From Escherichia coli (GTDB taxonomy: Bacteria > Pseudomonadota > Gammaproteobacteria > Enterobacterales > Enterobacteriaceae): a stretch of 64,000 nt of DNA. Position 1 is the stretch's first letter, and the number at the start of each line of letters is the position of its first letter. The stretch is taken from the NCBI RefSeq assembly GCF_030013205.1, contig NZ_CP122648.1; one strand, written 5' to 3'. Of this stretch, positions 1-64,000 are shown in pieces. The notes below the pieces were generated by a model. That model worked only from the letters and a program-made list of their open reading frames with translations, had not been told where the DNA came from and ran no database searches. The translations under genes and the position numbers were made by a program.

Positions 1-824
1 GTCATCTGGATCAGCCCCTGTCGCTCGACAATGTAGCGGCGAAAGCAGGTTATTCCAAGTGGCACTTACAGAGAATGTTTAAAGATGTCACTGGCCATGC
101 TATTGGCGCGTATATTCGTGCTCGTCGTTTGTCGAAATCGGCGGTCGCACTACGCCTGACTGCGCGTCCGATTCTGGACATCGCGCTGCAATACCGCTTC
201 GACTCTCAACAGACATTTACCCGCGCATTCAAGAAGCAGTTTGCCCAGACTCCTGCACTTTACCGCCGTTCTCCTGAATGGAGCGCCTTTGGTATTCGCC
301 CGCCGCTACGTCTGGGTGAATTCACTATGCCAGAGCACAAATTTGTCACCCTGGAAGATACGCCGCTGATTGGTGTTACCCAGAGCTACTCCTGTTCGCT
401 GGAGCAAATCTCTGATTTCCGCCATGAAATGCGTTATCAGTTCTGGCACGATTTTCTCGGCAACGCGCCGACCATTCCGCCGGTGCTCTACGGCCTGAAT
501 GAAACGCGTCCGAGTCAGGATAAAGACGACGAACAAGAGGTATTCTATACCACCGCGTTAGCCCAGGATCAGGCAGATGGCTATGTACTGACGGGGCATC
601 CGGTGATGCTGCAGGGCGGCGAATATGTGATGTTTACCTATGAAGGTCTGGGAACCGGCGTGCAGGAGTTTATCCTGACGGTATATGGAACATGCATGCC
701 AATGCTCAACCTGACGCGCCGTAAAGGTCAGGATATTGAGCGATACTACCCGGCAGAAGATGCCAAAGCAGGAGATCGCCCAATTAATCTGCGCTGTGAA
801 CTGCTGATTCCGATCCGTCGTTAA
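1..824 (+). CDS. rob: Rob, right-origin-binding AraC/XylS-family regulator (5' end cut by window edge)
   Basis: In frame from nt 3. The translation ..HLDQPLSLDNVAAKAGYSKWHLQRMFKDVTGH.. through ..LLIPIRR stop matches E. coli Rob as I recall it. gpmB is adjacent, as in K-12. Confidence 0.95.
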   Translation, partial: HLDQPLSLDNVAAKAGYSKWHLQRMFKDVTGHAIGAYIRARRLSKSAVALRLTARPILDIALQYRFDSQQTFTRAFKKQFAQTPALYRRSPEWSAFGIRPPLRLGEFTMPEHKFVTLEDTPLIGVTQSYSCSLEQISDFRHEMRYQFWHDFLGNAPTIPPVLYGLNETRPSQDKDDEQEVFYTTALAQDQADGYVLTGHPVMLQGGEYVMFTYEGLGTGVQEFILTVYGTCMPMLNLTRRKGQDIERYYPAEDAKAGDRPINLRCELLIPIRR

Positions 825-1468
825 CGCTGCAACTCATCTAATGCAGGGGCGTCCAGATGCGAGATGTCCCCTGCGGTTTCAACGACCCAGCCAGACGCCA
901 GCCACAGGCTTTCCTGATAATCCACGCGCGAAATAGAACAGTTACGCAGACGTAAGCGGCGCTCTGCCCATGCTGGTAATCCGAGAATCGTACTCACCAG
1001 GCATCCCAGTGCAATACCATGACTCACCAGCAGCGGTCGGCTTCCCTGCGGTAAGTCCCGGCAAGATTCCAGTGCCGCATTGACGCGATCGCTGAGCTCC
1101 TGCATTGACTCGCCTTCAGGAATACGCCCGTCAACGGTGCCATTGACCAGCTGCCGACGCCAGTTCTCTTCTTCTTCGGTCAGAGAATCGATATGTCTTT
1201 TTTCCAGCACACCCATGTTTAATTCACGCAGGCGAGAATCAAAGATGATGTCACAGCCGCAGGCCTGGGCGATGATTTCCGCCGTACGCCGGGTGCGTCC
1301 TAAATCGCTACTGATGATATGCGTAATGCCAAGCTCTTTGGCACGGGTTGCCACCTGCATCGCCTGTTGCTCACCTTTGGCGGTCAGCGGGCTGTCAGAC
1401 TGGCCCTGAATACGTCGCTCGGCGTTCCACTGCGTTTCACCGTGGCGGACTAGGTATACCTGTAACAT
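821..1468 (-). CDS. gpmB: Probable phosphoglycerate mutase GpmB (histidine phosphatase family)
   Basis: 215-aa ORF MLQVYLVRHGETQWNAERRIQGQSD.. with the RHGE motif. Matches K-12 GpmB/YtjC, and synteny agrees. Confidence 0.95.
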   Translation of the reverse strand: MLQVYLVRHGETQWNAERRIQGQSDSPLTAKGEQQAMQVATRAKELGITHIISSDLGRTRRTAEIIAQACGCDIIFDSRLRELNMGVLEKRHIDSLTEEEENWRRQLVNGTVDGRIPEGESMQELSDRVNAALESCRDLPQGSRPLLVSHGIALGCLVSTILGLPAWAERRLRLRNCSISRVDYQESLWLASGWVVETAGDISHLDAPALDELQR

Positions 1469-1507
1469 GCTTTTTTTCCGTATACTGCTGTAACGTTAAT
1501 TTTCTGA

Positions 1508-2370
<863 letters not shown>

Positions 2371-2402
2371 TTAGCGGGGGAAGCAAAATGCCTCCCCCGG
2401 TT

Positions 2403-2420
2403 GTACTCGCTAAAGAGTAC
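2403..2420. promoter_or_regulatory. TrpR operator (trpR autoregulation)
   Basis: GTACTCGCTAAAGAGTAC is a near-perfect palindrome of the GTACT..AGTAC Trp-repressor box type. It lies 48 bp upstream of the trpR start. Confidence 0.6.
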
Positions 2421-2444
2421 GATAGCATATCATAAACGTGCGGA

Positions 2445-4382
2445 TCAGTAACGACGTCCCCATTCCGTGGCGCTCATCAATGTCGGTTTATCCCCCATGA
2501 AATAGCGGTAGTAAGCGTCATAAGCCAGCACGTTCTTCACATAACCGCGCGTCTCGGAGAACGGAATACTCTCGACAAATGCCACTGCGTCGATACGCCC
2601 GGCGCTGTTGCCAAGCCAGGTTCGCACCCGCCCTGGTCCGGCGTTATAAGCTGCTGAGGAGAAAATACGGTTATTACCAAACTGCTGATAAACATATTGC
2701 AGGTAACTGGTGCCAATGTTGATGTTCGTTTCCGGATCCAGCAATTGTCCTGGGCTGCTATAACCAGGAATAGAGAACATCTTCACCGTATGGGTCGCCG
2801 TGCCCGGCATAATCTGCATCAGGCCGCTGGCCCCTACCGGCGATTTCACTTTCGGATTCCAGGCACTCTCCTGACGGGCAATCGCCATCGCATAGCTTTG
2901 CGGGATCTCCTTCCCACTGGTGTAACGTTTGAAAAGATCGTTGTAGGCCAGCGGGAATCGTTCTTCCAGATGATCCCAAAGCTTCCCGGCGATCGTTGCC
3001 TGAACGCTAAGATCCCACCATTGGTTATTGAAAGCATACCGAGCCAGTTGCGCCTGCTCTGTTTTTGACTTGCTCTTCACCAGATTGGCCCACTCGCTAC
3101 GCGCGGTGTTATCGAGATTCCAGTACATCAACTCGCGCACGCGCGCCATCTCCGGCCCCTGAGTCAGGGCGCTGTCAACATTCTGCGGCGCTTTATCAAT
3201 CTTCAGCTCATACTCTTCTCCGATGCGTTGTGCTGCAACCATCGGGTAGAAACCACGCTGTTGCATGAGTTGATGCAAAATCTCTTTTGCTTCAGCTTCA
3301 CGTCCGCGTTCCAGCAGTAAATCCGCCTGCCAGTAACGCCATTCATCTTTCTCTTTCGCCTCCATCGGCAAACGCGCCAGCCAGGTATTCAGGCCGCGAC
3401 GATCGCCGGTGCCAAGCGCCATTCGCACACGGCGTTCAATAAGCGAAGTAGATTGCGAACGCATAATGGCGTCATCACGCCATTTCGCCTGTTCGTCGGT
3501 GACATCGTTGCCCATCAAACGCCAGGCGACGATATCGCGCAGCTCCTGAATCTGATCTTCATTAAGCTGCTGCGCCTGGGCAAGCGACGGGATCATCAGC
3601 CGTGCATTTTCAGCATCCTGCCGCGCCACACTGGCAAACGCCACCGCCGCCATTTGACGGGTAAAATCGGTCGCTCCGGTTGTACGCGCGAAGGTCAGTA
3701 CCGTATTAGGATTGTTCGCCAGTGAAATAATTGCCGAAGCGATAGTCTGGTAATCGGCAGGCATCTGCCCTGCCAGCACTGTTACCAGGCCAGTGTTACC
3801 CGCTTTCATCGCCAGACGGATACGCTCTAAATACGCCAGCGGATCTTGTTTACCTGACGCACGCCAGACGCTAAATAACTTGTCACAGGCGTTAGGCTGG
3901 CTCTTGCCGGTTAGCCACAGCTCTTTCGCCCCTTGCCAGGCTTCTTCACTCTGCCCGGTATTCCATTTCGCATAGTAGTAATTACATTGCGCTTCGGTAG
4001 TTCCGGGCTTTTCCGGGCTAAAGGCTAACAAGCCACGCCAGTCTTCACGCCGCGCCAGTTCATTGACGAAACGAGATTGCAGCGTGCGAGCGGGAGGAAG
4101 CGTGGGGTTAGCGCGAACAAAGTTAGTGACCGTCACCGCCGGTTGATTCATCAGGTCATCGGTGATCTGACGGTATTCCAGGTAGGGATAAAGCGGATAA
4201 TCCTTCAGTCCCGGCATCATTTGTTCGACCACATCCATTTGTCGATTATCCCAGGCCTGCTTGATTTGGGCGTAGCGGCTACGCTGCTCATCCAGTGAGT
4301 CGGCTCGCGCCACGCTGCTGACCGTCAGCAGACAGACACCGGCAGCCAACAGCCGCCAGGTAACGTGTTTGGCTTTTTCCAC
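2445..4382 (-). CDS. slt: Soluble lytic murein transglycosylase Slt70
   Basis: The ORF matches Slt70. The GTG at 4382 (..VEKAKHVTWRLLAAGVCLL..) gives the 645-aa K-12 length. The signal peptide and C-terminal ESAWNP..GLMQIMP lysozyme-like motif are present. Confidence 0.95.
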   Translation of the reverse strand: MEKAKHVTWRLLAAGVCLLTVSSVARADSLDEQRSRYAQIKQAWDNRQMDVVEQMMPGLKDYPLYPYLEYRQITDDLMNQPAVTVTNFVRANPTLPPARTLQSRFVNELARREDWRGLLAFSPEKPGTTEAQCNYYYAKWNTGQSEEAWQGAKELWLTGKSQPNACDKLFSVWRASGKQDPLAYLERIRLAMKAGNTGLVTVLAGQMPADYQTIASAIISLANNPNTVLTFARTTGATDFTRQMAAVAFASVARQDAENARLMIPSLAQAQQLNEDQIQELRDIVAWRLMGNDVTDEQAKWRDDAIMRSQSTSLIERRVRMALGTGDRRGLNTWLARLPMEAKEKDEWRYWQADLLLERGREAEAKEILHQLMQQRGFYPMVAAQRIGEEYELKIDKAPQNVDSALTQGPEMARVRELMYWNLDNTARSEWANLVKSKSKTEQAQLARYAFNNQWWDLSVQATIAGKLWDHLEERFPLAYNDLFKRYTSGKEIPQSYAMAIARQESAWNPKVKSPVGASGLMQIMPGTATHTVKMFSIPGYSSPGQLLDPETNINIGTSYLQYVYQQFGNNRIFSSAAYNAGPGRVRTWLGNSAGRIDAVAFVESIPFSETRGYVKNVLAYDAYYRYFMGDKPTLMSATEWGRRY

Positions 4383-4592
4383 AAGCGCATCCTCTAAGTG
4401 TAAATACATCAATGCAGCGTCTTGCCGCGTAATAGATTTATGCTAACCAGTCATTGCCGTTTACGCCACGTTACGGACACTTTTTTACTTTTATCGGGAG
4501 GGTGATCGACCGGCTGGGATTAGATAAGGAAACAGGCTACACTTCGCCTTTGAAAACTCATCATCACTATAAACATAGAGGCGAAGTCCAAC

Positions 4593-6260
4593 GTGGCTCA
4601 ATTCGTTTATACCATGCATCGTGTCGGCAAAGTTGTTCCGCCGAAACGTCATATTTTGAAAAACATCTCTCTGAGTTTCTTCCCTGGGGCAAAAATTGGT
4701 GTCCTGGGTCTGAACGGCGCGGGTAAGTCCACCCTGCTGCGCATTATGGCGGGCATTGATAAAGACATCGAAGGCGAAGCGCGTCCGCAACCGGATATCA
4801 AGATTGGTTATCTGCCGCAGGAACCGCAGCTGAACCCGGAACACACCGTGCGTGAGTCCATTGAAGAAGCGGTTTCTGAAGTGGTTAACGCCCTGAAACG
4901 CCTGGATGAAGTGTATGCGCTGTACGCCGATCCGGATGCCGATTTTGACAAGCTGGCCGCTGAACAAGGCCGTCTGGAAGAGATCATTCAGGCTCACGAC
5001 GGTCACAACCTGAACGTTCAGCTGGAGCGTGCGGCGGATGCGCTGCGTCTGCCGGACTGGGACGCGAAAATCGCTAACCTCTCCGGTGGTGAGCGTCGTC
5101 GCGTAGCGTTGTGCCGCCTGCTGCTGGAAAAACCAGACATGCTGCTGCTCGACGAACCGACCAACCACCTGGATGCCGAATCCGTGGCGTGGCTGGAACG
5201 CTTCCTGCACGACTTCGAAGGCACCGTTGTGGCGATTACCCACGACCGTTACTTCCTCGATAACGTGGCGGGCTGGATCCTCGAACTGGACCGTGGTGAA
5301 GGTATTCCGTGGGAAGGTAACTACTCCTCCTGGCTGGAGCAGAAAGATCAACGTCTGGCGCAGGAAGCTTCACAAGAAGCTGCGCGTCGTAAGTCGATTG
5401 AGAAAGAGCTGGAGTGGGTACGTCAGGGGACTAAAGGCCGTCAGTCGAAAGGTAAAGCACGTCTGGCGCGTTTTGAAGAGCTGAACAGCACCGAATATCA
5501 GAAACGTAACGAAACCAACGAACTGTTTATTCCACCGGGACCGCGTCTTGGCGATAAAGTGCTGGAAGTCAACAACCTGCGTAAATCCTATGGCGATCGT
5601 CTGCTGATTGATGACCTGAGCTTCTCGATCCCGAAAGGAGCGATCGTCGGGATCATCGGTCCGAACGGTGCGGGTAAATCGACCCTGTTCCGTATGATCT
5701 CCGGTCAGGAACAGCCGGACAGCGGCACCATCACTTTAGGTGAAACGGTGAAACTGGCATCGGTTGATCAGTTCCGTGACTCAATGGATAACAGCAAAAC
5801 CGTTTGGGAAGAAGTTTCCGGCGGGCTGGATATCATGAAGATCGGCAACACCGAGATGCCAAGCCGTGCCTACGTTGGCCGCTTTAACTTTAAAGGGGTT
5901 GATCAGGGTAAACGCGTTGGTGAACTCTCCGGCGGTGAGCGCGGTCGTCTGCATCTGGCGAAGCTGCTGCAAGTTGGCGGCAACATGTTGCTGCTCGACG
6001 AACCGACCAACGACCTGGATATCGAAACCCTGCGTGCGCTGGAAAACGCCCTGCTGGAGTTCCCGGGCTGCGCGATGGTTATCTCGCACGACCGTTGGTT
6101 CCTCGACCGTATCGCCACGCACATCCTGGACTACCAGGATGAAGGTAAAGTTGAGTTCTTCGAAGGTAACTTTACCGAGTACGAAGAGTACAAGAAACGC
6201 ACGCTGGGCGCAGACGCGCTGGAGCCGAAGCGTATCAAGTACAAGCGTATTGCGAAGTAA
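4593..6260 (+). CDS. ettA: Energy-dependent translational throttle ABC-F ATPase EttA
   Basis: 555 aa from the GTG start, MAQFVYTMHRVGKVVPPKRHILKNISL... Two Walker A motifs (GLNGAGKST, GPNGAGKST) and two LSGGE signatures are present. Matches EttA/YjjK. Confidence 0.96.
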   Translation: MAQFVYTMHRVGKVVPPKRHILKNISLSFFPGAKIGVLGLNGAGKSTLLRIMAGIDKDIEGEARPQPDIKIGYLPQEPQLNPEHTVRESIEEAVSEVVNALKRLDEVYALYADPDADFDKLAAEQGRLEEIIQAHDGHNLNVQLERAADALRLPDWDAKIANLSGGERRRVALCRLLLEKPDMLLLDEPTNHLDAESVAWLERFLHDFEGTVVAITHDRYFLDNVAGWILELDRGEGIPWEGNYSSWLEQKDQRLAQEASQEAARRKSIEKELEWVRQGTKGRQSKGKARLARFEELNSTEYQKRNETNELFIPPGPRLGDKVLEVNNLRKSYGDRLLIDDLSFSIPKGAIVGIIGPNGAGKSTLFRMISGQEQPDSGTITLGETVKLASVDQFRDSMDNSKTVWEEVSGGLDIMKIGNTEMPSRAYVGRFNFKGVDQGKRVGELSGGERGRLHLAKLLQVGGNMLLLDEPTNDLDIETLRALENALLEFPGCAMVISHDRWFLDRIATHILDYQDEGKVEFFEGNFTEYEEYKKRTLGADALEPKRIKYKRIAK

Positions 6261-6270
6261 TGCATAAAAT

Positions 6271-6301
6271 GCCGGATGCGGCGCGCCAGCATCGCATCCG
6301 G
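6271..6301. repeat. REP-like hairpin, probable ettA terminator
   Basis: GCCGGATGCG..CGCATCCGG inverted repeat immediately after the ettA stop. Confidence 0.55.
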
Positions 6302-6415
6302 TATTAGTTAAATGATTAGTCCCCGGAAAAAGGCAGAATTTTCTTTAAGCGTATTAGCTCAGATGCGGACTGACACCTCAAATCAAGCGGGAACTCATGG
6401 TTCCCGCTTAACGTT

Positions 6416-7303
6416 TTATTCACCGCGCAGGATCTGGCGGAAATGGGAAACCAGCGGACGTTGGTTGGCTTTATGCCAGGCTGCCCATAATTGCGTTGAA
6501 TAATTCATCCACGGCAATTCACGTAATACCACCCCTTCCGGCGCATTATGACGCAGACTATGTTGAATTAAGGCCAGACCTAATCCCGCAGCGACCAAAC
6601 CTAATGCCGTGAGGGGTTCACCCGCTTCCAGGCGAATATCAGGATTAAACCCGGCGTTAACACAGGCGGCGACAAAATGATCGCGAGAATGCGCATCGTC
6701 GTTATGAATCACCGCAATCCACTGCTCATCGCCAAGTTGTGACGCGACAAGGTTTTCCTCCTGCGCCAGAGGATGATTTTGCGGTAAGGCCAACAACATT
6801 CGATCATCCAGAACCTGAATATATTCCAGATCCTGCTCGCTGTCGGTGGGCGGCGTATCGACCAGAGAAAAATCGAGACTGCGCTGGCGCAGGCCTTCAA
6901 TCTGGGTAGCCGGTGGTTGGCTGTAAAGTGCGATATGCACATTCGGACGCGATACACGTAACGTACGTAGCGCCGTAGAAAGCACACCGGAATGCATGGC
7001 GTTTTCGATATAGCCAATACACAAGCCACCATCTTCCCCCCGTCCCAGGCGTTTGCCTAACGACTCCAGGCGGTTGGCGTGTGTCAGCAACGAACGTGTT
7101 TCGGCAAGGAATGTCTGTCCATCAGCGGTCAGGCGAATGCGCTGCTGATTACGCTCAAACAGCGTCAGCCCCAGCCGTTCTTCCAGTTGTGCAATCTGGC
7201 GGCTCAGCGGTGATTGCGAGATATGTAATCGCTCGGCTGCGCGTCCCACGTGCTCTTCTTCTGCGACCACCACGAAGTACTTCAGTTGGCGTAAATCAAT
7301 CAT
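6416..7303 (-). CDS. LysR-family transcriptional regulator
   Basis: ATG at 7303 gives MIDLRQLKYFVVVAEEEHVGRAAERLHISQSPLSRQIAQLEERLGLTLFER, a typical LysR wHTH N-terminus. It is divergent from the downstream reductase operon. Confidence 0.85.
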   Translation of the reverse strand: MIDLRQLKYFVVVAEEEHVGRAAERLHISQSPLSRQIAQLEERLGLTLFERNQQRIRLTADGQTFLAETRSLLTHANRLESLGKRLGRGEDGGLCIGYIENAMHSGVLSTALRTLRVSRPNVHIALYSQPPATQIEGLRQRSLDFSLVDTPPTDSEQDLEYIQVLDDRMLLALPQNHPLAQEENLVASQLGDEQWIAVIHNDDAHSRDHFVAACVNAGFNPDIRLEAGEPLTALGLVAAGLGLALIQHSLRHNAPEGVVLRELPWMNYSTQLWAAWHKANQRPLVSHFRQILRGE

Positions 7304-7436
7304 GTTAGACCTCAAAGGACTTAAGTCAGACGAATTATGTCCTATCAAGTCACAACATCGCAAGGTATTGTGATCCACGTCACAGGGCGATAGCAAAAAA
7401 ATGCCCTAACCCAAACCGAATAATTGAGGACATCTT

Positions 7437-8447
7437 ATGAGCATCAAAAATTTACTTCCCGGCAAAATTGGCTTAGGCGGCGCACCACTCGGCAACATGT
7501 TCCGTGCCATTCCGGAAGACGAGGCCCACGCCACCGTGAGCGAAGCCTGGAACCTGGGCGTGCGTTACTTTGATACCGCGCCGCTGTACGGCTCTGGCCT
7601 TTCTGAAATCCGCATGGGCGAAGCGCTGTCTCAGTATCCACGTGATGAATACGTTCTGAGCAGCAAAGTCGGCCGCATCATGCTGGACGAAATGGAAGAT
7701 CCGGCAAAACGTGATTTCGGTGAAAAAGGTGGCCTGTTCGAACATGGCCTGAAAAACAAAATTCTGAATGACTACTCTGCTGACGCCACGCTGCGCTCGA
7801 TTGAAGACAGCCTGAAACGCCTGAAAACAGATCGTCTGGATATTGTCTGGATCCACGACCCGGCGCAGGACTTCTACGGTGACAGCTGGCTGGAGCAGTT
7901 CAACATAGCCCGTACCGGTGCGTTTCGTGCGCTGACGCGTTTGCGTGACGAAGGTGTGATTAAAGCCTGGGGACTGGGTGTGAATCGCGTCGAACCTTGC
8001 GAACTGACGCTGGCGCTGGACGAACCGAAGCCGGATGCGTTCCTGCTGGCGGGGCGTTATTCCCTGCTGGATCACGAACGTGCGCTGCAACGCCTGATGC
8101 CAGAAGCACTGGAACAGAACGTGGATATTGTTGTGGGCGGTCCGTACAGCTCTGGCGTACTGGCAGGCGGCGAGCACTTTGAATATCAGAAAGCTTCTGC
8201 GGCCATCCAGCAGAAAGTGGCGCAAATTAACACCATTGCCACACGTTTCAATGTGAACGTTAAAGCAGCTGCGCTGCAGTTCGCGCTGGCAAACCCGGCC
8301 GTTGCGGCGGTTATTCCTGGCTCCAGCCGTCCTGGCCGTATGGCAGAAGATCTGGCTGCACTGAATGCGCCTGTTCCGGCTGAATTCTGGGCAGAAATGC
8401 GCCGTCAAAATCTGGTTGCGGAAAACGCTCCACTGCCGACCCGTTAA
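7437..8447 (+). CDS. Aldo-keto reductase family oxidoreductase
   Basis: 336 aa with ..LGGAPLGNMF..YFDTAPLYGSGLSE..VWIHDP.., the AKR catalytic D/Y/K/H context. Has a clean RBS (GAGGA) and start. Confidence 0.85.
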   Translation: MSIKNLLPGKIGLGGAPLGNMFRAIPEDEAHATVSEAWNLGVRYFDTAPLYGSGLSEIRMGEALSQYPRDEYVLSSKVGRIMLDEMEDPAKRDFGEKGGLFEHGLKNKILNDYSADATLRSIEDSLKRLKTDRLDIVWIHDPAQDFYGDSWLEQFNIARTGAFRALTRLRDEGVIKAWGLGVNRVEPCELTLALDEPKPDAFLLAGRYSLLDHERALQRLMPEALEQNVDIVVGGPYSSGVLAGGEHFEYQKASAAIQQKVAQINTIATRFNVNVKAAALQFALANPAVAAVIPGSSRPGRMAEDLAALNAPVPAEFWAEMRRQNLVAENAPLPTR

Positions 8448-8466
8448 TCAACCTGGTGAGAAAACG

Positions 8467-9264
8467 ATGAAACTGGATCTGACAGGTAAAGTCGCGGTGG
8501 TCAGCGGCTCAACCTCCGGCATTGGGCAGGGTATCGCCGCCGGACTGGCAAAAGCAGGCGCAACGGTGGTTGTCGTCGGCCGTAAACAGCGCGGCGTTGA
8601 TGACGCCATGGCTGCGATTGCGGCACAAACTCCCACGGCGTCACTGCGTGGCGTGGTGGCCGACCTCAGCACCGAAGACGGCGTGACTGCGCTGATCGCT
8701 GCAGTCCCAACGGCTGATGTGCTGGTCAATAATCTGGGCATTTTCAACGATAAAGATTTCTTTAGCGTTCCGGATGATGAGTGGCTGCACTTCTATAACG
8801 TCAACGTCCTCTCCGGCGTTCGTCTGGCGCGTCACTATGCGCCAGGCATGACGGAACAGGGCTGGGGGCGGATTATCTTTGTCTCGTCCGAATCCGGCGT
8901 GGCAATTCCTGGCGACATGATCAACTACGGCGTCACCAAAGCTGCGAATCTGGCGGTTTCTCATGGTCTGGCGAAACGACTGGCAGGGACCGGTGTGACC
9001 GTCAACGCCATTCTGCCAGGGCCAACCTTTACCGATGGCCTGAAAGAGATACTGGCGGATGCCGCTGCACAATCGGGGCGCAGTGCGCGTGAACAGGCCG
9101 ATGAGTTTGTTAAAACCTCGCGTCCGAGCTCCATCATCCAGCGTGCGGCGGATGTGGAGGAAGTAGCGAATCTGGCGGTTTATCTCGCGTCACCGCTTTC
9201 CTCGGCAACCACAGGGGCAGCTCTGCGCGTCGATGGCGGTGTCGTCGACACCCTGACTATGTAA
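8467..9264 (+). CDS. Short-chain dehydrogenase/reductase (SDR)
   Basis: ATG at 8467 gives MKLDLTGKVAVVSGSTSGIGQGIA (TGxxxGIG Rossmann motif), plus the YGVTKAA (YxxxK) catalytic motif. Confidence 0.85.
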   Translation: MKLDLTGKVAVVSGSTSGIGQGIAAGLAKAGATVVVVGRKQRGVDDAMAAIAAQTPTASLRGVVADLSTEDGVTALIAAVPTADVLVNNLGIFNDKDFFSVPDDEWLHFYNVNVLSGVRLARHYAPGMTEQGWGRIIFVSSESGVAIPGDMINYGVTKAANLAVSHGLAKRLAGTGVTVNAILPGPTFTDGLKEILADAAAQSGRSAREQADEFVKTSRPSSIIQRAADVEEVANLAVYLASPLSSATTGAALRVDGGVVDTLTM

Positions 9265-9289
9265 CCCTATAAATTAAGAGAAAATTATC

Positions 9290-9706
9290 ATGGCTAAAAC
9301 AACTGTATCGATCGAAATTCCGGCTTCTGCCGACGCCGTATGGCAATTGATGGGCGGCTTTGATGCGCTGCCAGACTGGCTGCCGTTCATCCCGAAAAGC
9401 GTAGTGACAGAAGGCGGTCGCGTTCGTTCGCTGACAACCTCTGACGGCGGCACTGTGGTTGAACGTCTGGAAGCGTTTGATAACCGTCAACGCAGTTATA
9501 CCTATTCCATTATTCAGGCACCGTTCCCGGTGGTGGATTACCTCTCCACCATTACCGTTCATGAAACCGCCGACAGCCAGGTTTCCCGTGTGGAATGGTT
9601 CGGTGAATTCACCCCGGTGAATGTGACGAACGAAGAGGCCGAAGCGCTGTTTACCGGCATCTATCGGGATGGTCTCAAGGCGCTGAAGGACAACTTTGTT
9701 GCCTGA
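9290..9706 (+). CDS. SRPBCC (polyketide cyclase/START-like) small protein
   Basis: 138 aa, tightly coupled to the SDR gene. The size and sequence pattern suggest the SRPBCC fold; this call is from memory only. Confidence 0.6.
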   Translation: MAKTTVSIEIPASADAVWQLMGGFDALPDWLPFIPKSVVTEGGRVRSLTTSDGGTVVERLEAFDNRQRSYTYSIIQAPFPVVDYLSTITVHETADSQVSRVEWFGEFTPVNVTNEEAEALFTGIYRDGLKALKDNFVA

Positions 9707-9863
9707 TGCGATCGACAGGCGTCGGAACGTCCGGCGTCTGATTATTAACAAAATCAGAATAGTCTATTGCCATTTGTATCATTTATGTTATCAGGCAGTA
9801 GGCGTATTCTCTCCCCATCGCGTTAATAAACGCCAAACAATTAAGACACTCTGGAATATAAAC

Positions 9864-10076
9864 ATGAAAACGATCATCGCAATTTTTACGGCTTCTCTTT
9901 TCTCTGTCGCGGCGTTTAACGCATCGGCGCAAAGCGTGACAGCAACCGGTACAACACTGGATTCCGCTGAAGCGGTTATTGCGCAGAAAGCGAAAGAGAT
10001 GAACGCCTCTGAATACAAAATTACCAGCGCTCGCATGGGCAATACCGTCACCATGAGTGCCGAACTGTACAAATAA
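9864..10076 (+). CDS. YdgH/BhsA/McbA-family (DUF1471) secreted small protein
   Basis: ATG at 9864 gives MKTIIAIFTASLFSVAAFNASA, a signal peptide. The mature part ends ..YKITSARMGNTVTMSAELYK, typical of DUF1471. Confidence 0.75.
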   Translation: MKTIIAIFTASLFSVAAFNASAQSVTATGTTLDSAEAVIAQKAKEMNASEYKITSARMGNTVTMSAELYK

Positions 10077-10124
10077 CCGCACGAGAGACCCATTACGTAA
10101 TTTGCTAAATATGCGCTGAATGCG

Positions 10125-10440
10125 TTGCCATTAATAAACCGTATTGTAATGCCACCGATGACGCGTTCCCGTGCGGGTGCGGGTGACGTTGCGATTGACA
10201 TGATGGCGGAGTATTACGCGCAGCGCGCCAGTGCAGAACTTATCATCAGCGAAGGTACGCAAATCAGCAGAAGCGCTGCGCATAATTTTCCACGGCCCGC
10301 TGATTTACTCCGGTAAATAGACCAAAGCGCGCGCCGAAGCGGACTGTCAGATTTGATTGCATTCTGGCTACGCAACTGATCGGTTGGAGTATGAAGTTGC
10401 TCACGAATAGCCTTAGCATCTGCAATTTCGTAGCGGGTCA
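10125..10440 (+). pseudogene. Old-yellow-enzyme (NemA-like) flavin oxidoreductase remnant
   Basis: An N-terminal OYE signature (LINRIVMPPMTRSRAG..EYYAQRAS..IISEGTQIS) runs into C-terminal-type sequence (..FHGPLIYSGK stop) with frame changes. This indicates an internal deletion plus decay. Confidence 0.6.
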
Positions 10441-10542
10441 CCCGTGCAGGTTCTTTCTAATCTCAACAGCCTCTTCCAGAGAGTTTTTCAACTCATCAAA
10501 AAAACTCAATTTATACCTCGCCTTTGAGCCGTTTCATCACGG

Positions 10543-22529: not shown

Positions 22530-23364
22530 GATTATCCCCTTCTCCTGCGTTGACGGGCCAGGCAGTCGTCTGGCTCTGTTTTTGCAGGGCTGCAATCTGC
22601 GCTGCAAAAACTGTCACAATCCGTGGACGATGGGGCGCTGTAATCATTGCGGAGAGTGCGTGCCACAGTGTCCGCATCAGGCGTTGCAGATTGTTGACGG
22701 CAAAGTGGTGTGGAACGCTGCGGTCTGCGAGCAGTGTGATACCTGCCTGAAGAGGTGTCCGCAACATGCCACGCCGATGGCGCAATCCATGAGCGTGGAC
22801 GAAGTGCTTAGCCATGTCCGCAAAGCGGTGCTGTTTATTGAAGGGATAACGGTAAGCGGCGGCGAAGCCACGACCCAACTGCCGTTTGTAGTGGCGCTGT
22901 TTACTGCTATCAAAAACGATCCACAACTGCGCCATCTCACCTGTCTGGTGGACAGTAACGGCATGTTGAGCGAAACCGGCTGGGAAAAATTACTCCCGGT
23001 GTGTGACGGCGCAATGCTCGATCTCAAAGCATGGGGTAGCGAATGTCATCAACAATTAACCGGACGCGATAATCAGCAGATTAAGCGCAGCATCTGTTTG
23101 CTGGCAGAGCGCGGCAAGCTGGCGGAACTGCGTTTGCTGGTAATCCCTGGCCAGGTGGATTATTTGCAACACATCGAAGAACTGGCGGCGTTTATCAAGG
23201 GACTTGGCGATGTTCCGGTACGCCTGAACGCGTTTCATGCCCACGGCGTGTATGGCGAGGCGCAAAGCTGGGCGAGCGCCACGCCGGAAGACGTTGAGCC
23301 GTTGGCTGATGCATTAAAGGTGCGCGGGGTGGGCCGGTTGATATTTCCGGCGCTGTATTTGTGA
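22501..23364 (+). CDS. yjjW: YjjW, glycyl-radical enzyme activating (radical SAM) protein
   Basis: 287 aa with a CNLRCKNC radical-SAM cluster plus two ferredoxin-like Cys clusters ([24 protein letters not shown]). Confidence 0.9.
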
Positions 23365-23365
23365 C

Positions 23366-23872
<507 letters not shown>

Positions 23873-23880
23873 AGGGTAAA

Positions 23881-24663
23881 CTACCCACTAACGCTAAACA
23901 ACGCATACGTATTATTAAGCAACACTTCGGCAATCTCATCTTCTGGTTCCGGGCGCAACTCGCAAAGCACGTCAAACACCCGCACAGCCTGTTCCGGTCG
24001 GTTAGGCTGCCCCTGAAAGCCGTTGAGCGGCATATCCGGCGCGTCGGTTTCCAGCAACAACGATGCCAGCGGTAATTTTGCGATGACATCGCGGGTTTTA
24101 CTGGCGCGTGGATAGGTGATAGTACCGCCTACGCCGATTTTGTAGCCCAGCTGTACAAACCGTTCAGCCTGTTGCTGGCTGCCAGAAAATCCGTGGACAA
24201 CACCAGCACGCGGCAAATCGTGGCGTTTAAGATGCATCGCCAGTTTGTCGTGTGTGCGCCGTGAATGCAGGATCACCGGCAGATCGTAGCGTTTCGCCAG
24301 TTTCAGTTGTTCGTCGAGTAACCACTGCTGCCTCTCAAATTGCGGATCGTCGCCGAAGAGATCCAGACCGTTCTCCCCCACCGCCACCACCTTCGCCGGA
24401 CGCCTTTCCAGCGCCTGCTGTAGCTGATCAAGAGACACATCGCTATGTTTTTCCAACATCCCCGGATGCAACCCCAATGCGGCATACAGCGGTTGATATT
24501 TTTCCGCTAACGCCTGCACGCGGGCAAAATTTTCCGCCTCTGTCGCCGGAACAATGATCTTGCCTACGCCCGCTTGTGCCGCGCGTTGCAGGCTGGCCTC
24601 TTCATCGCCACTAAACGGCGGGAAATCAAAATGGCAGTGGGTATCGATAAAACGGCAAATCAA
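23881..24663 (-). CDS. yjjV: TatD-family metal-dependent hydrolase YjjV
   Basis: 260 aa from a TTG start, MICRFIDTHCHFDFPPFSGDEEASLQRAAQAGVGKIIVPA... Overlaps the yjjU stop. Confidence 0.9.
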   Translation of the reverse strand: MICRFIDTHCHFDFPPFSGDEEASLQRAAQAGVGKIIVPATEAENFARVQALAEKYQPLYAALGLHPGMLEKHSDVSLDQLQQALERRPAKVVAVGENGLDLFGDDPQFERQQWLLDEQLKLAKRYDLPVILHSRRTHDKLAMHLKRHDLPRAGVVHGFSGSQQQAERFVQLGYKIGVGGTITYPRASKTRDVIAKLPLASLLLETDAPDMPLNGFQGQPNRPEQAVRVFDVLCELRPEPEDEIAEVLLNNTYALFSVSG

Positions 24664-25733
24664 GCCAGATCCTCATTGTTAAATGTCGGGTCGTTCGCCT
24701 GCGGAGCATCGCTCACTTCGGCAACCAGCGTATCGTTGGCGACTGGCGCAGGCGGAATAACGATCGATTCCGGCGTCACCACTGGCACCAGATGGCGGGT
24801 AAGCGGCGCTTTTTCAGTTAATAGCTTGCCAACCGTGGCGAGGAAATAACGACCGCATAAACGCCCAAGTTTATAGTCTTCACGCAGCGCCGGAACCCGA
24901 CTGCCAAGCGCGATACTATGTAATGGCTTCGGCGGATAAATTTCGAATATCCGCAGCTTGCCCGGTGGTTTCTCAATAAATTGCTGAATGTCACGATAGC
25001 TGGTTTCATGATGCTGCACCAGATTGACCAGCGGCTGCAGGCTACTGTCACCCAGCCAGCGTTCCATGCGTTTGAACCACTGCGGCGTGTAGTACATTTG
25101 TGACGGCACAGTGCGGATGACGACCAACGTTTTAGCGCCCTGCCTTGCCGCCTCTTTAACCGGAATCGCATCACTGATCCCGCCATCCAGGTAGTTAATG
25201 CCTTCCAGCGACACTCCGCTACGATAAAAGCCAGGTATCGCACTGGAGGCGCGAATCACATCCAGCCAGTTTTGTTTGGTTGGTAAAAAGTAATTCGGCG
25301 CGTAGTCATCCTGACGACAGGCGCACATATAAAACGATTTGCCGCTGTCAAACAACCGCGCGGCGGTATCCATTTGCAACGGCATCTGGCTTGCGGTGGC
25401 CTCCACCAGCCAGTCGAGATCGATAAGATTTCCTCCACGGACAAAGCGCAATGGATCGAAAAATTCGCGTTTTGTGGTATAGCGCATGATGACTTTGCGC
25501 GCGTAACCGGGCTGATTGCAGATAAACGCCGAGAGGTTCTGCGCCCCGGCAGATGTGCCGAGATAAAGATCGAAAGGATTAAACTGCGCGCGCATAAACT
25601 CATCCAGCACGCCAGCCGTGAAAATTCCACGCTGTCCGCCGCCTTCGCACACCAGAGCTATTCGTCCAGGCTGGAACGGCCTTAGCGACAACGGCGCAAT
25701 ATTACCAAGCGTTACAGGTATTCGCTGCCCCAC
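24660..25733 (-). CDS. yjjU: Patatin-like phospholipase YjjU
   Basis: GGGQRG oxyanion and GTSAG serine motifs are present. GTG at 25733 gives the K-12-like (M)GQRIPVTLGNIAPL.. start. The track ORF extends to 25769. Confidence 0.88.
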   Translation of the reverse strand: MGQRIPVTLGNIAPLSLRPFQPGRIALVCEGGGQRGIFTAGVLDEFMRAQFNPFDLYLGTSAGAQNLSAFICNQPGYARKVIMRYTTKREFFDPLRFVRGGNLIDLDWLVEATASQMPLQMDTAARLFDSGKSFYMCACRQDDYAPNYFLPTKQNWLDVIRASSAIPGFYRSGVSLEGINYLDGGISDAIPVKEAARQGAKTLVVIRTVPSQMYYTPQWFKRMERWLGDSSLQPLVNLVQHHETSYRDIQQFIEKPPGKLRIFEIYPPKPLHSIALGSRVPALREDYKLGRLCGRYFLATVGKLLTEKAPLTRHLVPVVTPESIVIPPAPVANDTLVAEVSDAPQANDPTFNNEDLA

Positions 25734-25854
25734 CTCTGCCTTCCTGTTTTTGTTGTGAAAGAATGACAAAGTAACGCAATTTATTATTCGCTAAAACCGC
25801 AAAAGCCAGTCCGCTGGACTGGCTTTGGATAAAATTTTCTTAATGGTCTGAAAT

Positions 25855-26016
25855 CTAGGGTCGTTTTCGGCCCATGAACAAACTCACCAGGAACAGAATA
25901 ATCCCGACGACAAAGACAATTTTAGCTGCGCCTGCAGCGGTACCGGCCAGACCACCAAACCCAAGTGCGGCGGCGATTAACGCGATAACCAGAAATATGA
26001 TGCCCCAACGAAACAT
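25855..26016 (-). CDS. ytjA: Small membrane protein YtjA (DUF1328)
   Basis: ATG at 26016 gives [53 protein letters not shown] (53 aa). Confidence 0.85.
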
Positions 26017-26142
26017 AAGCGTCTCCTTTACCATAGTTAATGTCACCGCTTGATATGAGCGTGAAAATCACTCAATGCGATATTTTTAGTGTGGTGCACA
26101 TCGCGCCTCCCGACAAAGTTCGGGAGGACGAATTACGACGAA

Positions 26143-26748
26143 TTACTTAGTTTTCAGATCATTTTTAACGCTTTTCACACCATCTACCGCTTTGGCGATA
26201 CTTTCAGCACGGTCACTTTGTGCCTGAGAATCTACGGTACCGGAGAGCTGAACCACGCCATCGGTGGTTTCAACTTTCACATGACGGGAAGGGACGATAT
26301 CGTCCGCCAGCAGTTTGGCTTTGATTTCACTGGTGGTGGCGGTGTCACCCGCGTAGCCCTTCACCGAGCCTTCTTTAGCGTCGCGAACGTGCAGTTTGTC
26401 GCTGACAGAGGTCACCCCTTCAACGCCTTTCGCCACTTTCACTGCCTCTTCGGCCTGGGCCTGGCTTTCAACGAAACCGCTCAGGGTCACGACTTTTTGA
26501 TCGGTTTTTACAGAGATATCGGTGCTCTTGATGTTGTCATGATCCACCAGGGCCGCCTTCACTTTCGCGGTGATGGCGCTGTCATCCATGAAATTACCGA
26601 CTTTATTCATAGAGCTATCGACTTTTTGCCCTACGCTTTCATTGGTAGTCTGCGCGTTGTTTTCCGCGTAGGCAGAGCCGGTCGCGACGGCAGAGGTCAA
26701 CATTACAGCCAGCAGAGTTTTCGAAATCTTCAGTCTTGTCATAGTCAT
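26143..26748 (-). CDS. osmY: Periplasmic hyperosmotically inducible protein OsmY (two BON domains)
   Basis: ATG at 26748 gives [38 protein letters not shown].. (201 aa). Confidence 0.95.
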
Positions 26749-27140
26749 CGATTTATTCCTGTATGTTTGCTCGTAATTTGAGCCTGGCAACACGAGGTTG
26801 CATTGCTGAATAGGGAGAGACTTCACCCTCTACAGAAGTCAATGGTCGCCATCACAAAAGCGATGGGTGATGAATAACGACCATTACAGCCTCTGAATCA
26901 GTTATTAATATCGGTAGAATGACAATCGACGGCTTTAGATACTGATATCTACGCATTGAACGGTATTTAACGCCGTCAGAAATGTCATCACTTTGTTAAA
27001 TATAGATCACAATTTTGAAACCGCTCGGGATATCAGCGAAAACATAAGCAAAAGTGAATGTTTTAAGAACATTCCGTAAGCGGCTAATAAGGAAGGGAAA
27101 TTGACAGGGCGCAGCGGCTACCGCGCCCTGGAGGCAAGAA

Positions 27141-28727
27141 TTAATGCTCGCGGGTCTGGTGGAACTGAACGTCCGGATAACGTTCCTGTGCCAGGCGCAG
27201 GTTAACCATGCTGGTAGCGATGTAAGCGAGATTATCGCCGCCATCAAGCGCCAGTTGGCTTTCGTTCTTACGCTTGAACTCTTCAAATTTCTTCGCGTCC
27301 GCACATTCTACCCACCGGGCGGTGGCAACGTTGACTGATTCATATACTGCTTCAACGTTGTATTCGCTCTTCAGGCGCGATACCACTACATCAAACTGCA
27401 GCACACCAACCGCACCAACGATCAGGTCGTTGTTGGAGATCGGACGGAACACCTGCACCGCGCCCTCTTCGGAAAGCTGTACCAGCCCTTTGAGCAGCTG
27501 TTTTTGCTTCAGCGGATCTTTCAGGCGGATACGACGGAACAGTTCTGGTGCGAAGTTCGGAATACCGGTGAACTTCATCATCTCACCCTGGGTAAAGGTG
27601 TCGCCGATCTGAATGGTGCCGTGGTTGTGCAGGCCGAGGATATCGCCAGGATACGCTTCTTCAACGTGCGAACGGTCACCCGCCATAAAGGTCAGCGCGT
27701 CGGAGATAACCACATCTTTCGCGGTGCGCACCTGGCGCAGCTTCATGCCTTTTTCATATTTACCGGATACCACGCGCATAAACGCCACGCGGTCGCGGTG
27801 TTTCGGGTCCATGTTGGCCTGAATTTTAAATACGAAGCCGGTAAATTTGTCTTCGCTCGCTTGTACGGTACGGGTATCAGTCTGACGCGGCATCGGCGCA
27901 GGTGCCCACTCCACCAGGCCATCCAACATATGATCGACGCCGAAGTTACCCAGCGCAGTACCGAAGAATACCGGAGTGATTTCGCCCGCAAGGAACAATT
28001 CTTTGTCGAACTCGTTAGACGCGCCTTTCACCAGTTCCAGTTCGTCACGTAGCTGCTGTGCCAGATCTTCACCAACCGCAGCGTCGAGATCCGGGTTATT
28101 CAGCCCTTTAACAATACGGACTTCCTGAATCGTGTGGCCTTTACCGCTCTGATAGAGATAGGTTTCGTCTTTATAAAGGTGGTAAACGCCTTTAAACAGC
28201 TTGCCGCAGCCAATCGGCCAGGTGATCGGTGCGCAGCCGATTTTCAGCTCGTTCTCAACTTCATCGAGCAGTTCCATCGGGTCGCGGATATCACGGTCAA
28301 GTTTGTTCATAAAGGTGAGGATCGGCGTGTCGCGCAGACGGGTAACTTCCATCAGCTTACGGGTACGATCTTCAACACCTTTTGCGGCGTCGATAACCAT
28401 CAGGCAGCAGTCCACCGCCGTCAGGGTACGATAGGTATCTTCCGAGAAGTCTTCGTGCCCCGGGGTGTCGAGCAGGTTAACCAGGCAATCGTGATACGGA
28501 AACTGCATCACAGACGTAGTAATGGAGATCCCACGCTGCTTTTCCATCTCCATCCAGTCCGACTTAGCGTGCTGGTTGGAACCACGGCCTTTTACTGTAC
28601 CGGCGGTCTGAATGGCCTGTCCGAACAGCAGCACCTTCTCGGTGATGGTAGTCTTACCGGCGTCCGGGTGAGAAATAATTGCAAAGGTTCTTCTTTTCGC
28701 TACCTCTGCGGCCAAAAGGCTTGTCAT
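27141..28727 (-). CDS. prfC: Peptide chain release factor 3, with prophage-supplied first codons
   Basis: From residue ~8 onward ([33 protein letters not shown]..) it matches RF3 to the C-terminal ..VQFHQTREH. The N-terminus here is MTSLLAAE, whereas the orphan native 5' end at 53497-53571 encodes MTLSPYLQ. Confidence 0.9.
28666..28679. repeat. att core copy 1 (prophage/prfC junction)
   Basis: GGGTGAGAAATAAT (minus strand ATTATTTCTCACCC, codons I-I-S-H-P of prfC) is repeated exactly at 53507-53520. Confidence 0.7.
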
Positions 28728-28747
28728 AATTGTTGTCTCTTTAATTA

Positions 28748-28862
28748 TGTACAATCATATGTACAAAGAAAAATTCATGCCGCTGATTGTACATTTTGGA
28801 GGTATCAGAGCATAGCAGAACATGATCAGTAGGTGTATTTGTAGCCAAAGAACATTTGTACA
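28748..28862. repeat. Cluster of four TGTACA-core sites (candidate integrase arm-type sites, prfC-proximal end)
   Basis: TGTACA at 28748, 28760, 28788 and 28857, in the contexts tATGTACAAt, tATGTACAAa, aTTGTACATt and tTTGTACATg. A mirror cluster lies at 53286-53342. Confidence 0.45.
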
Positions 28863-28887
28863 TGCAGCAATCTTTGTTCTATTGACA

Positions 28888-28931
28888 CTGTTTATTCATA
28901 CAGTTAAAAATAACACTGTATACAAACACAG
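28888..28931. promoter_or_regulatory. Two tandem LexA (SOS) boxes in the dinI-like promoter
   Basis: CTGTTTATTCATACAG (28888-28903) and CTGTATACAAACACAG (28916-28931) both fit CTGT-N8-ACAG. TTGACA at 28882-28887 precedes box 1, and the ATG of the DinI-like gene is at 28947. Confidence 0.75.
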
Positions 28932-28946
28932 TGTAGAGGGATTTTT

Positions 28947-29195
28947 ATGCGTATTGAGATCTGCATAGCTAAAGAGAAAATGACTAAAATGCCAAGCGGT
29001 GCTGTGGATGCGTTAAAGGAAGAATTAACTCGACGCATCAGTAAGCGTTATGACGATGTAGAGGTGATCGTAAAAGCCACCAGCAACGATGGCCTTTCTG
29101 TTACGCGCACCGCCGATAAAGATTCAGCTAAAACTTTTGTTCAGGAAACTCTGAAAGATACCTGGGAGTCTGCTGACGAGTGGTTTGTTCATTAA
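28947..29195 (+). CDS. DinI-like protein (prophage-encoded)
   Basis: 82 aa, [59 protein letters not shown], parallels E. coli DinI (MRIEVTIAK..AIDAL..ELSRRI....ILQETWESADDWF). Confidence 0.85.
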
Positions 29196-29226
29196 GTTCA
29201 TCATCTCTGGACACCATTCACTTGTA

Positions 29227-29256
29227 TTGACTTTAAGATCATTAAATTGTAATAAT
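29227..29256 (+). promoter_or_regulatory. Candidate sigma70 promoter of the RT cassette
   Basis: TTGACT (29227-29232), a 17-nt spacer, then TAATAA preceded by TG. This predicts a start near 29262. Sequence match only. Confidence 0.35.
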
Positions 29257-29260
29257 TCAA

Positions 29261-29397
29261 AAGGATGGGGCAGGTTTTTCCTCTTGTGCATGCAAGGGCG
29301 GCTCTGATAATGAACAGTAATATTTTACTGTTGAGCTTATGCTCACTGATCCTGCCGGGCAGGATGTTCAATGATTCCAATATATCCTGCCCCTTCC
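29261..29397 (+). ncRNA. Candidate structured leader / ncRNA upstream of the SLATT-RT pair
   Basis: Closing helix GGATGGGGCAGG (29263-74) with CCTGCCCCTTCC (29386-97). Internal hairpins at 29313-29332 (8 bp, perfect), 29333-29344 and 29349-29365 (17-nt palindrome). The 8-mer ATCCTGCC recurs. Confidence 0.35.
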
Positions 29398-29417
29398 GCT
29401 TTTAAAAAGGATCTTTT

Positions 29418-29969
29418 ATGCATGACAATATTTGGTTTACATATAAAGCCCGTATCCAAGCGCACCATCGACTAGAATGGCTTGAAAAGCACTCTCAATT
29501 TATCCTCGTTTGGTATGCTATATTGAGTGCGGTACTTTCAATTGTAACGTTGCGATTTCCAAAAGTTCTAGGAGATAACACAGATATCGTTGCGGCAATA
29601 CTTTCGGTGGCCCTACTGGGTATTTCGCTGATCGTATCTAACCTAGATTTTCGTGGTCGAGCAATAGCCATGAGAAGGAATTATATTGCACTACAGCGAC
29701 TCTATTTTGACATTACCACCAGTCAACAGTTAACTCTTGAACAGAAAGAAAAATATTTTAATTTGCTCAATGAGGTTGAGAATCACCGTGACATAGATGA
29801 TAAAATTTCAAGGGTAACTCAAGTTGGACTTACGACGAGGATCCCCACACAAAAAGAAAAAATAATTGTTATTTTATGGATATTACTTCGAATATTTACT
29901 ACTGCCGCCCTTTATATACTCCCATTAATATATCTTTGGATTGACTATGACTGCAAGCAGAATTTTTAA
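29418..29969 (+). CDS. SLATT-like 2TM (+1 C-terminal TM) membrane effector candidate
   Basis: 183 aa. An N-terminal amphipathic helix (IWFTYKARIQAHHRLEWLEK) is followed by TM hairpin FILVWYAILSAVLSIVTL / IVAAILSVALLGISLIVSNL, a helical middle and a C-terminal TM IIVILWILLRIFTTAALYILPLIYLWI. RBS AAGGA upstream. The 3' end overlaps the RT start. Confidence 0.6.
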   Translation: MHDNIWFTYKARIQAHHRLEWLEKHSQFILVWYAILSAVLSIVTLRFPKVLGDNTDIVAAILSVALLGISLIVSNLDFRGRAIAMRRNYIALQRLYFDITTSQQLTLEQKEKYFNLLNEVENHRDIDDKISRVTQVGLTTRIPTQKEKIIVILWILLRIFTTAALYILPLIYLWIDYDCKQNF

Positions 29970-31317
29970 AAAGTCATTCTCGAAAAAAAACCTTCTAAAA
30001 GTATACACTGAAAAAATCAAAGAATCAGGAGCGATTGGCATAGATCGGATTCGCCCATCAAAACTTGATTTGACAATAAAAAATGAGATCGCTTTCATTT
30101 TTGAAAAGGTTAACTCTGGCAATTACAAATTTACAGCATATAAAGAAAAATTAATATCTAAAGGCGCTAACTCTACACCCAGACAGATTTCCATACCAAC
30201 TGCTAGGGACAGAATTACTCTTAGAGCTCTCTGTGAATGCCTTACGGAAATATATCCTAACTCCAGATTAAAACTACCACATACAGTAATTGACTCATTG
30301 AAAGAAGCATTAAACAGCAGTCTTTATGCTGAATATGCAAAAATAGATCTTAAAAGTTTCTATCCTTCAATTGAACATAAATTGATAATTAATGCAATAA
30401 AAAATAAAATTAGAAAAAAAGAAATTAGACAGTTAATAACATCATCATTAATCGTGCCTACTGTAAGTGGAACAACAGGAAGCAAAGGTATCCCGAATAA
30501 TACCAGAGGAGTACCTCAGGGATTAGCGATATCAAACATTTTAGCTGAAATATCACTATCTAATTTTGATGATGAAATCAATAAAATGCATGACATATGG
30601 TACATGCGATACGTTGATGACATTCTTATTTTAACACCAAAATATCAAGCAACAAAAATAGCTTCTCATATCATTGATAAGCTTCAATCATTAAATTTAA
30701 ACCCACATCCATTAAATGAAGAGAACTCAAAATCCAAAGTAGGCAGCTTGGATGAAAGTTTTAACTTTTTGGGATACCACATAGAAAATCGAGAATTATT
30801 GATAAAACATGAGAGCATTCTTAGATTTGAGTCATCTTTAGCAAGGATTTTTACTGCATACAGGCACGCTCTACTACAAGCTAAAAGTAAGCGTGATAAA
30901 GAACGAGCTGTTGCATATTGTCAGTGGAAACTAAATCTCAGAATTACGGGATGTGTGTTTGAAGGTAAACGATTGGGATGGGTATCGTACTTCTCACAAA
31001 TAACCTCAACAGCTCAACTTCGCTCTGTTAATCATACTATCAATAATCTTATCCGCCGATTCGGCCTTTCATCAGAAATAAAACCAAAGTCTTTGATTAA
31101 AACTTTCTATGAACTCCGCAGAGGTAGAGCGGAGACTTTTAAATACATACCTAACTTTGATAATTTACATATATCTCAGAAACGAGAACTTGTTTCTATG
31201 TGGATAGGTAAAGAGAAGGAAAAAAAACTTAGCAATAGTGAAATAGAGAGGAAGTTTAAATTTAAAATTGCGAAATCAGTAAAAGAGCTTGAAGAGGATA
31301 TCTCAGGAATATCATAG
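29947..31317 (+). CDS. Reverse transcriptase (non-retron, group-II-intron-like / UG-DRT-like)
   Basis: Motifs RQISIPTARDR, AKIDLKSFYPSI, RGVPQGLAISNILAEI, YMRYVDDILIL (YVDD at 30610-30621), FNFLGYHI and a maturase-like LGWVSYFSQ. ATG at 29947 (TTG at 29941 is also possible). Confidence 0.9.
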   Translation: MTASRIFKKSFSKKNLLKVYTEKIKESGAIGIDRIRPSKLDLTIKNEIAFIFEKVNSGNYKFTAYKEKLISKGANSTPRQISIPTARDRITLRALCECLTEIYPNSRLKLPHTVIDSLKEALNSSLYAEYAKIDLKSFYPSIEHKLIINAIKNKIRKKEIRQLITSSLIVPTVSGTTGSKGIPNNTRGVPQGLAISNILAEISLSNFDDEINKMHDIWYMRYVDDILILTPKYQATKIASHIIDKLQSLNLNPHPLNEENSKSKVGSLDESFNFLGYHIENRELLIKHESILRFESSLARIFTAYRHALLQAKSKRDKERAVAYCQWKLNLRITGCVFEGKRLGWVSYFSQITSTAQLRSVNHTINNLIRRFGLSSEIKPKSLIKTFYELRRGRAETFKYIPNFDNLHISQKRELVSMWIGKEKEKKLSNSEIERKFKFKIAKSVKELEEDISGIS

Positions 31318-31380
31318 ATATGTAATCCATTAAGTCCTTTAAATATACCGCAATAAACACACTATTTAAACTCACAAACC

Positions 31381-31421
31381 AGCCGCAGTATCCTGCCATG
31401 GCAAGTTACTGCGGCTTTTTA
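31381..31421 (+). terminator. Rho-independent terminator after the RT gene
   Basis: AGCCGCAGTA..TACTGCGGCT is a 10-bp stem followed by TTTTT. The loop carries another ATCCTGCC copy (31390-31397). Confidence 0.65.
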
Positions 31422-31424
31422 TAT

Positions 31425-31727
31425 TTAACGGATCAACAGCCAGATCAGCAGACACGCCACCACCGGCACAGCAAAATCCATCAGGCTTGCCACATCCCAC
31501 GCGCGCGGATCAAAACCGCCCCACCACGGCATATTCATTCGCTTGCCATGCCCGAACATTTCAATCCAGCGATATTCTGCCTGGGTGTGTTCACGCGCAA
31601 TGAAGAACGTACAACCGGCTATCGCCCCGTAAGCCCAGTTCCCGGTAAAAAGACCAATCAGTAGCTGCGCAGCCACAGCACAAAGCGCATGAAGGAAAGG
31701 TGTTATATCCATTTTCATCCTACCCAA
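31425..31727 (-). CDS. Prophage small membrane protein, function unknown
   Basis: 100-aa ORF with hydrophobic segments (FLHALCAVAAQLLIGLF, AIAGCTFFIA, FAVPVVACLLIWLLI). Last gene of the tail-fibre block. Confidence 0.5.
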   Translation of the reverse strand: MGRMKMDITPFLHALCAVAAQLLIGLFTGNWAYGAIAGCTFFIAREHTQAEYRWIEMFGHGKRMNMPWWGGFDPRAWDVASLMDFAVPVVACLLIWLLIR

Positions 31728-31754
31728 TAAAACGGGGCGCTCGGCCCCTTAATA

Positions 31755-32795
31755 TTATTTAGACGCAAGCGCCGCCTCAATTGCAGATAATCTTTGTCTT
31801 AATTCTGCGTTTTCTTCTTCCAGTGCTGTTATCCTGTCGTCTGACTCTCTGGCTACCTGAACAAGCAAACCCGTTACGCCTGAGTAATCGACGGTATAGT
31901 ATCTTTCTCCCTCTTCTCCATCAGACCCATTGTCCCCGCTCTTGTACTTTATTGTGCTACCAACTGATTCAGGGATTGCATTAAGTGCCTCTTGCGCAAT
32001 AACGCCAGCATAAGGCATACCATTAGACTTGAGACGGTAAGTATACCCATTCATTAATCTGATGCGCTCAGTGGCATTATCAATAACCTGAATGTTTTCT
32101 TTAAGATCTCTGTCCGACACCTGGTCGAATGATGTAGCCTTGCATGGCCCGTTTATCTCAAGCTGATAGGTTTTATCTGGGTTCCTTTGTGCATAAAACA
32201 AAAAAAGCCCGCCATCATCCCTAATTTCATAAACAACTGGACGACTGGAATTTCCCCATAATAACGTCGACACACCAGAATACGCCGTACCTTGCGTGTT
32301 TAGTGTCATGGTCGACCCGTGATTAGCATATTTGATCTGCAATGAGTCTGTATTATCAAACTTAATAAGCGCGTTACTTCCCCGCACACCATACGACATG
32401 AGACAGTTCCCCATCTTAAGGTAACCATCACTGCCTGGAAAAATTAAAGTTCCTCCGTAAAGATCACTAAAGTCCCAAAAGATACCTTTTGTCCCGTTAT
32501 GTGTGACGATCCTCGTCATTGTATCTTTAGTACCATCAATATTTTTTCTGGTATATATGTCACTATAAGCGTTTTCCGTTTCACCAGTCTTATTTGACAA
32601 ATGCAGCTTACCGCTGAATATAGTTCCAGTTGTTGGCAATGTTTTTTGATCATAGATTACATTGCAATAACCATTCCATGTTGTTTTATTGTCTACATAA
32701 TATTTTGTTGCGTAGTTTCCTTGATCGGTTTTTAATTTACTAACATCCGATTTTAGCGTTTTGATGTCATCAGGAATTACTGTTTTTGTAACCAT
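31755..32795 (-). CDS. Tail fibre/spike protein with C-terminal intramolecular chaperone (peptidase S74-type) domain
   Basis: C-terminal ..SDRDLKENIQVIDNATERIRLMNGYTYRLKSNG..AGVIAQEALNAIPESV..YYTVDYSGVTGLLVQVARE.. followed by a coiled coil (ENAELRQRLSAIEAALASK). This is typical of the self-cleaving chaperone domain. Confidence 0.75.
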   Translation of the reverse strand: MVTKTVIPDDIKTLKSDVSKLKTDQGNYATKYYVDNKTTWNGYCNVIYDQKTLPTTGTIFSGKLHLSNKTGETENAYSDIYTRKNIDGTKDTMTRIVTHNGTKGIFWDFSDLYGGTLIFPGSDGYLKMGNCLMSYGVRGSNALIKFDNTDSLQIKYANHGSTMTLNTQGTAYSGVSTLLWGNSSRPVVYEIRDDGGLFLFYAQRNPDKTYQLEINGPCKATSFDQVSDRDLKENIQVIDNATERIRLMNGYTYRLKSNGMPYAGVIAQEALNAIPESVGSTIKYKSGDNGSDGEEGERYYTVDYSGVTGLLVQVARESDDRITALEEENAELRQRLSAIEAALASK

Positions 32796-32807
32796 TGTCT
32801 TACTCCA

Positions 32808-33077
32808 TTAAGCCCATGTCCTTACATGCTGATCTGTCGTAATGAAAGGCATTAAAGAAGATATGTTTTTACTGCTATCAACAATCCTCATGTTTACGAA
32901 AAAACCACCGCGATCAATGCCTGTACATCTTTCGTTTTCTGGCTCCTCGTAATCAATAATGCAGCCAATAACATCAACAAGAACCCCATTTTCTTCTTCA
33001 AGACTGAACAGGCCACTGTCATATACAATTGCGTTAAACTGTTCTCTGTTATCGAATCGTAATGTTATATCCCGCAT
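32808..33077 (-). CDS. Hypothetical tail-fibre-module protein
   Basis: 89-aa ORF, start-stop coupled to the upstream gene (overlap at 33077). No recognisable motif. Confidence 0.4.
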   Translation of the reverse strand: MRDITLRFDNREQFNAIVYDSGLFSLEEENGVLVDVIGCIIDYEEPENERCTGIDRGGFFVNMRIVDSSKNISSLMPFITTDQHVRTWA

Positions 33078-34366
33078 TATACGTATTCCTTAAGCTGCGT
33101 ATCTGACAATGCTCTGTTCCAGAAACGGAGGTTTTTTATATGACCATTAAGGTGTCGTAATCCTGTCGTCGTTTGCCCCCCGATTCGAATCACGGCTGCT
33201 TCACGAATATATTTCCATACTGTTTTGGTTTCAGTGCTTATATGCTTATTTGCAAATGAGCATGTCATGCCGTCAGCCTTAACCCTGAATCCCATAACGA
33301 GATCTCTTACTCCGCATGACTCATATACACGCCGGTTAGCCCCGCCTATATCGCAATACGAATAACCATCCTGACTGATAGTTCCAGAAGAACCAAACCC
33401 CATAATAAATGGGCCTCCGGACTGGTGATTTTCTGAATCAATGACACGCGGTGCAGCATTATGAGAAATAAACCAGTTTTTATGGACTTCCACCATGAAC
33501 GTAAAAGGCATGGTATACATATTTTTCATCAGCGGAAACTTACATAAATCTGATGCACGAGTCGCTGGCTCTGTTGTCGTTATGATAAAGGAAGTTGCAC
33601 AAGCACCATACTCGAATTGCGGGGTGGTTACTTCTATCCAGTCACCTGTTGCAAAAGCCCCCACTGCTCTGTCGGCTGCAATTTGCAGCTGCGTACCAAC
33701 CATTCCCCATTCTGGCAGACATTTCAGTGTTGCCTGAAAATATATCCATCCACTACCAGGGTCGATTTCAAAGTTTGCTGTTAATAGCTGGGCATTACCA
33801 CCCGTAATTTGTAGTTCATGAGTCTGTAATGACAAATAGGCGTCACAAAGGAAAGTGTATCCTTCCGAGTTATACCGTTCAAAACGGATACGTGCGCGAA
33901 CATTGAGATCACTTCTTACCCTGAACGACGCGGTAACATACGGACCTTTACTGTACTGATCATCGCCAGTCACATCTATGCCTTTATTACCAGCAACTGT
34001 GCATATATTTCTCCCTGTTGTCGTTCCTGCTATCTCACTTCCTACTGTGAAACGTCCATATTTAAACTCAAATTCATCTGTTGATGATGTTACAGATATA
34101 CCACCGCTTTTATTCCACGCATCAGGATTAAAACTATTTACGAACATGTTTGTTCGCTGATTCTCTATCAGCAAACCATATTTTTCAAAACGAGGAACGT
34201 TATTCCCTGCCACGGTAATATGCCCGGACTTATCAATATACGTTGCAGATGAAGCCCGGCTAAATTGGCATATGCCATTAACAGGCATTGTTATTTCATC
34301 ACTGCCGATGGTTATTGTTTTATAGCCCGGGGCATACCCTGTTATCGCTTCCAGAGAATCATTCAA
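33077..34366 (-). CDS. Tail-fibre-associated / receptor-binding-like protein (frame stays open upstream to 34453)
   Basis: 429 aa from a TTG. The in-frame upstream sequence reads ..NAARIAEDAADPASVPPLPDIWLPL.., so the true N-terminus is probably the frameshifted fragment at 34407-34562. The C-terminal ..LRFWNRALSDTQLKEYV resembles lectin/LamG-type ends. Confidence 0.6.
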   Translation of the reverse strand: MNDSLEAITGYAPGYKTITIGSDEITMPVNGICQFSRASSATYIDKSGHITVAGNNVPRFEKYGLLIENQRTNMFVNSFNPDAWNKSGGISVTSSTDEFEFKYGRFTVGSEIAGTTTGRNICTVAGNKGIDVTGDDQYSKGPYVTASFRVRSDLNVRARIRFERYNSEGYTFLCDAYLSLQTHELQITGGNAQLLTANFEIDPGSGWIYFQATLKCLPEWGMVGTQLQIAADRAVGAFATGDWIEVTTPQFEYGACATSFIITTTEPATRASDLCKFPLMKNMYTMPFTFMVEVHKNWFISHNAAPRVIDSENHQSGGPFIMGFGSSGTISQDGYSYCDIGGANRRVYESCGVRDLVMGFRVKADGMTCSFANKHISTETKTVWKYIREAAVIRIGGQTTTGLRHLNGHIKNLRFWNRALSDTQLKEYV

Positions 34367-34406
34367 GGGTAGCCAGATATCAGGAAGCGGAGGGACAGAA
34401 GCAGGA

Positions 34407-34562
34407 TCAGCGGCATCTTCTGCAATCCGGGCTGCATTCAGAGGCCACCGTGTTCACCAGTACCGTGGTGCTGTTACGCTTTGCCTTCAGTTGAATAGTG
34501 CAGTTCTGTATTGGTTTTCCCGCACCATCTTTCAGCACACCTGAGATTTTTACTGCTGCCAT
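34407..34562 (-). pseudogene. Side-tail-fibre N-terminal fragment (lambda Stf-like), out of frame with the downstream body
   Basis: ATG at 34562 gives MAAVKISGVLKDGAGKPIQNCTIQLKAKRNSTTVLVNTVASE, very close to the lambda Stf N-terminus MAVKISGVLKDGTGKPVQNCTIQLKARRNSTTVVVNTV... It then reads CSPDCRRCR and stops. Confidence 0.65.
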
Positions 34563-34573
34563 ATCCACTCCAC

Positions 34574-34600
34574 AAAAAAGCCCGCCTGAACCGGCGGGCT
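34574..34600 (-). terminator. Rho-independent terminator after lom
   Basis: GCCCGCC..GGCGGGC stem followed on the minus strand by TTTTTT. Confidence 0.65.
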
Positions 34601-34626
34601 GTCATAACACTGTGTTACCTGGCTAA

Positions 34627-35226
34627 TCAGAACTTATAACCGACACCCACGATGAAACCGTCAGTGCGCCAGTCGCCACTGCCGGAGCCTTCATAAGCAA
34701 TATCAATGGCCACGGATTCGGTCGGGTTAAACTGCACGCCAGCTCCCCACGCCAGAGACGTGTTGCTGTGGCGACCGTCATCACTTCCGGTCAGCACATC
34801 GTGCTTTTTCCCCTTGTTGTCAGTTACGCGGAGATAATCCCCGGAGAAAGTCGACACACGGCTGTAAGCCACACCCGCCATCGCATACGCGCTGAACCAT
34901 TCATTCACGCGCACAGACGGCCCCGCCATTACGCTGAACCAGCGGTTACGAACGGAATCTTCATGCCAGCGGGTATCGCTGTAACGGGTCAGCTGGCGAT
35001 TCTTGTCTCCTGCATAGCTGAATGACGTCACCAGCCCCAGTGTGTCCGTAAACTCATAACGGTATTTCACGTTAATCCCGTTCAGATCATCACTGCCGGG
35101 GACGTTCGTCGAGGCATGAAGATACCCCGCGCTCAGCGTGGACTGATGTTCAGACGCCCATGCAGGCGCACCGGATACGGCCAGACAAATGGCTGCGGAC
35201 AAAATTGCTGCACAAACTTTACGCAT
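34627..35226 (-). CDS. lom: Lom-like outer membrane protein (Ail/OmpX/Lom family)
   Basis: 199 aa with a signal peptide (MRKVCAAILSAAICLAVSGAPAWA), beta-barrel repeats and a C-terminal ..GFIVGVGYKF. Sits between J and the tail fibre, as in lambda. Confidence 0.9.
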   Translation of the reverse strand: MRKVCAAILSAAICLAVSGAPAWASEHQSTLSAGYLHASTNVPGSDDLNGINVKYRYEFTDTLGLVTSFSYAGDKNRQLTRYSDTRWHEDSVRNRWFSVMAGPSVRVNEWFSAYAMAGVAYSRVSTFSGDYLRVTDNKGKKHDVLTGSDDGRHSNTSLAWGAGVQFNPTESVAIDIAYEGSGSGDWRTDGFIVGVGYKF

Positions 35227-35296
35227 AATTACCTCTCGCTTTTCTGCAATAAAAAAGGCGTCATTCCTGACGCCCTTTATTGGGGTTATAAATATT

Positions 35297-37108
35297 TCAA
35301 CGAATACTGATGCCGGAAGCGGCTTTTTTGGTCACAATCACCGTACAGTCGGTGATATTGCCTGCCCCCTGATTGCCTTTCTGGAAAATCTTAAACTCCA
35401 GAGTGACGCTTCCCCTGCCACTCGGCATATCAATAACTGCACTGTAACTACCGGGAATGGCCCCTTTAGTTTCTCTGGATGCGATTAATACGCCGTTTTT
35501 GCGAACTTCAAAACCATAACCCGTGTATCTTGTACCTCCCGGGTTATTACCACTTCCCGGATCGCTATACGCTATTCCGTTAAAGATAATGGGCGGAATA
35601 ATGATTTGACGGTCAAAGTTATGATCATCGCTGATGGTGACTGTAACCGTCCCGTTTGGTGTTTCCGTATTACCCCACGTACCAGCCTGTTTCGGGAATG
35701 ATTTGGATACAGCTTTAACGAAGTCACCTCTGACCTGAGTCGCCTCCAGCATGCCCTTAATCGTACAGTTTTCATTTACCGTGACATTGTTGAGCGTCCC
35801 GGCGTTCGCATTCACACTGCCACTGATATCCGCATTTTTAGCGGTCAGCTTTCCGTCCGGTGTCAGGGAAAATGCCGGCGGATTTCCACCGCTGGTAATG
35901 GTGGGAGCCGTCAGGCGTTTCAGGAACACGTCATTCATGAATATCTGATCACCCTGACCAACAAACATCGGTTTTGTGTTGCCATTTGCAGGATTAATCA
36001 TCGCAATCCTGTCCGCCGCCAGCAGCACCTGACTCTGCATGCCGTCAGGGGTGTTCTCAATACCGGCACCGATACCCGCAATATAAAGGCGTCCGTCCTG
36101 CATCTGCTGCAGCTTCACTGCCCACATGCTGTTCAGGTTATTATTTGTATCAACCTGAACCTTCTGTATCTGCTGGATCGCTGCACTCTGGTCTTCCAGT
36201 TTCTTATTGACGGTCTGTGTTATTTCATTGCTGACATCCGTTATGGACGTCCTGATTTCAGTCAGGTCAGGCGCAAGCTGACCGTTATCAATCTGCGTCC
36301 ACAGCTCCTGAGCCAGATGGGTTTTCCCTATCTCGCCTTTGAAAAAATCCAGATAGCCTGATGCATCATCACTCGGCTGACCGACAGCCTCCACGAATGC
36401 CGATTTGCCAACGGTGTTCACACTGCGAACGTAAAAATAATAATCATGGCCCGGTTTGATATTGATACTGGCGGCTATCCAGTACAGCGCCGTGCCAAGA
36501 TAGCGTGCTGTGGTTTCAACCTGCCTGATATCCGCAATCCGCTTTTCCGAGAACCAGAACTCAAACTGTACCGTCGGATCATAAACCGCAAGATGCGGCG
36601 TGGCGGTTATCTGAAAATAGCCCGGCGTCAGCTCAATCCGCGACGGCGCTGCCGGTGCGGCAATCCGGAACGATACCGACGCCGGATCTCCCTGCTGCCC
36701 CCACGCATTTACCGCCCGGACTGTCAGCCTGTAGTTCCCCAGCGCCAGTTGCGTGAAGCGGTATGTGGTTTCCGTCGTCCGGGCCGTGCTGACCAGCCGC
36801 TCACTGCCGTCGTCCGCTGTTACGGTCAGACGGAGCAGGAAGCTCACGCCCTTCACCACCTTCGGCGTGTCCCAGCGCGCCAGCACCTGATATTCCCCGC
36901 TGTCTGCAGTGACTTCTGCGGTCAGGTGCTGCACCGCTGGCGGCGTGACACCATTCACCGTGCCGCTCTGGTCACCGTCAAAGTGCGCCCCGTTATCCAC
37001 GATGGCTTCTTTCTCCGGTACATGCTGCACGGCGGTGATGGCATACGTGCCGTCATCGTTCTCACGGATACTCACGCACCCGCATATACTGAGCAACGGC
37101 ATCAGCAA
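35297..37108 (-). pseudogene. C-terminal half of a lambda J-like tail tip/host-specificity protein (5' truncated)
   Basis: From ..[34 protein letters not shown].. onward it tracks the lambda gpJ C-terminal half as I recall it (..[46 protein letters not shown]..). The first ~12 codons are junction sequence. Confidence 0.88.
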
Positions 37109-37184
37109 CCCGCATTCGTCTCGGTGCGCGAAGGATATAACCTGAATCGGTTCGTGCTGCCTTTGCGGTTTCCTGATTCAGCAT
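37062..37184 (-). pseudogene. Terminase large subunit 5' stub fused to the J fragment
   Basis: ATG at 37184 overlaps the terS stop (TAATG) and reads [30 protein letters not shown].. for 40 codons. It then stops inside the J-derived sequence, in a different frame from J. Confidence 0.5.
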
Positions 37185-37678
37185 TACTCCTCCTGCTGTA
37201 ATTCCTCCTCATCATCCGCACCTGCTTCAGTCACCCGCAGGGCTATCTGATCGCGAAGATCATCAATAATGGACTGAACACGGCTCACAGCGGCAGGCTG
37301 CAGACCGCAGTCACGTTCAAGAATATCCGGTAATGTCTCCAGCACCTGCACGACCGCTTTTGCCCAGATGGCAAACTCCCGTCTGACATCACTGGCCGGA
37401 ATGAGTTGTGCCGTTTCCTGTTCGAACTTAAGACGCTCACGTTCAGACTGATACCAGGCTTTGCGCTCATGCGCGTCCATTTCGCCTTCTGCAACCGGCG
37501 GTGGTAATGCCAGAAATGCCGACACAATATCAACCACCCGATAAAGCTTGAGGTTGCTTTCATGCCCCCCTGCAACGGGTAGATTTTGCAGCCTTGCCGC
37601 AGCAGTCTGGCGATGTACACCTGACAATGCCGCCAGTTGACTGATATTCAGCGTCAGATTTTTTAACTCTCGATCCAT
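37184..37678 (-). CDS. Terminase small subunit (Nu1-like HTH)
   Basis: 164 aa with an N-terminal HTH (LNISQLAALSGVHRQTAAARL) and an acidic C-terminus. Lies immediately upstream of the terL stub and downstream of a cos-like site. Confidence 0.65.
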   Translation of the reverse strand: MDRELKNLTLNISQLAALSGVHRQTAAARLQNLPVAGGHESNLKLYRVVDIVSAFLALPPPVAEGEMDAHERKAWYQSERERLKFEQETAQLIPASDVRREFAIWAKAVVQVLETLPDILERDCGLQPAAVSRVQSIIDDLRDQIALRVTEAGADDEEELQQEE

Positions 37679-37852
37679 ACCCGCTCCAGAATGTTTTAAA
37701 CATGCATCTTGCGAACAACTTTAGGCAAACGGTGTTAGTGATGAACAAAAAACAATCAGAATCGACACCATAAAAATAAAATCACTGTAATATCAATCAA
37801 TTACAGTGGTGGTGATGACGAATAAAATTTCAAAAACTAGCCTTTTTCCGCG

Positions 37853-37864
37853 ACGCTCCCGCCC
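37853..37864 (-). other. Candidate cosN cohesive-end sequence
   Basis: The minus strand reads GGGCGGGAGCGT followed by CGCGGAAAAAGG..TTTTTGAAATTTTATTCG. Compare lambda GGGCGGCGACCT CGCGGGTTTTCGC..ATGAAAATTTTCCGG. It is located upstream of terS. Confidence 0.3.
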
Positions 37865-37894
37865 CGTGGCAAGGCCACCCCACCGGGAGGACCC

Positions 37895-38020
37895 ATGAAA
37901 AATGAGAGCAATTATCATTTATGCTCAATTAAACATCAGCATTATCGCAGCCCCTCACTGAAGGACTGCTGTAATGCTGATTGTTCAACATCAAAAAACC
38001 CAATCTGTTGCAAGTTATAA
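37895..38020 (+). CDS. Unannotated 41-codon Cys-rich small ORF
   Basis: GGGAGG lies 4 nt upstream of the ATG. It encodes MKNESNYHLCSIKHQHYRSPSLKDCCNADCSTSKNPICCKL (6 Cys including two CC pairs). It is below the ORF-track length cut-off, so coding status is unproven. Confidence 0.3.
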   Translation: MKNESNYHLCSIKHQHYRSPSLKDCCNADCSTSKNPICCKL

Positions 38021-38110
38021 AAGCAACAAACGACATTGCGCGTTAAGATTTTCTTAATATTTAAGAAATATATTTTTTAATCTCATTTATTTTTGCAAAA
38101 GACTTTTCAT

Positions 38111-38686
38111 ATGCAGCGTCGAGAAATAAAGAAAATTACTTATTTAATCACTTTGATTTTAACTACTCTTTTGTTTGTTTATTTTTTAAGAACACCCACC
38201 ACAATCAATATGAAACAGGCGCATAAAATAAATCAACAACACCAGACAATTTTCCTTATCCGTCACGGTGAACGATGTGACAGAAGCAAAAATGCATGTC
38301 TCTCAAGCAATAAAGGAATTACCGTCAATGGTGCCATTAAAGCTCGTGATTATGGAAAAATATTTAGCAATACTTTCCCGTCATTCAGCCTTTACTCCAC
38401 GGATACCATACGGACAATGCAGACAGCCTGTTTTTTCTCTGGAGGAAAAGCAGCCTCCCGGATACCGTTGGCTGCAACATGTGGACTTGATGCTGCAAAG
38501 AACATACTCAAATTGTCATCCGATAATAAAACTACCGTTATATTCACCCATAATCATTGCCTGACACAAATAGCAAAAAAAATGAAATGGTGGAAGTTAA
38601 AGCCAGAATATCTTGAAACACTGGTTCTTCATATCGAAAACAATCGTCTCATTCTTGACGGAAAACTGACTCACGATAAAGCGTAA
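38111..38686 (+). CDS. Ais/PmrG-like LPS core heptose(II)-phosphate phosphatase homologue (histidine phosphatase family)
   Basis: ..[85 protein letters not shown]..LDGKL parallels E. coli Ais (..[83 protein letters not shown]..LDGEF). Has an N-terminal signal anchor. Confidence 0.8.
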   Translation: [191 protein letters not shown]

Positions 38687-38757
38687 CAATCATTCAAAGA
38701 GTCAACATATTTTCTGCATTAACCCCGAACAGTTCCTCTGCCGGGGTTTTGTATTAG

Positions 38758-39141
38758 TTATCGCCTCAACTGAAAATGCGGTCCGTCTTTCAGTGTTTTC
38801 CAGTCCCCGCCCCATTCGATGGCAGTTCCCAGCTCTGCGGCAGCCTGCTTAAATGCCTGCGCTATTTTCTCGTACAGAGGCCAGTCCCATGACACCTGGC
38901 TGCCAACCCAGGCAACAACATCCACCGCATCACCGGTCAGGTGGCGGCTGTTCATGGTCTGGCTTTTCCCTTCCGCGACCAGCTGTTTCTGGCGTTCTTT
39001 CGTGCGCAGCCCTTCCGTAATACCGAAATCAACCTCCGTCAGCTCCAGCGCACGGCGAACGACAGCAACCAGCTGTGGTTTAACGCCCTCCAGATTCTTT
39101 TCGCTGCGACGACTAAATCTGAATTTACCCGACATATTCAC
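38758..39141 (-). CDS. Endolysin, peptidase M15 (L-alanyl-D-glutamate peptidase type)
   Basis: 127 aa with ..GITEGLRTKERQKQLVAEGKSQTMNSRHLTGDAVDVVAW..WGGDWKTLKDGPHFQL, the H..D..H zinc-peptidase pattern of M15 phage lysins. Confidence 0.85.
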   Translation of the reverse strand: MNMSGKFRFSRRSEKNLEGVKPQLVAVVRRALELTEVDFGITEGLRTKERQKQLVAEGKSQTMNSRHLTGDAVDVVAWVGSQVSWDWPLYEKIAQAFKQAAAELGTAIEWGGDWKTLKDGPHFQLRR

Positions 39142-39413
39142 CTCAACAATGGAAAGATTTTTGTGACGTTCCCGCGCGCGCGTATCACCAGCACGCAGAA
39201 CAGCAGATTAAAAAACACTTCAGGCCAGCCCGTTGCTAACGGGCGACCACACAGATAGCTGAGGGGCGCAAAGGCATACAGCAGCATCAGCAGCCAGGCC
39301 AGCCATGACATCAGCGGTTTATGTCTGGAATCACGGCGACGATAAAAAAAGAACGTCAGCACGATAACCGTGCATAACGCCACATTCAGCAATCCGGGAA
39401 GGTTACTTAACAT
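39138..39413 (-). CDS. Lysis-cassette membrane protein (holin partner/antiholin-like)
   Basis: 91 aa with 3 hydrophobic segments. Overlaps both the holin and endolysin genes. Confidence 0.4.
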   Translation of the reverse strand: MLSNLPGLLNVALCTVIVLTFFFYRRRDSRHKPLMSWLAWLLMLLYAFAPLSYLCGRPLATGWPEVFFNLLFCVLVIRARGNVTKIFPLLR

Positions 39414-39795
39414 TGCCGCCTCCTCCGCCCCTCAGGCGGGAGAACAGGCCGGACACCAGTGATGCGATATCCTGCTGGTGGATGAATGACAGAATCTTCA
39501 CTGACACCACCGATACCAGCACCGCACACAGCGCATCTGCCGATGTACCGTCATACCCTGTTTTTGATGTAATCCAGGCTGACAGCACACGTGCTCCCAG
39601 CACGCCGACGATAAACGACACCAGAAAATGCGCCGCCACACGCCAGGCGGAAATCTTCTGCGGCACAGTTGCCACAAACAAAGCCCCCGCGAACGCACCA
39701 AACACAATCCCGAAATCCGTTCCGGTGAACAGCCCGAATACCGTCGCCCCTCCGAGCGCAGCCGCCGTGCCGGAACCGGATAAGGGTTCAGACAT
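39403..39795 (-). CDS. Putative holin
   Basis: 130 aa with Gly/Ala-rich TM segments (AAALGGATVFGLFTG, IVFGAFAGALFVATV, AAHFLVSFIVGVLGARVL, ALCAVLVSVVSVKIL). It is the first gene of the lysis block. Confidence 0.6.
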   Translation of the reverse strand: MSEPLSGSGTAAALGGATVFGLFTGTDFGIVFGAFAGALFVATVPQKISAWRVAAHFLVSFIVGVLGARVLSAWITSKTGYDGTSADALCAVLVSVVSVKILSFIHQQDIASLVSGLFSRLRGGGGGNVK

Positions 39796-39811
39796 ACTTT
39801 TTTCTCCTGTA

Positions 39812-39838
39812 AATAAAAAAGGGCCACCAGCGGCCCGT
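39812..39838 (-). terminator. Rho-independent terminator upstream of the lysis genes
   Basis: GGGCC..GGCCC stem followed on the minus strand by TTTTTTATTT. Confidence 0.55.
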
Positions 39839-39963
39839 AAAAAAACAACACCCCGTCAAAGGCACCCGCAGATACCTTTTGTGTGGTGTATTCAGATTTG
39901 ACATACGCTGAGCAGGGCGAAGAAATGAAAAAGGCCCGCAGTAGCGAGCCATGAAGAAACTGA

Positions 39964-39991
39964 ATAAAAAAAACCGCCTGGTACGGCGGTT
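39964..39991 (-). terminator. Rho-independent terminator downstream of the prophage tRNA
   Basis: AACCGCC..GGCGGTT stem followed on the minus strand by TTTTTTTT. Confidence 0.6.
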
Positions 39992-40253
39992 AAGATGAAT
40001 TTCCAGGTTTTGCTTAATACGTGATTAATCTCAACGTTTTTTATAGATGTTAACAACATCGGAATGATGCATCACCGGCCCTGTCAGGAAATACAAAATC
40101 TCCACCGATAATGCACCATTACGCTGTTGTAAAAAGACAGCACTGGACTGTAACCGATATCACGTATTACAGAACAGGATGTGGATAAAGATTCAGGAAA
40201 ACATCCCACATATAATATGTCAGTGCCCAAAACAACTTGGTATCGTCTACTGC

Positions 40254-40328
<75 letters not shown>

Positions 40329-40745
40329 ATACTATGCGGTCTTCAGTAATCACACGAATTACCGTGAAAGCCAGCACTGGTCTTTCCGACGGTAGTAACA
40401 CCCCTGTGAACACCAAAATAACCGTCTTCCAGACCGACGAGAATACTAACGACATTTTTTCAGATATCAAAAATATATTTTGTTTTTAGTTTTTAATATA
40501 TGTATGCATCTGTATCAGAAATATACAATTTATATCATTACTAAATTAAAAACATTTCTCTGACGTCTGATTAAAACGTTCCTGTTCCAGTTCCGCGCCA
40601 ATCACACATGGTCATTGCGTTTTACCAGTCCATCGCCACTATCAGGCTGACCAGGGGACGCCCCACCCGAACTGCTGAGAATGCCAGGCACACAAAGAAT
40701 AATGCCCGCCAAAGCGTTCCTGCATACAATGACTGCAAAATTCAG

Positions 40746-41596
40746 TTATTCTTGAGCGGAGCCAGAACTCATCTCACTGAATGCAGCCATCCTGTAACCT
40801 TCCGGGGTGACCCCAAAATAACGCCTGAATACACTGATAAAATAAGATGTATTATTATAGCCACACTGCACAGCGATTCTGTTGATGGCACAGCTATATT
40901 GATGCAACAGCATTGCTGCCATTCTCATTCTCTCCGTAAGCAACAACTCACTGAAACATGTGCCTTCTTCTTTCAGTCTTTTTTTAACAAACTTTCACTC
41001 ATACATAACCGTGATGACACATCTCGCAGAGTCCAGTTTGCTGCAATGTCTGTATGAAACAACGCACCAAGCCTGCCGCTGATAGTACTGATACACGCGG
41101 TCATAAACGACGAAAACATTTTATCTGATGAAAAAAACGCCAGACACGAAAAGGAAAGCATTTCCGCTAAATTGTCCGTATGAATCTTTTCCTCATAAAG
41201 ATAATCAATCAGGATGCCCATCAATTCTGGCCTGGGAAAACTCATGCAAAGATATCGTGGCATTTTCCGGACTAAAACAACATCCTGTTTTACCCCACTA
41301 CGCAACAGGTAACGGCTAATTGTCGATTCACTGAGACTTATACGCCGAAAACATTCAGAAAAGGGCAATAACGGTCCAGCCCCTCCCCTGACAAGAAGTG
41401 CACTACCACTTTCCAGAGAGAGTACTTTTCCTTCGAAGAGCACAACAAACGGGGAATGAACAAAAATAACAGAACAGGCCTCATTCATATCAATATCCCT
41501 GACATTACTGGTCGCAAGATAAGTATATATCACTTTACAAAAATGCAAGCCGTGAGCCCCGAATTCACGACCACCAGCGTGTTTACTGTACTGCAC
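40746..41596 (-). pseudogene. AraC/XylS-family regulator (GadX/AppY-like) split by a frameshift in a homopolymer
   Basis: The 207-aa ORF ends ..CMSESLLKKD stop. The 66-aa ORF carries the second HTH (..INRIAVQCGYNNTSYFISVFRRYFGVTPEGYR). Adding one base to the T7 run at 40979-40985 restores ..SESLLKKRLKEEGTCFSELLLTERMRMAAMLL... Confidence 0.8.
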
Positions 41597-41767
41597 CAGG
41601 TTTACAGGTACAAAAAACCGCTCGACGGCGGGTTTAAGCTGTGTGGCGAAGTAACCACTCTTAACAGATTAAGATAAAATTTGCGGACCGCGGTAATTTT
41701 TTTTGCTAAATTAAAGCCATATAAAAAATAAGATCCATAAGAAATTATTAGTATACTAAGGTTTAAC

Positions 41768-42709
41768 ATGGCTACTATTGCGCAATCAAAGAAACAAAAA
41801 AAACTTAAAATTGGTTTTTACACCAGCAGTTCTGGGACTATCCGCAGCCATTCAGTTGCTAAGCAAGCAATTGAAAATCTGTATAATACTTGCGTAACCG
41901 TTACGAATAATCATTTTGATACCATCTATAGAAATAAAAAGTTAAAAATAGCTTTTATAAATAAAGATACAAAAGCTAAATATTTCTTCGGCTACATGTC
42001 ATGCTCACGAGAAGAGTATCTCCTTCCTTATATTGGTGATGAACACTGGAATGAGCACAACATACCACTAGATGATAAAAAATACATAGTCGAAAGAACC
42101 TATTTTTTATATTATTACGATAGTGATATTTTAATATTAACTCAAAATCATCTTGGGCCGAAAGAATCGGATTTAGCTTATCTGCTTTACAGCCAGAGTG
42201 GTAATCCTGGAAATAACTTTTCATTCCAAGCCATCTGGAAAAAAGAGAGCGTCAAAGAGCTACTTGAAACAGGAAGTACTTTGAGAAGTTGTGATATTGT
42301 CCTGGCTGCTCCCAGGAACTTTGATGCAACAAATTACCAGCTAAATAGTTCATTTTCTAAGGAACTGGTAAATATGATGGTAGGGCTGGGTGGAACACGT
42401 CTCAAGTTAAATCTAAGGGGACGTGCATCAGGGAGAGTAAAAGTCAAAGGTTATTTATCAGATCTCGTTAAGGATGGTATTAAAGAACTCCTTGAAAAAA
42501 TGCCGGGAATTGTAAAAAAAGCGGCAGTAACACAGCCCAAAAATACCGTTGAACAAAGTCTTCTTGATCAGGTACTCATTTCAGAAAAAAACATATATAC
42601 CGTTAATGGTTATGGCACTGATAGTGATGTTCTGCAAGCCATGATTTCTGCTAAAATTGATAACAATGAATACCTTAAGCAATACGATATCAGCAAAAAG
42701 AAGGTATAG
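41768..42709 (+). CDS. Orphan 313-aa cytoplasmic protein, first gene of a candidate two-gene defence cassette
   Basis: AT-rich ORF on the strand opposite to all neighbouring phage genes. I could recognise no catalytic motif. 3 nt separate it from the downstream membrane gene. Confidence 0.7.
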   Translation: MATIAQSKKQKKLKIGFYTSSSGTIRSHSVAKQAIENLYNTCVTVTNNHFDTIYRNKKLKIAFINKDTKAKYFFGYMSCSREEYLLPYIGDEHWNEHNIPLDDKKYIVERTYFLYYYDSDILILTQNHLGPKESDLAYLLYSQSGNPGNNFSFQAIWKKESVKELLETGSTLRSCDIVLAAPRNFDATNYQLNSSFSKELVNMMVGLGGTRLKLNLRGRASGRVKVKGYLSDLVKDGIKELLEKMPGIVKKAAVTQPKNTVEQSLLDQVLISEKNIYTVNGYGTDSDVLQAMISAKIDNNEYLKQYDISKKKV

Positions 42710-42712
42710 GAT

Positions 42713-43156
42713 ATGTTATTGAAATACTTAAGAAACCTGATTGTAAGTGTTTTTTGCACCTTGTTCCTACTGAGGTATATCCCTCAGATGGGGCATGCTG
42801 ACATACTTACAGCCTCCGGGGTTATTTCAACTGTATCCGGTATTTTATTTGGTTTTATTTTAGCCACAATATCAATTTTTAGTGCTGCTAGCGAAAACTC
42901 AAATGGAATAATAAAAGCATTAAAAAACAACAACATACTTCAAGTTATTATTGTAAATCTATTAACCGCAGGTGCATCTTTAATTACGGCATGCGTTATT
43001 GCTTTGATAGCAATGTTTGCCAATGAAAAGACATTGTTACATGGAGAAAAAATAGAATTTATTTTAATTATCGAATCTTTATCTCTTCTTATCATTTCAG
43101 TAATAACTTTTGCCTTTACATGGAGAAAAGTAAACTGGATACTCCCCCACATTTAA
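42713..43156 (+). CDS. Orphan 147-aa 4-TM membrane protein, second gene of the cassette
   Basis: Four hydrophobic helices (LIVSVFCTLFLL, VISTVSGILFGFILATISIFSAA, VIIVNLLTAGASLITACVIALIAMFA, FILIIESLSLLIISVITFAFTW). Confidence 0.7.
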   Translation: MLLKYLRNLIVSVFCTLFLLRYIPQMGHADILTASGVISTVSGILFGFILATISIFSAASENSNGIIKALKNNNILQVIIVNLLTAGASLITACVIALIAMFANEKTLLHGEKIEFILIIESLSLLIISVITFAFTWRKVNWILPHI

Positions 43157-43179
43157 AAAGGGCAGAAATGCCCTTTTTT
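43155..43179. terminator. Strong hairpin terminator between the cassette and Q (convergent)
   Basis: AAAAAGGGCA-GAAA-TGCCCTTTTT is a 10-bp stem with a GAAA loop and U-runs on both strands. Confidence 0.7.
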
Positions 43180-43542
43180 CTACTCCATTTCAAGTTTAAC
43201 ATCCAGCATTGAAAGGCATCCATCAATAAACCCTTCAGCCATCTGTATCTCTATACGTATCAATTTCTCATCTTTTTTGCGAGCTCTTGCAAGCTTTCTT
43301 TTCGAGATGCCATACAGGTAATGGGCCACAATCAAAGAATGCTCGTACGGTTTTCGCTTTTTAAGAAGAGCAAGACAACCTTCAATAATTAATGCATCAC
43401 TATCTGAACAAGCCTGACGTGTTTTGCTTGTATAGGGAAGAAGCCCTTTAAACCCAGCAGCTATAGGAGAATAGTCTACTCCTGAACTATCACTCGCCGC
43501 CCATGCTCCCCAACGATCCAGAACCATTTGAATATCACGCAT
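43180..43542 (-). CDS. Late-gene antiterminator Q (phage 21/82, QuuD-like family)
   Basis: ATG at 43542 gives MRDIQMVLDRWGAWAA..IAAGFKGLL..; compare DLP12 QuuD MRDIQMVLERWGAWAAN..IAAGFKGLI... The C-terminal ..AEGFIDGCLSMLDVKLEME has the same pattern. Confidence 0.85.
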   Translation of the reverse strand: MRDIQMVLDRWGAWAASDSSGVDYSPIAAGFKGLLPYTSKTRQACSDSDALIIEGCLALLKKRKPYEHSLIVAHYLYGISKRKLARARKKDEKLIRIEIQMAEGFIDGCLSMLDVKLEME

Positions 43543-43559
43543 CAACTTTCTCCACAAAA

Positions 43560-44555
43560 TCAGGCCAGCACGCCAGTTGCCAGCGCACGATCGATAAAAC
43601 GAAATATCAGCTCCAGCTGGGAGCCATACCTCTCTTCAAATGTCACGGTATCCGCATGCAGCTCGTCGTGATGCTTTCTGCACAAAGGCAACACAAAAAG
43701 GTCATGCGCTTTTGTTCCCATTCCACCCTGACCGTAACCTATCAGGTGGTGGGGATCATCAGCGGGCTTTCCACAACATGCACACGGCTGTGTCTTAACC
43801 CAGCGCGTGTACTTTTCATTAACCCAGCGGCGACGTTTTGGGCGTAACATAAAAGACTCCGGCGACTCCGGATCCACTTTCAGCGCCAGCACCTTTTTCG
43901 CCTTATCCTGGATGATGCTGGTGGCAGGAACCGAAGGCACAAGGTCACTTTCCCGGGTGACAGACGGCACAACAGGCTTCGGTAATCTCAGTGCCTTACG
44001 GGCTGCACTTTCCGGTAAGGCATCCGCCAGGTCATTACGAATCAGCCACCAGCACAGTTCCGGCATTGTCACAACGTGACTGTCATCAAAACCGAGATCC
44101 CGACGCACAACAGACAACACCCAGCGGGCACAGTTATCCGTTGCCATTGATTCCAGCCGTTCCGTGAACTGATCGCGCAGCTGGTTATCGCAGTGCCAGC
44201 ACAGACGGATTGCACCCGGAGCGTGTCGCATTGTGGTCATGTTCTCGCTGTGCCAGTCGGAATGAGGCCACTGGCAGCCTTTTTTACGAAGTAACCAGCT
44301 TTCAAGACATTCCACGCCACCAGCACGACGGATCACTGCCTCATTGCGGAACACGGCCCGAACGGCAGGATCATCCGCCAGCGGTTGTGACGCCGCGGGA
44401 ACGGCACCACTGGCGAAAGATGAATAATGCTCCGGCTCAGGCTCCAGCAGGACACGCCCCTGCATAAACAGGGGCATCAGCTCTGAACCGGGCCTGAACA
44501 ATACGATCCCCATACGCGGGGCAATTTCAGGGGTCAGTAGTGCTCTCACGGTCAC
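43560..44555 (-). CDS. DUF968-like (YdfU-family) prophage protein with HNH-like C-terminus
   Basis: 331 aa with C-terminal ..CACCGKPADDPHHLIGYGQGGMGTKAHDLFVLPLCRKHHDELH... Nin-region position upstream of Q. Confidence 0.6.
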   Translation of the reverse strand: MTVRALLTPEIAPRMGIVLFRPGSELMPLFMQGRVLLEPEPEHYSSFASGAVPAASQPLADDPAVRAVFRNEAVIRRAGGVECLESWLLRKKGCQWPHSDWHSENMTTMRHAPGAIRLCWHCDNQLRDQFTERLESMATDNCARWVLSVVRRDLGFDDSHVVTMPELCWWLIRNDLADALPESAARKALRLPKPVVPSVTRESDLVPSVPATSIIQDKAKKVLALKVDPESPESFMLRPKRRRWVNEKYTRWVKTQPCACCGKPADDPHHLIGYGQGGMGTKAHDLFVLPLCRKHHDELHADTVTFEERYGSQLELIFRFIDRALATGVLA

Positions 44556-44556
44556 C

Positions 44557-45366
44557 TCAATGAACGGTATCGAGCAGCTTTAACAGCTCAGGGAATCGGG
44601 ATTCGAAGAAATGCGGCTGCGTCTCGCGCGGATTTGCGGGACTGGTGATGTTCTTGCCGAACATGCAGCCTTTCGCTGTCAGCGACCAGAATTTTTTGAT
44701 GTTGTTAATCGCGGTACGGCTGTATCGTTCGCGTTGTTCAACGATCCCCAGCTTCGCCATCTGGTGATATGCCTGATTAGCCGTCAGGCGGATACCATAC
44801 TGTTTCAGCAGTGCACTCAGCGACAGCGTAGGGCGACTTGAGCCATCAGGCGCGTCAGCAGGAGCATCAATGGCATAGCGCGGTGCCAGATTCGGTAAGC
44901 CAACAGCCTCCTGGAGTTTCTGACAGGCACCAAGCACTGAAGAGTTAGACAGGTTTAACTCCCTGCGCATAAAGTCCAGCAGAATCACTCCAGCCTGCAT
45001 CTTGTCAGCAGCCTGCCCGGATAATTTTTCCGGTGCGCTGGTTACCATATCGAAAGTACGGATCACCTTCAGATGGAATGACGGGCTGATCCACATTGCA
45101 TAGGCATACACCAGTTCTTTGCAGACATACGTCCCCTGGTTATTTCCGCCATTAATGACGCTAACTGGTTGATTTTGTTCCAGAGGCGGAATTCCACCCT
45201 CGGTGAAAAGTTGTTCAATCAATTCACAGGTTTGCTTATTGGAGAGCCAGTATTTCGGGCGGTTTTTTTGTTCTCCCCCGGCTGCCCTGTGCAGATCGTT
45301 CAGGCTGTAACGCCCATAAGCATCACGACGAACTTCAATACCATCAATAACCATCAGATTATTCAT
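44557..45366 (-). CDS. KilA-N domain DNA-binding protein
   Basis: The N-terminal ..IDGIEVRRDAYGRYSLNDLHRAAGGEQKNRPKYWLSNKQT..GTYVCKELVYAYAMWISPSFHLKVI pattern is typical of KilA-N. Confidence 0.7.
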   Translation of the reverse strand: MNNLMVIDGIEVRRDAYGRYSLNDLHRAAGGEQKNRPKYWLSNKQTCELIEQLFTEGGIPPLEQNQPVSVINGGNNQGTYVCKELVYAYAMWISPSFHLKVIRTFDMVTSAPEKLSGQAADKMQAGVILLDFMRRELNLSNSSVLGACQKLQEAVGLPNLAPRYAIDAPADAPDGSSRPTLSLSALLKQYGIRLTANQAYHQMAKLGIVEQRERYSRTAINNIKKFWSLTAKGCMFGKNITSPANPRETQPHFFESRFPELLKLLDTVH

Positions 45367-45385
45367 ACTTCGTTTCTCCTCTTAA

Positions 45386-45589
45386 TCAGGCGGCTGCACC
45401 CGCCGGTTTCTCATACTTACTGATAGTGATCTCGACCTTCCCTTTCGGGATAACCGGTCCCCACTCCACCAGCATTCTTTTCACCTGTCTGTCGTCTTCC
45501 CACACACCCGCGTGGGTCAGGGCGTCAAACAGCGCCTTGTTATAGTTGTCCAGATCGCGGATCCGGTTATTTGCCGTTAAACTGTTCAT
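45386..45589 (-). pseudogene. RusA Holliday-junction resolvase, C-terminal stump
   Basis: 67 aa, ..RIRDLDNYNKALFDALTHAGVWEDDRQVKRMLVEWG.., aligns to the RusA C-terminal half (..[28 protein letters not shown]..). The N-terminal ~55 residues are missing. Confidence 0.7.
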
Positions 45590-46137
45590 GCGTTAGTTTC
45601 TCCACAGACACAAAACGCCACGACGCCCGGAGCTGCACACTCGCGGGCGTCACTCTTTTCTGGAGCGCAGAAAATTTTGTAGACCAGTGCCGCATGCTCC
45701 TGGAGCTTCGAAATTGACAGATACAATTCATCATTAATTGCTGTCTGCTCGTGTGGCTCCACTACCCCATCTTCGATTGCCGAACGAATCTGCTTTGAGT
45801 AACTCCCGATCTGTTCGATGACTTCCAGCAGGCGCTGGTTTATATCTGCGTTCTCTACTTCCTCAATTTCAGGAAGCGATACAAACACCCCACCAGCAGA
45901 CTGTGCGACAGCATCCGCAATGTAGTGAGTGCCAGCAGCACGCTGTAAAATCATTGCCCATCCCAGCGGGAAAATCTGATCGCCATCTGCACGAAGGCGG
46001 TTGAATAAAGCGTTCTCTGTAACATCCAGCCACTCAGCAGCTTCAGCGTAACCCCCCGGCAACGCCGCGATAGTTTTTCTGACAGCTTTCACGTACCACT
46101 CAGGCTGTTTTTCCACTTTCCAGTGATGATTACCCAC
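45586..46137 (-). CDS. Early regulatory protein, CII/CP76-like (e14 YmfL-like)
   Basis: 183 aa, directly downstream of and overlapping the cro-like gene. The family call is from memory of e14-type immunity regions only. Confidence 0.45.
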   Translation of the reverse strand: MGNHHWKVEKQPEWYVKAVRKTIAALPGGYAEAAEWLDVTENALFNRLRADGDQIFPLGWAMILQRAAGTHYIADAVAQSAGGVFVSLPEIEEVENADINQRLLEVIEQIGSYSKQIRSAIEDGVVEPHEQTAINDELYLSISKLQEHAALVYKIFCAPEKSDARECAAPGVVAFCVCGETNA

Positions 46138-46390
46138 GGCTTACCTCCTGTTCCTGTGGTTTAAACCCATTCTGGTTTTGGCTAGATTGAAAACGTGCCG
46201 GATAAAGAATCTGCATTTCGCTGATTTCACCCTTAAAAAAATTGGCCAGACGTTCTGCAAGATCGATAGATGGAATTTGTTCCAGTCTTTCAATACGACT
46301 CAGCGTCGCTGGATTGACCTGAACGCCAGCAGCAACATGCTGCAAAGTAAATCCGTGCGCCTTACGCACATTCCGTAATGGTGATTGCAT
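46130..46390 (-). CDS. Cro-like XRE-family HTH repressor
   Basis: 86 aa with ..RKAHGFTLQHVAAGVQVNPATLSRIERLEQIPSIDLAERLANFF... Divergent from cI across a 97-bp operator region. Confidence 0.7.
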   Translation of the reverse strand: MQSPLRNVRKAHGFTLQHVAAGVQVNPATLSRIERLEQIPSIDLAERLANFFKGEISEMQILYPARFQSSQNQNGFKPQEQEVSRG

Positions 46391-46404
46391 ATGACCTCCA
46401 CATA

Positions 46405-46467
46405 TTGCGTGATGAGCATATTATTTCACGCAAATATTTTGCGCAAGTTGATTTGCTTAACGCGCAA
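46405..46467. promoter_or_regulatory. OR-type operator region (TTGC-N7-GCAA sites)
   Basis: TTGCTTAACGCGCAA (46453-46467), TTGCGTGATGAGCAT (46405-46419) and the palindrome TTGCGCAA (46439-46446) lie between the divergent cro-like and cI genes. Confidence 0.45.
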
Positions 46468-46487
46468 TAAAGAAATGTAATAAACGC

Positions 46488-47180
46488 ATGAACATAGGAA
46501 ACCGAGTCAGACAACTTCGCCAGGCGAAGAACATGAAAATCGCCGATCTCGCTGAAGCAATAGGAGTGGATGCGGCGAATATCTCACGCCTGGAAACAGG
46601 TAAGCAGAAACAATTCACTGAACAAGCCCTGAGTAATATTGCCAAGAGCTTAGGTGTTGATATTGCTGATCTCTTTACCTCAGACTTCAAAAGTAATACT
46701 GTATGTAAAAACAGTATTAGTGAGGATGTTGCGCAGGTGAAGGATGTATTCCGTATTGAAATGCTGGATGTCAGTGCCAGTGCGGGAAATGGCCTTATCC
46801 AGGGCGGTGATGTCATTGATGTGATTCATGCCATTGAATACAGAACTGATAATGCTGTATCGATGTTTGGTGGACGGCCAGCCAATCACATTAAAGTTAT
46901 CAACGTTCGTGGGGACAGTATGTGTCCAACCATTGAGCCAGGAGATCTCATCTTCGTTGATGTCAGTATCAATCAGTTTGATGGAGATGGTATCTATGTA
47001 TTTGGTTTTGATGATAAAATTTATGTCAAACGACTGCAAATGATACCTGACAAACTACTGGTGATTTCTGATAACCAGATTTACCGTGAATGGGGAATTA
47101 CCAGCGAAAATGAACACCGGTTTATGGTCTTTGGAAAGGTCTTAATCAGCCAGTCACAAACCCTTAAGCGACACAATTAA
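46488..47180 (+). CDS. CI-type prophage repressor (HTH + S24 LexA-like autopeptidase)
   Basis: 230 aa with an N-terminal HTH (NRVRQLRQAKNMKIADLAEAIGVDAANISRLETGKQ), an Ala-Gly cleavage context (SASAGNG), and the catalytic GDSMCPTI Ser and VKRL Lys. Confidence 0.9.
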   Translation: MNIGNRVRQLRQAKNMKIADLAEAIGVDAANISRLETGKQKQFTEQALSNIAKSLGVDIADLFTSDFKSNTVCKNSISEDVAQVKDVFRIEMLDVSASAGNGLIQGGDVIDVIHAIEYRTDNAVSMFGGRPANHIKVINVRGDSMCPTIEPGDLIFVDVSINQFDGDGIYVFGFDDKIYVKRLQMIPDKLLVISDNQIYREWGITSENEHRFMVFGKVLISQSQTLKRHN

Positions 47181-47200
47181 CCCTTACCTCCTCATCAATT

Positions 47201-47221
47201 AGCCACCCAAAGGTGGCTTTT
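47201..47221 (+). terminator. Terminator after cI
   Basis: AGCCACC-CAAA-GGTGGCT followed by TTTT. Confidence 0.6.
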
Positions 47222-47259
47222 CATCACCCTTTAAATTGCATATCTCGCAACAAAAACAC

Positions 47260-47274
47260 TTGCATAATGCGCAA
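47260..47274. promoter_or_regulatory. OL-type operator overlapping a pL-like promoter
   Basis: TTGCATAATGCGCAA is 13/15 identical to the OR site TTGCTTAACGCGCAA. It overlaps a CATAAT -10-like hexamer, with TTGCAT at 47235. Confidence 0.4.
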
Positions 47275-47699
47275 CTTCATTTTATCTTTCTTTCCAGACA
47301 AACAAACAAGGTACTAACAAAATTTGGTTGTAACACGGCGTATGGCACATGCGTCGTTAGCGGTCTGGGGACGTTAAAGGGGACAATCCACTCCTTGCTC
47401 GGGCAAACAAACCAGGTAGCCGGAATGTGCAAGTCAATGATGATGCTGATAAGACGCCTAACCAGCGTGGCGATTCGGTTTGACGCCTGGGAAGAGACCA
47501 GGGTGCAACGATGAGGGCATTTATGGAGCCGCGACAAAGTGTGGTGCCGTAACTGGCTAAGTGCTCTCAGCGTTGTGGTAATCCGCGAAATGGCGCGGCG
47601 GTAAGTATGGCGGGGTTACTCTTTCCCCGTTGAGGACACCGGATTGTCAGGTTGACCATACGCCTGAGTGACAACCCCACCACAACAGCCACTGCTTTG

Positions 47700-47745
47700 G
47701 CGGTACCAGTTTGTACCCTTGCTTCCGGCTGGTACCGCTCTTTTT
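47700..47745 (+). terminator. Rho-independent terminator inside the early-left leader (tL-like)
   Basis: GCGGTACCAG (47700-09) pairs with CTGGTACCGC (47729-38), a 10-bp perfect stem, followed by TC TTTTT. Confidence 0.6.
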
Positions 47746-47882
47746 ACAAAACAGAGAAGAGCATCACCGGACGACGAGCTCATAACCCAATCCATCCGGG
47801 CGGCTGCCACCGCAGGTGTTCTTCTCCGTTTTGTGGAGAAACCAACCGACCTTGCAGGGTCGATATGATGAGGAGCAGCAAA

Positions 47883-48245
47883 ATGGCTAGCGAACGCAGT
47901 ACTGATGTGCAGGCATTTATTGGGGAGCTGGACGGCGGCGTATTTGAAACCAAAATCGGCGCAGTTCTCAGTGAAGTCGCTTCCGGTGTGATGAACACGA
48001 AAACCAAAGGTAAGGTCTCGCTCAACCTGGAAATCGAACCGTTTGATGAGAATCGTGTGAAAATCAAACACAAACTCTCGTATGTTCGCCCGACTAACCG
48101 CGGGAAAATTTCCGAAGAAGACACCACCGAAACGCCGATGTATGTCAATCGCGGTGGTCGCCTGACTATTCTGCAGGAAGACCAGGGACAATTACTGACT
48201 CTTGCTGGTGAACCTGACGGAAAACTCCGCGCAGCAGGTCATTAA
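47883..48245 (+). CDS. Conserved prophage early protein (CPS-53 YfdP-like position), 120 aa
   Basis: AGGAG RBS then ATG at 47883, giving MASERSTDVQAFIGELDGGVFETKIGAVLSEVASGV... The longer track ORF (from 47652) has no RBS and runs through the terminator. Confidence 0.6.
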   Translation: MASERSTDVQAFIGELDGGVFETKIGAVLSEVASGVMNTKTKGKVSLNLEIEPFDENRVKIKHKLSYVRPTNRGKISEEDTTETPMYVNRGGRLTILQEDQGQLLTLAGEPDGKLRAAGH

Positions 48246-48310
48246 TATCGTTCTTAATTAACTGATTATTTATCTCATCACTGAATATCTTTATATAGTG
48301 AGGACTTATT

Positions 48311-49135
48311 ATGTCTCAGAACTTAGACGCAACCGCAATTAATCAAATCCATGCCCTTATTTCTGCTCAGGGTGTTAATGAAATTATCAGTAAGATTGGT
48401 GCCGATGCTGTGGCATTGCCTGAGAATTTCCGCATTCATGATCTGGAAAAATTTAATTTAAATCGCTTCCGTTTCCGTGGTGCGCTTTCCACTGCCAGCA
48501 TCGATGACTTTACCCGTTATTCTAAAGATCTTGCAGATGAAGGCACCCGCTGCTTTATCGATGCTGATAATATGCGTGCCGTCAGTGTGCTTAACCTGGG
48601 TACTATTGATGAACCAGGTCACGCAGATAACACCGCCACTCTCAAACTGAAAAAGACAGCACCGTTCTCTGCTCTGTTGTCTGTTAATGGCGAGCGTAAC
48701 TCCCAGAAATCACTGGCAGAATGGATTGAAGACTGGGCCGACTACCTTGTGGGCTTTGATGCTAATGGTGACACCATTCAGGCAACCAAAGCGGCTGCGG
48801 CAGTCCGTAAAATCACAATTGAAGCAAACCAGACCGCTGATTTTGAAGACAATGACTTCAGCGGCAAACGCTCCCTGATGGAGTCTGTCGAAGCGAAAAC
48901 CAAAGACATTATGCCAGTGGCATTTGAATTTAAATGCGTTCCGTTTGAAGGCCTGAAAGAACGTCCGTTTAAATTACGCCTCAGCATTATCACTGGCGAT
49001 CGTCCTGTACTGGTTCTGCGCATTATTCAGCTGGAAGCGATGCAGGAAGAAATGGCTAACGAATTTCGTGATCTGCTTGTTGAGAAATTCAAAGACAGCA
49101 AAGTAGAAACCTTTATTGGTACTTTCACCGCCTGA
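48311..49135 (+). CDS. DUF2303 protein (CPS-53 YfdQ-like)
   Basis: 274 aa, the same length and gene order (before the YfdR homologue) as K-12 yfdQ. Recalled, not searched. Confidence 0.7.
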
Positions 49136-49263
49136 TTTCATTACTGCAAATGCCCCTGCGGGGGCATTTATGGAAACGTAATTAACTCAATAATCACCGG
49201 ATGGTGAGAGCTTCCTTTTAGCAGAATTCAGCGCGGTGCAGCGCATATAAAGTGGAGAACTAA

Positions 49264-49800
49264 ATGTCATTTATTAAAACTTTTTCCGGGAAGCATTTTT
49301 ATTATGACAAGATAAATAAAGACGACATCGTGATTAACGATATCGCAGTTTCCCTTTCAAATATCTGTCGCTTTGCAGGACATCTTTCACACTTCTACAG
49401 TGTCGCCCAGCATGCGGTGCTTTGCAGCCAGCTGGTGCCGCAGGAATTTGCTTTTGAAGCGTTAATGCATGATGCAACAGAAGCATATTGCCAGGACATC
49501 CCAGCGCCACTGAAACGACTTCTTCCTGACTATAAACGGATGGAAGAAAAAATAGACGCCGTAATCCGTGAGAAATACGGGTTACCCCCGGTTATGAGCA
49601 CGCCTGTGAAATATCCCGATCTCATCATGCTCGCAACCGAACGCCGTGATCTCGGGCTTGATGATGGCTCTTTCTGGCCTGTACTGGAAGGTATCCCGGC
49701 AACAGAGATGTTCAAAGTTATTCCACAGTCGCCAGGCCATGCCTACGGGATGTTTATGGAACGCTTTAACGAGTTATCGGAGTTACGCAAATGCGCATGA
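49264..49800 (+). CDS. HD-domain 5'-deoxynucleotidase (YfdR-like)
   Basis: 178 aa, MSFIKTFSGKHFYYDKINKDDIVINDIAVSLSNICRFAGH..VAQHAVLCS..LMHDATEAY, matches K-12 YfdR as I recall it. H..HD motifs are present. Confidence 0.8.
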   Translation: MSFIKTFSGKHFYYDKINKDDIVINDIAVSLSNICRFAGHLSHFYSVAQHAVLCSQLVPQEFAFEALMHDATEAYCQDIPAPLKRLLPDYKRMEEKIDAVIREKYGLPPVMSTPVKYPDLIMLATERRDLGLDDGSFWPVLEGIPATEMFKVIPQSPGHAYGMFMERFNELSELRKCA

Positions 49801-49834
49801 GTCTTTCAACTGCACAACCATTGGAGGGGTAGCA

Positions 49835-50029
49835 ATGAACAACTTAATGACAACTAAACAGGTCGCCGACTTCTGTGGTGTTTCAATATCAACAGTGCTT
49901 CGCTGGAACAGCATAAACCATAGAACAGGTAAGAAATATAGACCAGACTTTCCTGATCCTGATATAAAATCCTGTCCCAATAAATGGGCATCACACAAGA
50001 TTTATAGGTTTGCGGGTATTATCGAATAA
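49835..50029 (+). CDS. AlpA/excisionase-type small HTH protein
   Basis: GGAGG RBS then ATG at 49835, giving MNNLMTTKQVADFCGVSISTVLRWNS.. (64 aa). This is the MerR-like HTH typical of Xis/AlpA. Confidence 0.65.
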   Translation: MNNLMTTKQVADFCGVSISTVLRWNSINHRTGKKYRPDFPDPDIKSCPNKWASHKIYRFAGIIE

Positions 50030-50761
50030 CATTTATTTGTTTCGATGTTAGCTGACACATCTATGGCACAGAGCAAAACCGAATATGATTGTCCACTCTG
50101 TGCTAGTAGAAAACATAGATATCAACTATCCGTACCAATCTGTGAGTATAGAATAAATTAATCTGCTCGCAACTAATAGCCTCTAACAGCCAATACAGTG
50201 CCACCGATGATACAAAAAACAATACTCCAAAAAGCGTCTGGTATTGGATTGTCATTACTAGCTTCCGAGGTGAGATATGCATTAAGCCAGGTGCGCTGGA
50301 AAAGTTATGTTTCCCTAATGGAATTGCCCATGACTCAACATATTTTTTCTCTGTTGCTAGCGAATAGACCTAAAATGATAAGCACCATTAACATCAACAG
50401 CGCCCCCTTGAGCTCTTCTTTTCGGTGAAAAGCCCATCATCAACGGCGCATTGCCTAACCCGAATTCTAGCCACCTTAGCCAGTATTTACCCCCTAGATA
50501 CCAAATGCTTACCCCTCTATTTGCTCTGATAATACTTTATTGCATAATCCCTCACTACATTAGACACTGCGTCAATCCTGCCTTCTATAGCTTGTTTTAA
50601 CGCTTTCGGCACATTCCTCTGAACCAGCCCAAGATATGGCTGTTAAATTTTTACTTACATTCAAAAAAACTTTAACTTTTGCAATCAGATCATATGATGT
50701 TGTTAATGGTAATATTCTGAATCTAAAATGACTTAAGAGTTCGTAGGTTAGAGGGACATGT

Positions 50762-51781
50762 ATGACTTCTGAAAGCAACAGAATTGGGAAGATGGGTGTA
50801 AACTACATAGAAGGTGTATTGACAAGATGGGGATGGGGATATCAATCAATTTCGCAAGAAAATGATGATGGGTTTGATGGCTTAATATATATAAGATCTA
50901 AACGATTTGAGGCGAAAGATAAAGAAAACCGGAGTAAACAATCTTGGGAGTTCACTGGTGGGTTGATTCATGTACAAGTAAAAAGTGGAGATACATACAT
51001 TAGTAGTCGTAATAAAGATGAAATAAGGATCAAAATAAAAAACCTCAATGAAAAGAAGAAAATATGGTCTAGATCGTCTATTCTATGCATACTTGTATTT
51101 GTTTTTTGGGATCATAATGAAGTTGAGTATTCCTACTGGGCTGATCTTAAATCTGAATTAACTTATTGTGATAACAGTAGTACGCTAATAAAAATCCCCT
51201 TAAAAAATAGATTTATGAGATCCCAAGAGTGTAAGGGGCCTTTAAGACGACTTGCAAGGGTATCGGCCAACTATGCAGATAAGCCGCTGATAGATTTATC
51301 AAAATTTGACTCATTAAGTGGTAAGCTACCTACAAGTCTAAACAGTAACCTAAATTGTTCTTTGAAAAAGAAAGGTATTGAATTCTATCAGAAATGGCGA
51401 TTAATTGGGGCTACAAACCCTTATTTTGGTCCTGTTCTAATAAACAGAACTGGTTGGAGTCATATAACTCGACGAAATCGCCCAATAGCAAGAATTGAAG
51501 CAAGCTTTAATTTGTTACCTTTAGCAGCAAGAATTATAAATGATGTATCTACATGGCGAATGTTAACACCCGTACGACGGTATGATAATAGAAAGGATGG
51601 TTATGTTTGCTTTATAGATTTCGTTGGGTTAACAGCCAAAGTGAATTTAAAGAATCGCAACTCATCAGAAGTTATGGTTGTGTTAAAAAGGGAGAGGAGG
51701 TATAAACAGGGTGAAGACTGTTCCTCTGCGAAAACAAGATTATGGTTTTACACTGTTTATGAACCTGGAAGAGGAAAATAA
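50762..51781 (+). CDS. DUF4365-like (PD-(D/E)xK nuclease fold) N-terminal domain protein with unknown C-terminal domain
   Basis: 339 aa and AT-rich. The N-terminus ..IGKMGVNYIEGVLTRWGWGYQSISQENDDGFDGLIYI..(27 aa)..GGLIHVQVKSGDTYI fits the G..E....GW.....DDG.DG....VQVKS pattern. Confidence 0.6.
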   Translation: MTSESNRIGKMGVNYIEGVLTRWGWGYQSISQENDDGFDGLIYIRSKRFEAKDKENRSKQSWEFTGGLIHVQVKSGDTYISSRNKDEIRIKIKNLNEKKKIWSRSSILCILVFVFWDHNEVEYSYWADLKSELTYCDNSSTLIKIPLKNRFMRSQECKGPLRRLARVSANYADKPLIDLSKFDSLSGKLPTSLNSNLNCSLKKKGIEFYQKWRLIGATNPYFGPVLINRTGWSHITRRNRPIARIEASFNLLPLAARIINDVSTWRMLTPVRRYDNRKDGYVCFIDFVGLTAKVNLKNRNSSEVMVVLKRERRYKQGEDCSSAKTRLWFYTVYEPGRGK

Positions 51782-52052
51782 ATTGAGGCGGTACAATCGC
51801 GCTCAGGCTGTCCCAGACGTGATGCATAACACCACCGGTTCCAGAATTTAAGGATCTGGACCTTCAATTATGCGTGTACCGCCTTATGCAACAATACTAT
51901 AAAATTATTAAACGTCAAGATGTTCAATAAGATTTGGGCTTTCATGCCACAACACGAAAGTTCATTTTATAACGTCTAAAGCTTTCACAATGTCCGCTTT
52001 TCGCAGCTCAAAGCGGACAGTCATATTTGATTGTATTCTGGCTACTGGAGCC

Positions 52053-53276
52053 TCAGTTAGAGTCTGAGATAGTACAAGTAATGATCGATTCAACTCTCTC
52101 CCACCATGCCTGGTAGGCTTTACGCTGTTCTTCTAGATAATCGCTCTTATCATAAACTTGCCATACCCCTGGCAGTTTATGGCCGAGCATTATTTCTGCA
52201 ATATGAGGCGCAGTAAGATCAGAAAAGTTTGTTCGTGCTGTTCGCCTCAAATCATGAAGAGACCAATGAGGGAATTGATACCCCAAACGCCGCCATGCGT
52301 ACTGCATTAAATTGTAAGGCAGCGACTGCAATGATGTTCGTCCAACGGGTTCCCTGCTTCCTTCCTTAGTAAAAAGCATATCGGAACCATTGTTCATAGA
52401 GATAACGTACTTTATAAGCTCTTCAACCGGTTCAATAATGGGGCGCTTTAGCGGTTCGCCTGTTATATCCCCTGTCTTATGTCGTTCTGGCGGTACAGTC
52501 CATACCTTATTAATGAAATCAAAATCATCCACCCTAGCGGTAATTAGCTCTGAACTACGGCAGCCAAAATGCAGCAATAGTTTAATGAAGGCCCGGTATT
52601 TAGGAACCATTCGAGAACCATCGATCGCAGCATAAAGGATTTTAATTTCATCATGTGTCAGAAACCGTTTCTTCTGACCTTTACGGATATCCATATCTTT
52701 ACCCGTGATATCCGACAGCGGGCGGGTTTCAATGAGCTTTCTCTTATAGGCCCAGACATGGGCCTGCTTTGCGTTAATTAGCAATCGGTCTGCTATTGCT
52801 GGAGTCTTAGTGCTAAGAGGCTCTAAGACTTCTAACCAATCATGCAATGTAGCTGCATCGTGAGGGATACTCCCGATTTTAGAGAACAGGTGCAGCTCAA
52901 ACGAGCGGAGTATCTGTTCAGAACCTTTTTTATTTTTTACACAATATGCTTCATACCAGGCACGGATCACAGACTCTACCGTCATGGCTTCAGTAGCTTT
53001 TCGTTTTTCAGCCTGCTTGACCAATCGTGGATTACGGTTTGACTCGAGTTCACCACGAAGACGGAGAACTTCTTCTCTGGCCTCTTTTAATCCAGTTGCC
53101 GGGTAAGTTCCGATATCAAGACGCTCACCTTTCCCTGCCCATTGATAACGATATTGGAACACTACGCGACCTTTCGGTGATACTCTGACAGACAGACCAT
53201 CACGATCGGATTTAACCAAAACCTTATCACGTTCCTTTCCAACGACTGAACGCAACCACGCATCAGACAGCGCCAT
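52053..53276 (-). CDS. int: Tyrosine integrase, P4-type (DUF4102 N-terminal arm-binding domain)
   Basis: 407 aa, MALSDAWLRSVVGKERDKVLVKSDRDGLSVRVSPKGRVVFQYRYQWAGK..DIGTYPATGLKEAREE... The catalytic ..HDLRRTARTNF..MLGHK..VYDKSDY has R, HxxR and Y. Confidence 0.92.
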   Translation of the reverse strand: MALSDAWLRSVVGKERDKVLVKSDRDGLSVRVSPKGRVVFQYRYQWAGKGERLDIGTYPATGLKEAREEVLRLRGELESNRNPRLVKQAEKRKATEAMTVESVIRAWYEAYCVKNKKGSEQILRSFELHLFSKIGSIPHDAATLHDWLEVLEPLSTKTPAIADRLLINAKQAHVWAYKRKLIETRPLSDITGKDMDIRKGQKKRFLTHDEIKILYAAIDGSRMVPKYRAFIKLLLHFGCRSSELITARVDDFDFINKVWTVPPERHKTGDITGEPLKRPIIEPVEELIKYVISMNNGSDMLFTKEGSREPVGRTSLQSLPYNLMQYAWRRLGYQFPHWSLHDLRRTARTNFSDLTAPHIAEIMLGHKLPGVWQVYDKSDYLEEQRKAYQAWWERVESIITCTISDSN

Positions 53277-53285
53277 TACTCACCT

Positions 53286-53342
53286 TGTACAAATCGCAAA
53301 ACACCTCTGCTGCTTTGTACATTATGTACAAGTATATGTACA
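53286..53342. repeat. Cluster of four TGTACA-core sites (candidate arm-type sites, int-proximal end)
   Basis: TGTACA at 53286, 53316, 53325 and 53337, between the int start and the att core. Confidence 0.45.
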
Positions 53343-53496
53343 GATTTTTGATGAAAGCAAGCTGATCGATTTAAAGTTACATGAAAGAATTTTCAATTAA
53401 AGAAGCCACATAACCAAATGTATTTAAATGAGTTATATAGCTCAACCTCAATTAACTGAAAGGATTTTGAAAGAGTAAAAGAGCTTTAATTTGGGC

Positions 53497-53571
53497 TTAA
53501 TTATTGGGGTGAGAAATAATGGCAAAAGTGCGGCGCTTCGCCACCTCTTGCAAATAAGGAGACAACGTCAT
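53497..53571 (-). pseudogene. prfC: Orphaned native 5' end of prfC
   Basis: The minus strand reads ATG ACG TTG TCT CCT TAT TTG CAA GAG GTG GCG AAG CGC CGC ACT TTT GCC ATT ATT TCT CAC CCC AAT AAT TAA. This encodes [22 protein letters not shown] (the K-12 RF3 N-terminus), then NN and a stop at the junction. Confidence 0.88.
53507..53520. repeat. att core copy 2
   Basis: GGGTGAGAAATAAT is identical to 28666-28679. Similarity continues imperfectly on the prfC side. Confidence 0.7.
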
Positions 53572-53661
53572 AATTCTTTCTTCTTGAGTAAGCGGCATCG
53601 CGCCGCGCTTGTTGAAAACGAAAAATTGCGGCTATTTTACCCATCAACGGGGGGGAGGCAA

Positions 53662-54339
53662 TCAGTGTTTACACAGGAGCTGCTCCAGTTCGTGCAACGA
53701 TGAAACGGTCCAGGTGGGCGCGATGCCTTCTGGTTGCTCGCGATGGTGCGCATTCAGCCAGCAGGTCGCAAGCCCGGCGTTGATGCCACCGAGAATATCG
53801 GACTCAGCAGTGTCGCCAACCATCAGCACGCGTGAACGGTCAGGATTGCCCGCCTGTTCCAGCGCATAATCGAAAATTTTCTTATTCGGTTTAGCAACGC
53901 CAACTTCTTCGGAAATCACCAGCAAATCGAAGTAATCACGCAGGCCCGTACGTTCCAGACGCACTTGCTGCAAGGCGCTAAAGCCGTTGGTGATGATGCC
54001 GATTTTGGCGTTGCCACGAATGGAGTTAAGCAGAGAAACCGCGCCCGGCAGCGGCGTACAGATTTCCGCCATCGCATTAATAAAGGCTTCGTTGAGTTTA
54101 CCCGGCTCGACGTTCAGCCGTTCGGCCCAGCTCTCAAACCGCCCGTGCTGAAGCTGTAATGAAGTGATCGCGCCGTTTTGATAATCCACCCACAGTGGCT
54201 TGTTAACGGCCTGATAGTCCTGAAAATCTTCAGCGGTAAAGGTGACGCTGTAATCAAGAAACATCCGCTGCAGGCCGGTGAATGAGTCAAAGGTAAACAG
54301 CGTTTCATCGGCATCAAAGAAAATCCAGTCCCACTTCAT
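53662..54339 (-). CDS. yjjG: Pyrimidine 5'-nucleotidase YjjG (HAD family)
   Basis: 225 aa, [56 protein letters not shown]... Confidence 0.95.
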
Positions 54340-54353
54340 TATTCCACCTTGTA

Positions 54354-54800
54354 TTACATACTGATTGGCAACGCCATGATGATGGCGTCTTCGCGACCGT
54401 CCGTGGTGGGGTAGTAATTGCGGCGAATCGTCGCCTCGTTAAAGCCTAAACTTTCGTACAGGGCAATGGCGGCAGCGTTTGAGGCACGGACTTCCAGCCA
54501 TAGCGTCGCCACACCGCGTTTTTCCAGTTCGTCGATCAGATGTTCCAGCAGCGCCCTTCCCAATCCCTGACGCTGATAGTCGGGATCGACCGCAATATTG
54601 AACAATGTAGCTTCATCCAGCACCACTTGCGTAATCGCAAACGCCGCCATTTTGCCGTTTTGCGTTAACTGAAAGTTGAGATAACGCTCGCCCTGGTTGC
54701 TGGCAAAGGTTTTTTCACTCCACGGAAAGGCGTGGGCGCGTTGTTCAATGTGGTAAGCCGCCGGTAAATCAGTCGTTTCGAGGGAAGAAATCGTGTTCAT
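54354..54800 (-). CDS. rimI: Ribosomal protein S18 alanine N-acetyltransferase
   Basis: 148 aa, [32 protein letters not shown]... Has the GNAT motif [10 protein letters not shown]. Confidence 0.95.
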
Positions 54801-55182
54801 ATGTGCAAATTTGTTGCCATAACGCGGCGCGTGCCGTTGGGTTTGCCCGTAATTCGGTGAGCGCCGGTGATGCCACCTGAGCGCCTTCCAGTGATAGCGG
54901 TTCGTCAGTACCCAACCGCCAGCTGTTGCAGCGACTGCCTTGCGGCAGCATCGCGATTTTTTCTGGCGTCAGTTGCAGCACCTGGTCGGGGCTGACGGTT
55001 AATGCGCGCAGAACATCGCTCACTAAAGGATCAGTCAGGGCGGGAAGATCGTTTGCCACCATCACCAGACGGACGTGTGCCGGGATCGCAATGGCAATCT
55101 CCCCCTGCAACGCGCCAGGGCGACGCAGCGACCACTGGGTAATGCCCAGTTGCTGTAACTGCCAGTCTCGTCGGGATGTCAT
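54769..55182 (-). CDS. holD: DNA polymerase III psi subunit
   Basis: 137 aa, MTSRRDWQLQQLGITQWSLRRPGALQGEIAIAIPAHVRLVMVAN... Overlaps rimI as in K-12. Confidence 0.95.
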   Translation of the reverse strand: MTSRRDWQLQQLGITQWSLRRPGALQGEIAIAIPAHVRLVMVANDLPALTDPLVSDVLRALTVSPDQVLQLTPEKIAMLPQGSRCNSWRLGTDEPLSLEGAQVASPALTELRANPTARAALWQQICTYEHDFFPRND

Positions 55183-55284
55183 AGCGAATCGCTCCTGTTG
55201 TCAGGGGCGCAAATATAGCAAATTCGTCGATACCGCGCCAACATATGGCTATAATCGCCGCCAGTATCAATTGAGGAGCATTCC

Positions 55285-56316
55285 ATGTCTGCATTTACCC
55301 CGGCAAGTGAAGTCTTGCTGCGTCACAGTGATGATTTCGAACAAAGCCGTATTCTGTTTGCCGGAGACTTACAGGATGACCTGCCCGCGCGTTTAGATAC
55401 CGCGGCCAGCCGTGCTCATACCCAGCAATTCCACCACTGGCAGGTGTTAAGCCGCCAGATGGGGGATAACGCCCGTTTTAGTCTGGTCGCCACGGCGGAT
55501 GACGTCGCAGATTGCGATACGCTGATTTACTACTGGCCGAAGAACAAACCGGAAGCCCAGTTCCAGTTGATGAATTTACTTTCTCTGCTGCCAGTGGGGA
55601 CAGATATTTTTGTCGTTGGCGAGAACCGCAGCGGCGTGCGCAGCGCCGAGCAGATGCTGGCAGATTATGCGCCGTTGAATAAAGTCGACAGCGCTCGTCG
55701 CTGTGGCCTCTATTTTGGTCGTCTGGAAAAACAGCCGGTATTTGATGCCGATAAATTCTGGGGCGAATACAGCGTCGATGGCCTGACGGTCAAAACGCTG
55801 CCTGGCGTGTTTAGCCGCGACGGTCTGGATGTCGGTAGCCAGTTGCTGCTCTCGACGTTAACTCCGCACACGAAAGGTAAAGTGCTGGATGTCGGCTGTG
55901 GCGCGGGTGTGCTTTCAGTTGCCTTTGCGCGCCATTCGCCGAAAATCCGTCTCACCTTGTGCGATGTCTCTGCCCCGGCGGTAGAAGCCAGCCGCGCGAC
56001 GCTTGCGGCCAACGGTGTTGAAGGTGAAGTCTTTGCCAGCAACGTCTTTTCCGAGGTGAAAGGTCGTTTTGATATGATCATCTCCAACCCGCCGTTCCAC
56101 GATGGGATGCAAACCAGCCTGGATGCGGCGCAAACGCTGATTCGCGGTGCGGTGCGTCATCTTAATAGCGGCGGCGAGCTGCGAATTGTAGCGAACGCCT
56201 TCCTGCCTTATCCGGACGTGCTGGATGAGACATTTGGCTTCCATGAAGTTATCGCGCAAACCGGGCGTTTCAAGGTGTATCGCGCCATTATGACCCGCCA
56301 GGCGAAGAAAGGTTAA
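55285..56316 (+). CDS. rsmC: 16S rRNA m2G1207 methyltransferase
   Basis: 343 aa, [37 protein letters not shown]... Has the SAM motifs [12 protein letters not shown] and NPPFH. Confidence 0.95.
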
Positions 56317-56334
56317 TTATCTCGCCGAATACCG

Positions 56335-56481
<147 letters not shown>

Positions 56482-56555
56482 AAACTACCAAACCTGCACG
56501 TTAGTTTCCTGATGGACATTTTTTCAGCAATTACACCTCCGGCGATAATTAACTA

Positions 56556-56583
56556 TTGACGAAAAGCTGAAAACCACTAGAAT
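56556..56583 (+). promoter_or_regulatory. leuV operon promoter
   Basis: TTGACG -35, 16-nt spacer, TAGAAT -10 and the GC-rich discriminator GCGCCTCC, about 40 bp upstream of the first tRNA-Leu. Confidence 0.6.
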
Positions 56584-56624
56584 GCGCCTCCGTGGTAGCA
56601 ATTCTTTTTAAGAATTGATGGTAT

Positions 56625-56711
56625 GCGAAGGTGGCGGAATTGGTAGACGCGCTAGCTTCAGGTGTTAGTGTCCTTACGGACGTGGGGGTTCAAGTCCCCC
56701 CCCTCGCACCA
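56625..56711 (+). tRNA. leuV: tRNA-Leu (CAG)
   Basis: 87 nt, GCGAAGGTGGCGGAATTGGTAGACGCGCTAGCTTCAGGTGTTAGTGTCCTTACGGACGTGGGGGTTCAAGTCCCCCCCCTCGCACCA. First of three tandem copies. Confidence 0.97.
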
Positions 56712-56739
56712 AAAACCACGTTGATATTGCTCGCACTGG

Positions 56740-56826
56740 GCGAAGGTGGCGGAATTGGTAGACGCGCTAGCTTCAGGTGTTAGTGTTCTTACGGACGTGG
56801 GGGTTCAAGTCCCCCCCCTCGCACCA
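56740..56826 (+). tRNA. leuP: tRNA-Leu (CAG)
   Basis: 87 nt. Identical to its neighbours except T for C at 56787 in the variable-arm stem, which changes a C-G pair to a U-G wobble. Confidence 0.97.
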
Positions 56827-56860
56827 AACGAGGCGATATCAAAAAAAGTAAGATGACTGT

Positions 56861-56947
56861 GCGAAGGTGGCGGAATTGGTAGACGCGCTAGCTTCAGGTG
56901 TTAGTGTCCTTACGGACGTGGGGGTTCAAGTCCCCCCCCTCGCACCA
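56861..56947 (+). tRNA. leuQ: tRNA-Leu (CAG)
   Basis: 87 nt, identical to the first copy. Confidence 0.97.
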
Positions 56948-56985
56948 ATTATCTTTACTTCCTTTCTTGTTTCTTCCTTGATTTT

Positions 56986-57222
56986 TCATCCCTGATTCAA
57001 ATTCATTATCATCAGCATGATGGCAGCAATAAGCGCCAGGCACGATGGTAGCAAAACGTAATGCCGTAACTGTTTGTGATACAGCATCACCGGCGTCAAT
57101 ACTAATCCCATCAGAATGACAATCCGCCACTGATCCGGCGATAAATCCGCATACATCAGCCCTGCAATCAGCAATCCCGGCAGCAACACTCCCCAGCCAC
57201 TGCCCAGCGTACGTTGCAACAT
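56986..57222 (-). CDS. yjjZ: Small inner-membrane protein YjjZ
   Basis: ATG at 57222 gives MLQRTLGSGWGVLLPGLLIAGLMYADLSPDQWRIVILMGLVLTPVMLYHKQLRHYVLLPSCLALIAAIMLMIMNLNQG (78 aa). Confidence 0.8.
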   Translation of the reverse strand: MLQRTLGSGWGVLLPGLLIAGLMYADLSPDQWRIVILMGLVLTPVMLYHKQLRHYVLLPSCLALIAAIMLMIMNLNQG

Positions 57223-57240
57223 GGTTTCATCTCTTTCATT

Positions 57241-57259
57241 GATAATGATAACCAATATC
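57241..57259. promoter_or_regulatory. Fur box (yjjZ/fhuF divergent region)
   Basis: GATAATGATAACCAATATC matches the Fur consensus GATAATGATAATCATTATC at 17/19. A further AATCATTATCATT lies at 57332-57344, near the fhuF start. Confidence 0.65.
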
Positions 57260-57362
57260 ATATGATAATTTTTATCATTTGCAAGCCAGAGAAATCCCTT
57301 GCTATCGGGTAAACCTATCGCTAGGATTAGCAATCATTATCATTTAGATTACTATCACGATT

Positions 57363-58151
57363 ATGGCCTATCGTTCCGCACCGCTCTATGAAGATATCAT
57401 CTGGCGAACGCATCTCCAGCCACAGGATGCTGGGCTTGCACAAGCCGTACGTGCGACGATCGCCGAACATCGTGAACATTTGCTGGAGTTTATCCGCCTG
57501 GATGAACCCGCTCCGCTTAACGCCATGACGCTGGCGCAATGGTCATCACCGAATGCGCTAAGTTCTCTACTCGCGGTCTATTCCGATCATATCTATCGCA
57601 ACCAACCAACGATGATCCGCGAGAACAAACCGCTGATCTCACTATGGGCACAATGGTATATCGGCCTGATGGTGCCACCATTAATGCTGGCGCTACTGAC
57701 GCAGGAAAAAGCATTAGATGTGTCGCCGGAACATTTCCATGCTGAGTTTCACGAAACCGGCCGTGCCGCCTGTTTCTGGGTCGATGTGTGTGACGATAAA
57801 AACGCAACACCACATTCGCCGCAGCAGCGAATGGAAACGTTAATCAGCCAGGCGCTGGTTCCGGTTGTGCAGGCACTAGAAGCGACCGGAGAGATCAACG
57901 GCAAACTTATCTGGAGTAATACCGGTTATTTGATCAACTGGTATCTCACTGAGATGAAGCAACTGCTCGGCGAGGCGACGGTTGAATCGCTGCGCCATGC
58001 CATCTTTTTTGAGAAAACGCTCACGAACGGTGAAGATAATCCACTCTGGCGTACCGTGGTACTGCGCGACGGCCTGCTGGTGCGCCGCACTTGCTGCCAG
58101 CGTTATCGCTTACCGGATGTGCAGCAATGTGGCGATTGTACGCTGAAATGA
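57363..58151 (+). CDS. fhuF: Ferric-siderophore reductase FhuF (2Fe-2S)
   Basis: 262 aa, MAYRSAPLYEDIIWRTHLQPQDAGLAQAV... Has the C-terminal Cys cluster CCQRYRLPDVQQCGDCTLK. Confidence 0.95.
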   Translation: MAYRSAPLYEDIIWRTHLQPQDAGLAQAVRATIAEHREHLLEFIRLDEPAPLNAMTLAQWSSPNALSSLLAVYSDHIYRNQPTMIRENKPLISLWAQWYIGLMVPPLMLALLTQEKALDVSPEHFHAEFHETGRAACFWVDVCDDKNATPHSPQQRMETLISQALVPVVQALEATGEINGKLIWSNTGYLINWYLTEMKQLLGEATVESLRHAIFFEKTLTNGEDNPLWRTVVLRDGLLVRRTCCQRYRLPDVQQCGDCTLK

Positions 58152-58188
58152 AAGCACTGCCGGGGAAGTAAACCCGGCATCATGCGGA

Positions 58189-58866
58189 TTAATAGGGATG
58201 CAACACATTACTTGCTTCGCAATGCCGCATACATAACAGAATATCTGCGGCCTCCAACAATCCTGCATCAGAACTGACGCCCAGTTTCGACATCACATTA
58301 AATTTATGCGCGCGGATCGTTTTGATATTGCGTTTAAGCTGCTCGGCAATTTGTGTCATTGAGTAGCCACGCGACATAAAGCGCAATATTTCTCTCTCCG
58401 TCGGGCTTAGCGTCCGGCTTTGGTTAATGTACCACTGATTGTTCAGTCGGTCGGTCGCCTGACGTACACCATTTAATGACAAAAAGAGTTCCTGATGAAA
58501 AATCTCCAGCGTTGACGCTTTACTTAATACACCGTCCAGCGGTGATGGCGACAATGAACCAATCAGCCGAGCTTCAATATCATCATCCGCAATAACTAAA
58601 CGCCGGGTACGCGGAAACTTAATCGCCAGTTCAGTCAGGCAAGATAATCCCTCTCTGCGCTCACTTCTCATGGCAGAAAAAGAAAAAATGACCGCCGCAA
58701 ACGAGATCCGCGACATGGCATCCTGAAATGACTCCTGACTGGTATAGGTATGGAGCTTATAAGGGTTGCCCGCAAACTTTCTGAATAAACTCTCAATACC
58801 GATACTACTCATGACGCATTTTTCTATGAGTGCGACATTTCTCTTCTTAATTCGGCTGTGTTCCAT
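58189..58866 (-). CDS. bglJ: LuxR-type regulator BglJ
   Basis: 225 aa, [31 protein letters not shown]... Has the C-terminal Lux[29 protein letters not shown]. Confidence 0.9.
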
Positions 58867-59549
58867 TCTGCGGCATCTCCATAAACAGAAGGCAAGTTAA
58901 GTTCTCTTGCACCCTGCGCGCTATTTATCCATGCATACATTTCAGCGTTGCTGTGAATTGCCAGTCGACGCATCGCACTGTTTTTTTGGGCGCTGATAGT
59001 TTTATTACTTTTCTTAAGCAATGAAGCTATCTGGTTGATGCCCCATCCTTTACCTAATAGCCGCAGTACCTTGCGCTCTGAAAGAGTGAGAATGACGGAG
59101 CGATAGCTAAAATCATGAGTTTCAGTCATTGCCGGGGAGGTCAGCATGGCGCTGATACGCTCTGCGTGCGTATTGCCGGAACGTACGGTCTTGACCAGAT
59201 TCTCAATGGGTTCAACATCAGACAATAACGTCGCCGTAGGGCACATGAGCAGTTCTACTGCCTGGGAATACCAGGAGCGTGACACCATGAAAACCCAGTG
59301 AATTTCCCGATATTGTGAGATTAAAGAATAATAATGTTCACAAACAGAACGTGGATCTTCACTTTCACCGGCTAAATCAGCAATGACTAATCCGGAACGA
59401 CGTAATTGTAATAAGGTAAGGTCCTCCGCAGAGGCGCTGGATATTATTTCATATTCAGGGAAGTGAGTCCTCATGACCTCTTTTAACCCTGCTTGCATAA
59501 CAGGTATTTTACTGATAACAATTCCATTTTTGCAGCATCCTGGCAACAT
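58824..59549 (-). CDS. yjjQ: LuxR-type regulator YjjQ
   Basis: 241 aa, [35 protein letters not shown]... Has the Lux[27 protein letters not shown]. Overlaps bglJ as in K-12. Confidence 0.9.
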
Positions 59550-60167
59550 ATTTCCTCCACATCCACTGTCTAAAAATCATGATGGTTTATTCAGGATATT
59601 CATTCCTTAAATGTTTCCAGCAAATTAATAGATTAAGCGAATAAATTATCCTTAGCATTCACTTTCATATCAGCATACTCCTGCTGCACAACAACTCCAC
59701 TGCATGTGTCAGAAGGTTAGCATCAAATGATAACCTGGTGAAATAGCCTGGAGACATTTAAAATATCTACATTAAGTTGTTAGAAATACTTAATGAAAAA
59801 CAGAAATATCATTCATTTAATTTATAATTCAATGATACCTCTTCCCGCAAAATGCAAAATCACACAACCAATATTTATTCAATAAAATCTGATTGTTTTA
59901 ACTTATTGGCATTAAAAAACGCGCCCAGTTATCTATTATCCTGATTCGTAAAGGCCAAACAATAAATTCATTATGGTGATAATATTCATGTGATAATTTG
60001 TTTGCGGCGAGAGATAATTCGCTTTTTATCACCGAGCTTCTCCCGATAACCAGGATTAATCAGCGCAATTTTGATCTTAACCTACCGCAAAACAACCGTG
60101 CTTCATGATACAAATGAATTCTCATTATCTGAACAATACGCAGCACGTCTATGACAAAGGGCGAGTT

Positions 60168-61402
<1,235 letters not shown>

Positions 61403-61508
61403 AATTGCCTCGCTTAAGCACACGGATGAGAGACAGCCTCCTCTCCTCCGTGTGTTACTATAAAAGTTATCTCCCTTCTCGTTCATCGTTCCATATTTGA
61501 GAAACAGT

Positions 61509-62048
61509 ATGTCTTCCAGAGTTTTGACCCCGGACGTCGTTGGTATTGACGCCCTGGTACACGATCACCAAACCGTTCTGGCAAAAGCTGAAGGCGGTGT
61601 GGTTGCCGTATTTGCTAACAATGCCCCGGCGTTTTATGCCGTCACGCCTGCACGCCTGGCTGAACTGCTGGCGCTGGAAGAAAAGCTGGCGCGTCCGGGA
61701 AGCGATGTCGCTCTGGACGATCAACTCTATCAGGAACCGCAAGCCGCTCCCGTTGCTGTCCCCATGGGGAAATTCGCCATGTATCCGGACTGGCAACCCG
61801 ATGCCGACTTTATCCGCCTGGCGGCGCTATGGGGCGTGGCGCTAAGAGAGCCGGTGACCACCGAAGAACTGGCCTCATTCATTGCCTACTGGCAGGCGGA
61901 AGGTAAAGTCTTTCACCATGTGCAGTGGCAACAAAAACTGGCGCGCAGCCTGCAAATCGGTCGTGCCAGCAACGGCGGACTGCCGAAACGAGATGTGAAT
62001 ACGGTCAGCGAACCTGACAGCCAAATTCCACCAGGATTCAGAGGGTAA
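61509..62048 (+). CDS. dnaT: Primosomal protein DnaT
   Basis: ATG at 61509 gives [50 protein letters not shown].. (179 aa). Confidence 0.95.
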
Positions 62049-62050
62049 CG

Positions 62051-62788
62051 ATGAAAAACGTTGGCGACCTGATGCAACGCCTGCAAAAAATGATGCCTGC
62101 CCATATCAAACCTGCATTCAAAACGGGTGAAGAGCTACTGGCCTGGCAGAAAGAACAAGGGGCGATCCGCTCCGCCGCTCTCGAACGTGAAAATCGGGCG
62201 ATGAAAATGCAGCGCACCTTTAACCGCTCCGGTATTCGTCCACTGCATCAGAACTGCTCCTTTGAGAACTATCGCGTTGAGTGTGAAGGGCAGATGAATG
62301 CGTTAAGCAAAGCGCGCCAGTATGTCGAAGAGTTTGACGGCAACATCGCCAGCTTCATCTTTTCTGGTAAGCCAGGAACCGGCAAAAACCATCTGGCGGC
62401 GGCAATCTGCAACGAGCTGCTGCTACGCGGTAAATCCGTATTGATCATCACCGTGGCCGATATTATGTCGGCGATGAAAGATACCTTCAGGAATAGCGGT
62501 ACCAGTGAAGAACAACTGCTTAACGATCTGAGCAACGTTGATCTGCTGGTGATCGATGAGATCGGCGTGCAGACCGAATCGAAATACGAAAAAGTGATCA
62601 TCAACCAGATCGTCGATCGCCGCTCTTCTTCCAAACGCCCAACCGGGATGCTGACCAACAGTAATATGGAAGAGATGACCAAGTTGCTGGGCGAACGCGT
62701 GATGGACCGTATGCGCCTGGGTAACAGTTTGTGGGTGATCTTCAACTGGGATAGCTACCGTAGCCGGGTAACAGGTAAAGAGTATTAA
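62051..62788 (+). CDS. dnaC: Helicase loader DnaC
   Basis: 245 aa, MKNVGDLMQRLQKMMPAHIKPAFKTGEELLAWQKEQGAIRSAALERENRAMKMQRTFNRSGIRPLHQNCSFENY... Has Walker A GKPGTGKNHL. Confidence 0.96.
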   Translation: MKNVGDLMQRLQKMMPAHIKPAFKTGEELLAWQKEQGAIRSAALERENRAMKMQRTFNRSGIRPLHQNCSFENYRVECEGQMNALSKARQYVEEFDGNIASFIFSGKPGTGKNHLAAAICNELLLRGKSVLIITVADIMSAMKDTFRNSGTSEEQLLNDLSNVDLLVIDEIGVQTESKYEKVIINQIVDRRSSSKRPTGMLTNSNMEEMTKLLGERVMDRMRLGNSLWVIFNWDSYRSRVTGKEY

Positions 62789-62833
62789 TCCCCGTTTCTG
62801 GCGGTATACTGCGACACAATTCCACCTTGAGTA

Positions 62834-63331
62834 ATGATGATGAAAACTGTTAAACATCTTCTGTGCTGTGCCATTGCCGCCAGCGCATTAATTTCCACCG
62901 GGGTGCATGCTGCGTCCTGGAAAGATGCGCTCTCCAGCGCCGCCAGCGAACTTGGCAACCAAAACAGCACGACACAGGAAGGCGGTTGGTCGCTCGCGTC
63001 ATTAACTAACTTGCTTAGCAGCGGAAACCAGGCCTTAAGCGCAGATAACATGAACAATGCCGCAGGCATTCTGCAATACTGCGCGAAGCAAAAGCTGGCG
63101 TCGGTAACCGATGCCGAAAACATCAAGAATCAGGTACTGGAAAAACTGGGCCTGAACAGTGAAGAGCAAAAAGAAGACACCAACTATCTGGATGGCATTC
63201 AGGGTTTGCTGAAAACTAAAGATGGTCAGCAACTCAATCTGGATAATATCGGAACGACTCCGCTGGCAGAAAAGGTGAAAACCAAAGCCTGCGATCTGGT
63301 GTTAAAGCAGGGGCTGAACTTCATTTCCTGA
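62834..63331 (+). CDS. yjjA: Secreted protein YjjA (DUF2501)
   Basis: 165 aa, MMMKTVKHLLCCAIAASALISTGVHAASWKDALSSAASELGN... Has a signal peptide. Confidence 0.85.
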   Translation: MMMKTVKHLLCCAIAASALISTGVHAASWKDALSSAASELGNQNSTTQEGGWSLASLTNLLSSGNQALSADNMNNAAGILQYCAKQKLASVTDAENIKNQVLEKLGLNSEEQKEDTNYLDGIQGLLKTKDGQQLNLDNIGTTPLAEKVKTKACDLVLKQGLNFIS

Positions 63332-63584
63332 ACCGCGAAACGCCGCGTTTTAGCTGTTACCCGGCTGACGCGGCTCTCTCCTGCCCTTTTCCCTGCTCCT
63401 GGACGGTTTTCCCCCTGTTACACGGGAAGCGACCGTAATCAAAAAAGTCTGTTTATAAACTAATTCCTAACAACATCGCATTTTTTTGACACTAGAATTG
63501 CAGCAATATGGCGACGCCATTACATTGTGCTTCTCAAAAAGCTTAAACGTTGGCTAAACGGCCCGGTTTAGTGAGGATCGCCCG

Positions 63585-64000
63585 TTGTCAGAACTACTCT
63601 CTTTCGCCCTTTTTCTCGCCTCTGTGCTGATTTACGCATGGAAAGCGGGACGTAACACCTGGTGGTTTGCAGCCACGTTAACGGTGCTGGGGCTATTTGT
63701 CGTTTTAAATATCACCCTGTTTGCCAGCGACTATTTTACTGGCGATGGTATTAACGACGCGGTTCTCTATACCTTAACCAACAGCCTGACCGGTGCTGGT
63801 GTCAGCAAATACATTCTTCCGGGTATCGGCATTGTGCTGGGGCTGACGGCGGTGTTCGGTGCGCTGGGCTGGATCCTGCGCCGTCGTCGCCATCATCCGC
63901 ACCATTTTGGTTACAGCCTGCTGGCACTCTTACTGGCGCTGGGTTCAGTGGATGCCAGCCCGGCATTTCGTCAGATAACGGAACTGGTGAAATCCCAGTC
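63585..64000 (+). CDS. opgB: Phosphoglycerol transferase I OpgB/MdoB (3' end beyond the window)
   Basis: TTG at 63585 gives (M)[63 protein letters not shown]... The frame is open to the window edge, so it is absent from the ORF track. Confidence 0.85.

Follow-up and report, generated by a model that had tools for sequence, protein, structure and literature searches.

The DNA analyzed here is a window of 64 kb from E. coli, that is, the whole stretch under study, in which prfC, the gene for RF3, lies on the minus strand at 27141..28727 and encodes 528 aa. The sequence-only reading had placed prfC here with an altered start, MTSLLAAE, and had claimed that integration of a prophage restored its frame; the coordinates, the start and the intact frame of this hybrid gene are all as claimed. 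Its 5' end reads ATG ACA AGC CTT TTG GCC GCA GAG GTA GCG AAA AGA AGA ACC TTT GCA ATT ATT TCT CAC CC/G GAC (the slash is at the core edge), where codons 1-16 are phage DNA, codons 17-21 are the att core and the rest is native. From residue 7 on, the hybrid RF3 aligns end to end with K-12 RF3 (PDB 2h5e) with 2 substitutions. Directly downstream of yjjG is the orphan native prfC start (minus strand, 53571..53497), a 24-codon ORF that ends in a phage-supplied NN-stop, which confirmed the earlier claim of an orphan K-12-type prfC fragment with an NN stop at the junction.

Between these two starts lies a defective lambdoid prophage of 24.8 kb (28680..53506). Its control genes, namely, cI with the S24 peptidase domain, cro, cII and Q, are all present together with the lysis cassette, int and a xis candidate. 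The int gene (minus strand, 52053..53276) codes for a tyrosine integrase of 407 aa, is co-oriented with prfC, reads away from attL and adjoins the prfC 5' stub ending in the IISHP codons. The order of its Pfam domains, Arm-DNA-bind_3, the central Phage_int_M and the catalytic Phage_integrase, is the architecture of prfC-targeting tyrosine integrases. It is 98.3% identical over 407 aa to the integrase of phage cdtI, and 97.5-98.3% identical to the integrases of cdtI and of Stx1a- and Stx2c-converting phages. The candidate excisionase of 64 aa (plus strand, 49835..50029) corresponds to residues 64-127 of the ORF 49646-50029 and matches PHROG 1553 excisionase at 1.6e-33. The prophage has no complete head/tail module, since it lacks genes for the large terminase subunit, the portal, the capsid and the tail. 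What is deleted runs from the large terminase subunit into tail protein J, which has lost its N-terminal half, leaving a 603-aa C-terminal fragment of J that adjoins the gene for a small terminase-like DUF1441 protein. RusA is truncated as well and only 47% of the prophage matches phage cdtI. Thus, the prophage is a defective remnant. The cargo consists of a dinI-like gene, a UG17 reverse transcriptase with a SLATT protein, and DUF4365; the adjacent reverse transcriptase and SLATT genes match the RT_UG17 profile at 5.9e-159 and the RT-associated SLATT profile at 7.9e-57, which makes this a UG17-class defence-associated reverse transcriptase. No conjugation genes and no SetCD/SetR genes were found in the 24.8 kb between the att sites, which hold phage and cargo genes only. 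The genomes closest to this element are those of porcine ETEC strains, such as ETEC4067.

The two junctions share a core. In the minus-strand reading the 14-mer ATTATTTCTCACCC occurs exactly twice in the window, as the attR core (28666..28679) and as the attL core (53507..53520), and this agrees with the shared 14-mer reported earlier. The core encodes the residues I-I-S-H-P of the GTPase G1/P-loop motif. In the BLAST searches phage homology, including that to cdtI, begins at 28666, and the alignments of the attL query with empty-site genomes end at 53507. The 14-mer alone was rejected as proof of a junction, because chance alone should give about 7.6 exact 14-mer repeat pairs in 64 kb. The repeat is meaningful because the two prfC starts around the core are in frame and identical at 34 of 44 bases and because the homology breakpoints fall exactly at the core edges. 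The core of SXT is a 17-bp site ending CACCCTGA, and the relatives of this integrase in Pseudomonas show ATTATTTCCCACCCTGA.

The unintegrated form of this site is found in two free phages, Ayreon (MF807953), which was isolated on K-12, and cdtI (AB285204), which is circular. In both, an uninterrupted attP precedes int by about 230 bp and is made up, in this order, of the MTSLLAA start, the core and CAATAATTAA. The attP stretch in both has the same upstream region followed by ATGACAAGCCTTTTGGCCGCAGAGGTAGCGAAAAGAAGAACCTTTGC(A/C), the core and CAATAATTAAGCC, and it encodes a mini-ORF of 23 residues and a stop. The matching attB is in the empty-site E. coli genome KFu023, where yjjG is followed by prfC. 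The sequence-only reading had considered that an empty site might already read MTSLLAAE, or that the crossover might lie outside the 14-mer. The start in KFu023 is K-12-type and MTSLLAAE is found in the attP of the free phages; in an alignment of five sequences (attB, attL, attR and the two attP) the partner switches exactly at the 14-mer core, and this alignment and the BLAST breakpoints place the crossover at the 14-mer. When attL and attR were recombined on paper, they gave the free-phage attP and the empty-site attB. Therefore, the integration is of the standard attB x attP type and the phage brought the new 5' end of prfC with it; we regard this mechanism as practically certain.

Could MTSLLAAE instead be the natural prfC allele of this strain, with the fragment at 53.5 kb an unrelated remnant and the 14-mer a coincidence? 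Exact 14-mer repeats are indeed expected several times by chance in 64 kb. However, in the free phages this allele and its 219-bp upstream region run on without a break into phage DNA, a different start is found in empty-site genomes, and the counts of the two junctions among complete genomes match (699 vs 700, described below). The free-phage attP and the five-sequence att alignment refute this explanation, to which we give next to no chance, and phage integration into prfC is the reading retained in what follows.

The surrogate 5' coding segment (minus strand, 28680..28727) is phage-derived, being identical to that in the cdtI attP and one synonymous base (GCC for GCA) apart from that in the Ayreon attP. 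The codons that had been quoted as evidence of a diverged copy, GCG AAA AGA AGA ACC TTT GCA in the surrogate versus GCG AAG CGC CGC ACT TTT GCC in the native gene, are exact. The claim that the phage carries its own diverged copy of the 5' end also stood, but the figure of about 18 codons is approximate, since the phage contributes the 16 codons that precede the core and, depending on where in the core the crossover took place, as many as about 20. In the 27 nt that encode EVAKRRTFA there are 8 nt differences between the surrogate and the native gene and 8 of the 8 are synonymous, while in a crude randomization of these codons none of 200000 sets of 8 random substitutions was all synonymous. 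The start context AATTATGAC is also common to the surrogate and the native prfC. The synonymous-only differences suggest that the phage copy of the prfC start evolved as a coding sequence.

Based on these findings, we propose the following sequence of events. A lambdoid phage of the cdtI/mEp460/Ayreon group integrated by site-specific recombination of the tyrosine-recombinase type between its attP and an attB in prfC codons 17-21, which encode I-I-S-H-P where the GTPase P-loop begins. The P arm of the attP holds a diverged copy of the ribosome-binding region of prfC and its first 16 codons, and since the crossover is within the shared core, the surrogate start was fused in frame to the native prfC. 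The predicted product is an RF3 of 528 aa, one residue less than in K-12, and its differences from the K-12 protein are confined to residues 2-8. The promoter and ribosome-binding site of the native gene stayed behind at attL together with its first 21 codons, as the 24-codon stub with a phage stop codon. Later, the structural genes were lost, while int, the candidate xis and both att sites were kept. Taken as a whole, that a lambdoid phage integrated in prfC, that its surrogate start is fused in frame and that the hybrid is transcribed from the P arm to give a functional RF3 is very likely.

The same design is seen in relatives of this integrase. When one genome per species was scanned with an integrase alignment, 55 full-length relatives were obtained, and the DNA next to int was searched for host-gene stubs with a loose motif that allowed longer tails and other frames. 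A prfC stub is upstream of int in 33 of the 55 (47-99% identity), with int co-oriented and 210-250 nt downstream, and these stubs end at the same codons plus 0-10 residues. The hosts of these 33 are Gamma-, Beta- and Alphaproteobacteria and include Escherichia, Trabulsiella, Serratia, ten Pseudomonas, Acinetobacter, Methylobacter, Microbulbifer, Burkholderiaceae, Variovorax and Micavibrio. Native prfC starts vary by genus, for example in Serratia (MSPSEFAREVAKRR) and in Pseudomonas. In another 13 of the 55 relatives (about 45% identity) int is preceded by a lepA stub, MKNIRNFSIIAHID(N/S)-stop. The prfC and lepA assignments cover 46 of the 55 loci, one of the other nine having no more than 150 bp of available sequence upstream of int, and in these 46 the co-orientation and the stub-int spacing of 210-250 nt are kept. 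Stubs next to int were also seen in Moraxella phage Mcat15 (locus L007) and in Arsukibacterium (locus L053).

The best-known phage that targets lepA is Gifsy-1. The lepA phages Salmonella KK-2013 and Klebsiella 5 LV-2017 have integrases about 46% identical to the integrase in the window, and the lepA phage attP resembles the attP described here in having a surrogate gene start (MKNIRNFSIIAHIDN-stop), which precedes int by about 220 nt. These phages cross over in the I-I-A-H codons of a paralogous gene for a translational GTPase, with synonymous-only differences, whereas the target gene is another one and the arm repeats are of the ATGGACAC type and not TGTACA. In the attP of Salmonella phage KK-2013 the surrogate lepA start differs from the native lepA by synonymous changes only, including CGT to AGA. 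Klebsiella phage 5 LV-2017 was rejected as a source of attP, as its record begins at attL and its far end is without a surrogate lepA start. Sister integrases thus have one attP design in common and target the P-loop codons I-I-S/A-H, which are paralogous, in two genes for translational GTPases. The P-loop is conserved, and hence the integration site has a broad host range.

These comparisons bear on where the surrogate start came from. It could be a piece of the prfC of another bacterium that was picked up by imprecise excision or recombination, in which case the selection on its codons took place in the former host. The native-like start context AATTATGAC is kept and the first 7 residues differ, just as the prfC genes of different genera, such as Serratia (MSPSEFAREVAKRR) and Pseudomonas, differ. 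On the other hand, the same surrogate is fixed in the independent free phages cdtI and Ayreon and in about 700 genomes, and the change from the native CGC CGC to AGA AGA, which has an independent counterpart in the CGT to AGA of the lepA phage, looks like AT-rich phage drift under protein constraint. We therefore find a foreign prfC doubtful as the source; this concerns only the origin of the segment and is compatible with the integration and in-frame fusion that we favor.

The entire upstream region of the hybrid prfC is the P arm of the former attP (minus strand, 28728..28946; 219 bp), with a weak Shine-Dalgarno sequence, AAGAG, and weak promoter-like matches. Everything upstream of codon 17 is phage DNA and, therefore, the native ribosome-binding site and promoter of prfC are gone. 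It had been claimed that the promoter and the ribosome-binding site of prfC are now those of the phage; this stands for the DNA as such, but the promoter has no match better than 8/12 and can only be presumed. Neither a consensus scan nor a relaxed scan of 28600-29250 found a sigma-70 promoter of at least 9/12 on the prfC strand in 28728-28946. The best matches are 8/12, for example, TTTTCT-17-CATAAT, and there is also a TACAAT element; they are inside the TGTACA repeats, of which the P arm has four (at 28748, 28760, 28788 and 28857). The P' arm (minus strand, 53277..53506) also has four (at 53286, 53316, 53325 and 53337), so that 8 of the 13 TGTACA sites in the 64-kb window are in the two att arms. 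The int-type repeats that had been noticed in the prophage DNA upstream of prfC are real, and from their placement the TGTACA repeats are probably arm-type sites of Int. In Moraxella phage Mcat15, whose integrase is 41% identical, two tandem copies of TGTACATAAT are directly upstream of int. We infer that transcription of the hybrid prfC starts in phage DNA, within the 219 bp of the P arm.

The SOS boxes that had been assigned to the DNA upstream of prfC are real too, but they lie on a divergent promoter, at a distance of 159-206 bp from the ATG of prfC. The two LexA-type boxes, CTGT-N8-ACAG (28886..28905 and 28914..28933), are two of the four such boxes in the whole window. They are between and just after the hexamers of the dinI-like promoter TTGACA-18-AAAAAT (plus strand, 28882..28911), which they overlap, and the dinI-like gene itself is divergent from prfC (plus strand, 28947..29195; Pfam DinI 1.5e-19; PHROG DinI 5.8e-31). 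From this arrangement the boxes at 28886-28933 are putative operators of the dinI-like gene and not of prfC. A terminator-like match at 28934-28913 was rejected because it is the palindromic LexA box.

At attL, the native prfC promoter-like site, TTGCCT-16-TAAAAT (minus strand, 53634..53661; 9/12 match), is cut off from prfC. It now points through the orphan ORF toward int, which is 220 nt past the orphan stop, and no terminator-like site was found between this promoter-like site and int. A candidate promoter of int itself, TTGCTT-18-TATACT (minus strand, 53360..53331), is overlapped by the TGTACA repeats of the P' arm.

RF3 is not essential and therefore loss of prfC expression would be tolerated. 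This raises the question whether integration inactivates prfC or strongly down-regulates it, the frame being restored but the arm promoter being inadequate, so that RF3 in the lysogen would be hypomorphic or null. In favor of this, no upstream promoter match exceeds 8/12. Ogura et al. 2007 (PMC2323221), who described the same phenomenon for the Stx1 phage of EHEC O103, stated that transcription and translation of prfC in such lysogens are unknown, and the prophage survey of Bobay et al. (PMC3603311) has prfC among the genes disrupted by prophages. In addition, in the analogous dusA elements expression from the promoter of the element was below that in element-free cells (PMC8409611). Against this, the synonymous-only surrogate and the sister pattern in lepA are hard to explain unless the fused products are translated as RF3 or LepA, and about 13% of complete E. 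coli genomes keep the junction with the prfC frame unbroken. Moreover, SXT, as cited in PMC8409611, is reported to give a working promoter and N-terminus to prfC at the same site (Hochhut and Waldor 1999). We consider inactivation or strong down-regulation of prfC improbable. When the shared start context AATTATGAC is set beside the synonymous-only surrogate, the frame kept in about 13% of genomes and the lepA parallel, and these are weighed against the absence of a clear promoter, the statements of Ogura et al. and Bobay et al. and the dispensability of RF3, it is likely that the hybrid prfC is transcribed from the P arm and yields a functional RF3.

The sequence-only reading had also stated that prfC is a known insertion locus of lambdoid phages, Stx phages included, and the literature agrees (PMC2323221, PMC8138268). 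According to the citation of Asakura et al. 2007 in PMC8138268, prfC is the integration site of the Cdt-I phage, and Smyshlyaev et al. 2021 (PMC8138268) placed the integrases of the cdtI phage and SXT in one prfC-targeting cluster. Lambdoid phages in prfC are the Stx1 phage of EHEC O103, the Cdt-I phage, mEp460 and Ayreon; the integrases of cdtI and of the Stx1a- and Stx2c-converting phages are near-identical to the one in the window, and cdtI and Ayreon have the same attP and MTSLLAA start. The prophage in the window differs in that it has lost the structural genes from the large terminase subunit into the first half of J, and its cargo is the dinI-like gene, the UG17 RT-SLATT pair and DUF4365 instead of cdt or stx. 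SXT/R391 uses the same prfC site with an integrase of the cdtI cluster (PMC8138268), but SXT is about 100 kb long, moves by conjugation and has its int and xis under the control of SetCD, whereas the element here is a phage. The dusA-specific elements (Farrugia 2015; Durand 2021, PMC8409611) likewise have their site in the 5' end of a conserved gene, although both the target and the integrase lineage are unrelated. Another parallel is the integration of phage 21 and e14 in icd (PMC3603311), a conserved gene for which they bring a replacement copy of the displaced end; in that case the 3' end is replaced and the promoter and start remain native, whereas here the 5' end and all expression signals are replaced. 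The mechanism is already known, since 1999 for SXT and since 2007 for phages, and the window is a correctly read example of it and not new biology. The finding is ordinary because it is a published trick of this integrase family.

The arrangement of the two att sites leads to a more tentative proposal, namely, that the attP of the prfC/lepA integrase family is a module for exchanging promoters between the host gene and int. While the phage is circular, int comes directly after the P-arm promoter and the surrogate mini-ORF, and these may drive int as lysogeny is set up. Integration would pass the P-arm promoter to prfC and would bring int to 220 nt behind the native prfC promoter, with nothing like a terminator in the interval. 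If this is the case, then the supply of RF3 rests on a phage promoter inside the Int arm sites and int is transcribed from a host housekeeping promoter. We offer this as speculation that is rather unlikely to be correct.

The junctions are common in E. coli. Among 5426 complete genomes, the attR-type junction was found in 699 (161-bp query, at least 80% covered) and the attL-type junction in 700 (181-bp query, at least 80% covered), the two sets being counted separately and without genome-by-genome pairing. The MTSLLAAE start is thus about as frequent as the prophage junction, and when the query was extended with the adjoining dinI-like gene 653 genomes were found. In RefSeq the identical junction is annotated as an intact prfC, and in a strain close to this one the position of the stub, between int and yjjG, is annotated as a partial pseudogene ("hypothetical protein, missing C-terminus"). 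Annotation pipelines and prophage surveys score prfC inconsistently, as intact or as disrupted. The carriers of the junction include pathogens with Stx, Cdt or defence-system cargo at prfC. In about 13% of complete E. coli genomes a translation termination factor has a phage-encoded N-terminus and would take all its expression signals from a prophage.

The prophage carries an internal deletion at 35297-37678, where the tail protein J is cut to its C-terminal 603 aa and adjoins a small terminase-like DUF1441 gene. Since the truncated J lies directly beside this gene, all of the head genes and most of the tail genes are missing. In the sister strains W13-16 and ETEC1701 the same interval is about 3.3 kb longer.

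The cargo adjoining attR consists of genes for a SLATT-domain protein and a UG17-class reverse transcriptase on the plus strand at 29418-31317 (PADLOC, 7.9e-57 and 5.9e-159), and the two are a candidate anti-phage defence pair. At this position the free phage cdtI, whose integrase is 98.3% identical, has cdt instead and other relatives have stx. Beside Q, at 41768-43156 (+), are a DUF6731 protein and a small partner, which are also present in cdtI as orf53 and orf54. The cargo adjoining int is a DUF4365 protein at 50762-51781 (+), with a weak PADLOC match to a restriction-endonuclease-like N-terminal domain. Accessory genes are possible at about 38093-38686 and 40000-41600, where the near-identical record of the porcine strain ETEC4067 is annotated with an LPS core heptose(II)-phosphate phosphatase, a tRNA-Gly gene and an AraC-family regulator. 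Over the interval from prfC to int the coordinates of ETEC4067 and of the window diverge by 712 bp, and IS200C is annotated in ETEC4067 within this interval. A third LexA-type box, TACTGTATGTAAAAACAGTA, was found at 46697-46716 within the cI repressor ORF (46488-47180); it has three mismatches to the 20-mer consensus and is a better match than the two boxes on the attR side.

At attL, the native prfC promoter-like site (53634-53661) points through the 24-codon orphan ORF toward int, which starts at 53276, 220 nt past the stop of the orphan ORF. No terminator-like site was found between this promoter-like site and int, and therefore transcription of int from a host promoter is possible; as judged from this arrangement, a host housekeeping promoter may drive int in the lysogen.

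Targets other than prfC and lepA adjoin the more distant relatives of the integrase, namely the loci L050 (upstream of its int at 2501), L007 (Moraxella phage Mcat15, 2000-2190), L053 and L066. Among the distant relatives, one in Acinetobacter guillouiae adjoins icd at its 3' end (…SEFGQAIIDNMDN-stop), and one of 25% identity adjoins a tRNA gene. Two others are each preceded by a short stub, which reads MMPTPSHLTTISIIGHTNDDI-stop in one case and MSPALSHLNIAIIAGEDNCV-stop in the other, and I-I codons occur in both stubs too. Integrases with about 45% identity to that of the window (52053-53571 region) use the paralogous I-I-A-H codons in the lepA 5' end as their integration site (loci L008, at 26232-26478, L039-L049, L051, L055 and L064). 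The surrogate start of lepA in the attP of these integrases reads MKNIRNFSIIAHIDN-stop, and its differences are synonymous only. This integrase clade seems to have switched between two translational GTPase genes, in each case at the P-loop codons.

Follow-up and report, generated by a model that had tools for sequence, protein, structure and literature searches.

Introduction

The cryptic prophages of Escherichia coli K-12 (DLP12, Rac, Qin, and e14) are lambdoid, old, and widely shared. The general picture of prophage domestication is given by Wang et al. (2010) and Bobay et al. (2014). The element described here resembles the K-12 elements in that it is a lambdoid prophage that was inactivated by deletions and that keeps its integrase, regulators, lysis genes, and accessory genes that affect the host. 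It is at a much earlier stage of decay, since it is found in only five near-identical genomes and other decay states are found in sister strains.

Its closest relatives are phage cdtI, phage mEp460, and a near-intact prophage (~45.4 kb) in prfC of strain ETEC1738, which has full head, tail, and replication sets. Our element shares its gene order with these, and the modules in common (Nu1/terL, J, lom, dinI, KilA-N/DUF968/Q, cII-like, yfdPQR, int, and the prfC att site) are 93–100% identical in nucleotide sequence. Phage cdtI has an identical pair of genes for a DUF6731 protein and a 147-aa protein, and the ETEC1738 prophage also carries this pair, a DRT10 system, an Ais-like phosphatase, tRNA-Gly, and an AraC-family regulator. 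Unlike these relatives, our element lacks 20.7 kb (head, tail, terL, replication, and part of stf); its lysis cassette is of the phiP27 type and its fiber module of the PhiR47_1 type. Between xis and int, it has a DUF4365 gene where the relatives have orf33 or AIPR.

Results

A prophage remnant in prfC

We analyzed a stretch of 64,000 nucleotides from E. coli (the window; contig NZ_CP122648.1). Positions 28,666-53,548 (24.9 kb) are what is left of a ~45.5-kb lambdoid prophage of the mEp460/cdtI type, inserted at the 5' end of prfC in a swine ETEC/Stx2e clone. A preliminary description of this DNA had proposed a lambdoid prophage in prfC, and the att repeats and a displaced prfC 5' fragment bear this out. 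The repeats are imperfect 42-nt direct repeats that are identical over their first 14 nt, and both align with the attP region of phage cdtI. prfC itself (27141-28727, minus strand) is annotated as intact in a near-identical RefSeq genome.

28666-28707, no strand: attL, phage-derived copy of the 42-nt att repeat, in the prfC 5' end
53507-53548, no strand: attR, with the original prfC 5' fragment, displaced, at 53503-53571

Three deletions

The preliminary description also held that three scars remove head and tail, replication, and side-tail-fiber functions, and all three are where it placed them. The difference in size from the near-intact ETEC1738 relative is explained by three deletions flanked by microhomology (3–7 nt at the junctions): 16.0 kb from terL to J, 3.8 kb from Rha to rusA, and 0.87 kb inside stf.

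37076-37184, minus: terL'-'J junction (37076-37078) and terL 5' stub of 36 codons
35297-37078, minus: C-terminal remnant of J (tail tip)
45386-45570, minus: rusA 3' stump and junction
34437-34562, minus: stf junction (34437-34439) and 5' stub
33077-34439, minus: stf 3' remnant, which aligns to the stf of PhiR47_1 (annotated as a “head spike fiber” ORF, 33077-34366)

At the first junction (3–4 nt of microhomology), 16,031 bp are missing relative to the ETEC1738 prophage. terL runs out of frame into a stop codon after its 36 codons, while the C-terminal ~594 codons of J remain (Pfam Ig_J to Ig_GpJ_C). The second junction (45564-45570; 7-nt microhomology CGGTTAT) marks the loss, relative to the same prophage, of 3,830 bp with Rha, a replication protein, PerC, Dam, a LexA-like gene, and the 5' part of rusA; the rusA stump matches only positions 76-123 of the 124 in the RusA profile. 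At the third, 869 bp are gone as measured against the 2,358-nt stf gene of phage PhiR47_1, and the stub has 41 native codons before a frameshift. (The copy in strain ETEC6333 keeps 544 nt more of stf than the window does.) The terL'-'J and rusA junctions are each found in only 5 of 5,426 genomes. The remnant is no longer able to replicate or make particles.

Phage functions that remain

As the preliminary description stated, the immunity switch (cI, cro, and operators), Q, and the holin and endolysin genes are retained. The cI protein has its HTH and S24 domains and the autocleavage motifs Ala-Gly, GDSM, and VKR. The lysis cassette is ~91% identical to that of phiP27, and no spanin gene is annotated within it. 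Two features had been missed: an intact but unannotated xis (49835-50029, 64 aa) and cos, which is kept at ~37703/37704, where the genome ends of mEp460 map. The three-ORF fiber module is also found downstream of stf in the viable phages PhiR47_1 and PhiR11_1.

45586-47275, no single strand: immunity region, with cII-like ymfL (45586-46137, minus), cro-like gene (46130-46390, minus), OR (~46400-46470), cI (46488-47180, plus), and OL (47236-47275)
43180-45366, minus: Q antiterminator (43180-43545), DUF968/HNH (43560-44549), and KilA-N (44557-45366), all intact
38758-39795, minus: lysis cassette, with M15 endolysin (38758-39135), holin_3_7 (39138-39413), and holin_8 (39403-39795)
47883-50029, plus: early-left genes yfdP, yfdQ (DUF2303), and yfdR (HD phosphatase), and xis
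52053-53276, minus: tyrosine integrase, intact (Pfam Arm-DNA-bind_3, Phage_int_M, Phage_integrase)
37184-37704, minus: small terminase, Nu1-type, intact (Pfam DUF1441), and cos
31425-33077, minus: three intact tail-fiber-module ORFs (95 aa; 346 aa with a Peptidase_S74 chaperone domain; 89 aa)

A DRT10 system among the cargo

The cargo occupies the four usual moron slots of such phages: dinI to tail fiber, lysis to cos, Q to lysis, and xis to int. (In relatives, the slots hold AIPR, dCTP deaminase, TIR-RT, DUF262+HEPN, or cdt/cif/nleH.) In the first slot, the SLATT-RT pair together with a ~140-nt ncRNA (~29262-29400), which had been missed, is by its sequence a complete DRT10 (UG17) system. This family has been validated experimentally as anti-phage, and the copy in the window is predicted to be active.

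29227-29400, plus: DRT10 promoter-like site (29227-29256, extended -10) and ncRNA
29418-29969, plus: SLATT_5 effector, 183 aa, with hydrophobic segments (PADLOC RTasSLATT, 7.9e-57; Pfam SLATT_5)
29947-31317, plus: UG17/DRT10 reverse transcriptase, 456 aa (PADLOC RT_UG17, 5.9e-159 over 1-429 of 429)

We compared it with Eco3DRT10 (PMC12632851; bioRxiv 10.64898/2026.04.29.721553), from which the window's copy has no detectable difference at the level of sequence. Both have the order ncRNA-SLATT-RT with overlapping SLATT and RT genes, a structured ~140-nt ncRNA, and a 456-aa RT with YVDD and a terminal Ser456, which is the priming residue in Eco3DRT10. The ncRNA is predicted to fold into a basal stem with four stem-loops (MFE -53.7 kcal/mol, z -3.66), and its template loop, CAAUGAUUC-CAAU at ~29372-29384, is the reverse complement of the published 9-nt cDNA repeat of Eco3DRT10, GAATCATTG (PMC12632851). 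DRT10 alleles in ETEC1738 and in a dusA prophage have another template, CAACGGUUC.

Other candidate defense genes

41768-42709, plus: DUF6731 protein, 313 aa, RexA-like by fold
42713-43156, plus: membrane protein of 147 aa with ~4 hydrophobic segments; its size, topology, and place in the gene order resemble those of RexB
50762-51781, plus: DUF4365 protein, 339 aa, with an N-terminal PD-(D/E)XK nuclease fold and a conserved C-terminal domain

The 147-aa protein is a conserved partner of DUF6731 in E. coli and Vibrio loci. We compared the pair with lambda RexA/RexB and with a RexAB-type system of P. putida (PMC11077077, PMC12894663). By predicted fold the pair appears RexAB-like, with no significant similarity in sequence: hhalign against Rex gave E values of 0.06 and 0.02, hmmsearch gave nothing, and PADLOC and PHROGs list the pair as unknown. 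Lambda RexA/RexB adjoins cI, whereas the pair in the window lies antisense between Q and the late genes and, unlike Rex, is not known to cause exclusion.

The DUF4365 protein is a candidate PD-(D/E)XK nuclease. The SPARDA short-Argonaute systems have a DUF4365 nuclease domain (PMC10810196), but the window's protein stands alone at ~340 aa, has an unrelated conserved C-terminal domain, and lacks both an APAZ domain and an Argonaute neighbor. We saw this gene only in defective copies of the prophage.

Conversion genes and regulatory signals

28947-29195, plus: DinI-like gene, 82 aa, intact (Pfam DinI 1-63/63, E 1.5e-19)
34627-35226, minus: lom, intact (Pfam Ail_Lom 1-199/199)
38111-38686, plus: Ais/PmrG-like LPS core heptose(II)-phosphate phosphatase, intact, with an N-terminal membrane anchor
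40254-40328, minus: tRNA-Gly(UCC), intact (ARAGORN; Rfam tRNA, 65.6 bits)
40746-41596, minus: YdeO/GadX-like AraC-family regulator, frameshifted
28882-28931, plus: promoter-like site of dinI, TTGACA-18-AAAAAT, with two LexA boxes that overlap it
39821-39991, minus: three terminator-like hairpins, tR'-like, from tRNA-Gly to the holins

The preliminary description held that all of the cargo but the AraC gene is intact. This is correct for the window, in which the tRNA is intact and comparison with Pfam or NCBIfam profiles shows the remaining named genes to be full length (for example, the Ais-like phosphatase scores 207.7 bits against PRK15416, for which the cut-off is 142), but not for related strains, in which cargo is damaged (below). 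Describing the genes as defense or conversion cargo is reasonable.

The break in the AraC gene is the homopolymer frameshift that had been described: positions 40979-40985 are T7, while 21 of the 22 E. coli genomes that have the gene have T8, which gives an intact 283-aa gene. The allele is rare, occurring in 22 of 5,426 genomes, of which nearly all are from swine. Its best NCBIfam matches, to YdeO (8.9e-42) and to GadX, are both below the equivalog cut-offs. YdeO/GadX-like AraC regulators are also found on EHEC prophages (PatE, PsrA/B). Those are likewise AT-rich AraC-family genes on lambdoid prophages; the one in the window differs in being a rare, frameshifted allele.

We could not confirm that each module has its own promoter and terminator, as had been claimed. 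Promoter-like sites were no more frequent than in shuffled sequence (25 versus 30.6; 12 versus 18.2), and only terminator-like sites were in excess (23 versus 13.8; 20 versus 10.5), including a strong hairpin after lom (34579-34600). The two LexA boxes before dinI (28888-28903 and 28916-28931) had been missed; the window has four CTGT-N8-ACAG sites versus 0.7 expected.

Decay in related strains

The gutted form is present in 5 of 5,426 genomes, all from swine; we compared one of these five with the window at every base and found one indel and one SNP in ~32.8 kb. A sister clade (ETEC6333, W13-16, ETEC1701, and ETEC6334) differs by four SNPs and three homopolymer indels over the shared ~25.9 kb, but its deletions are not the same: terL' is fused at 823 nt to K, rep' is fused to rusA' at 261 nt, and lom' is fused to stf. 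J is frameshifted as well, and there is an IS3 insertion. In this clade lom is truncated, and a frameshift removes the priming Ser456 of the RT. ETEC4073 shows a third, independent pattern of decay, with lom lost entirely. The rexA-like gene is frameshifted in both ETEC4073 and ETEC1738, dinI is frameshifted in ETEC1738, and in ETEC4067 an IS200C element has inserted between the holins and tRNA-Gly.

Replication and morphogenesis were lost by different deletions in at least two independent lineages (window/ETEC6333 and ETEC4073), both of which keep the Ais-like gene, tRNA-Gly, AraC, the DUF6731 pair, DUF4365, cI, and int. The lysis genes are likewise kept in all three patterns. In other prfC and dusA relatives, the morphogenesis block is gutted and the cargo in the slots is kept.

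Discussion

Is the cargo under selection?

In our view, the element is likely to be an mEp460/cdtI-type lambdoid prophage that lies in the prfC 5' end of a swine ETEC/Stx2e clone and that has decayed recently and progressively. The preliminary description had gone further and proposed that selection acts on the genes that the element carries, not on its mobility. This would make it a domesticated defense island, from which selection purged dangerous or mobility functions and which persists for its cargo. The parallel losses in at least two lineages, the gutted prfC and dusA relatives, and the presence of a validated defense family fit this idea, as does the placement of the deletions: three deletions would spare all of the cargo with P ~0.05 (0.047) under a uniform-placement null for the window alone, which is borderline and post hoc. 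Nevertheless, we think that domestication is unlikely, and our results do not demonstrate selection for the cargo. As a clonal form with essentially no divergence, the gutted element gives no measure of selection after decay, and with two differences in ~32.8 kb there has been no time for decay by point mutation, so intact cargo is the default. The proposed comparison of dN/dS did not separate the cargo (0.06–0.30) from the J and Nu1 remnants (0–0.15), with equally low values in both. int, xis, attL/attR, cos, and Nu1 are preserved no less well than the cargo, so mobility functions were not singled out for removal, and cargo is damaged both in relatives (RT, lom, rexA-like, dinI) and in the window (AraC). 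Because near-intact or viable relatives (the ETEC1738 prophage and cdtI) carry most of the cargo, these genes are inherited morons and not acquisitions that followed the decay. Finally, morphogenesis and replication are ~60% of the ancestral genome, and deletions that reach cI would be lethal while the lysis genes remain; both bias deletions in the same direction without any selection for cargo. Together with the youth of the deletions, the lethality of losing cI would account for intact cargo with no special selection. Given three lineages with similar losses and the placement P value, selection for retaining cargo or for killing replication may still have contributed.

It is quite improbable that the A8/T8 tracts in cargo genes (RT 31220-31227, AraC 40979-40985, and rexA-like 41796-41803) are contingency loci that switch by slipped-strand mispairing. 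Each tract differs by one base between close strains, always with a frameshift, and K_EC180, which alone carries the AraC T7 allele, has an assembly made from PacBio and Illumina reads (PMC8071739). But AraC is on in 21 of 22 genomes, and each variant is fixed within its assembly. The frameshift could be reversible, as had been suggested, but non-coding tracts vary as readily (A/T at 39839-39845 and 39966-39973; G at 53649-53655), and among the seven A/T tracts of 8 nt, four are variable within a handful of strains, as would be expected from neutral slippage or long-read homopolymer error.

Last, we give hardly any weight to a satellite-like remnant that a co-resident lambdoid phage could excise and package: int, xis, attL/attR, cos, and the small terminase are intact, a ~49.7 kb dimer would fit a lambda-size head, and the strain family has several other lambdoid prophages (median of 6 matching places per genome), but the replication module, a primase, and capsid-redirecting genes are absent, all of the genes are colinear with a near-intact phage with plain deletions and out-of-frame junctions as the gaps, and the sisters show intermediate or different decay rather than a conserved satellite architecture.

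What the decayed prophage may do

For a recently decayed prophage, we propose the following, in which the functional steps draw on homology or on published work on homologues. Three illegitimate, microhomology-mediated deletions took out the entire replication module, the genes for packaging, head, and tail, and a portion of the side tail fiber. In the repressed state, cI would shut off pR and pL via operators of the TTGC-N8-GCAA type and provide homo-immunity, while self-transcribed morons would act on the host. DRT10 (ncRNA, RT, and SLATT) would make a protein-primed (GAATCATTG)n repeat cDNA and cause SLATT-dependent abortive infection, as described for Eco3DRT10 (PMC12632851; bioRxiv 10.64898/2026.04.29.721553). 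The RexA-like/RexB-like pair is probably a DNA-binding sensor coupled to a membrane effector, and the DUF4365 protein probably provides nuclease-based defense. Lom and the Ais-like phosphatase would alter the envelope, and the DinI-like gene would be controlled by LexA. During the SOS response, autocleavage of cI is expected, and Q-dependent expression of holin and endolysin could kill the cell; alternatively, int and xis could excise the element, which would then be lost. Progeny would not be expected in either case. Overall, the element represents an ordinary case of recent prophage decay, and its passengers are interesting.

A defective lambdoid prophage in prfC

The element lies in an E. 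coli chromosome between prfC and yjjG. It is bordered by an imperfect 42-nt direct repeat, both copies of which align to the attP region of phage cdtI. prfC is annotated as intact, with a 5' end that is supplied by the phage, and the displaced host 5' fragment lies at the other border. Our gene map is the RefSeq annotation of the near-identical copy in strain ETEC4069. The features that we refer to below are:

27141-28727, minus strand, prfC
28666-28707 and 53507-53548, the two copies of the border repeat
29227-29256, an extended -10 promoter-like site in the DRT10 locus
34437-34439, junction within the tail-fibre gene stf
37076-37078, junction of the terL'-'J fusion
37703/37704, position to which the genome ends of phage mEp460 map
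41768-42709, the DUF6731 (rexA-like) gene
42713-43156, gene for its four-segment membrane partner
45564-45570, junction at the rusA stump
49835-50029, a 64-aa excisionase that lacks an annotation (homologue of cdtI orf34)
53503-53571, displaced host 5' fragment of prfC

An integrase, an excisionase, and att repeats at prfC, which is a known phage site, mark it as a lambdoid prophage of the mEp460/cdtI type, as do divergent cI and cro, repeated operators, a cII-like gene, Q, and a lysis cassette in lambda order. The complete morphogenesis and replication modules of a functional phage are missing (deletions of 16.0 kb, 3.8 kb, and 0.87 kb). A satellite or PICI was rejected: genes for replication, helper interference, and packaging redirection are all absent, and the element is strictly colinear with its parent phage. 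The cargo blocks have a GC content of 33-45%, and the flanks and structural remnants one of 50-58%.

Full-length matches to 28680-53506, at 99.9-100%, were found in five swine ETEC/Stx2e genomes (ETEC4069, ETEC4079, ETEC4067, ETEC1748, and K_EC180). At least 80% of this span is present in 9 of the 5,426 E. coli genomes searched.

Three deletions account for the missing genes

The prfC prophage of the swine strain ETEC1738 is about 45.4 kb and near-intact: it has complete modules for head, tail, and replication, along with most of the cargo found here. Missing from the window, relative to this prophage, are 16,031 bp from the 5' part of J to terL and 3,830 bp from the 5' part of rusA back to Rha; relative to the viable phage PhiR47_1, 869 bp are missing within the 2,358-nt stf. 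These losses sum to 20.7 kb, which is the entire size difference. All three junctions could be located where the preliminary description had placed scars, and its observation was accurate and its annotation largely correct. The junctions have 3-7 nt of microhomology (GCA/CAC at terL'-'J, CGGTTAT at rusA, and 3 nt in stf). The terL and stf stubs are 36 and 41 codons long, and each then runs out of frame to an early stop; what is left of rusA aligns with no more than the final third of the RusA profile. An assembly artefact was rejected because five independently assembled genomes have identical junctions, and the terL'-'J and rusA junctions were each found in only five of the 5,426 genomes.

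The rusA-side breakpoint (immediately after GGATCCGGTTA) is nearly common to two different deletions, that of the window and that of ETEC4073 (L005, 16626-16634). The other ends of these two deletions are 2 kb apart, and the rusA break of ETEC6333 is 75 nt further in. The near-common breakpoint is either a hotspot of illegitimate recombination or a coincidence. In cdtI and ETEC1738, about 955 bp between yfdR and xis hold yfdS and a DUF551 gene. The window (49806-49823) and the ETEC4073 and ETEC6333 forms have neither gene there, apparently through a clean difference in modules or an earlier deletion.

Phage functions that remain

As had been proposed, the immunity switch, Q, and the holin and endolysin genes are retained. 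cI has HTH and S24 domains with the Ala-Gly, GDSM, and VKR motifs, and operator-like TTGC-N8-GCAA repeats flank it on both sides. Q is present, and the lysis cassette, which is phiP27-type, has two holins and an M15 endolysin. The integrase is intact, and the small terminase gene and cos are kept. With int, xis, att, the small terminase, and cos all present, the parts for excision and packaging recognition are no less intact than the cargo.

The spanin gene (Rz/Rz1) is absent between the endolysin and Ais-like genes (38686-38758), and the same is true of the ETEC1738 prophage. About 600 nt downstream of OL (47276-47882), the expected place of an N-type antiterminator, have no annotated gene; a PHROGs search with the open reading frames at 47236-47514 (plus strand) and 47277-47537 (minus strand) gave no match. 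Perfect CTGT-N8-ACAG sites, which resemble LexA boxes, lie within the coding sequence of cI (46699-46714) and within the DUF4365 gene (51432-51447).

Together these parts suggest how the element would behave. It would be repressed by cI, with its morons expressed autonomously. SOS induction would lead to cleavage of cI and then to either Q-dependent expression of holin and endolysin and cell death, or int/xis-mediated loss, with no progeny. In this account, the anatomy, deletions, and family assignments are from this analysis, and the DRT10 mechanism and the RexAB model are from the literature.

Cargo genes and insertion slots

lom, dinI, and tRNA-Gly are full length, and two LexA boxes overlap a promoter-like site of dinI. 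The AraC gene is YdeO/GadX-like (NCBIfam), and the phosphatase passes the cut-off of the NCBIfam Ais/PmrG subfamily. PADLOC had no match for the Ais-like protein, DinI, YfdQ, or YfdR and only weak matches for DUF4365; PHROGs has no entries for DUF4365 or the Ais-like protein. A scan for promoter consensus sequences did not support the suggestion that each module has its own promoter. Four slots are cargo hot spots of this phage family (mEp460/cdtI-type).

Contents of the four insertion slots in relatives
Between dinI and the tail fibre: cdtABC/cif/nleH, TIR-RT, or hypothetical genes
Between xis and int: AIPR, dCTP deaminase, or cdtI orf33
Between Q and lysis: DUF262+HEPN+Dcm, or methyltransferases
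Between lysis and cos: Bor or a Kazal-type inhibitor

A complete DRT10 locus

The reverse transcriptase (RT) is a UG17 protein: it matches PADLOC's RT_UG17 over its full length (5.9e-159) and has YVDD as its YxDD motif. The gene upstream, which overlaps it by 23 nt, is in the RT-associated SLATT family (PADLOC RTasSLATT, 7.9e-57; SLATT_5). DRT10 RTs synthesise protein-primed tandem-repeat cDNA (PMC12632851; bioRxiv 10.64898/2026.04.29.721553). The 456-aa RT ends in ...SGIS, and Ser456 is the priming residue of Eco3DRT10.

Downstream of the promoter-like site, about 140 nt have a predicted fold of a basal stem and four stem-loops (MFE -53.7 kcal/mol, z -3.66). The single-stranded loop past the last stem-loop is CAAUGAUUC-CAAU (that is, CAAU-GAUUC-CAAU), which has the A-B-A' pattern of the DRT10 ncRNA. 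The reverse complement of this template is the published Eco3DRT10 repeat, GAATCATTG (PMC12632851). This ncRNA, which was overlooked in the preliminary description, was recognised by its fold, its promoter, and the published template; Rfam (in evalue mode) has no DRT10 ncRNA family and reported only tRNA.

The DRT10 module was found in 187 of the 5,426 E. coli genomes and was complete every time. No close relative of the RT is present in a collection of 50,697 phage records, so an intact phage source of DRT10 can be demonstrated through prophages only. Across three alleles (the window, with the loop at about 29372-29384; L010, the ETEC1738 allele; and L007, a dusA prophage), the ncRNA is 98% conserved, versus about 94-95% identity for the adjacent genes. 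Two of the few differences in the ncRNA fall in the template loop, where the other two alleles have CAACGGUUC and the window has CAAUGAUUC, so a different cDNA repeat is predicted.

A possible RexAB-type cassette

The 313-aa protein belongs to Pfam DUF6731, a family of about 310 aa that is found mainly in Enterobacterales. We found no literature on DUF6731, PADLOC gave no match, and in PHROGs the pair is entered as unknown. Downstream of the DUF6731 gene there is always one for a partner of roughly 150 aa. A 44%-identical variant and its partner occupy the same Q-proximal antisense slot in other E. coli lambdoid prophages, and a 39% variant with its partner is in a Vibrio island.

The partner in the window has 147 aa (lambda RexB has 144) and about four hydrophobic segments, as expected for the small multi-pass membrane protein of a RexAB-type system, and by its fold the DUF6731 protein resembles cytoplasmic RexA. 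Comparisons to RexA (PF15969) and RexB gave weak local matches that are colinear (hhalign E = 0.06 for RexA, near a GPxxxDL motif common to the two proteins, and 0.02 for RexB). Neither Pfam nor an hmmsearch against PDB sequences gave a match for this link, and hhalign against lambda RexA and RexB and a RexA family alignment produced nothing decisive. A RexAB-type system would be expected in the immunity region, co-transcribed with cI; the DUF6731 pair lies on the other strand, with Q on one side and AraC on the other. The pair is a candidate rather than a proven member of the RexAB type.

Tentatively, and with slightly more doubt than confidence, we propose that the cassette (41768-43156) represents an unrecognised, sequence-divergent family of RexAB-type abortive-infection systems, which lambdoid phages would carry not beside cI but as a moron in antisense orientation, between Q and the late genes. 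If so, then with DRT10 and the DUF4365 nuclease the remnant would be a three-system defence island, and Pfam DUF6731 and PHROGs 7651/8552 would gain a function.

The DUF6731 gene is 100% identical to the copy in phage cdtI (L002), and the flanking genes are 97-99.7% identical, which suggests that the cassette was exchanged recently.

Homopolymer tracts and the AraC frameshift

The break in the AraC gene had been described as potentially reversible. It is a homopolymer frameshift: among 22 genomes with the gene, K_EC180 alone has the T7 allele and the rest have T8. The K_EC180 assembly combines PacBio and Illumina data, so the T7 allele may be real. Programmed switching, in which the tracts would act as phase-variable sites, explains the variation less well than neutral slippage or homopolymer sequencing error. 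Four of the seven 8-nt A/T tracts of the element vary among a handful of strains, and non-coding tracts vary as well.

Overall, of the 21 long homopolymer tracts, 6 vary by one base between closely related strains (31220-31227, 39839-39845, 39966-39973, 40979-40985, 41796-41803, and 53649-53655). Three of these changes are cargo frameshifts (in the RT, AraC, and rexA-like genes), and the other three lie between genes. A8CTTA is the context of both the RT tract and the rexA-like tract.

Relatives in other states of decay

In about 32.8 kb, the only differences between ETEC4069 and the window are one homopolymer indel and one SNP. The ETEC6333 clade (four sister genomes) has only 4 SNPs and 3 homopolymer indels over about 25.9 kb of common sequence, and it carries different damage. 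There, terL is broken at 823 nt and fused to K, J is full length with a frameshift, a truncated lom is fused to a longer stf remnant, and a replication gene is fused to rusA at 261 nt. In addition, an A8-to-A7 frameshift removes the C-terminus of the RT, including Ser456. The window and ETEC6333 forms are certainly independent at lom/stf. At the terL and rusA sites, two events are needed whether or not the window form arose via an ETEC6333-like intermediate. ETEC4073, which is 99.1% identical, has a third pattern of deletions and has also lost lom. Frameshifts affect the rexA-like gene of ETEC4073 and both the rexA-like gene and dinI of ETEC1738. Across the decay series, we counted eight or more deletion junctions, two insertions of IS elements, and several frameshifts in homopolymers.

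ETEC6333 has an IS3 between yfdR and the DUF4365 gene (L006, 27198-28426). The IS200C of ETEC4067 (L020, 3402-3860) separates tRNA-Gly from the holin genes and might uncouple lysis from late transcription. Relatives in unrelated human E. coli (the dusA prophage L007, AF44 or L008, and Ec-U11 or L017) each have one large deletion in the morphogenesis block (portal'-'K, loss of Nu1 through a tail assembly gene, and W-'J, respectively), and all of them kept the slot cargo.

Was the island kept for its cargo?

It had also been proposed that the element is selected for what it carries. Retention for cargo is plausible in general and unsupported here: the gutted form is in five genomes with near-nil divergence, and the cargo is damaged in relatives. 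Comparing dN/dS of cargo and structural remnants, as had been suggested, has no discriminating power, because the divergence is older than the deletions and the two classes look alike. Against ETEC1738, cdtI, and ETEC4073, most cargo has dN/dS of 0.06-0.30 (the exception, Ais-like at 0.56, reflects 3 substitutions), and the J and Nu1 remnants have 0-0.15; divergence since the deletions is essentially nil. Nor is the cargo intact among related strains, as RT, lom, rexA-like, dinI, and AraC are damaged in different relatives. When we simulated deletions of the observed sizes, with uniform placement and cI/cro off limits, all cargo was spared with P ~ 0.047, which is borderline and post hoc; lom was hit in two other lineages.

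The repeated loss of replication and morphogenesis genes across lineages is real. It is expected given their target size (about 60% of the genome), the harm from defective prophages that can still replicate, and the lethality of deletions that remove cI. The prophage is defective, young, and still decaying, and near-intact relatives have most of its cargo.

Implications

Defective prophages that carry genes for defence and conversion are already familiar, and the main finding is ordinary. The novelty of the island as a whole is low; what is mildly new is only the link from DUF6731 to RexA and the natural series of decay states. The element provides a complete DRT10 locus with an Eco3-type template in its native prophage context, and two nearby alleles differ from it in the template loop. 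Through the fold-level link to RexA, a function can be tested for a so far uncharacterised pair of genes, which occurs in E. coli lambdoid prophages and, more distantly, in a Vibrio island. The porcine ETEC/EDEC strains form a natural series of one prophage, with near-identical sequence and differing states of decay, which makes them convenient for work on the manner and order of prophage decay.

Follow-up and report, generated by a model that had tools for sequence, protein, structure and literature searches.

The structured leader of a SLATT-RT operon in Escherichia coli is very probably the noncoding RNA of a DRT10 anti-phage system

The RNA encoded at positions 29263-29399 on the plus strand of the window (the whole stretch of 64,000 nucleotides of E. 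coli DNA that was analyzed) is, with high confidence, the noncoding RNA (ncRNA) of a DRT10 (UG17) anti-phage system identical or almost identical to Eco_3_DRT10. The leader is a known, experimentally characterized element that has been rediscovered, and the window yields no new principle. The original prediction, which was made from the letters alone, described a promoter-driven, highly structured ncRNA that serves as the template for the adjacent defence reverse transcriptase (RT), and this agrees with both the published system and the covariation among homologues. The template role is thereby borne out, but the prediction did not locate the template itself, which lies in a single-stranded loop and in none of the helices. 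The features of the locus are listed in Table 1.

DRT10 was reported in October 2025 (Tang et al., bioRxiv 10.1101/2025.10.16.682844; PMC12632851) and extended in April 2026 (bioRxiv 10.64898/2026.04.29.721553). Mestre et al. (2022) did not predict an ncRNA for UG17, and the 2025 paper is therefore the first description. According to that paper (PMC12632851), the ncRNA of Eco_3_DRT10 has 137 nt, is located upstream of SLATT, and consists of one basal stem and four stem-loops; tandem GAATCATTG repeats, whose synthesis is protein-primed, are copied from its loop CAAU-GAUUC-CAAU. The RT has 456 amino acids with S456 as the priming residue, and its gene overlaps that of SLATT. The tandem-repeat cDNA depends on the RT and the ncRNA, and defence requires the ncRNA, SLATT, and the RT. 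The locus in the window agrees with this description in five respects (RNA length, stem architecture, template loop, template sequence, and RT); i.e., the RNA precedes an overlapping SLATT-RT pair, the 137-nt span fits exactly from the promoter to SL1, a basal stem carries four stem-loops with the 20-nt template loop after SL5, the template CAAUGAUUC is followed by CAAU in the published base numbering, and the 456-residue RT ends in Ser. No difference from Eco_3_DRT10 was detected in a comparison by template, numbering, architecture, and RT length and terminus rather than by the full RNA sequence. The probable identity with Eco_3 is based on the 13-nt template, the numbering, the length and terminus of the RT, and an entry in Table S1 of Tang et al., in which the RT OKX54664.1 (locus in LRLX01000203.1) is identical to the RT of the window over the stretch shown there. 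By analogy, the locus would be expected to behave like Eco_3.

Table 1. Coordinates of the ncRNA, its structural elements, and the SLATT-RT cassette in the window
Feature	Position	Strand	Basis
Putative sigma-70-type promoter of ncRNA and operon	29227..29256	+	TTGACT 29227-32, 18-nt spacer, extended -10 TGtAATAAT 29248-56
DRT10 ncRNA, 137 nt (probable boundaries)	29263..29399	+	Published Eco_3 numbering registered on the template
5' strand of SL1, the basal closing helix (partner strand 29386-29397)	29263..29274	+	RNAalifold; 3 + 8 bp around a U-U mismatch
SL2 hairpin	29279..29301	+	99.3% paired; compensatory changes in 3 of 9 pairs; two invariant U-G pairs
Unpaired junction CUCUGAUAAUG between SL2 and SL3	29302..29312	+	Mostly invariant in 15 sequences; unpaired in consensus
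SL3 hairpin, 8 bp, loop UAUU	29313..29332	+	100% paired, 2 pairs with compensatory changes
SL4 hairpin, 4 bp	29333..29344	+	4/4 pairs with compensatory changes, 99.2% paired
SL5, 17-nt palindrome AUCCUGCC-G-GGCAGGAU	29349..29365	+	100% paired, 2 pairs with compensatory changes
Template loop GUUCAAUGAUUCCAAUAUAU, 20 nt, single-stranded	29366..29385	+	Unpaired in MFE and consensus folds
Template A-B, CAAU + GAUUC (CAAUGAUUC)	29369..29377	+	Exact match to published motif; gives the published 9-nt cDNA repeat GAATCATTG as reverse complement
Alignment (realignment) segment A', CAAU	29378..29381	+	Mechanism from Tang et al.; conservation in homologues
SL1 3' strand CCUGCCCCUUCC	29386..29397	+	RNAalifold and pair counts
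SLATT_5 two-transmembrane effector gene	29418..29969	+	Pfam SLATT_5 4.8e-28; PADLOC RTasSLATT 7.9e-57
UG17 (DRT10) RT, 456 aa from ATG 29947	29947..31317	+	PADLOC RT_UG17 5.9e-159 over full model; Pfam RVT_1 9.5e-21
Intrinsic terminator of the cassette	31381..31421	+	10-bp stem, short upper stem, UUUUU; -21.3 kcal/mol, z = -5.38

The published 13-mer CAAU-GAUUC-CAAU (CAATGATTCCAAT) is found exactly at 29369-29381, 3 nt after SL5. The loop that contains it follows the SL5 palindrome and precedes the 3' strand of the closing helix; the 20 nt of this loop correspond to the twenty substitution positions assayed by Tang et al. The A-B-A' pattern of this loop is present in all 34 distinct homologues; the CAA core of A and A' is invariant in 15 of 15 aligned sequences, B is variable, and from the template alleles of the different genera, cDNA repeats with a unit of 9-11 nt are predicted. 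The published positions U110, C116, A117, and U119 coincide with T29372, C29378, A29379, and T29381 only when nt 1 is placed at 29263, which lies 7 nt past the -10 hexamer and is where SL1 begins; a start near 29262 had been predicted. SL5 is directly 5' of the template and has been published as the candidate template boundary element, and scrambling of SL5 was reported to abolish repeat synthesis (Tang et al., PMC12632851).

The closing helix and the four hairpins of the original prediction are present and together form exactly the MFE fold of 29263-29399 (-54.0 kcal/mol, z = -4.66, with none of 200 shuffles as good), which equals the consensus fold. Forty-eight homologous loci with 34 distinct sequences were collected, and the suggested covariation test recovered SL1-SL5 both by RNAalifold and by pair counts. 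With a MAFFT alignment as input (15 sequences, 6 genera), RNAalifold gives the same five helices, with compensatory changes in 15 of 35 pairs. In the alignment fitted to a covariance model (A2), which is biased toward structure by its construction, a bias that the slid controls and the RNAalifold result on the MAFFT alignment mitigate, 98.7% of the cells are paired and 19 of 35 pairs show compensatory double changes, as high as in none of 500 shuffles; cells with double changes number 102, compared with 27 in the shuffles, and the slid controls are approximately 50% paired. The covariance model (R1) matches 29259-29403 with 132 bits, which is its sole match in the 64-kb window, and gives one match per locus across the 48 loci. 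After trimming to the mature RNA, at least 80% of the consensus is reproduced by the fold in 25 of the 34 homologues.

In SL1, compensatory changes occur in 8 of 11 pairs and 96.8% of the cells are paired, while the loop of SL3 differs in length between homologues. SL5 has 7 bp in E. coli and 6-7 bp, with G-U allowed, in close enterics; other homologues, including those of Pseudomonas, Photorhabdus, Proteus, Morganella, and Aeromonas, have an SL5 of 5-6 bp (AUCC[C/U]-loop-GGGAU). The conserved junction CUCUGAUAAUG is a candidate RT-contact element. The invariant U-G pairs in SL2 fit an RNA of the plus strand only. An RNA of the minus strand was also considered, and the reverse complement folds equally well, as expected; this candidate is ruled out by the invariant U-G pairs together with frequent G-U pairs, the orientation of the promoter, and published RIP-seq.

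The promoter matches in 10 of 12 positions, and its AATAAT at 29251-29256 is preceded by TG. The TTGACT-17-TAATAA of the original prediction is the same site as TTGACT-18-AATAAT, read one base earlier. In most of the 34 distinct homologues, a -10 hexamer ends 6-7 nt upstream of where SL1 begins, and the sequence of the promoter region varies among them (TTGACT-18-CATAMT in enterics and TTTCCA-18-TAGAAT in Pseudomonas). The reading from the letters alone thus recovered the promoter, the boundaries, and all five helices correctly. Downstream, the SLATT_5 gene has an SD sequence (AAGGA) at 29407-11 and starts only 18 nt past the 3' end of the ncRNA; the ncRNA is therefore also the 5' leader of the operon, and this gap suggests that the SLATT-RT mRNA starts at the same promoter. 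SL1 followed by the U-tract at 29400-03 was tried as an intrinsic terminator that sets the 3' end and was rejected: the U-tract is not conserved, and the terminator scan found no plus-strand terminator between the ncRNA and SLATT.

The RT carries a YVDD motif in its translation and ends in ...DISGIS with Ser at residue 456, and a C-terminal Ser is found in every homologue with an intact reading frame. Its gene overlaps that of SLATT by 23 nt (SLATT end at 29969 and RT ATG at 29947). The features by which DRT10 is recognized, i.e., a UG17 RT with YxDD, an overlapping SLATT_5 gene, a covarying ncRNA, the A-B-A' loop, and the C-terminal Ser, are all found in this locus.

In the mechanism proposed for this locus, the ncRNA would be transcribed from the extended -10 promoter and would fold into the basal helix SL1 carrying SL2-SL5, and the 20 nt from the end of SL5 to the 3' strand of SL1 would stay single-stranded as a loop. 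The RT would bind this RNA and, as described for Eco_3, prime DNA synthesis from its own C-terminal serine, copying the 9-nt template CAAUGAUUC until it reaches the boundary that SL5 sets. Next, the nascent DNA would re-anneal to the downstream CAAU and be extended again, and repeated cycles would produce long single-stranded tandem GAATCATTG repeats in a telomerase-like manner; phage defence would come from the cDNA acting jointly with the RT and the SLATT membrane protein, as in the Eco_3 literature. The identity of the template, the fold, its covariation, the conservation of A-B-A', the position of the promoter, and the gene families come from the present analysis, and RT binding, the cDNA product, serine priming, and the defence phenotype are carried over from the literature on Eco_3_DRT10. 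The element is biologically important; it would be the RNA subunit of a minimal telomerase-like RT that bacteria and prophages use against phages, and the DRT10 RNA is reprogrammable and could direct the synthesis of arbitrary tandem-repeat DNA. Like the DRT10 RNA, telomerase RNA has a short template whose first bases recur downstream in an alignment segment, a structured boundary 5' of the template, and processive repeat addition by realignment. On the other hand, the DRT10 RNA is much smaller, its RT is primed from a C-terminal serine and not from a chromosome end, and its product is free single-stranded DNA used in immunity; no homology of the RNAs is claimed.

The UG17-A ncRNA of Escherichia sp. 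E3659 (Sanchez-Nieto et al., bioRxiv 10.64898/2026.04.29.721553) belongs to the same type of system, with the order ncRNA-SLATT-RT, in Pseudomonadota. In that system, the basal SL1 is needed for RNA stability, tandem-repeat cDNA is formed, and the host exonuclease SbcB modulates the system (10.64898/2026.04.29.721553). The E3659 RNA differs in having approximately 143 nt, six stem-loops, and 7-nt repeats made via two ACU motifs; its sequence is unrelated, and the E3659 probe sequence is absent in the window. The two RNAs therefore belong to different ncRNA clades.

Two other readings of the interval deny it the role of a DRT10 RNA. According to one, the conserved element would be the 46-codon frame at 29265-29405, i.e., a small or leader peptide, and not the RNA structure. 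The frame is indeed open and starts with ATG directly behind AAGGA, although the spacing between this SD sequence and the ATG is then zero. What speaks decisively against it is the comparison among homologues: the ATG is at the aligned position in only 13 of the 34 distinct sequences, the longest ATG-started frame of the region ranges from <10 to 67 codons in differing frames, the loop indels are not multiples of three, and substitutions occur as compensatory pairs and not at third codon positions. The frame has no Pfam or PADLOC match. Its presence stands, but with neither start codon nor frame conserved, the peptide is effectively refuted as the conserved element, and we consider this reading extremely improbable. 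A retron-type msr-msd, which yields branched multicopy single-stranded DNA (msDNA), or a template of the DRT2 or DRT9 type would share with the window a structured RNA beside a defence RT; several sources call the RT a "retron-type reverse transcriptase," and it has weaker PADLOC matches to Drt2, Drt3a, and Drt9. The best model of the RT is nevertheless UG17 at 5.9e-159, compared with 1e-20 to 1e-37 for other DRT classes and 6.3e-20 for Drt9, and no retron model is among its top PADLOC matches, which places it outside the retron clade. The a1/a2 flanking repeats and the branching G of retrons are without evidence here; the RNA is a closed multi-stem structure with a template loop, and the published products of this template are protein-linked linear tandem repeats (PMC12632851), unlike branched msDNA. 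The ncRNA of DRT9 (UG28) has a similar overall architecture, with a basal stem, stem-loops, and a template in a loop (Tang et al., PMC12632851), and its RT is also protein-primed; however, its template is a conserved poly-U that yields poly-dA, whereas poly-U is absent from the template loop of the window, whose heteropolymeric A-B-A' unit is characteristic of DRT10. The chance that the RNA is of a retron, DRT2, or DRT9 type is negligible.

The remaining alternative is that the leader, perhaps besides its role as a template, acts as an attenuator- or riboswitch-like switch, in which ATCCTGCC and its complement GGCAGGAT pair either as 1:4 plus 2:3, which is the published fold, or as 1:2 plus 3:4, and which would control SLATT-RT expression or access to the template. 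ATCCTGCC, the 8-mer behind this part of the original prediction, is present at 29349, 29358 (minus strand), 29384, and 31390, and the excess of its copies over chance is real: the window holds 8 copies, compared with 2.0 expected from shuffles, and none of 100 shuffles reaches 8. The ncRNA is physically the mRNA leader, with SLATT only 18 nt on. The longer segment 29255-29420, the folding of which had been suggested, has the 1:2 plus 3:4 pairing as its MFE (-54.3 kcal/mol, z = -3.28) and not the predicted fold; given the -54.0 kcal/mol of 29263-29399, little energy separates the two folds for this sequence. In the alternative fold, a hairpin loop of 14 nt encloses the template, half of SL1 is open, and close to the SLATT ribosome-binding site 29260-66 forms pairs with 29411-17. 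Among homologues, however, the alternative helices on alignment A2 are indistinguishable from the shuffled and slid controls (72.3% paired compared with 71.3% in shuffles, and 3 double-change pairs compared with 3.6 expected), the template-enclosing helix is only 62.8% paired, and the mature RNA has the consensus fold as its MFE. An attenuator or riboswitch is characterized by two conserved, mutually exclusive pairings, with a terminator made or the SD sequence hidden by one of them; such a pair was not found in the alignment, the scan detected no terminator between the ncRNA and SLATT, and there is no Rfam riboswitch or leader match. The switch as a conserved feature was accordingly rejected, and we regard this reading as very unlikely.

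The fourth copy of ATCCTGCC is in the cassette terminator (31390-97), where the original prediction had noted it. It was dismissed as a partner of the ncRNA since its presence is tied to conservation of the entire E. coli 3' UTR and it occurs in no copies of the cassette but those of E. coli; loci of Klebsiella, Serratia, Xenorhabdus, and Pantoea have similar ncRNA stems and unrelated 3' UTRs without ATCCTGCC. This copy is treated as a chance or lineage-specific occurrence. The 8-mer repeat itself is restricted to E. coli sequences, and close enteric relatives have a shorter form of it; the extended SL5 behind it is limited to E. coli and these relatives. In E. coli and close enterics, SL5 has become longer and now nearly repeats the 3' strand of SL1 (two copies of AUCCUGCC and one of its complement), so that the second fold is open to the primary transcript, which doubles as the leader of the SLATT-RT mRNA. 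There is a slight chance that a lineage-specific toggle of this kind gates template access, ncRNA maturation, or SLATT-RT translation; if true, it would be a regulatory layer beyond the published DRT10 work.

As for annotation, the DRT10 RNA is found in neither RefSeq nor Rfam. A permissive Rfam scan gave only chance-level matches (E-values of at least 2.8, far below gathering scores), and the family is absent from Rfam 15. The RNA of this cassette is carried by 187 of 5,426 complete E. coli genomes. Other E. coli copies of the cassette are neighboured by a tyrosine recombinase, which is a further likeness to Eco_3_DRT10; in the window, the cassette adjoins prfC, with no integrase between prfC and a DinI-like gene.

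The structured leader in front of the SLATT gene (29263-29399, + strand) is a DRT10 ncRNA. UG17 and SLATT together form the DRT10 defence system, and the leader agrees in all features compared (template, numbering, and RT) with Eco_3_DRT10, the system studied by Tang et al. (bioRxiv 10.1101/2025.10.16.682844, 16 Oct 2025, PMC12632851). The minimum free energy (MFE) structure of 29263-29399 (-54.0 kcal/mol, z = -4.66; none of 200 dinucleotide shuffles is as stable) consists of a closing helix, SL1, and four hairpins, SL2 to SL5, which is exactly the architecture of the original prediction.

Coordinates of the leader elements and the neighbouring genes
Feature	Position	Strand	Description
DinI-like gene	28947-29195		upstream of leader; Pfam DinI 1.5e-19
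Leader promoter	TTGACT 29227-32; AATAAT 29251-56	+	18-nt spacer; TG before -10
SL1	29263-74 with 29386-97	+	basal closing helix
SL2	29279-301	+	hairpin
SL2-SL3 junction	29302-12	+	CUCUGAUAAUG, unpaired; mostly invariant in 15-sequence alignment
SL3	29313-32	+	hairpin
SL4	29333-44	+	hairpin
SL5	29349-65	+	hairpin, 17-nt palindrome
Template loop	29366-29385	+	single-stranded, 20 nt, between SL5 palindrome and 3' strand of SL1
SLATT_5 gene	29418-29969		Pfam 4.8e-28; PADLOC RT-associated SLATT 7.9e-57
UG17-class reverse transcriptase gene	29947-31317		PADLOC RT_UG17 5.9e-159
Terminator hairpin	31381-31416	+	followed by UUUUU; good terminator

Loci encoding relatives of the RT were collected from three sources: 14 usable loci on one-genome-per-species contigs (RT identity 58-84%; Xenorhabdus, Buttiauxella, Photorhabdus, Pseudomonas, and Stutzerimonas), 31 loci on viral contigs, and 11 loci via protein look-ups (Klebsiella, Pantoea, Pectobacterium, Yersinia, Proteus, Aeromonas, Morganella, and Serratia). 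A leader homologue lies at the equivalent position in all 14 genome loci. RNAalifold, applied to 15 sequences in a plain MAFFT alignment, returned the five predicted helices, with compensatory double changes in 15 of 35 pairs, and a covariance model built from this alignment gave 48 matches, all on the + strand and one per locus with upstream DNA present, with a single match in the 64-kb window (29259-29403, 132 bits). Among 34 distinct sequences, standard pairs fill 98.7% of pair cells, compared with 92.6% in shuffles and approximately 50% in controls with partners slid by 1-3 columns. Double changes occur at 19 of 35 pairs (102 cells) versus 11.7 pairs (27 cells) in shuffles, none of the 500 shuffles matches the observed pairing on any measure, and every helix from SL1 to SL5 contains compensatory pairs. 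When trimmed to SL1, the single-sequence MFE shares at least 80% of consensus pairs in 25 of the 34 homologues. Thermodynamics and covariation together demonstrate the SL1-SL5 fold.

According to the preprint (PMC12632851), the Eco_3_DRT10 RT is a 456-aa enzyme bound to an ncRNA of 137 nt, whose gene lies upstream of SLATT. With its C-terminal S456 as the priming residue, the enzyme synthesises tandem repeats of 5'-GAATCATTG-3' that are protein-primed, single-stranded, and kilobases long. The template has an A-B-A' arrangement, in which A (nt 107-110) ends at U110, B is a 5-mer, and the realignment segment A' is C116-A117-x-U119; the template loop lies directly 3' of SL5 and was probed at twenty positions, and scrambling SL5 abolished repeat synthesis. 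Reverse-complemented and with A' appended, the published repeat reads CAATGATTC-CAAT, which the window has at 29369-29381, within the unpaired 20-nt loop. Placing U110 on T29372 brings C116, A117, and U119 onto C29378, A29379, and T29381 and nt 1 onto G29263, the first base of SL1, 7 nt past the -10 hexamer; on this numbering the RNA would end, with nt 137, at 29399, two bases beyond SL1. The window RT, read from the ATG at 29947, also has 456 aa and ends in Ser, as do all RT homologues with an intact reading frame, and it is identical to OKX54664.1 (E. coli 703491) over the stretch displayed in Table S1 of Tang et al. In two homologous loci, L032 (2285-3651) and L040 (2501-3867), the match to the RT spans 1,367 nt, not 1,368 nt, and the L032 frame ends in ...NLAIVK, not ...DISGIS, which indicates a one-base deletion that would lose the C-terminal priming serine, either by natural inactivation or through assembly error.

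Transcription from the 29227-56 promoter probably starts near 29263, judging by the geometry and conserved position of that promoter and by the length published for the RNA. The steps published for Eco_3, whose template is identical to that in the window, would then follow: RT binding, serine-primed copying of 29369-77 with a stop at SL5, realignment on 29378-81, and iterative addition of 9-nt repeats. Defence would act through SLATT, for which a requirement is published.

All 34 distinct homologues carry an A-B-A' pattern at the loop: the window has CAAU-GAUUC-CAAU, Pseudomonas has UCAA-CGGUAC-UCAA, and Morganella and Proteus have UUCAA-UAAGUA-UUCAA, for example, which predicts cDNA repeats of 9-11 nt. 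Across the 15 aligned sequences, the loop opens with an invariant GUUCAA, and CAA of A' is likewise invariant, with a variable B between them. A second, common E. coli allele, CAA-CGGUUC-CAA (loci L019, L020-L023, L025-L028, and L040; template loop GUUCAACGGUUCCAAUAUAU versus GUUCAAUGAUUCCAAUAUAU in the window), predicts another 9-nt repeat, GAACCGTTG, with a 3-nt A/A'. The 11-mer ATGTTCAACGG, spanning the SL5 end and the template start, recurs just past the cassette terminator in loci with this CAACGG allele (L019 and L022, approximately 105-115 nt after the RT stop), where the window has ATATTTAACGG; this recurrence may be due to chance. Across six genera, few parts of the ncRNA are as conserved as the SL2-SL3 junction, a candidate protein-contact site that the published DRT10 text consulted does not single out. 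In another UG17-A system (Sanchez-Nieto et al., bioRxiv 10.64898/2026.04.29.721553), the ncRNA has approximately 143 nt, the repeats are 7 nt long, and control is exerted by SbcB and by a phage SSB-like trigger. Mestre et al. (2022) noted the UG17-SLATT association and did not predict the ncRNA.

Other readings of the leader were weighed. The 8-mer ATCCTGCC is present at 29349, 29358 (complement), 29384, and 31390, as originally described, with 8 copies in the window versus 2.0 expected, and the four complementary copies in the leader had been proposed to form a switch. With flanks included (29255-29420), the MFE is indeed the alternative 1:2 plus 3:4 pairing at -54.3 kcal/mol in place of the predicted helices, so that the two folds are nearly isoenergetic in the window sequence. 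When the alternative helices (29269-74 with 29351-56 and 29357-67 with 29382-92) were written onto the homologue alignment, however, 72.3% of cells were paired versus 71.3% in shuffles, with no excess of double changes, and the helix enclosing the template was paired in only 62.8%. The full 8-mer occurs in E. coli sequences only; SL5 is lengthened (6-7 bp) in E. coli and close enteric relatives and has 5-6 bp in other genera, and the 8-mer is repeated because the lengthened arm resembles the SL1 3' strand. The terminator-loop copy at 31390 is real and is confined to E. coli copies sharing the entire 3' UTR. These results give no support to a conserved switch; given the near-equal energies of the two folds, a lineage-specific conformational toggle may exist, but with low probability. 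The 46-codon frame at 29265-29405 is open, but as a conserved element it is ruled out: its ATG occurs in 13 of 34 homologues, frame lengths are inconsistent, and leader indels in the 15-sequence alignment are not in threes. A minus-strand RNA is also excluded; although the reverse complement folds equally well, SL2 has invariant U-G pairs compatible with the + strand only.

The original headline of a structured ncRNA serving as template for the adjacent defence RT thus matches the published Eco_3_DRT10 features, and the leader is real, correctly delineated, essentially correctly interpreted, and already known. Although striking, the biology has been published, which leaves the improbable toggle and an annotation gap: Rfam 15 has no family for the leader, and of the 5,426 complete genomes of E. 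coli, the 187 that carry it at 95.9% identity or more all leave it unannotated.

The predicted promoter is present and scores 10/12, a value that it shares with at least one other promoter-like site and that none in the 3-kb region exceeds; most homologues have a -10 hexamer whose end lies 6-7 nt upstream of SL1, although promoter sequences differ. Between nt 137 and the SLATT ATG lie only 18 nt, which include the Shine-Dalgarno AAGGA, and the terminator scan predicted no + strand terminator in this interval; transcription of SLATT-RT must therefore begin at the ncRNA promoter or farther upstream, which makes the term "5' leader" apt. The SLATT and RT genes overlap by 23 nt. The 8-mer AAAAGGAT flanks the ncRNA at 29259-29266, overlapping the SL1 start, and at 29405-29412, containing the SLATT Shine-Dalgarno; in the MFE of 29255-29420, 29260-66 pairs with 29411-17.

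Two LexA-box-like motifs (CTGT-N8-ACAG; 28888-28903 and 28916-28931) immediately precede the DinI-like gene, and the window contains 4 such motifs versus 0.7 expected. Since no + strand terminator is predicted between the DinI-like gene and the DRT10 promoter, SOS-induced transcription could read through into the ncRNA and SLATT-RT. Further upstream are prfC and osmY on the opposite strand, and prophage tail-fibre genes follow the cassette. In E. coli PSJ-23, where the leader is also unannotated, the cassette is flanked by a tyrosine integrase and DinI on one side and by tail-fibre genes on the other, in a lambdoid prophage at dusA, whereas in the window the DinI-DRT10 prophage end adjoins prfC with no integrase between (window 28755-28946 versus 7593-9000 of locus L058); the cassette thus occupies more than one chromosomal site. 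On the Aeromonas-type contig L054, a second RT-like ORF (positions 1-295; 495 aa, weak RVT_1 match) lies directly upstream of the DRT10 block. In Pantoea (L049 and L050), the neighbour of DRT10 is a primase gene of the P4 type (Zn_Ribbon_Prim/Toprim_3/D5_N), and in Morganella (L055) it is an HNH_5 protein; these are mobile-element or defence-island contexts, unlike the E. coli lambdoid prophage.

Follow-up and report, generated by a model that had tools for sequence, protein, structure and literature searches.

A prfC-adjacent prophage of Escherichia coli very probably carries the native copy of the Eco3 DRT10 (UG17) anti-phage system

A 64,000-nt stretch of an Escherichia coli genome (contig NZ_CP122648.1, hereafter the window) almost certainly contains a complete and intact DRT10 (UG17) anti-phage system, namely the allele studied as Eco3 DRT10 (probability about 0.97). 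A template-bearing non-coding RNA (ncRNA, 29263-29399), a SLATT_5 membrane effector of 183 aa (29418-29969) and a UG17 reverse transcriptase (RT) of 456 aa (29947-31317) follow one another on the plus strand, and nothing in the sequence speaks against this reading. The association of UG17 with SLATT was reported in 2022 in a survey of UG/Abi RTs (PMC9226505), and the system received the name DRT10 and was studied by genetics, biochemistry and cryo-EM in three papers of 2025-2026, all preprints, dated October 2025 (Tang et al., bioRxiv 10.1101/2025.10.16.682844), April 2026 (Sanchez-Nieto et al., 10.64898/2026.04.29.721553) and June 2026 (Ramirez et al., bioRxiv 10.64898/2026.06.29.735271). As a discovery the locus adds nothing new, since the literature already covers the system with its RNA component and product and a large part of its mechanism; the main use of the window is the native context of a model allele, which is present in single copy, in a prophage at prfC, beside a dinI-like neighbour with SOS boxes. 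An earlier interpretation of the same DNA (the sequence-only reading) had paired the membrane effector with a stand-alone RT, taken the pair as anti-phage cargo of a prophage and excluded retron, group II intron and CRISPR RTs, all of which agrees with DRT10, while its claims of novelty and of an SOS trigger did not hold and the template ncRNA was missed.

The RT, which starts at ATG 29947, is by its sequence a member of the UG17 clade of Class 2 UG/Abi RTs. It matched the PADLOC profile RT_UG17 over its whole length (1-429/429, E 5.9e-159, 527.5 bits), the next-best family being Drt3a (5.5e-37, 126 bits), and its PADLOC scores for Drt3a, Drt2 and Drt9 were all far below UG17. Pfam gave RVT_1 (E 9.4e-21), and no NCBIfam model exceeded its own cut-off (Drt3a 112.7 against 200, Drt2 76.7 against 390). 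When read from TTG 29941 (458 aa), the protein was identical at every residue to NCBI OKX54664.1 in an exact-sequence look-up, and this record is the Eco3 DRT10 RT, whose start was mis-set by two residues according to the authors (Ramirez et al.). The palm motifs RQISIPTARDR (30181-30213), IDLKSFYPSI (30343-30372), GVPQGLAISN (30508-30537), YVDD (active site, residues 222-225, 30610-30621) and FNFLGYH (30760-30780) were all found where they had been read by eye. The C-terminal segment LGWVSYF (30973-30993), previously called maturase-like, was present too, but its resemblance to maturases amounts to a sub-threshold GIIM match in Pfam (E 0.036, 14.5 bits against a 23-bit cut-off). The last residue is the priming Ser456 (codon at 31312-31314). 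S456, R371 and YVDD were unchanged in all 18 homologues, down to 59% identity, and R371 is the template-boundary contact of the Eco3 RT, touching ncRNA G104 (Tang et al.; Ramirez et al.). An AF2 model of the RT (pLDDT 80.8) had the G2L4, GsI-IIC and DRT9 RTs as its closest solved folds in Foldseek; the matches of Foldseek and of the PDB sequence search included neither a DRT10 RT or SLATT entry nor the cryo-EM models of the June 2026 preprint. RefSeq names the RT only as a "reverse transcriptase domain-containing protein", and neither of the RefSeq accessions WP_000127306 and WP_000543833 turned up in a literature search.

The start of the RT lies inside the end of the SLATT ORF, and both ORFs and the 23-nt overlap between them were confirmed. 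The SLATT ATG has a ribosome-binding site (AAGGA) 8 nt upstream. The 183-aa product, described earlier as a SLATT-like membrane protein, matched SLATT_5 in Pfam (E 4.8e-28, 98.3 bits against a cut-off of 29.5) and NCBIfam (8.6e-39, 132.9 bits against 60) as well as RTasSLATT, the RT-associated SLATT family of PADLOC (7.9e-57), and hydropathy indicated three hydrophobic segments at residues ~27-47, 55-77 and 149-172. The third had been regarded as an extra C-terminal transmembrane segment, but the SLATT_5 profile spans residues 2-172 and takes it in. A sequence search against the PDB detected no solved structure for this protein. Among 44 related loci, 39 had a SLATT homologue immediately upstream of the RT. 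The SLATT-RT order fits subtype A, a putative assignment from architecture and host phylum only. Deletion of SLATT abolishes defence in the Eco3 system (Tang et al.; Ramirez et al.).

Upstream of the two genes we located the ncRNA of DRT10 (137 nt, 29263-29399) by its fold, its covariation and its published landmarks. The region folds at an MFE of -54 kcal/mol (z = -4.66), and none of 200 shuffles folded equally well, which bears out the structured leader proposed before; this leader is, however, a separately functioning ncRNA that carries the template of the RT, and therefore the system is tripartite (ncRNA, SLATT and RT). Its parts are the basal stem SL1 (29263-29274 with 29386-29397), SL2 (29279-29301), Loop A (29302-29312), SL3 (29313-29332), SL4 (29333-29344), SL5 (29349-29365) and Loop B, the template loop (29366-29385). 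Pairing holds in 97.7% of the cells over 26 loci taken from different species, with compensatory changes at 17 of the 34 pairs; the observed score was attained by 0 of 500 shuffles, and slid controls pair at about 50%. All ten Eco3 landmarks (U15, G44, U62, U64, G104, U110, G111, C116, A117 and U119) matched, together with the published length of 137 nt, the 4-nt linker between SL1 and SL2 and the A-B-A' sequence, and the G+C contents of SL1 (75%) and SL3 (25%) equal those reported for Eco3. Rfam reported no family in 27000-33000 at E <= 1, and the DRT10 ncRNA is absent from Rfam 15. From the RT identity and these landmarks, the SLATT gene and the flanks are expected to be identical to the published construct as well.

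The template A-B (CAAU-GAUUC, CAAUGAUUC; ncRNA nt 107-115) occupies 29369-29377 and is copied to the repeat GAATCATTG, which is the cDNA motif published for Eco3 DRT10 (5'-GAATCATTG-3'; Tang et al.; Ramirez et al.). The realignment segment A' (CAAU, nt 116-119), with which the growing cDNA pairs anew to begin another round, follows at 29378-29381, and in Eco3 the mutations C116G and A117U abolish both repeat synthesis and defence (Tang et al.; Ramirez et al.). The A-B-A' arrangement was present at the matching position in 24 of the 26 related loci, where the units measure 8-11 nt. Natural template variants occur in sister alleles, the common one being CAACGGUUC-CAAU with a predicted repeat of (GAACCGTTG)n.

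The own promoter-like element proposed for the pair was found as a plus-strand sigma-70-type site at 29227-29256 (TTGACT, an 18-nt spacer with TG, and AATAAT), which scores 10/12 matches with an extended -10. The predicted start lies about 7 nt past it and is ncRNA position 1 (29263), as deduced via the published numbering. Between this site and the SLATT ATG no further plus-strand promoter-like site was found, and the promoter serves the ncRNA and probably also the whole cassette. The terminator noticed earlier was also verified: an intrinsic plus-strand terminator at 31381-31426, 64 nt past the RT stop codon, consists of a hairpin (31381-31415, -21.3 kcal/mol, GCCGCAGTA...TACTGCGGC) and then TTTTTATATTT, with TTTTT directly 3' of the hairpin; the automatic scan overlooked it because its loop is long.

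A defective lambdoid prophage adjoining prfC holds the cassette in single copy at its att-proximal end. Tail-fibre, Lom and remnant J genes form one flank, the integrase (52053-53276) lies at the far end of the prophage, and an imperfect, att-like repeat (ATTATGTACAAnnATATGTACA) is found at both 28744 and 53321; the cargo slot between a dinI-like gene and the tail-fibre block at the prophage end was recovered as described. The G+C content of 29196-31425 was computed as 34.9%, close to the one-third estimated by eye; the whole window has 49.5%, prfC 53% and the tail-fibre genes 40-43%. At least 16 complete E. coli genomes hold an intact cassette with 100% identity, and 187 of 5426 genomes carry it; K_EC180 and IHE3034 are two natural carriers. 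A nucleotide search of the sequenced-phage collection with the cassette gave no match and a protein search gave a single 25% match, in an unannotated fragment; in IMG/VR there were 34 close matches, and the cassette was found in prophages, with no deposited phage genome carrying it. The dinI-like gene and a 100-aa ORF on the minus strand (31425-31727) were both considered as components and rejected: each has no PADLOC match, is unlinked outside E. coli prophages and is pseudogenised in some carriers.

The upstream gene, which stops at 29195, matched DinI (E 1.5e-19) and has two LexA-type boxes (CTGT-N8-ACAG; 28888-28903 and 28916-28931), as had been supposed for an SOS-regulated dinI-like gene. 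A LexA-controlled gene with no terminator-like site on the plus strand from its stop to the ncRNA promoter could therefore let SOS induction drive read-through into ncRNA, SLATT and RT, and the dinI-ncRNA-SLATT-RT block moves jointly, being shared by prophages at three chromosomal sites (prfC, yecD and dusA). We nevertheless consider such an additional SOS layer on DRT10 in this prophage unlikely. The ncRNA has a good promoter of its own and is independently transcribed in a homologue, and cDNA synthesis is constitutive in the published work, which leaves the SOS read-through trigger of the sequence-only reading unsupported. Moreover, related loci outside E. coli have no dinI-like gene, that of strain SCAID WND1-2021 is frameshifted beside an intact cassette, and the basal stem would probably be misformed in a 5'-extended transcript. 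If it were true, read-through would change how much SLATT-RT message is made or how the ncRNA matures, and DNA damage or prophage induction would thereby tune the threshold for defence, a layer that the plasmid-based DRT10 studies consulted do not address.

Other classes of RT fare much worse. A retron with a two-transmembrane effector (Ec48-like), in which the upstream RNA would be an msr-msd and the product branched msDNA, would likewise have an RT next to a small membrane protein, with structured RNA upstream; homologues are named "retron-type reverse transcriptase" in several database records, and there is a weak NCBIfam match to retron St85. That match (58.8 bits) is far under its 235-bit cut-off, however, the Rfam scan contained no retron msr, and published priming is from the protein Ser456 and not from an RNA 2'-OH, the product being a tandem repeat of the 9-nt template, and hence a retron here is scarcely credible. 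We give just as little credence to a decayed group II intron, or an RT of the group II-like maturase kind, that plays no part in defence. The best NCBIfam match is indeed an intron RT/maturase model (TIGR04416, 8.7e-42), and the GsI-IIC and G2L4 RTs are closest among solved structures by sequence as well as by fold, in addition to the weak GIIM match, but TIGR04416 reached 143.5 bits against a 300-bit cut-off, GIIM was sub-threshold, no intron RNA appeared in the Rfam scan, an endonuclease domain is absent, the SLATT partner is conserved, the ncRNA is unrelated to intron RNA, and a defence function has been shown experimentally in published work. No second RT was found near the locus.

The view that this is an undescribed RT-SLATT abortive-infection system outside the numbered UG/DRT groups, for which general libraries offer generic RVT_1 and SLATT_5 matches only and RefSeq a generic label, is refuted by the exact-sequence look-up and is opposed by the full-length UG17 match, its distance from the runner-up Drt3a, the RTasSLATT match and the existing literature, and we regard it as next to impossible. 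The RT is thus not without a described class, as PADLOC puts it in UG17 (DRT10), and RT-SLATT pairs, said earlier never to have been characterised mechanistically, are dissected in the three preprints.

The DRT10 mechanism was shown in the Eco3 work with the identical RT and a landmark-matching ncRNA (10.1101/2025.10.16.682844; 10.64898/2026.06.29.735271), and protection against many E. coli phages requires the ncRNA, the RT active site, Ser456 and SLATT. In that work, one ncRNA is bound by two RT monomers, and the hydroxyl of the RT's own C-terminal Ser456 primes DNA synthesis. The RT copies the 9-nt template CAAUGAUUC in the loop past stem-loop 5, copying halts at the stem-loop 5 boundary through the G104-R371 contact, and the nascent DNA unpairs and then re-anneals to the downstream CAAU. 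Such telomerase-like cycling yields single-stranded (GAATCATTG)n DNA of kilobase length that is covalently bound to the RT. By analogy with the published plasmid clone, we predict protein-linked repeat cDNA and phage protection at the native single-copy prophage locus as well. The single promoter at 29227-29256 may drive both the ncRNA and the translationally coupled SLATT-RT message, the latter if transcription reads through the basal stem and its UUUU tail or the RNA is processed beyond them.

Control of the membrane effector by an RT product had been suggested from the sequence, and published studies propose the same idea: the toxic SLATT pore would be under direct or indirect control of the repeat DNA, and infection would alter the level or form of the cDNA such that SLATT stops the infected cell. 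For the E3659 homologue only, the host 3'-5' exonuclease ExoI (SbcB) keeps the cDNA from reaching a toxic level, and activation depends on an SSB-like protein of the phage (10.64898/2026.04.29.721553). Two groups give opposite reports on infection, the cDNA going up in E3659 (10.64898/2026.04.29.721553) and down in Eco3, and they do not agree on whether the cDNA restrains or activates SLATT.

Compared with known systems, the locus shows no detected difference from Eco3 DRT10, with which it shares the RT of 456 aa from the corrected start with Ser456 and R371, the 137-nt ncRNA with all landmarks, the template CAAUGAUUC with CAAU, and overlapping SLATT and RT genes; the window holds the native chromosomal prophage copy and the papers a plasmid clone. 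Eco1 DRT10 and Escherichia sp. E3659 UG17-A (Sanchez-Nieto et al., 10.64898/2026.04.29.721553) are likewise built of ncRNA, SLATT and RT in that order with the genes tightly coupled, make a tandem-repeat cDNA that is protein-primed and need each of the three parts, but their ncRNAs have six stem-loops and another sequence, their repeats are 7-8 nt, and Eco1 primes from Tyr444 instead of Ser456. DRT9 (UG28) is likewise a protein-primed Class 2 UG RT with a similarly shaped ncRNA and repetitive synthesis on a short template, and is among the top structural matches to our RT; however, it makes poly-dA from a U-tract, is hexameric or trimeric, primes from Tyr and has no obligatory SLATT, and the RT here scored only 7.3e-20 with PADLOC Drt9. 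DRT3 (UG3 and UG8), the source of the next-best HMM family, is also ncRNA-templated, repetitive and sometimes associated with SLATT, whereas it needs two RTs, against the single RT here, and its products are poly(dTdG) and double-stranded DNA. SLATT effectors of CBASS and nucleotide signalling belong to the same predicted 2TM pore-forming fold family and act as effectors in conflict systems, but they are thought to respond to cyclic oligonucleotides via fused sensor domains, while the SLATT here has no extra sensor domain and its candidate signal is a long repeat ssDNA. Finally, the A-B-A' of DRT10 resembles the short internal RNA template and adjacent alignment segment of telomerase, SL5 resembles its stem-loop template boundary element, and both have repeat-addition processivity. 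DRT10 differs in being protein-primed and not primed from a chromosome end, in having no TEN or TRBD domains, two RTs per RNA and an RT of 456 aa against about 1100 aa, and in its defensive role. DRT10 is a minimal enzyme that combines protein priming with a telomerase-like mechanism, and its authors have argued for a link between DRT10 and the origin of telomerase.

The gene pair picked out by the sequence-only reading is confirmed: a SLATT ORF of 183 aa (29418-29969, +) overlaps by 23 nt an RT ORF of 456 aa (ATG 29947 to 31317, +), and all the RT motifs that it had listed were found in place, YVDD at 30610-30621 among them. The pair had also been called AT-rich and equipped with its own promoter-like element and terminator, and both points hold: G+C is 34.9% in 29196-31425 (the cassette) vs 49.5% over the full window, a promoter-like site (29227-29256, +) reads TTGACT, 18-nt spacer with TG, AATAAT, and a terminator-type hairpin of -21.3 kcal/mol followed by a T-run lies at 31381-31415 (+), 64 nt past the RT stop. 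Since the promoter scan gave no second promoter-like site ahead of the SLATT ATG, we infer that one promoter is the source of the ncRNA (29263-29399) and of the coupled SLATT-RT message, the latter via read-through or processing.

The 183-aa protein was assigned to SLATT_5 by Pfam (98.3 bits vs the curated cut-off of 29.5) and NCBIfam (132.9 bits vs 60), and the PADLOC 'RT-associated SLATT' model matched it at 7.9e-57, as expected for the proposed SLATT-type membrane protein; its C-terminal TM is not 'extra' to SLATT as had been suggested, because all three hydrophobic helices fall inside the SLATT_5 profile. The RT matched PADLOC RT_UG17 end to end (5.9e-159), Drt3a being the second-best PADLOC family (5.5e-37), and group II intron, Drt2, Drt3a, Drt4 and retron types were rejected with NCBIfam models far under their cut-offs. 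The structures nearest to the AF2 model of the RT (pLDDT 80.8) were the group II-type RTs G2L4 and GsI-IIC, and DRT9; no DRT10 RT or SLATT entry was among the PDB matches.

The window is E. coli chromosome (9196-51427 is 99.99% identical to strain K_EC180), and the cassette is located within a ~24.6-kb defective lambdoid prophage that separates prfC from yjjG. The prophage is bounded by an imperfect, att-like 22-nt direct repeat, ATTATGTACAAnnATATGTACA (28744-28765 and 53321-53342), which is likely its att core, and has an integrase at 52053-53276 (-), a truncated tail-tip gene and few of its head and tail/structural genes left. The cassette occupies the end opposite the integrase, in the cargo slot between a DinI-like gene and the tail-fibre genes where the sequence-only reading had placed it. 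Two LexA-type boxes, CTGTTTATTCATACAG (28888-28903) and CTGTATACAAACACAG (28916-28931), stand upstream of the DinI-like gene (28947-29195, +) and overlap its promoter-like site, and the dinI-ncRNA-SLATT-RT block was found at lambdoid prophage ends at prfC, yecD and dusA. The dinI-like gene was rejected as a component of the system because related loci of other genera lack it, its linkage being confined to E. coli, and because it is frameshifted in one carrier. The only reading here with some novelty, that SOS read-through from this gene reaches the cassette within its native prophage, is improbable.

Of 5426 complete E. coli genomes, 187 carry the cassette, always on the chromosome, and at least 16 of these carriers share it at 100% identity; 34 IMG/VR proviral contigs, and no deposited phage genome, contain close relatives. 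A 100-aa hydrophobic ORF (31425-31727, -) converges on the DRT10 terminator; it had no match in Pfam, NCBIfam or PADLOC, accompanies the cassette only in prfC-type prophages, and is interrupted by an internal stop codon in one strain. A DUF4365 protein of 339 aa (50762-51781, +), which adjoins the integrase at the opposite end of the prophage, could represent a second cargo gene of the defence type (weak PADLOC matches: Argonaute-associated REase-type model, 5.2e-07; PDC-M02A, 5.6e-04). An annotated lipopolysaccharide core heptose(II)-phosphate phosphatase (28915-29490 of comparison locus L001, roughly window 38110-38685, +), situated in the prophage remnant between a terminase-side fragment and lysis genes, is probably another cargo gene. 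Two tandem repeats were also observed. A 101-bp unit (x4.8, 93% identity) at 23376-23863, between yjjW and yjjV, holds REP-like palindromes (GCCGGATGCGGCG...) and is therefore presumed to be an ordinary BIME/REP array; a 121-bp unit (x2.7) at 56625-56948, with a tRNA-like sequence read by eye in each unit, we take to be probably a chromosomal tandem tRNA-Leu gene cluster.

Comparative support for the ncRNA came from 44 related loci taken from one-genome-per-species contigs, in 39 of which a SLATT homologue immediately precedes the RT. Upstream regions of 26 loci, including Xenorhabdus, Photorhabdus, Buttiauxella, Pseudomonas, Stutzerimonas, Stenotrophomonas and Bordetella, aligned to a common fold of a basal stem and four stem-loops, then a ~20-nt unpaired loop. 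Pairing was kept in 97.7% of the cells of this alignment (slid controls, ~50%), with compensatory changes in 17/34 pairs and a covariation reached by 0/500 shuffles. The unpaired loop has in nearly all loci a short repeat, e.g. (U)CAA(U/A), around 4-7 variable bases, and the predicted cDNA repeat units across related loci are 8-11 nt. Rfam has no model for the DRT10 ncRNA. Template alleles were compared in loci L046-L048 (about 7170-7185) and IMG/VR loci L052-L074: the template at 29369-29381 is CAATGATTC-CAAT in the window and 2 other loci, CAACGGTTC-CAAT in 13 close E. coli-type loci (predicted repeat GAACCGTTG), and CAACGATTC in more distant loci, while the ncRNA outside the template is nearly invariant between these alleles. 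Within the template, sister alleles have CAACGGUUC where the window has CAAUGAUUC, in line with reports that the template tolerates change.

The UG17-SLATT association was reported in a 2022 UG/Abi survey, in which an E. coli strain with such a locus is noted to depend on sbcB for viability (PMC9226505). Tang et al. gave the name DRT10 and found that three E. coli homologues confer protection against BASEL phages, that defence depends on SLATT, on a 137-nt ncRNA encoded ahead of it and on the active site of the RT, and that the RT of Eco3, a published allele, makes kilobase-long single-stranded (GAATCATTG)n DNA primed by its own C-terminal Ser456, with telomerase-like repeat addition set by an A-B-A' pattern at nt 107-119 (bioRxiv 10.1101/2025.10.16.682844). 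Sanchez-Nieto et al. defined subtypes A-C and, working with another homologue, showed that ExoI (SbcB) and a phage SSB-like protein exert control (bioRxiv 10.64898/2026.04.29.721553), and cryo-EM of the Eco1 and Eco3 RT-ncRNA complexes showed two RTs per ncRNA (Ramirez et al., bioRxiv 10.64898/2026.06.29.735271).

The Eco3 RT accession is stated as OKX54664, a record begun two residues too early (bioRxiv 10.64898/2026.06.29.735271). By exact-sequence look-up, the TTG 29941 reading of our RT (458 aa) is OKX54664.1, and the window thus encodes an RT protein identical to that of Eco3, with R371, YVDD and S456 all found. With ncRNA position 1 set at 29263, about 7 nt past the -10 element, the published bases U15, G44, U62, U64, G104, U110, G111, C116, A117 and U119 all match, nt 107-119 are CAAUGAUUCCAAU, the SL1-SL2 linker is 4 nt, and G+C (75% in SL1, 25% in the SL3 stem) agrees with published values. 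Published work has shown the mechanism for this identical protein with an ncRNA to which the window's agrees at each published landmark: the ncRNA scaffolds two RTs, one of which copies the 9-nt template over and over from the Ser456 primer, with SL5 and G104-R371 as the template boundary and CAAU resetting the register, and defence depends on ncRNA, SLATT and RT together. In a homologue only, ExoI was shown to curb toxicity and a phage SSB-like protein to be the trigger. The repeat DNA presumably governs a toxic SLATT pore, in a direction disputed between the two groups. The sequence-only reading was right about the gene pair and partly right in its interpretation, and its claim of an undescribed system fails, since the RT belongs to the characterised UG17/DRT10 clade with its SLATT partner: the locus is an already known system and encodes exactly the RT protein of the model allele, Eco3 DRT10.

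Follow-up and report, generated by a model that had tools for sequence, protein, structure and literature searches.

The window, a stretch of 64,000 nucleotides of Escherichia coli DNA, contains a plus-strand gene pair at positions 41705-43179 that has been inserted between the antiterminator gene Q and a conserved element downstream of Q. The cassette is likely to be a RexAB-type phage-exclusion (abortive-infection) module of two genes, carried as a moron at the junction of Q and the late element. Its products probably form a prophage-borne anti-phage system and are very distant, previously unrecognised relatives of the RexA and RexB proteins of phage lambda. This reading is built on the gene pair and its boundaries, on the RexA fold of the larger protein and the RexB-like topology of the smaller one, on weak, in-register sequence similarity of both proteins to their Rex counterparts, and on the co-conservation of the two genes.

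Position and boundaries of the gene pair

The first gene (41768-42709, plus strand) encodes a soluble, basic protein of 313 amino acids (pI 9.25) and is separated by a spacer of 3 nucleotides from the second (42713-43156, plus strand), which encodes a protein of 147 amino acids with four transmembrane helices. The composition of the cassette is foreign, with a GC content of 34.0% compared to 47-51% in the flanks and 49.5% in the window as a whole. These values agree with the sequence-only reading of this DNA, which had described two tightly linked, AT-rich plus-strand ORFs. Judged by their sequences both ORFs are real genes and not chance ORFs, because the large one matches PHROG 7651 (E 1e-151), the small one matches PHROG 8552 (E 1e-63), and homologues are found down to about 20% identity.

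The uninterrupted block of minus-strand genes around the cassette extends from 38758 to 46390 (7.6 kb). The earlier statement that the pair represents the only plus-strand genes in 15 kb was overstated, as a phosphatase gene (38093-38686) and a cI-type repressor gene (46488-47180) also lie on the plus strand. The repressor gene is 3.3 kb away from the cassette, and there is no transcriptional link to cI in the window. The AraC regulator that had been named as the divergent neighbour is broken up into a pair of ORFs (40973-41596 and 40746-40946). The prophage that carries the cassette is a decayed remnant and has lost the capacity for a full lytic cycle. The cassette within it is intact, and the complete genome of phage cdtI contains a copy that is 99.9% identical. 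These data support a self-contained two-gene moron in a lambdoid prophage, as well as the earlier view of an AT-rich moron made up of a soluble component and a four-helix membrane component.

On its right side the insertion is bounded by the convergent Q gene (43180-43557, minus strand; PF06530, E 5.2e-52). The stop codon of the small gene (43154-43156) is linked to the stop codon of Q (43180-43182, minus strand) by the sequence AAAAAGGGCAgaaaTGCCCTTTTT(T). The bidirectional intrinsic-terminator hairpin situated here (43155-43179) has a stem of 10 base pairs. It was missed by the consensus promoter scan, and was confirmed by folding on both strands, with energies of -13.4 kcal/mol on the plus strand (z -4.2) and -13.0 kcal/mol on the minus strand, as the sequence-only reading had anticipated from the letters. 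The pair is convergent with a PF06530 Q in the E. coli, Pectobacterium and Xenorhabdus loci (in locus L008, with a Q-like ORF recognised by eye). Judged by eye, inverted repeats of unrelated sequence appear to be present at the position of the hairpin in alleles L012 and L008.

An AT-rich, allele-specific leader (41705-41767, plus strand) precedes the large gene and contains a ribosome binding site, TAAGGT, 7 nucleotides before the ATG. Phage cdtI has an identical leader, and that of Citrobacter is nearly so. No alignment is possible with the leader of the divergent E. coli allele L012, whereas the element to the left of the leader is alignable there. The leader presumably contains the promoter of the pair; this promoter is a putative one, because a consensus scan found no sigma-70 promoter upstream of the cassette. 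Transcription of the pair in the lysogen probably starts from this promoter, with the bidirectional terminator acting as an insulator towards Q.

The left boundary is formed by the conserved Q-downstream element (41612-41704, minus strand), which lies outside the cassette proper. In the Stx phage 1720a-02 the same sequence follows immediately on the stop codon of a Q that is 73% identical. The element that normally follows Q is now found on the far side of the gene pair, and the cassette (41705-43179) has therefore been inserted between Q and this element. At 96% identity, bases 41612-41667 recur in about 2,400 of 5,426 E. coli genomes; in DLP12 they are situated about 120 nucleotides upstream of essD. 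The sub-motif TTTGCGGACCGCG(G/C)TAAT shows no variation, even in a prophage of Pectobacterium, and a terminator-like hairpin followed by a T-run occupies positions 41629-41617. The element is presumed to comprise the late promoter, the initial transcribed region and the terminator of this Q type; both the promoter and the terminator are putative. It belongs to no described RNA family, since an Rfam scan of positions 38000-47000 matched a tRNA alone, and a comparative paper on pR' offers no sequence-level help for this Q type.

The position of the element requires two corrections to previous ideas. The pR'/qut region had been thought to be replaced by the cassette, but the late promoter region is intact and has been displaced. 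The site had also been equated with the locus of stx. In phage 1720a-02, stx2 is located beyond the element, downstream of it in the late operon, whereas the cassette is upstream of the element and antisense, so that cargo of the stx type was rejected. The cassette is not a late-operon moron, which would be a sense-oriented, Q-dependent gene downstream of pR'/tR'. The junction of Q and the late promoter in lambdoid phages with a PF06530 Q would be a moron slot with exchangeable cargo, the examples being divergent alleles of the gene pair described here and the nmpC porin gene in DLP12. Knowledge of such a slot would help in annotating prophages and in the search for further cargo.

The two genes are strongly co-conserved. 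The large gene is followed by the small one in all 20 fetched loci that carry relatives of the large gene, at identities from 99.9% to about 18%, and the two are adjacent, co-inherited and always in this order. A scan of a genome collection produced 3 related loci, and the neighbourhoods were taken from exact-protein look-ups. The pair is retained in Xenorhabdus, Pectobacterium, Vibrio and an E. coli allele of 44% identity (identities of the E. coli alleles span 44-100%), and also in five metagenomic members with identities of about 18-22%. In Pseudomonas phage AUS531phi and in one metagenomic contig (L023) it lies directly downstream of a cI-type repressor gene on the same strand. Elsewhere it is found outside any Q or cI context, namely in a Vibrio chromosome and beside the integrase of a Vinavirales element. 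In the Citrobacter braakii copy the reading frame of the large gene is interrupted by a stop at codon 8, while the small gene is intact. The DUF6731 branch to which the large protein belongs consists of 241 clusters at 50% identity, distributed over Enterobacterales, Vibrio, Pseudomonas and metagenomes.

Relationship of the two proteins to RexA and RexB

The large protein had been considered to lack any assignable motif. It is now assigned to Pfam DUF6731 (PF20505) with a score of 41.4 bits, above the gathering threshold of 27 bits (E 1.7e-10), and the same family is matched by 80 of its 86 relatives. Its RefSeq name is "DUF6731 family protein". Structure comparison shows that it has the RexA fold, a two-domain, RdgC-like arrangement, although the identity in the structural alignment with RexA is only about 14%. 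Its remaining fold matches are CHL4, IML3, CENP-N and RdgC, which are the reported structural neighbours of RexA itself (PMC11077077). Searches of PDB sequences, started either from the single protein or from the broad family profile, gave chance-level matches only, such as MerA and eIF2-alpha.

When the broad DUF6731 profile is aligned with the RexA-family profile using hhalign, a score of 28.6 (E 0.0031) is obtained over 220 collinear columns, starting at a shared N-terminal K-x-GFY. The scores of shuffled profiles are 15.2 ± 2.7 with a maximum of 23.6, so the observed score exceeds all 60 shuffles. The RexA family models (Pfam PF15969 and PADLOC RexA) do not match the protein, its 32 close relatives or its 86 distant relatives at E-values up to 1-10. 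Because the signal is confined to the comparison of profile with profile, the large protein is classed as a remote relative of RexA and not as a member of PF15969.

The small protein has four hydrophobic segments and is predicted by AF2 to be a four-helix bundle (pLDDT 83). Lysine and arginine residues at the N-terminus, in the central loop and at the C-terminus, as read from the sequence, fit a predicted orientation in which both termini face the cytoplasm. The prediction is therefore that of an inner-membrane protein of about 145 residues with four transmembrane helices and a cytoplasmic central loop. It resembles RexB in length (147 against 144 residues), pI (9.1 against 9.3) and hydropathy. 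The second transmembrane helix and the central loop (SNGIIKALKNNNIL) are the most conserved part of the family. The same region is spanned by the hhalign alignment between the partner profile and the RexB profile (score 26.7, E 0.001, 47 columns), where helix and loop occupy equivalent positions in the same register. The shuffled scores are 12-14 ± 2.6-2.9 with a maximum of 23.7, and none of 100 shuffles reaches the observed score. The RexB family models (Pfam PF15968 and PADLOC RexB) give no match.

The second-best fold match of the small protein in a Foldseek search of BFVD is a protein of 165 residues from phage Sbash (E 0.024, TM 0.55/0.50). The length of this protein fits Sbash gp31, which acts as the effector in a proven Rex-like system (PMC6426596). 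Lambda RexB is absent from the top 50 BFVD matches, and the small protein taken alone has no specific structural match.

The homology suggested by the two profile alignments is weak but in register. Profile-to-profile comparison was the one approach that gave a usable signal; the hhalign probabilities are only 10-21%, and E-values of about 1e-3 are weak. The family profiles have no significant similarity in hhalign to the single sequences of lambda RexA, lambda RexB, Sbash gp30 or Sbash gp31. The check by PADLOC that had been proposed earlier, extended to NCBIfam and Pfam, gave no defence-family match for either protein and returned DUF6731 alone, even though the PADLOC RexA and RexB models recognise the lambda proteins. 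A literature search covering about 8 million papers found DUF6731 in none of them, and neither experiments on this family nor a paper that links the cassette to Rex came to light.

Proposed mechanism and alternative explanations

These data are best read as pointing to a role in defence or abortive infection. By analogy with lambda RexAB, Sbash gp30/gp31 and RexABpp of Pseudomonas putida, the 313-residue protein with the RexA fold would be a cytoplasmic sensor, which probably dimerises and binds DNA non-specifically. Upon infection by another phage the sensor would activate its 147-residue, four-helix partner in the inner membrane. The partner would then form a channel or pore, causing the membrane potential and ATP to collapse, so that the cell would be arrested and the infection aborted. 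The channel activity, the trigger, the expression in lysogens and the defence phenotype are all proposed on this analogy. A more elaborate version, which is unlikely, holds that DUF6731 and its four-helix partner constitute a distinct and widespread branch of a RexAB superfamily, with a trigger specificity of its own, which was captured in a slot dedicated to exchange that separates Q from the late promoter in lambdoid phages with a PF06530 Q. Convergent read-through from the antiterminated pR would then silence the pair when its own prophage is induced, providing the induced prophage with built-in self-immunity. In this version the Q-loading site next to the cassette might be a further target of the RexA-like DNA binder.

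The roles of the two proteins could be reversed, the RexA-like cytosolic protein being the anti-phage effector and toxin that its membrane partner sequesters until infection. Mycobacteriophage Butters gp30/gp31 are described as working by such sequestration and release (PMC12894663), and the stop at codon 8 in Citrobacter braakii would fit the loss of a toxic or triggering component. However, the membrane protein is the effector in four of the five described Rex-like systems (PMC12894663), and the strongest conservation in the small-protein family falls on the second helix and the central loop, so the reversed arrangement is unlikely. Similarly small is the probability that the pair regulates phage development, with the RexA-like binder tuning the lysis-lysogeny decision or the early-to-late switch and exclusion being incidental. 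It is true that lambda RexA biases the bistable CI/Cro switch independently of RexB (PMC11077077) and that the cassette directly adjoins the element targeted by Q (41612-41704). Such a function is difficult to reconcile with the presence of the same pair in a Vibrio chromosome and beside a Vinavirales integrase, with the invariable retention of the small membrane gene, and with an intact cassette in a remnant incapable of lytic growth.

The pair might also be a non-defence membrane moron, for instance a lysis accessory (a modulator of holin or antiholin), a protein that blocks superinfection or injection, or a protein resembling a transporter and paired with a cytoplasmic partner. The nearby lysis genes, a slot that may hold non-defence genes such as nmpC in DLP12, and the lack of a specific structural match for the small protein alone are compatible with this idea. 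It is nevertheless very unlikely, given that the pair is convergent to the late operon and has its own terminator, that it is co-conserved where lysis genes are absent, and that the partner of the membrane protein has a RexA fold. The least probable alternative is a system like Kiwa, in which a KwaA-like four-helix sensor is combined with a KwaB-like DUF4868 effector. This anti-phage system had been offered as a parallel by the sequence-only reading, and it is similar in the pairing of a four-helix protein with a soluble protein of about 310 residues, that is, in rough size and type alone. It was rejected because there is no profile match to DUF4868, KwaA or KwaB, kwaA lies upstream of kwaB (the opposite gene order), and the structural match of the large protein is RexA.

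If the preferred RexAB-type reading is correct, the pair would extend a small family, the Rex-like systems described so far numbering only five (PMC12894663). It would provide a hypothesis for the role of DUF6731 and its unnamed membrane partner across the 241 protein clusters, and would reveal a detection gap, such pairs being missed by the PADLOC and Pfam models of RexA and RexB. The E. coli alleles, with their range of identities, are easy to handle and would suit studies of what a RexA-fold sensor recognises. Phage cdtI carries the cytolethal distending toxin, and the cassette may help such toxin-converting prophages and their hosts to resist other phages.

Comparison with known systems

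RexAB of phage lambda is the oldest known abortive-infection system. The cassette resembles it (PDB 8TWQ for RexA; PF15969/PF15968) in having a gene for a soluble protein followed by a tightly linked gene for a small membrane protein of about 145 residues with four transmembrane helices. Both are carried by temperate lambdoid phages, and distant relatives of the cassette lie directly after a cI-type repressor gene. In contrast to lambda RexA, the large protein is 34 residues longer, and the two cassette proteins belong to DUF6731 and an unnamed family that the RexA and RexB models miss. The cassette is located at the junction of Q and the late promoter, convergent with Q, and has its own leader and bidirectional terminator. 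In the window it is neither situated in the immunity region nor cotranscribed with cI. The cI-linked arrangement of rexAB is not universal, as phages Sbash and Butters differ in this respect.

RdgC and the kinetochore proteins with the CHL4/IML3/CENP-N fold are much weaker matches than RexA, have no membrane partner and belong to unrelated biology.

Sbash gp30/gp31 and gp44/gp43 of Gordonia phage CarolAnn are similar to the cassette in that a RexA-like cytoplasmic protein and a four-helix effector are expressed from the prophage. The Sbash pair, too, lies at a distance from the repressor, immediately behind the lysis genes. These systems differ from the cassette in their hosts and triggers, in the larger size of the actinophage RexA-like proteins (337-372 residues), and in the absence of detectable sequence similarity to the cassette proteins. 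The central cytoplasmic loop is functionally important in the Sbash and CarolAnn effectors.

RexABpp of Pseudomonas putida prophage P1 (PP_5643/PP_5644) has larger components, the His-tagged RexApp being 37.5 kDa and RexBpp longer than 181 residues. It is located in a cryptic prophage, and defence, DNA binding and membrane damage have all been demonstrated for it.

Gene pair and its neighbours in the remnant prophage

The cassette (41705-43179) contains two plus-strand ORFs, 41768-42709 (313 aa) and 42713-43156 (147 aa), with a 3-nt spacer, as the sequence-only reading had described. Both are real genes, with PHROG matches (PHROG 7651, E 1e-151; PHROG 8552, E 1e-63) and many homologues. The GC content is 34.0% in the cassette compared with 47-51% in the flanks and 49.5% in the window, in agreement with the AT-richness noted earlier. 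The neighbouring gene Q (43180-43557, minus strand) matches PF06530 and is a genuine antiterminator. Its stop codon (43180-43182, minus strand) lies 23 nt from that of the small ORF, and nearly all of this interval is the hairpin said to abut Q, AAAAAGGGCA-gaaa-TGCCCTTTTT, with folding energies of -13.4 (plus strand) and -13.0 kcal/mol (minus strand). The hairpin would act as a terminator insulating the cassette from Q transcription, and a promoter within 41705-41767 presumably drives the pair. In other alleles, inverted repeats of unrelated sequence are apparent by eye between the small gene and Q.

The two genes had been described as the only plus-strand genes in 15 kb. However, the purely minus-strand block is just 7.6 kb long (38758-46390), with a plus-strand gene on either side (38093-38686 and 46488-47180). 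The former, annotated as an LPS core heptose(II)-phosphate phosphatase, is another AT-rich moron on the plus strand (GC 0.32-0.40), immediately beyond the lysis genes. The AraC-family gene proposed as a regulator is not intact: it is broken into an N-terminal ORF of 207 aa (40973-41596, minus strand) and an HTH ORF of 66 aa (40746-40946, minus strand), and is probably a pseudogene (40746-41596). It has the orientation of the late operon and the position where Stx phages have stx. Between the holin genes and the Q-downstream element, the late region contains a tRNA-Gly gene (anticodon TCC; 40254-40328, minus strand).

The prophage adjoins prfC and is a remnant; RusA is truncated, the tail-tip gene is frameshifted, and the stretches examined carry no annotated head or large-terminase genes. 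At its prfC-proximal end, next to a DinI-like gene, a SLATT-domain ORF (29418-29969, plus strand) overlaps a reverse-transcriptase ORF (29941-31317, plus strand). The arrangement resembles a defence pair of the retron or DRT type, and the remnant may therefore hold two defence modules.

In the complete phage cdtI genome, orf54/orf53 match the cassette at 99.9% identity, and homology between the two phages spans 41563-45570. Left of this stretch they differ: orf55, a methylase and S/R/Rz are found in cdtI, and the split AraC gene, the tRNA-Gly gene, holins and an M15 peptidase in the window. Among 5,426 complete E. coli genomes just 24 have a cassette gene or a tblastn-detectable relative, and among 50,697 phage records just 6 do. 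On the E. coli K_EC180 chromosome, where the region is 100% identical, PGAP names the large gene "DUF6731 family protein".

The Q-downstream element and the insertion slot

It had been suggested that the cassette replaced the late-promoter region, but the sequence normally downstream of Q persists at 41704-41612 (minus strand), with the cassette lying between it and Q. In the Stx phage 1720a-02, whose Q protein is 73% identical to that of the window, the Q stop codon directly precedes sequence matching 41704 to 41612. The core of this element (41667-41612, minus strand) has a terminator-like hairpin and T-run at its end. This 56-nt core (positions 3001-3056 of the fetched locus L005) occurs at 96% identity in about 2,400 of the 5,426 genomes, precedes essD by about 120 nt in DLP12 and matches no Rfam family. 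A sub-motif, TTTGCGGACCGCG(G/C)TAAT (41677-41697), is invariant, also in a Pectobacterium prophage. The canonical Q cassette runs in the order Q gene, PR', pause element, terminator and late genes (bioRxiv 10.1101/651190). Given this order, the placement in 1720a-02, the conservation and the hairpin, 41612-41704 is read as a late promoter, pause and terminator element. The cassette has been inserted between Q and the target of Q; it is not a replacement.

Nor is this the stx locus, as had been supposed, because the stx genes of 1720a-02 lie past the element and in sense orientation. In other E. coli prophages, an allele of the pair with 44% identity has exactly the same position relative to the element, with 93 nt from element end to gene compared with 103 nt in the window. 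The same slot in DLP12, between quuD and the element, is filled by the nmpC porin and IS5. The junction of Q and the element looks like a recurrent moron slot.

Structure and conservation of the two proteins

The large protein matches Pfam DUF6731 with 41.4 bits (cut-off 27) and has no match in PADLOC or NCBIfam. Its AF2 model (32 homologues in the alignment, pLDDT 81) has fold matches, ranked below RexA (PDB 8TWQ), that are the neighbours published for RexA itself (PMC11077077); the validated P. putida RexApp scores only 8.8 against the RexA structure entry (PMC12894663). An exhaustive profile search gave 241 clusters at 50% identity, most of them 285-305 aa long. Among 86 sampled relatives, 80 match DUF6731 and none matches Pfam RexA. 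The family profile aligns with a RexA-family profile of 25 sequences over 220 collinear columns, beginning at a common N-terminal K-x-GFY, with a score of 28.6 (E 0.0031). Within-block column shuffles of the RexA template scored 15.2 ± 2.7 (maximum 23.6; observed score reached in 0/60), and the reversed template 18.8.

The small protein is predicted to have four hydrophobic segments and four long AF2 helices (pLDDT 83), consistent with the four-TM topology assigned by eye. Its length, pI and GRAVY (147 aa, 9.1, 1.12) can be set beside those of RexB (144 aa, 9.3, 0.98). Foldseek against viral models found nothing at E <= 0.001. The second match is a 165-aa mycobacteriophage Sbash protein (E 0.024, probability 1.0, TM 0.55/0.50), equated by length alone with the product of gene 31, likewise 165 aa. 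Sbash gp31 is the four-TM effector of an experimentally proven Rex-like gp30/gp31 system (PMC6426596). A profile of 14 partner sequences aligns with one of four RexB sequences in TM2 and the central loop, at equivalent positions (residues 32-81 of the window protein and 39-85 of RexB), with a score of 26.7 (E 0.001). Shuffled RexB templates scored 12-14 ± 2.6-2.9 (maximum 23.7; 0/100 at the observed score under both shuffle schemes), and the reversed template 13.0. Outside the TM segments, conservation in the family is highest in the central loop. In Sbash gp31, two substitutions of the central cytoplasmic loop, R70A and D73A, abolish defence (PMC6426596).

In every locus examined, the large gene has a small four-TM gene at its 3' side, overlapping it or at most ~30 nt away. 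These pairs come from two Xenorhabdus loci (43-46% identity), Pectobacterium (62%), a Vibrio chromosome and a Vinavirales temperate element (38-39%), the divergent E. coli allele (44%), five metagenomic DUF6731 members (~18-22%) and Pseudomonas phage AUS531phi (22%). A PF06530 Q gene is convergent with the pair in E. coli, Pectobacterium and one Xenorhabdus locus. In AUS531phi (L028 2096-4282) and a metagenomic contig (L023 530-2543) the pair is immediately downstream of a cI-type repressor gene of the same orientation, as in lambda cI-rexA-rexB. Among three genuine RexA homologues fetched as controls, a RexB gene is next in all three and the cI-adjacent layout occurs in two. The Vinavirales pair (L029 1389-2896; Vibrio phage 10N.286.54.F4_PE001) adjoins an integrase gene in a tectivirus-like temperate element of 14.6 kb, so the module moves among very different mobile elements.

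In Citrobacter braakii ATCC 51113 (L006 6001-6942) a 99%-identical large gene has a stop at codon 8 beside an intact small gene, which may represent inactivation of a sensor or trigger component. Public records also contain annotation errors. The PGAP start of the small gene at Met26 in L002 (10192-10560; 122 aa) drops the conserved first TM helix, and the start given for the AUS531phi small gene is probably too far downstream, since the ORF stays open upstream and would there gain a first TM helix. In phages vB_EcoS-733R5 and 716R3 (ON470608.1 30253-31191) the DUF6731 gene is mislabelled "portal (connector) protein".

Proposed function and relation to RexAB

Fold, topology, pairing, weak in-register homology and context are shown here, and the best-supported reading of the cassette is a RexAB-type exclusion module. 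The RexA-fold cytoplasmic protein, likely a dimeric DNA binder, would sense infection and switch on its four-TM partner, which would depolarise or permeabilise the membrane and arrest the cell. This mechanism is modelled on those put forward or demonstrated for the lambda, Sbash, CarolAnn and P. putida systems; each of its biochemical and phenotypic steps we infer. It is improbable that the roles of the two proteins are reversed, as in a Butters-type system, and there is an equally small chance that the pair acts in the phage's own developmental switch. Less probable still is a non-defence membrane moron. The resemblance to Kiwa raised by the sequence-only reading is rejected: the searches gave no signal for KwaA, KwaB or DUF4868, the two genes stand in the reverse order, and the structural match of the large protein is RexA.

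The pair is not the categorically novel defence system first suggested; it would work in the manner of RexAB and is most likely a remote RexAB homologue. The literature searched mentions neither DUF6731 nor a connection of the cassette with Rex, and the DUF6731 gene with its partner would be useful to annotate as a pair of predicted role. The pair falls outside Pfam PF15969/PF15968 and the PADLOC RexA and RexB models, which do pick up the lambda proteins. It also differs from lambda RexAB in its regulatory position in the phage lineage of the window.
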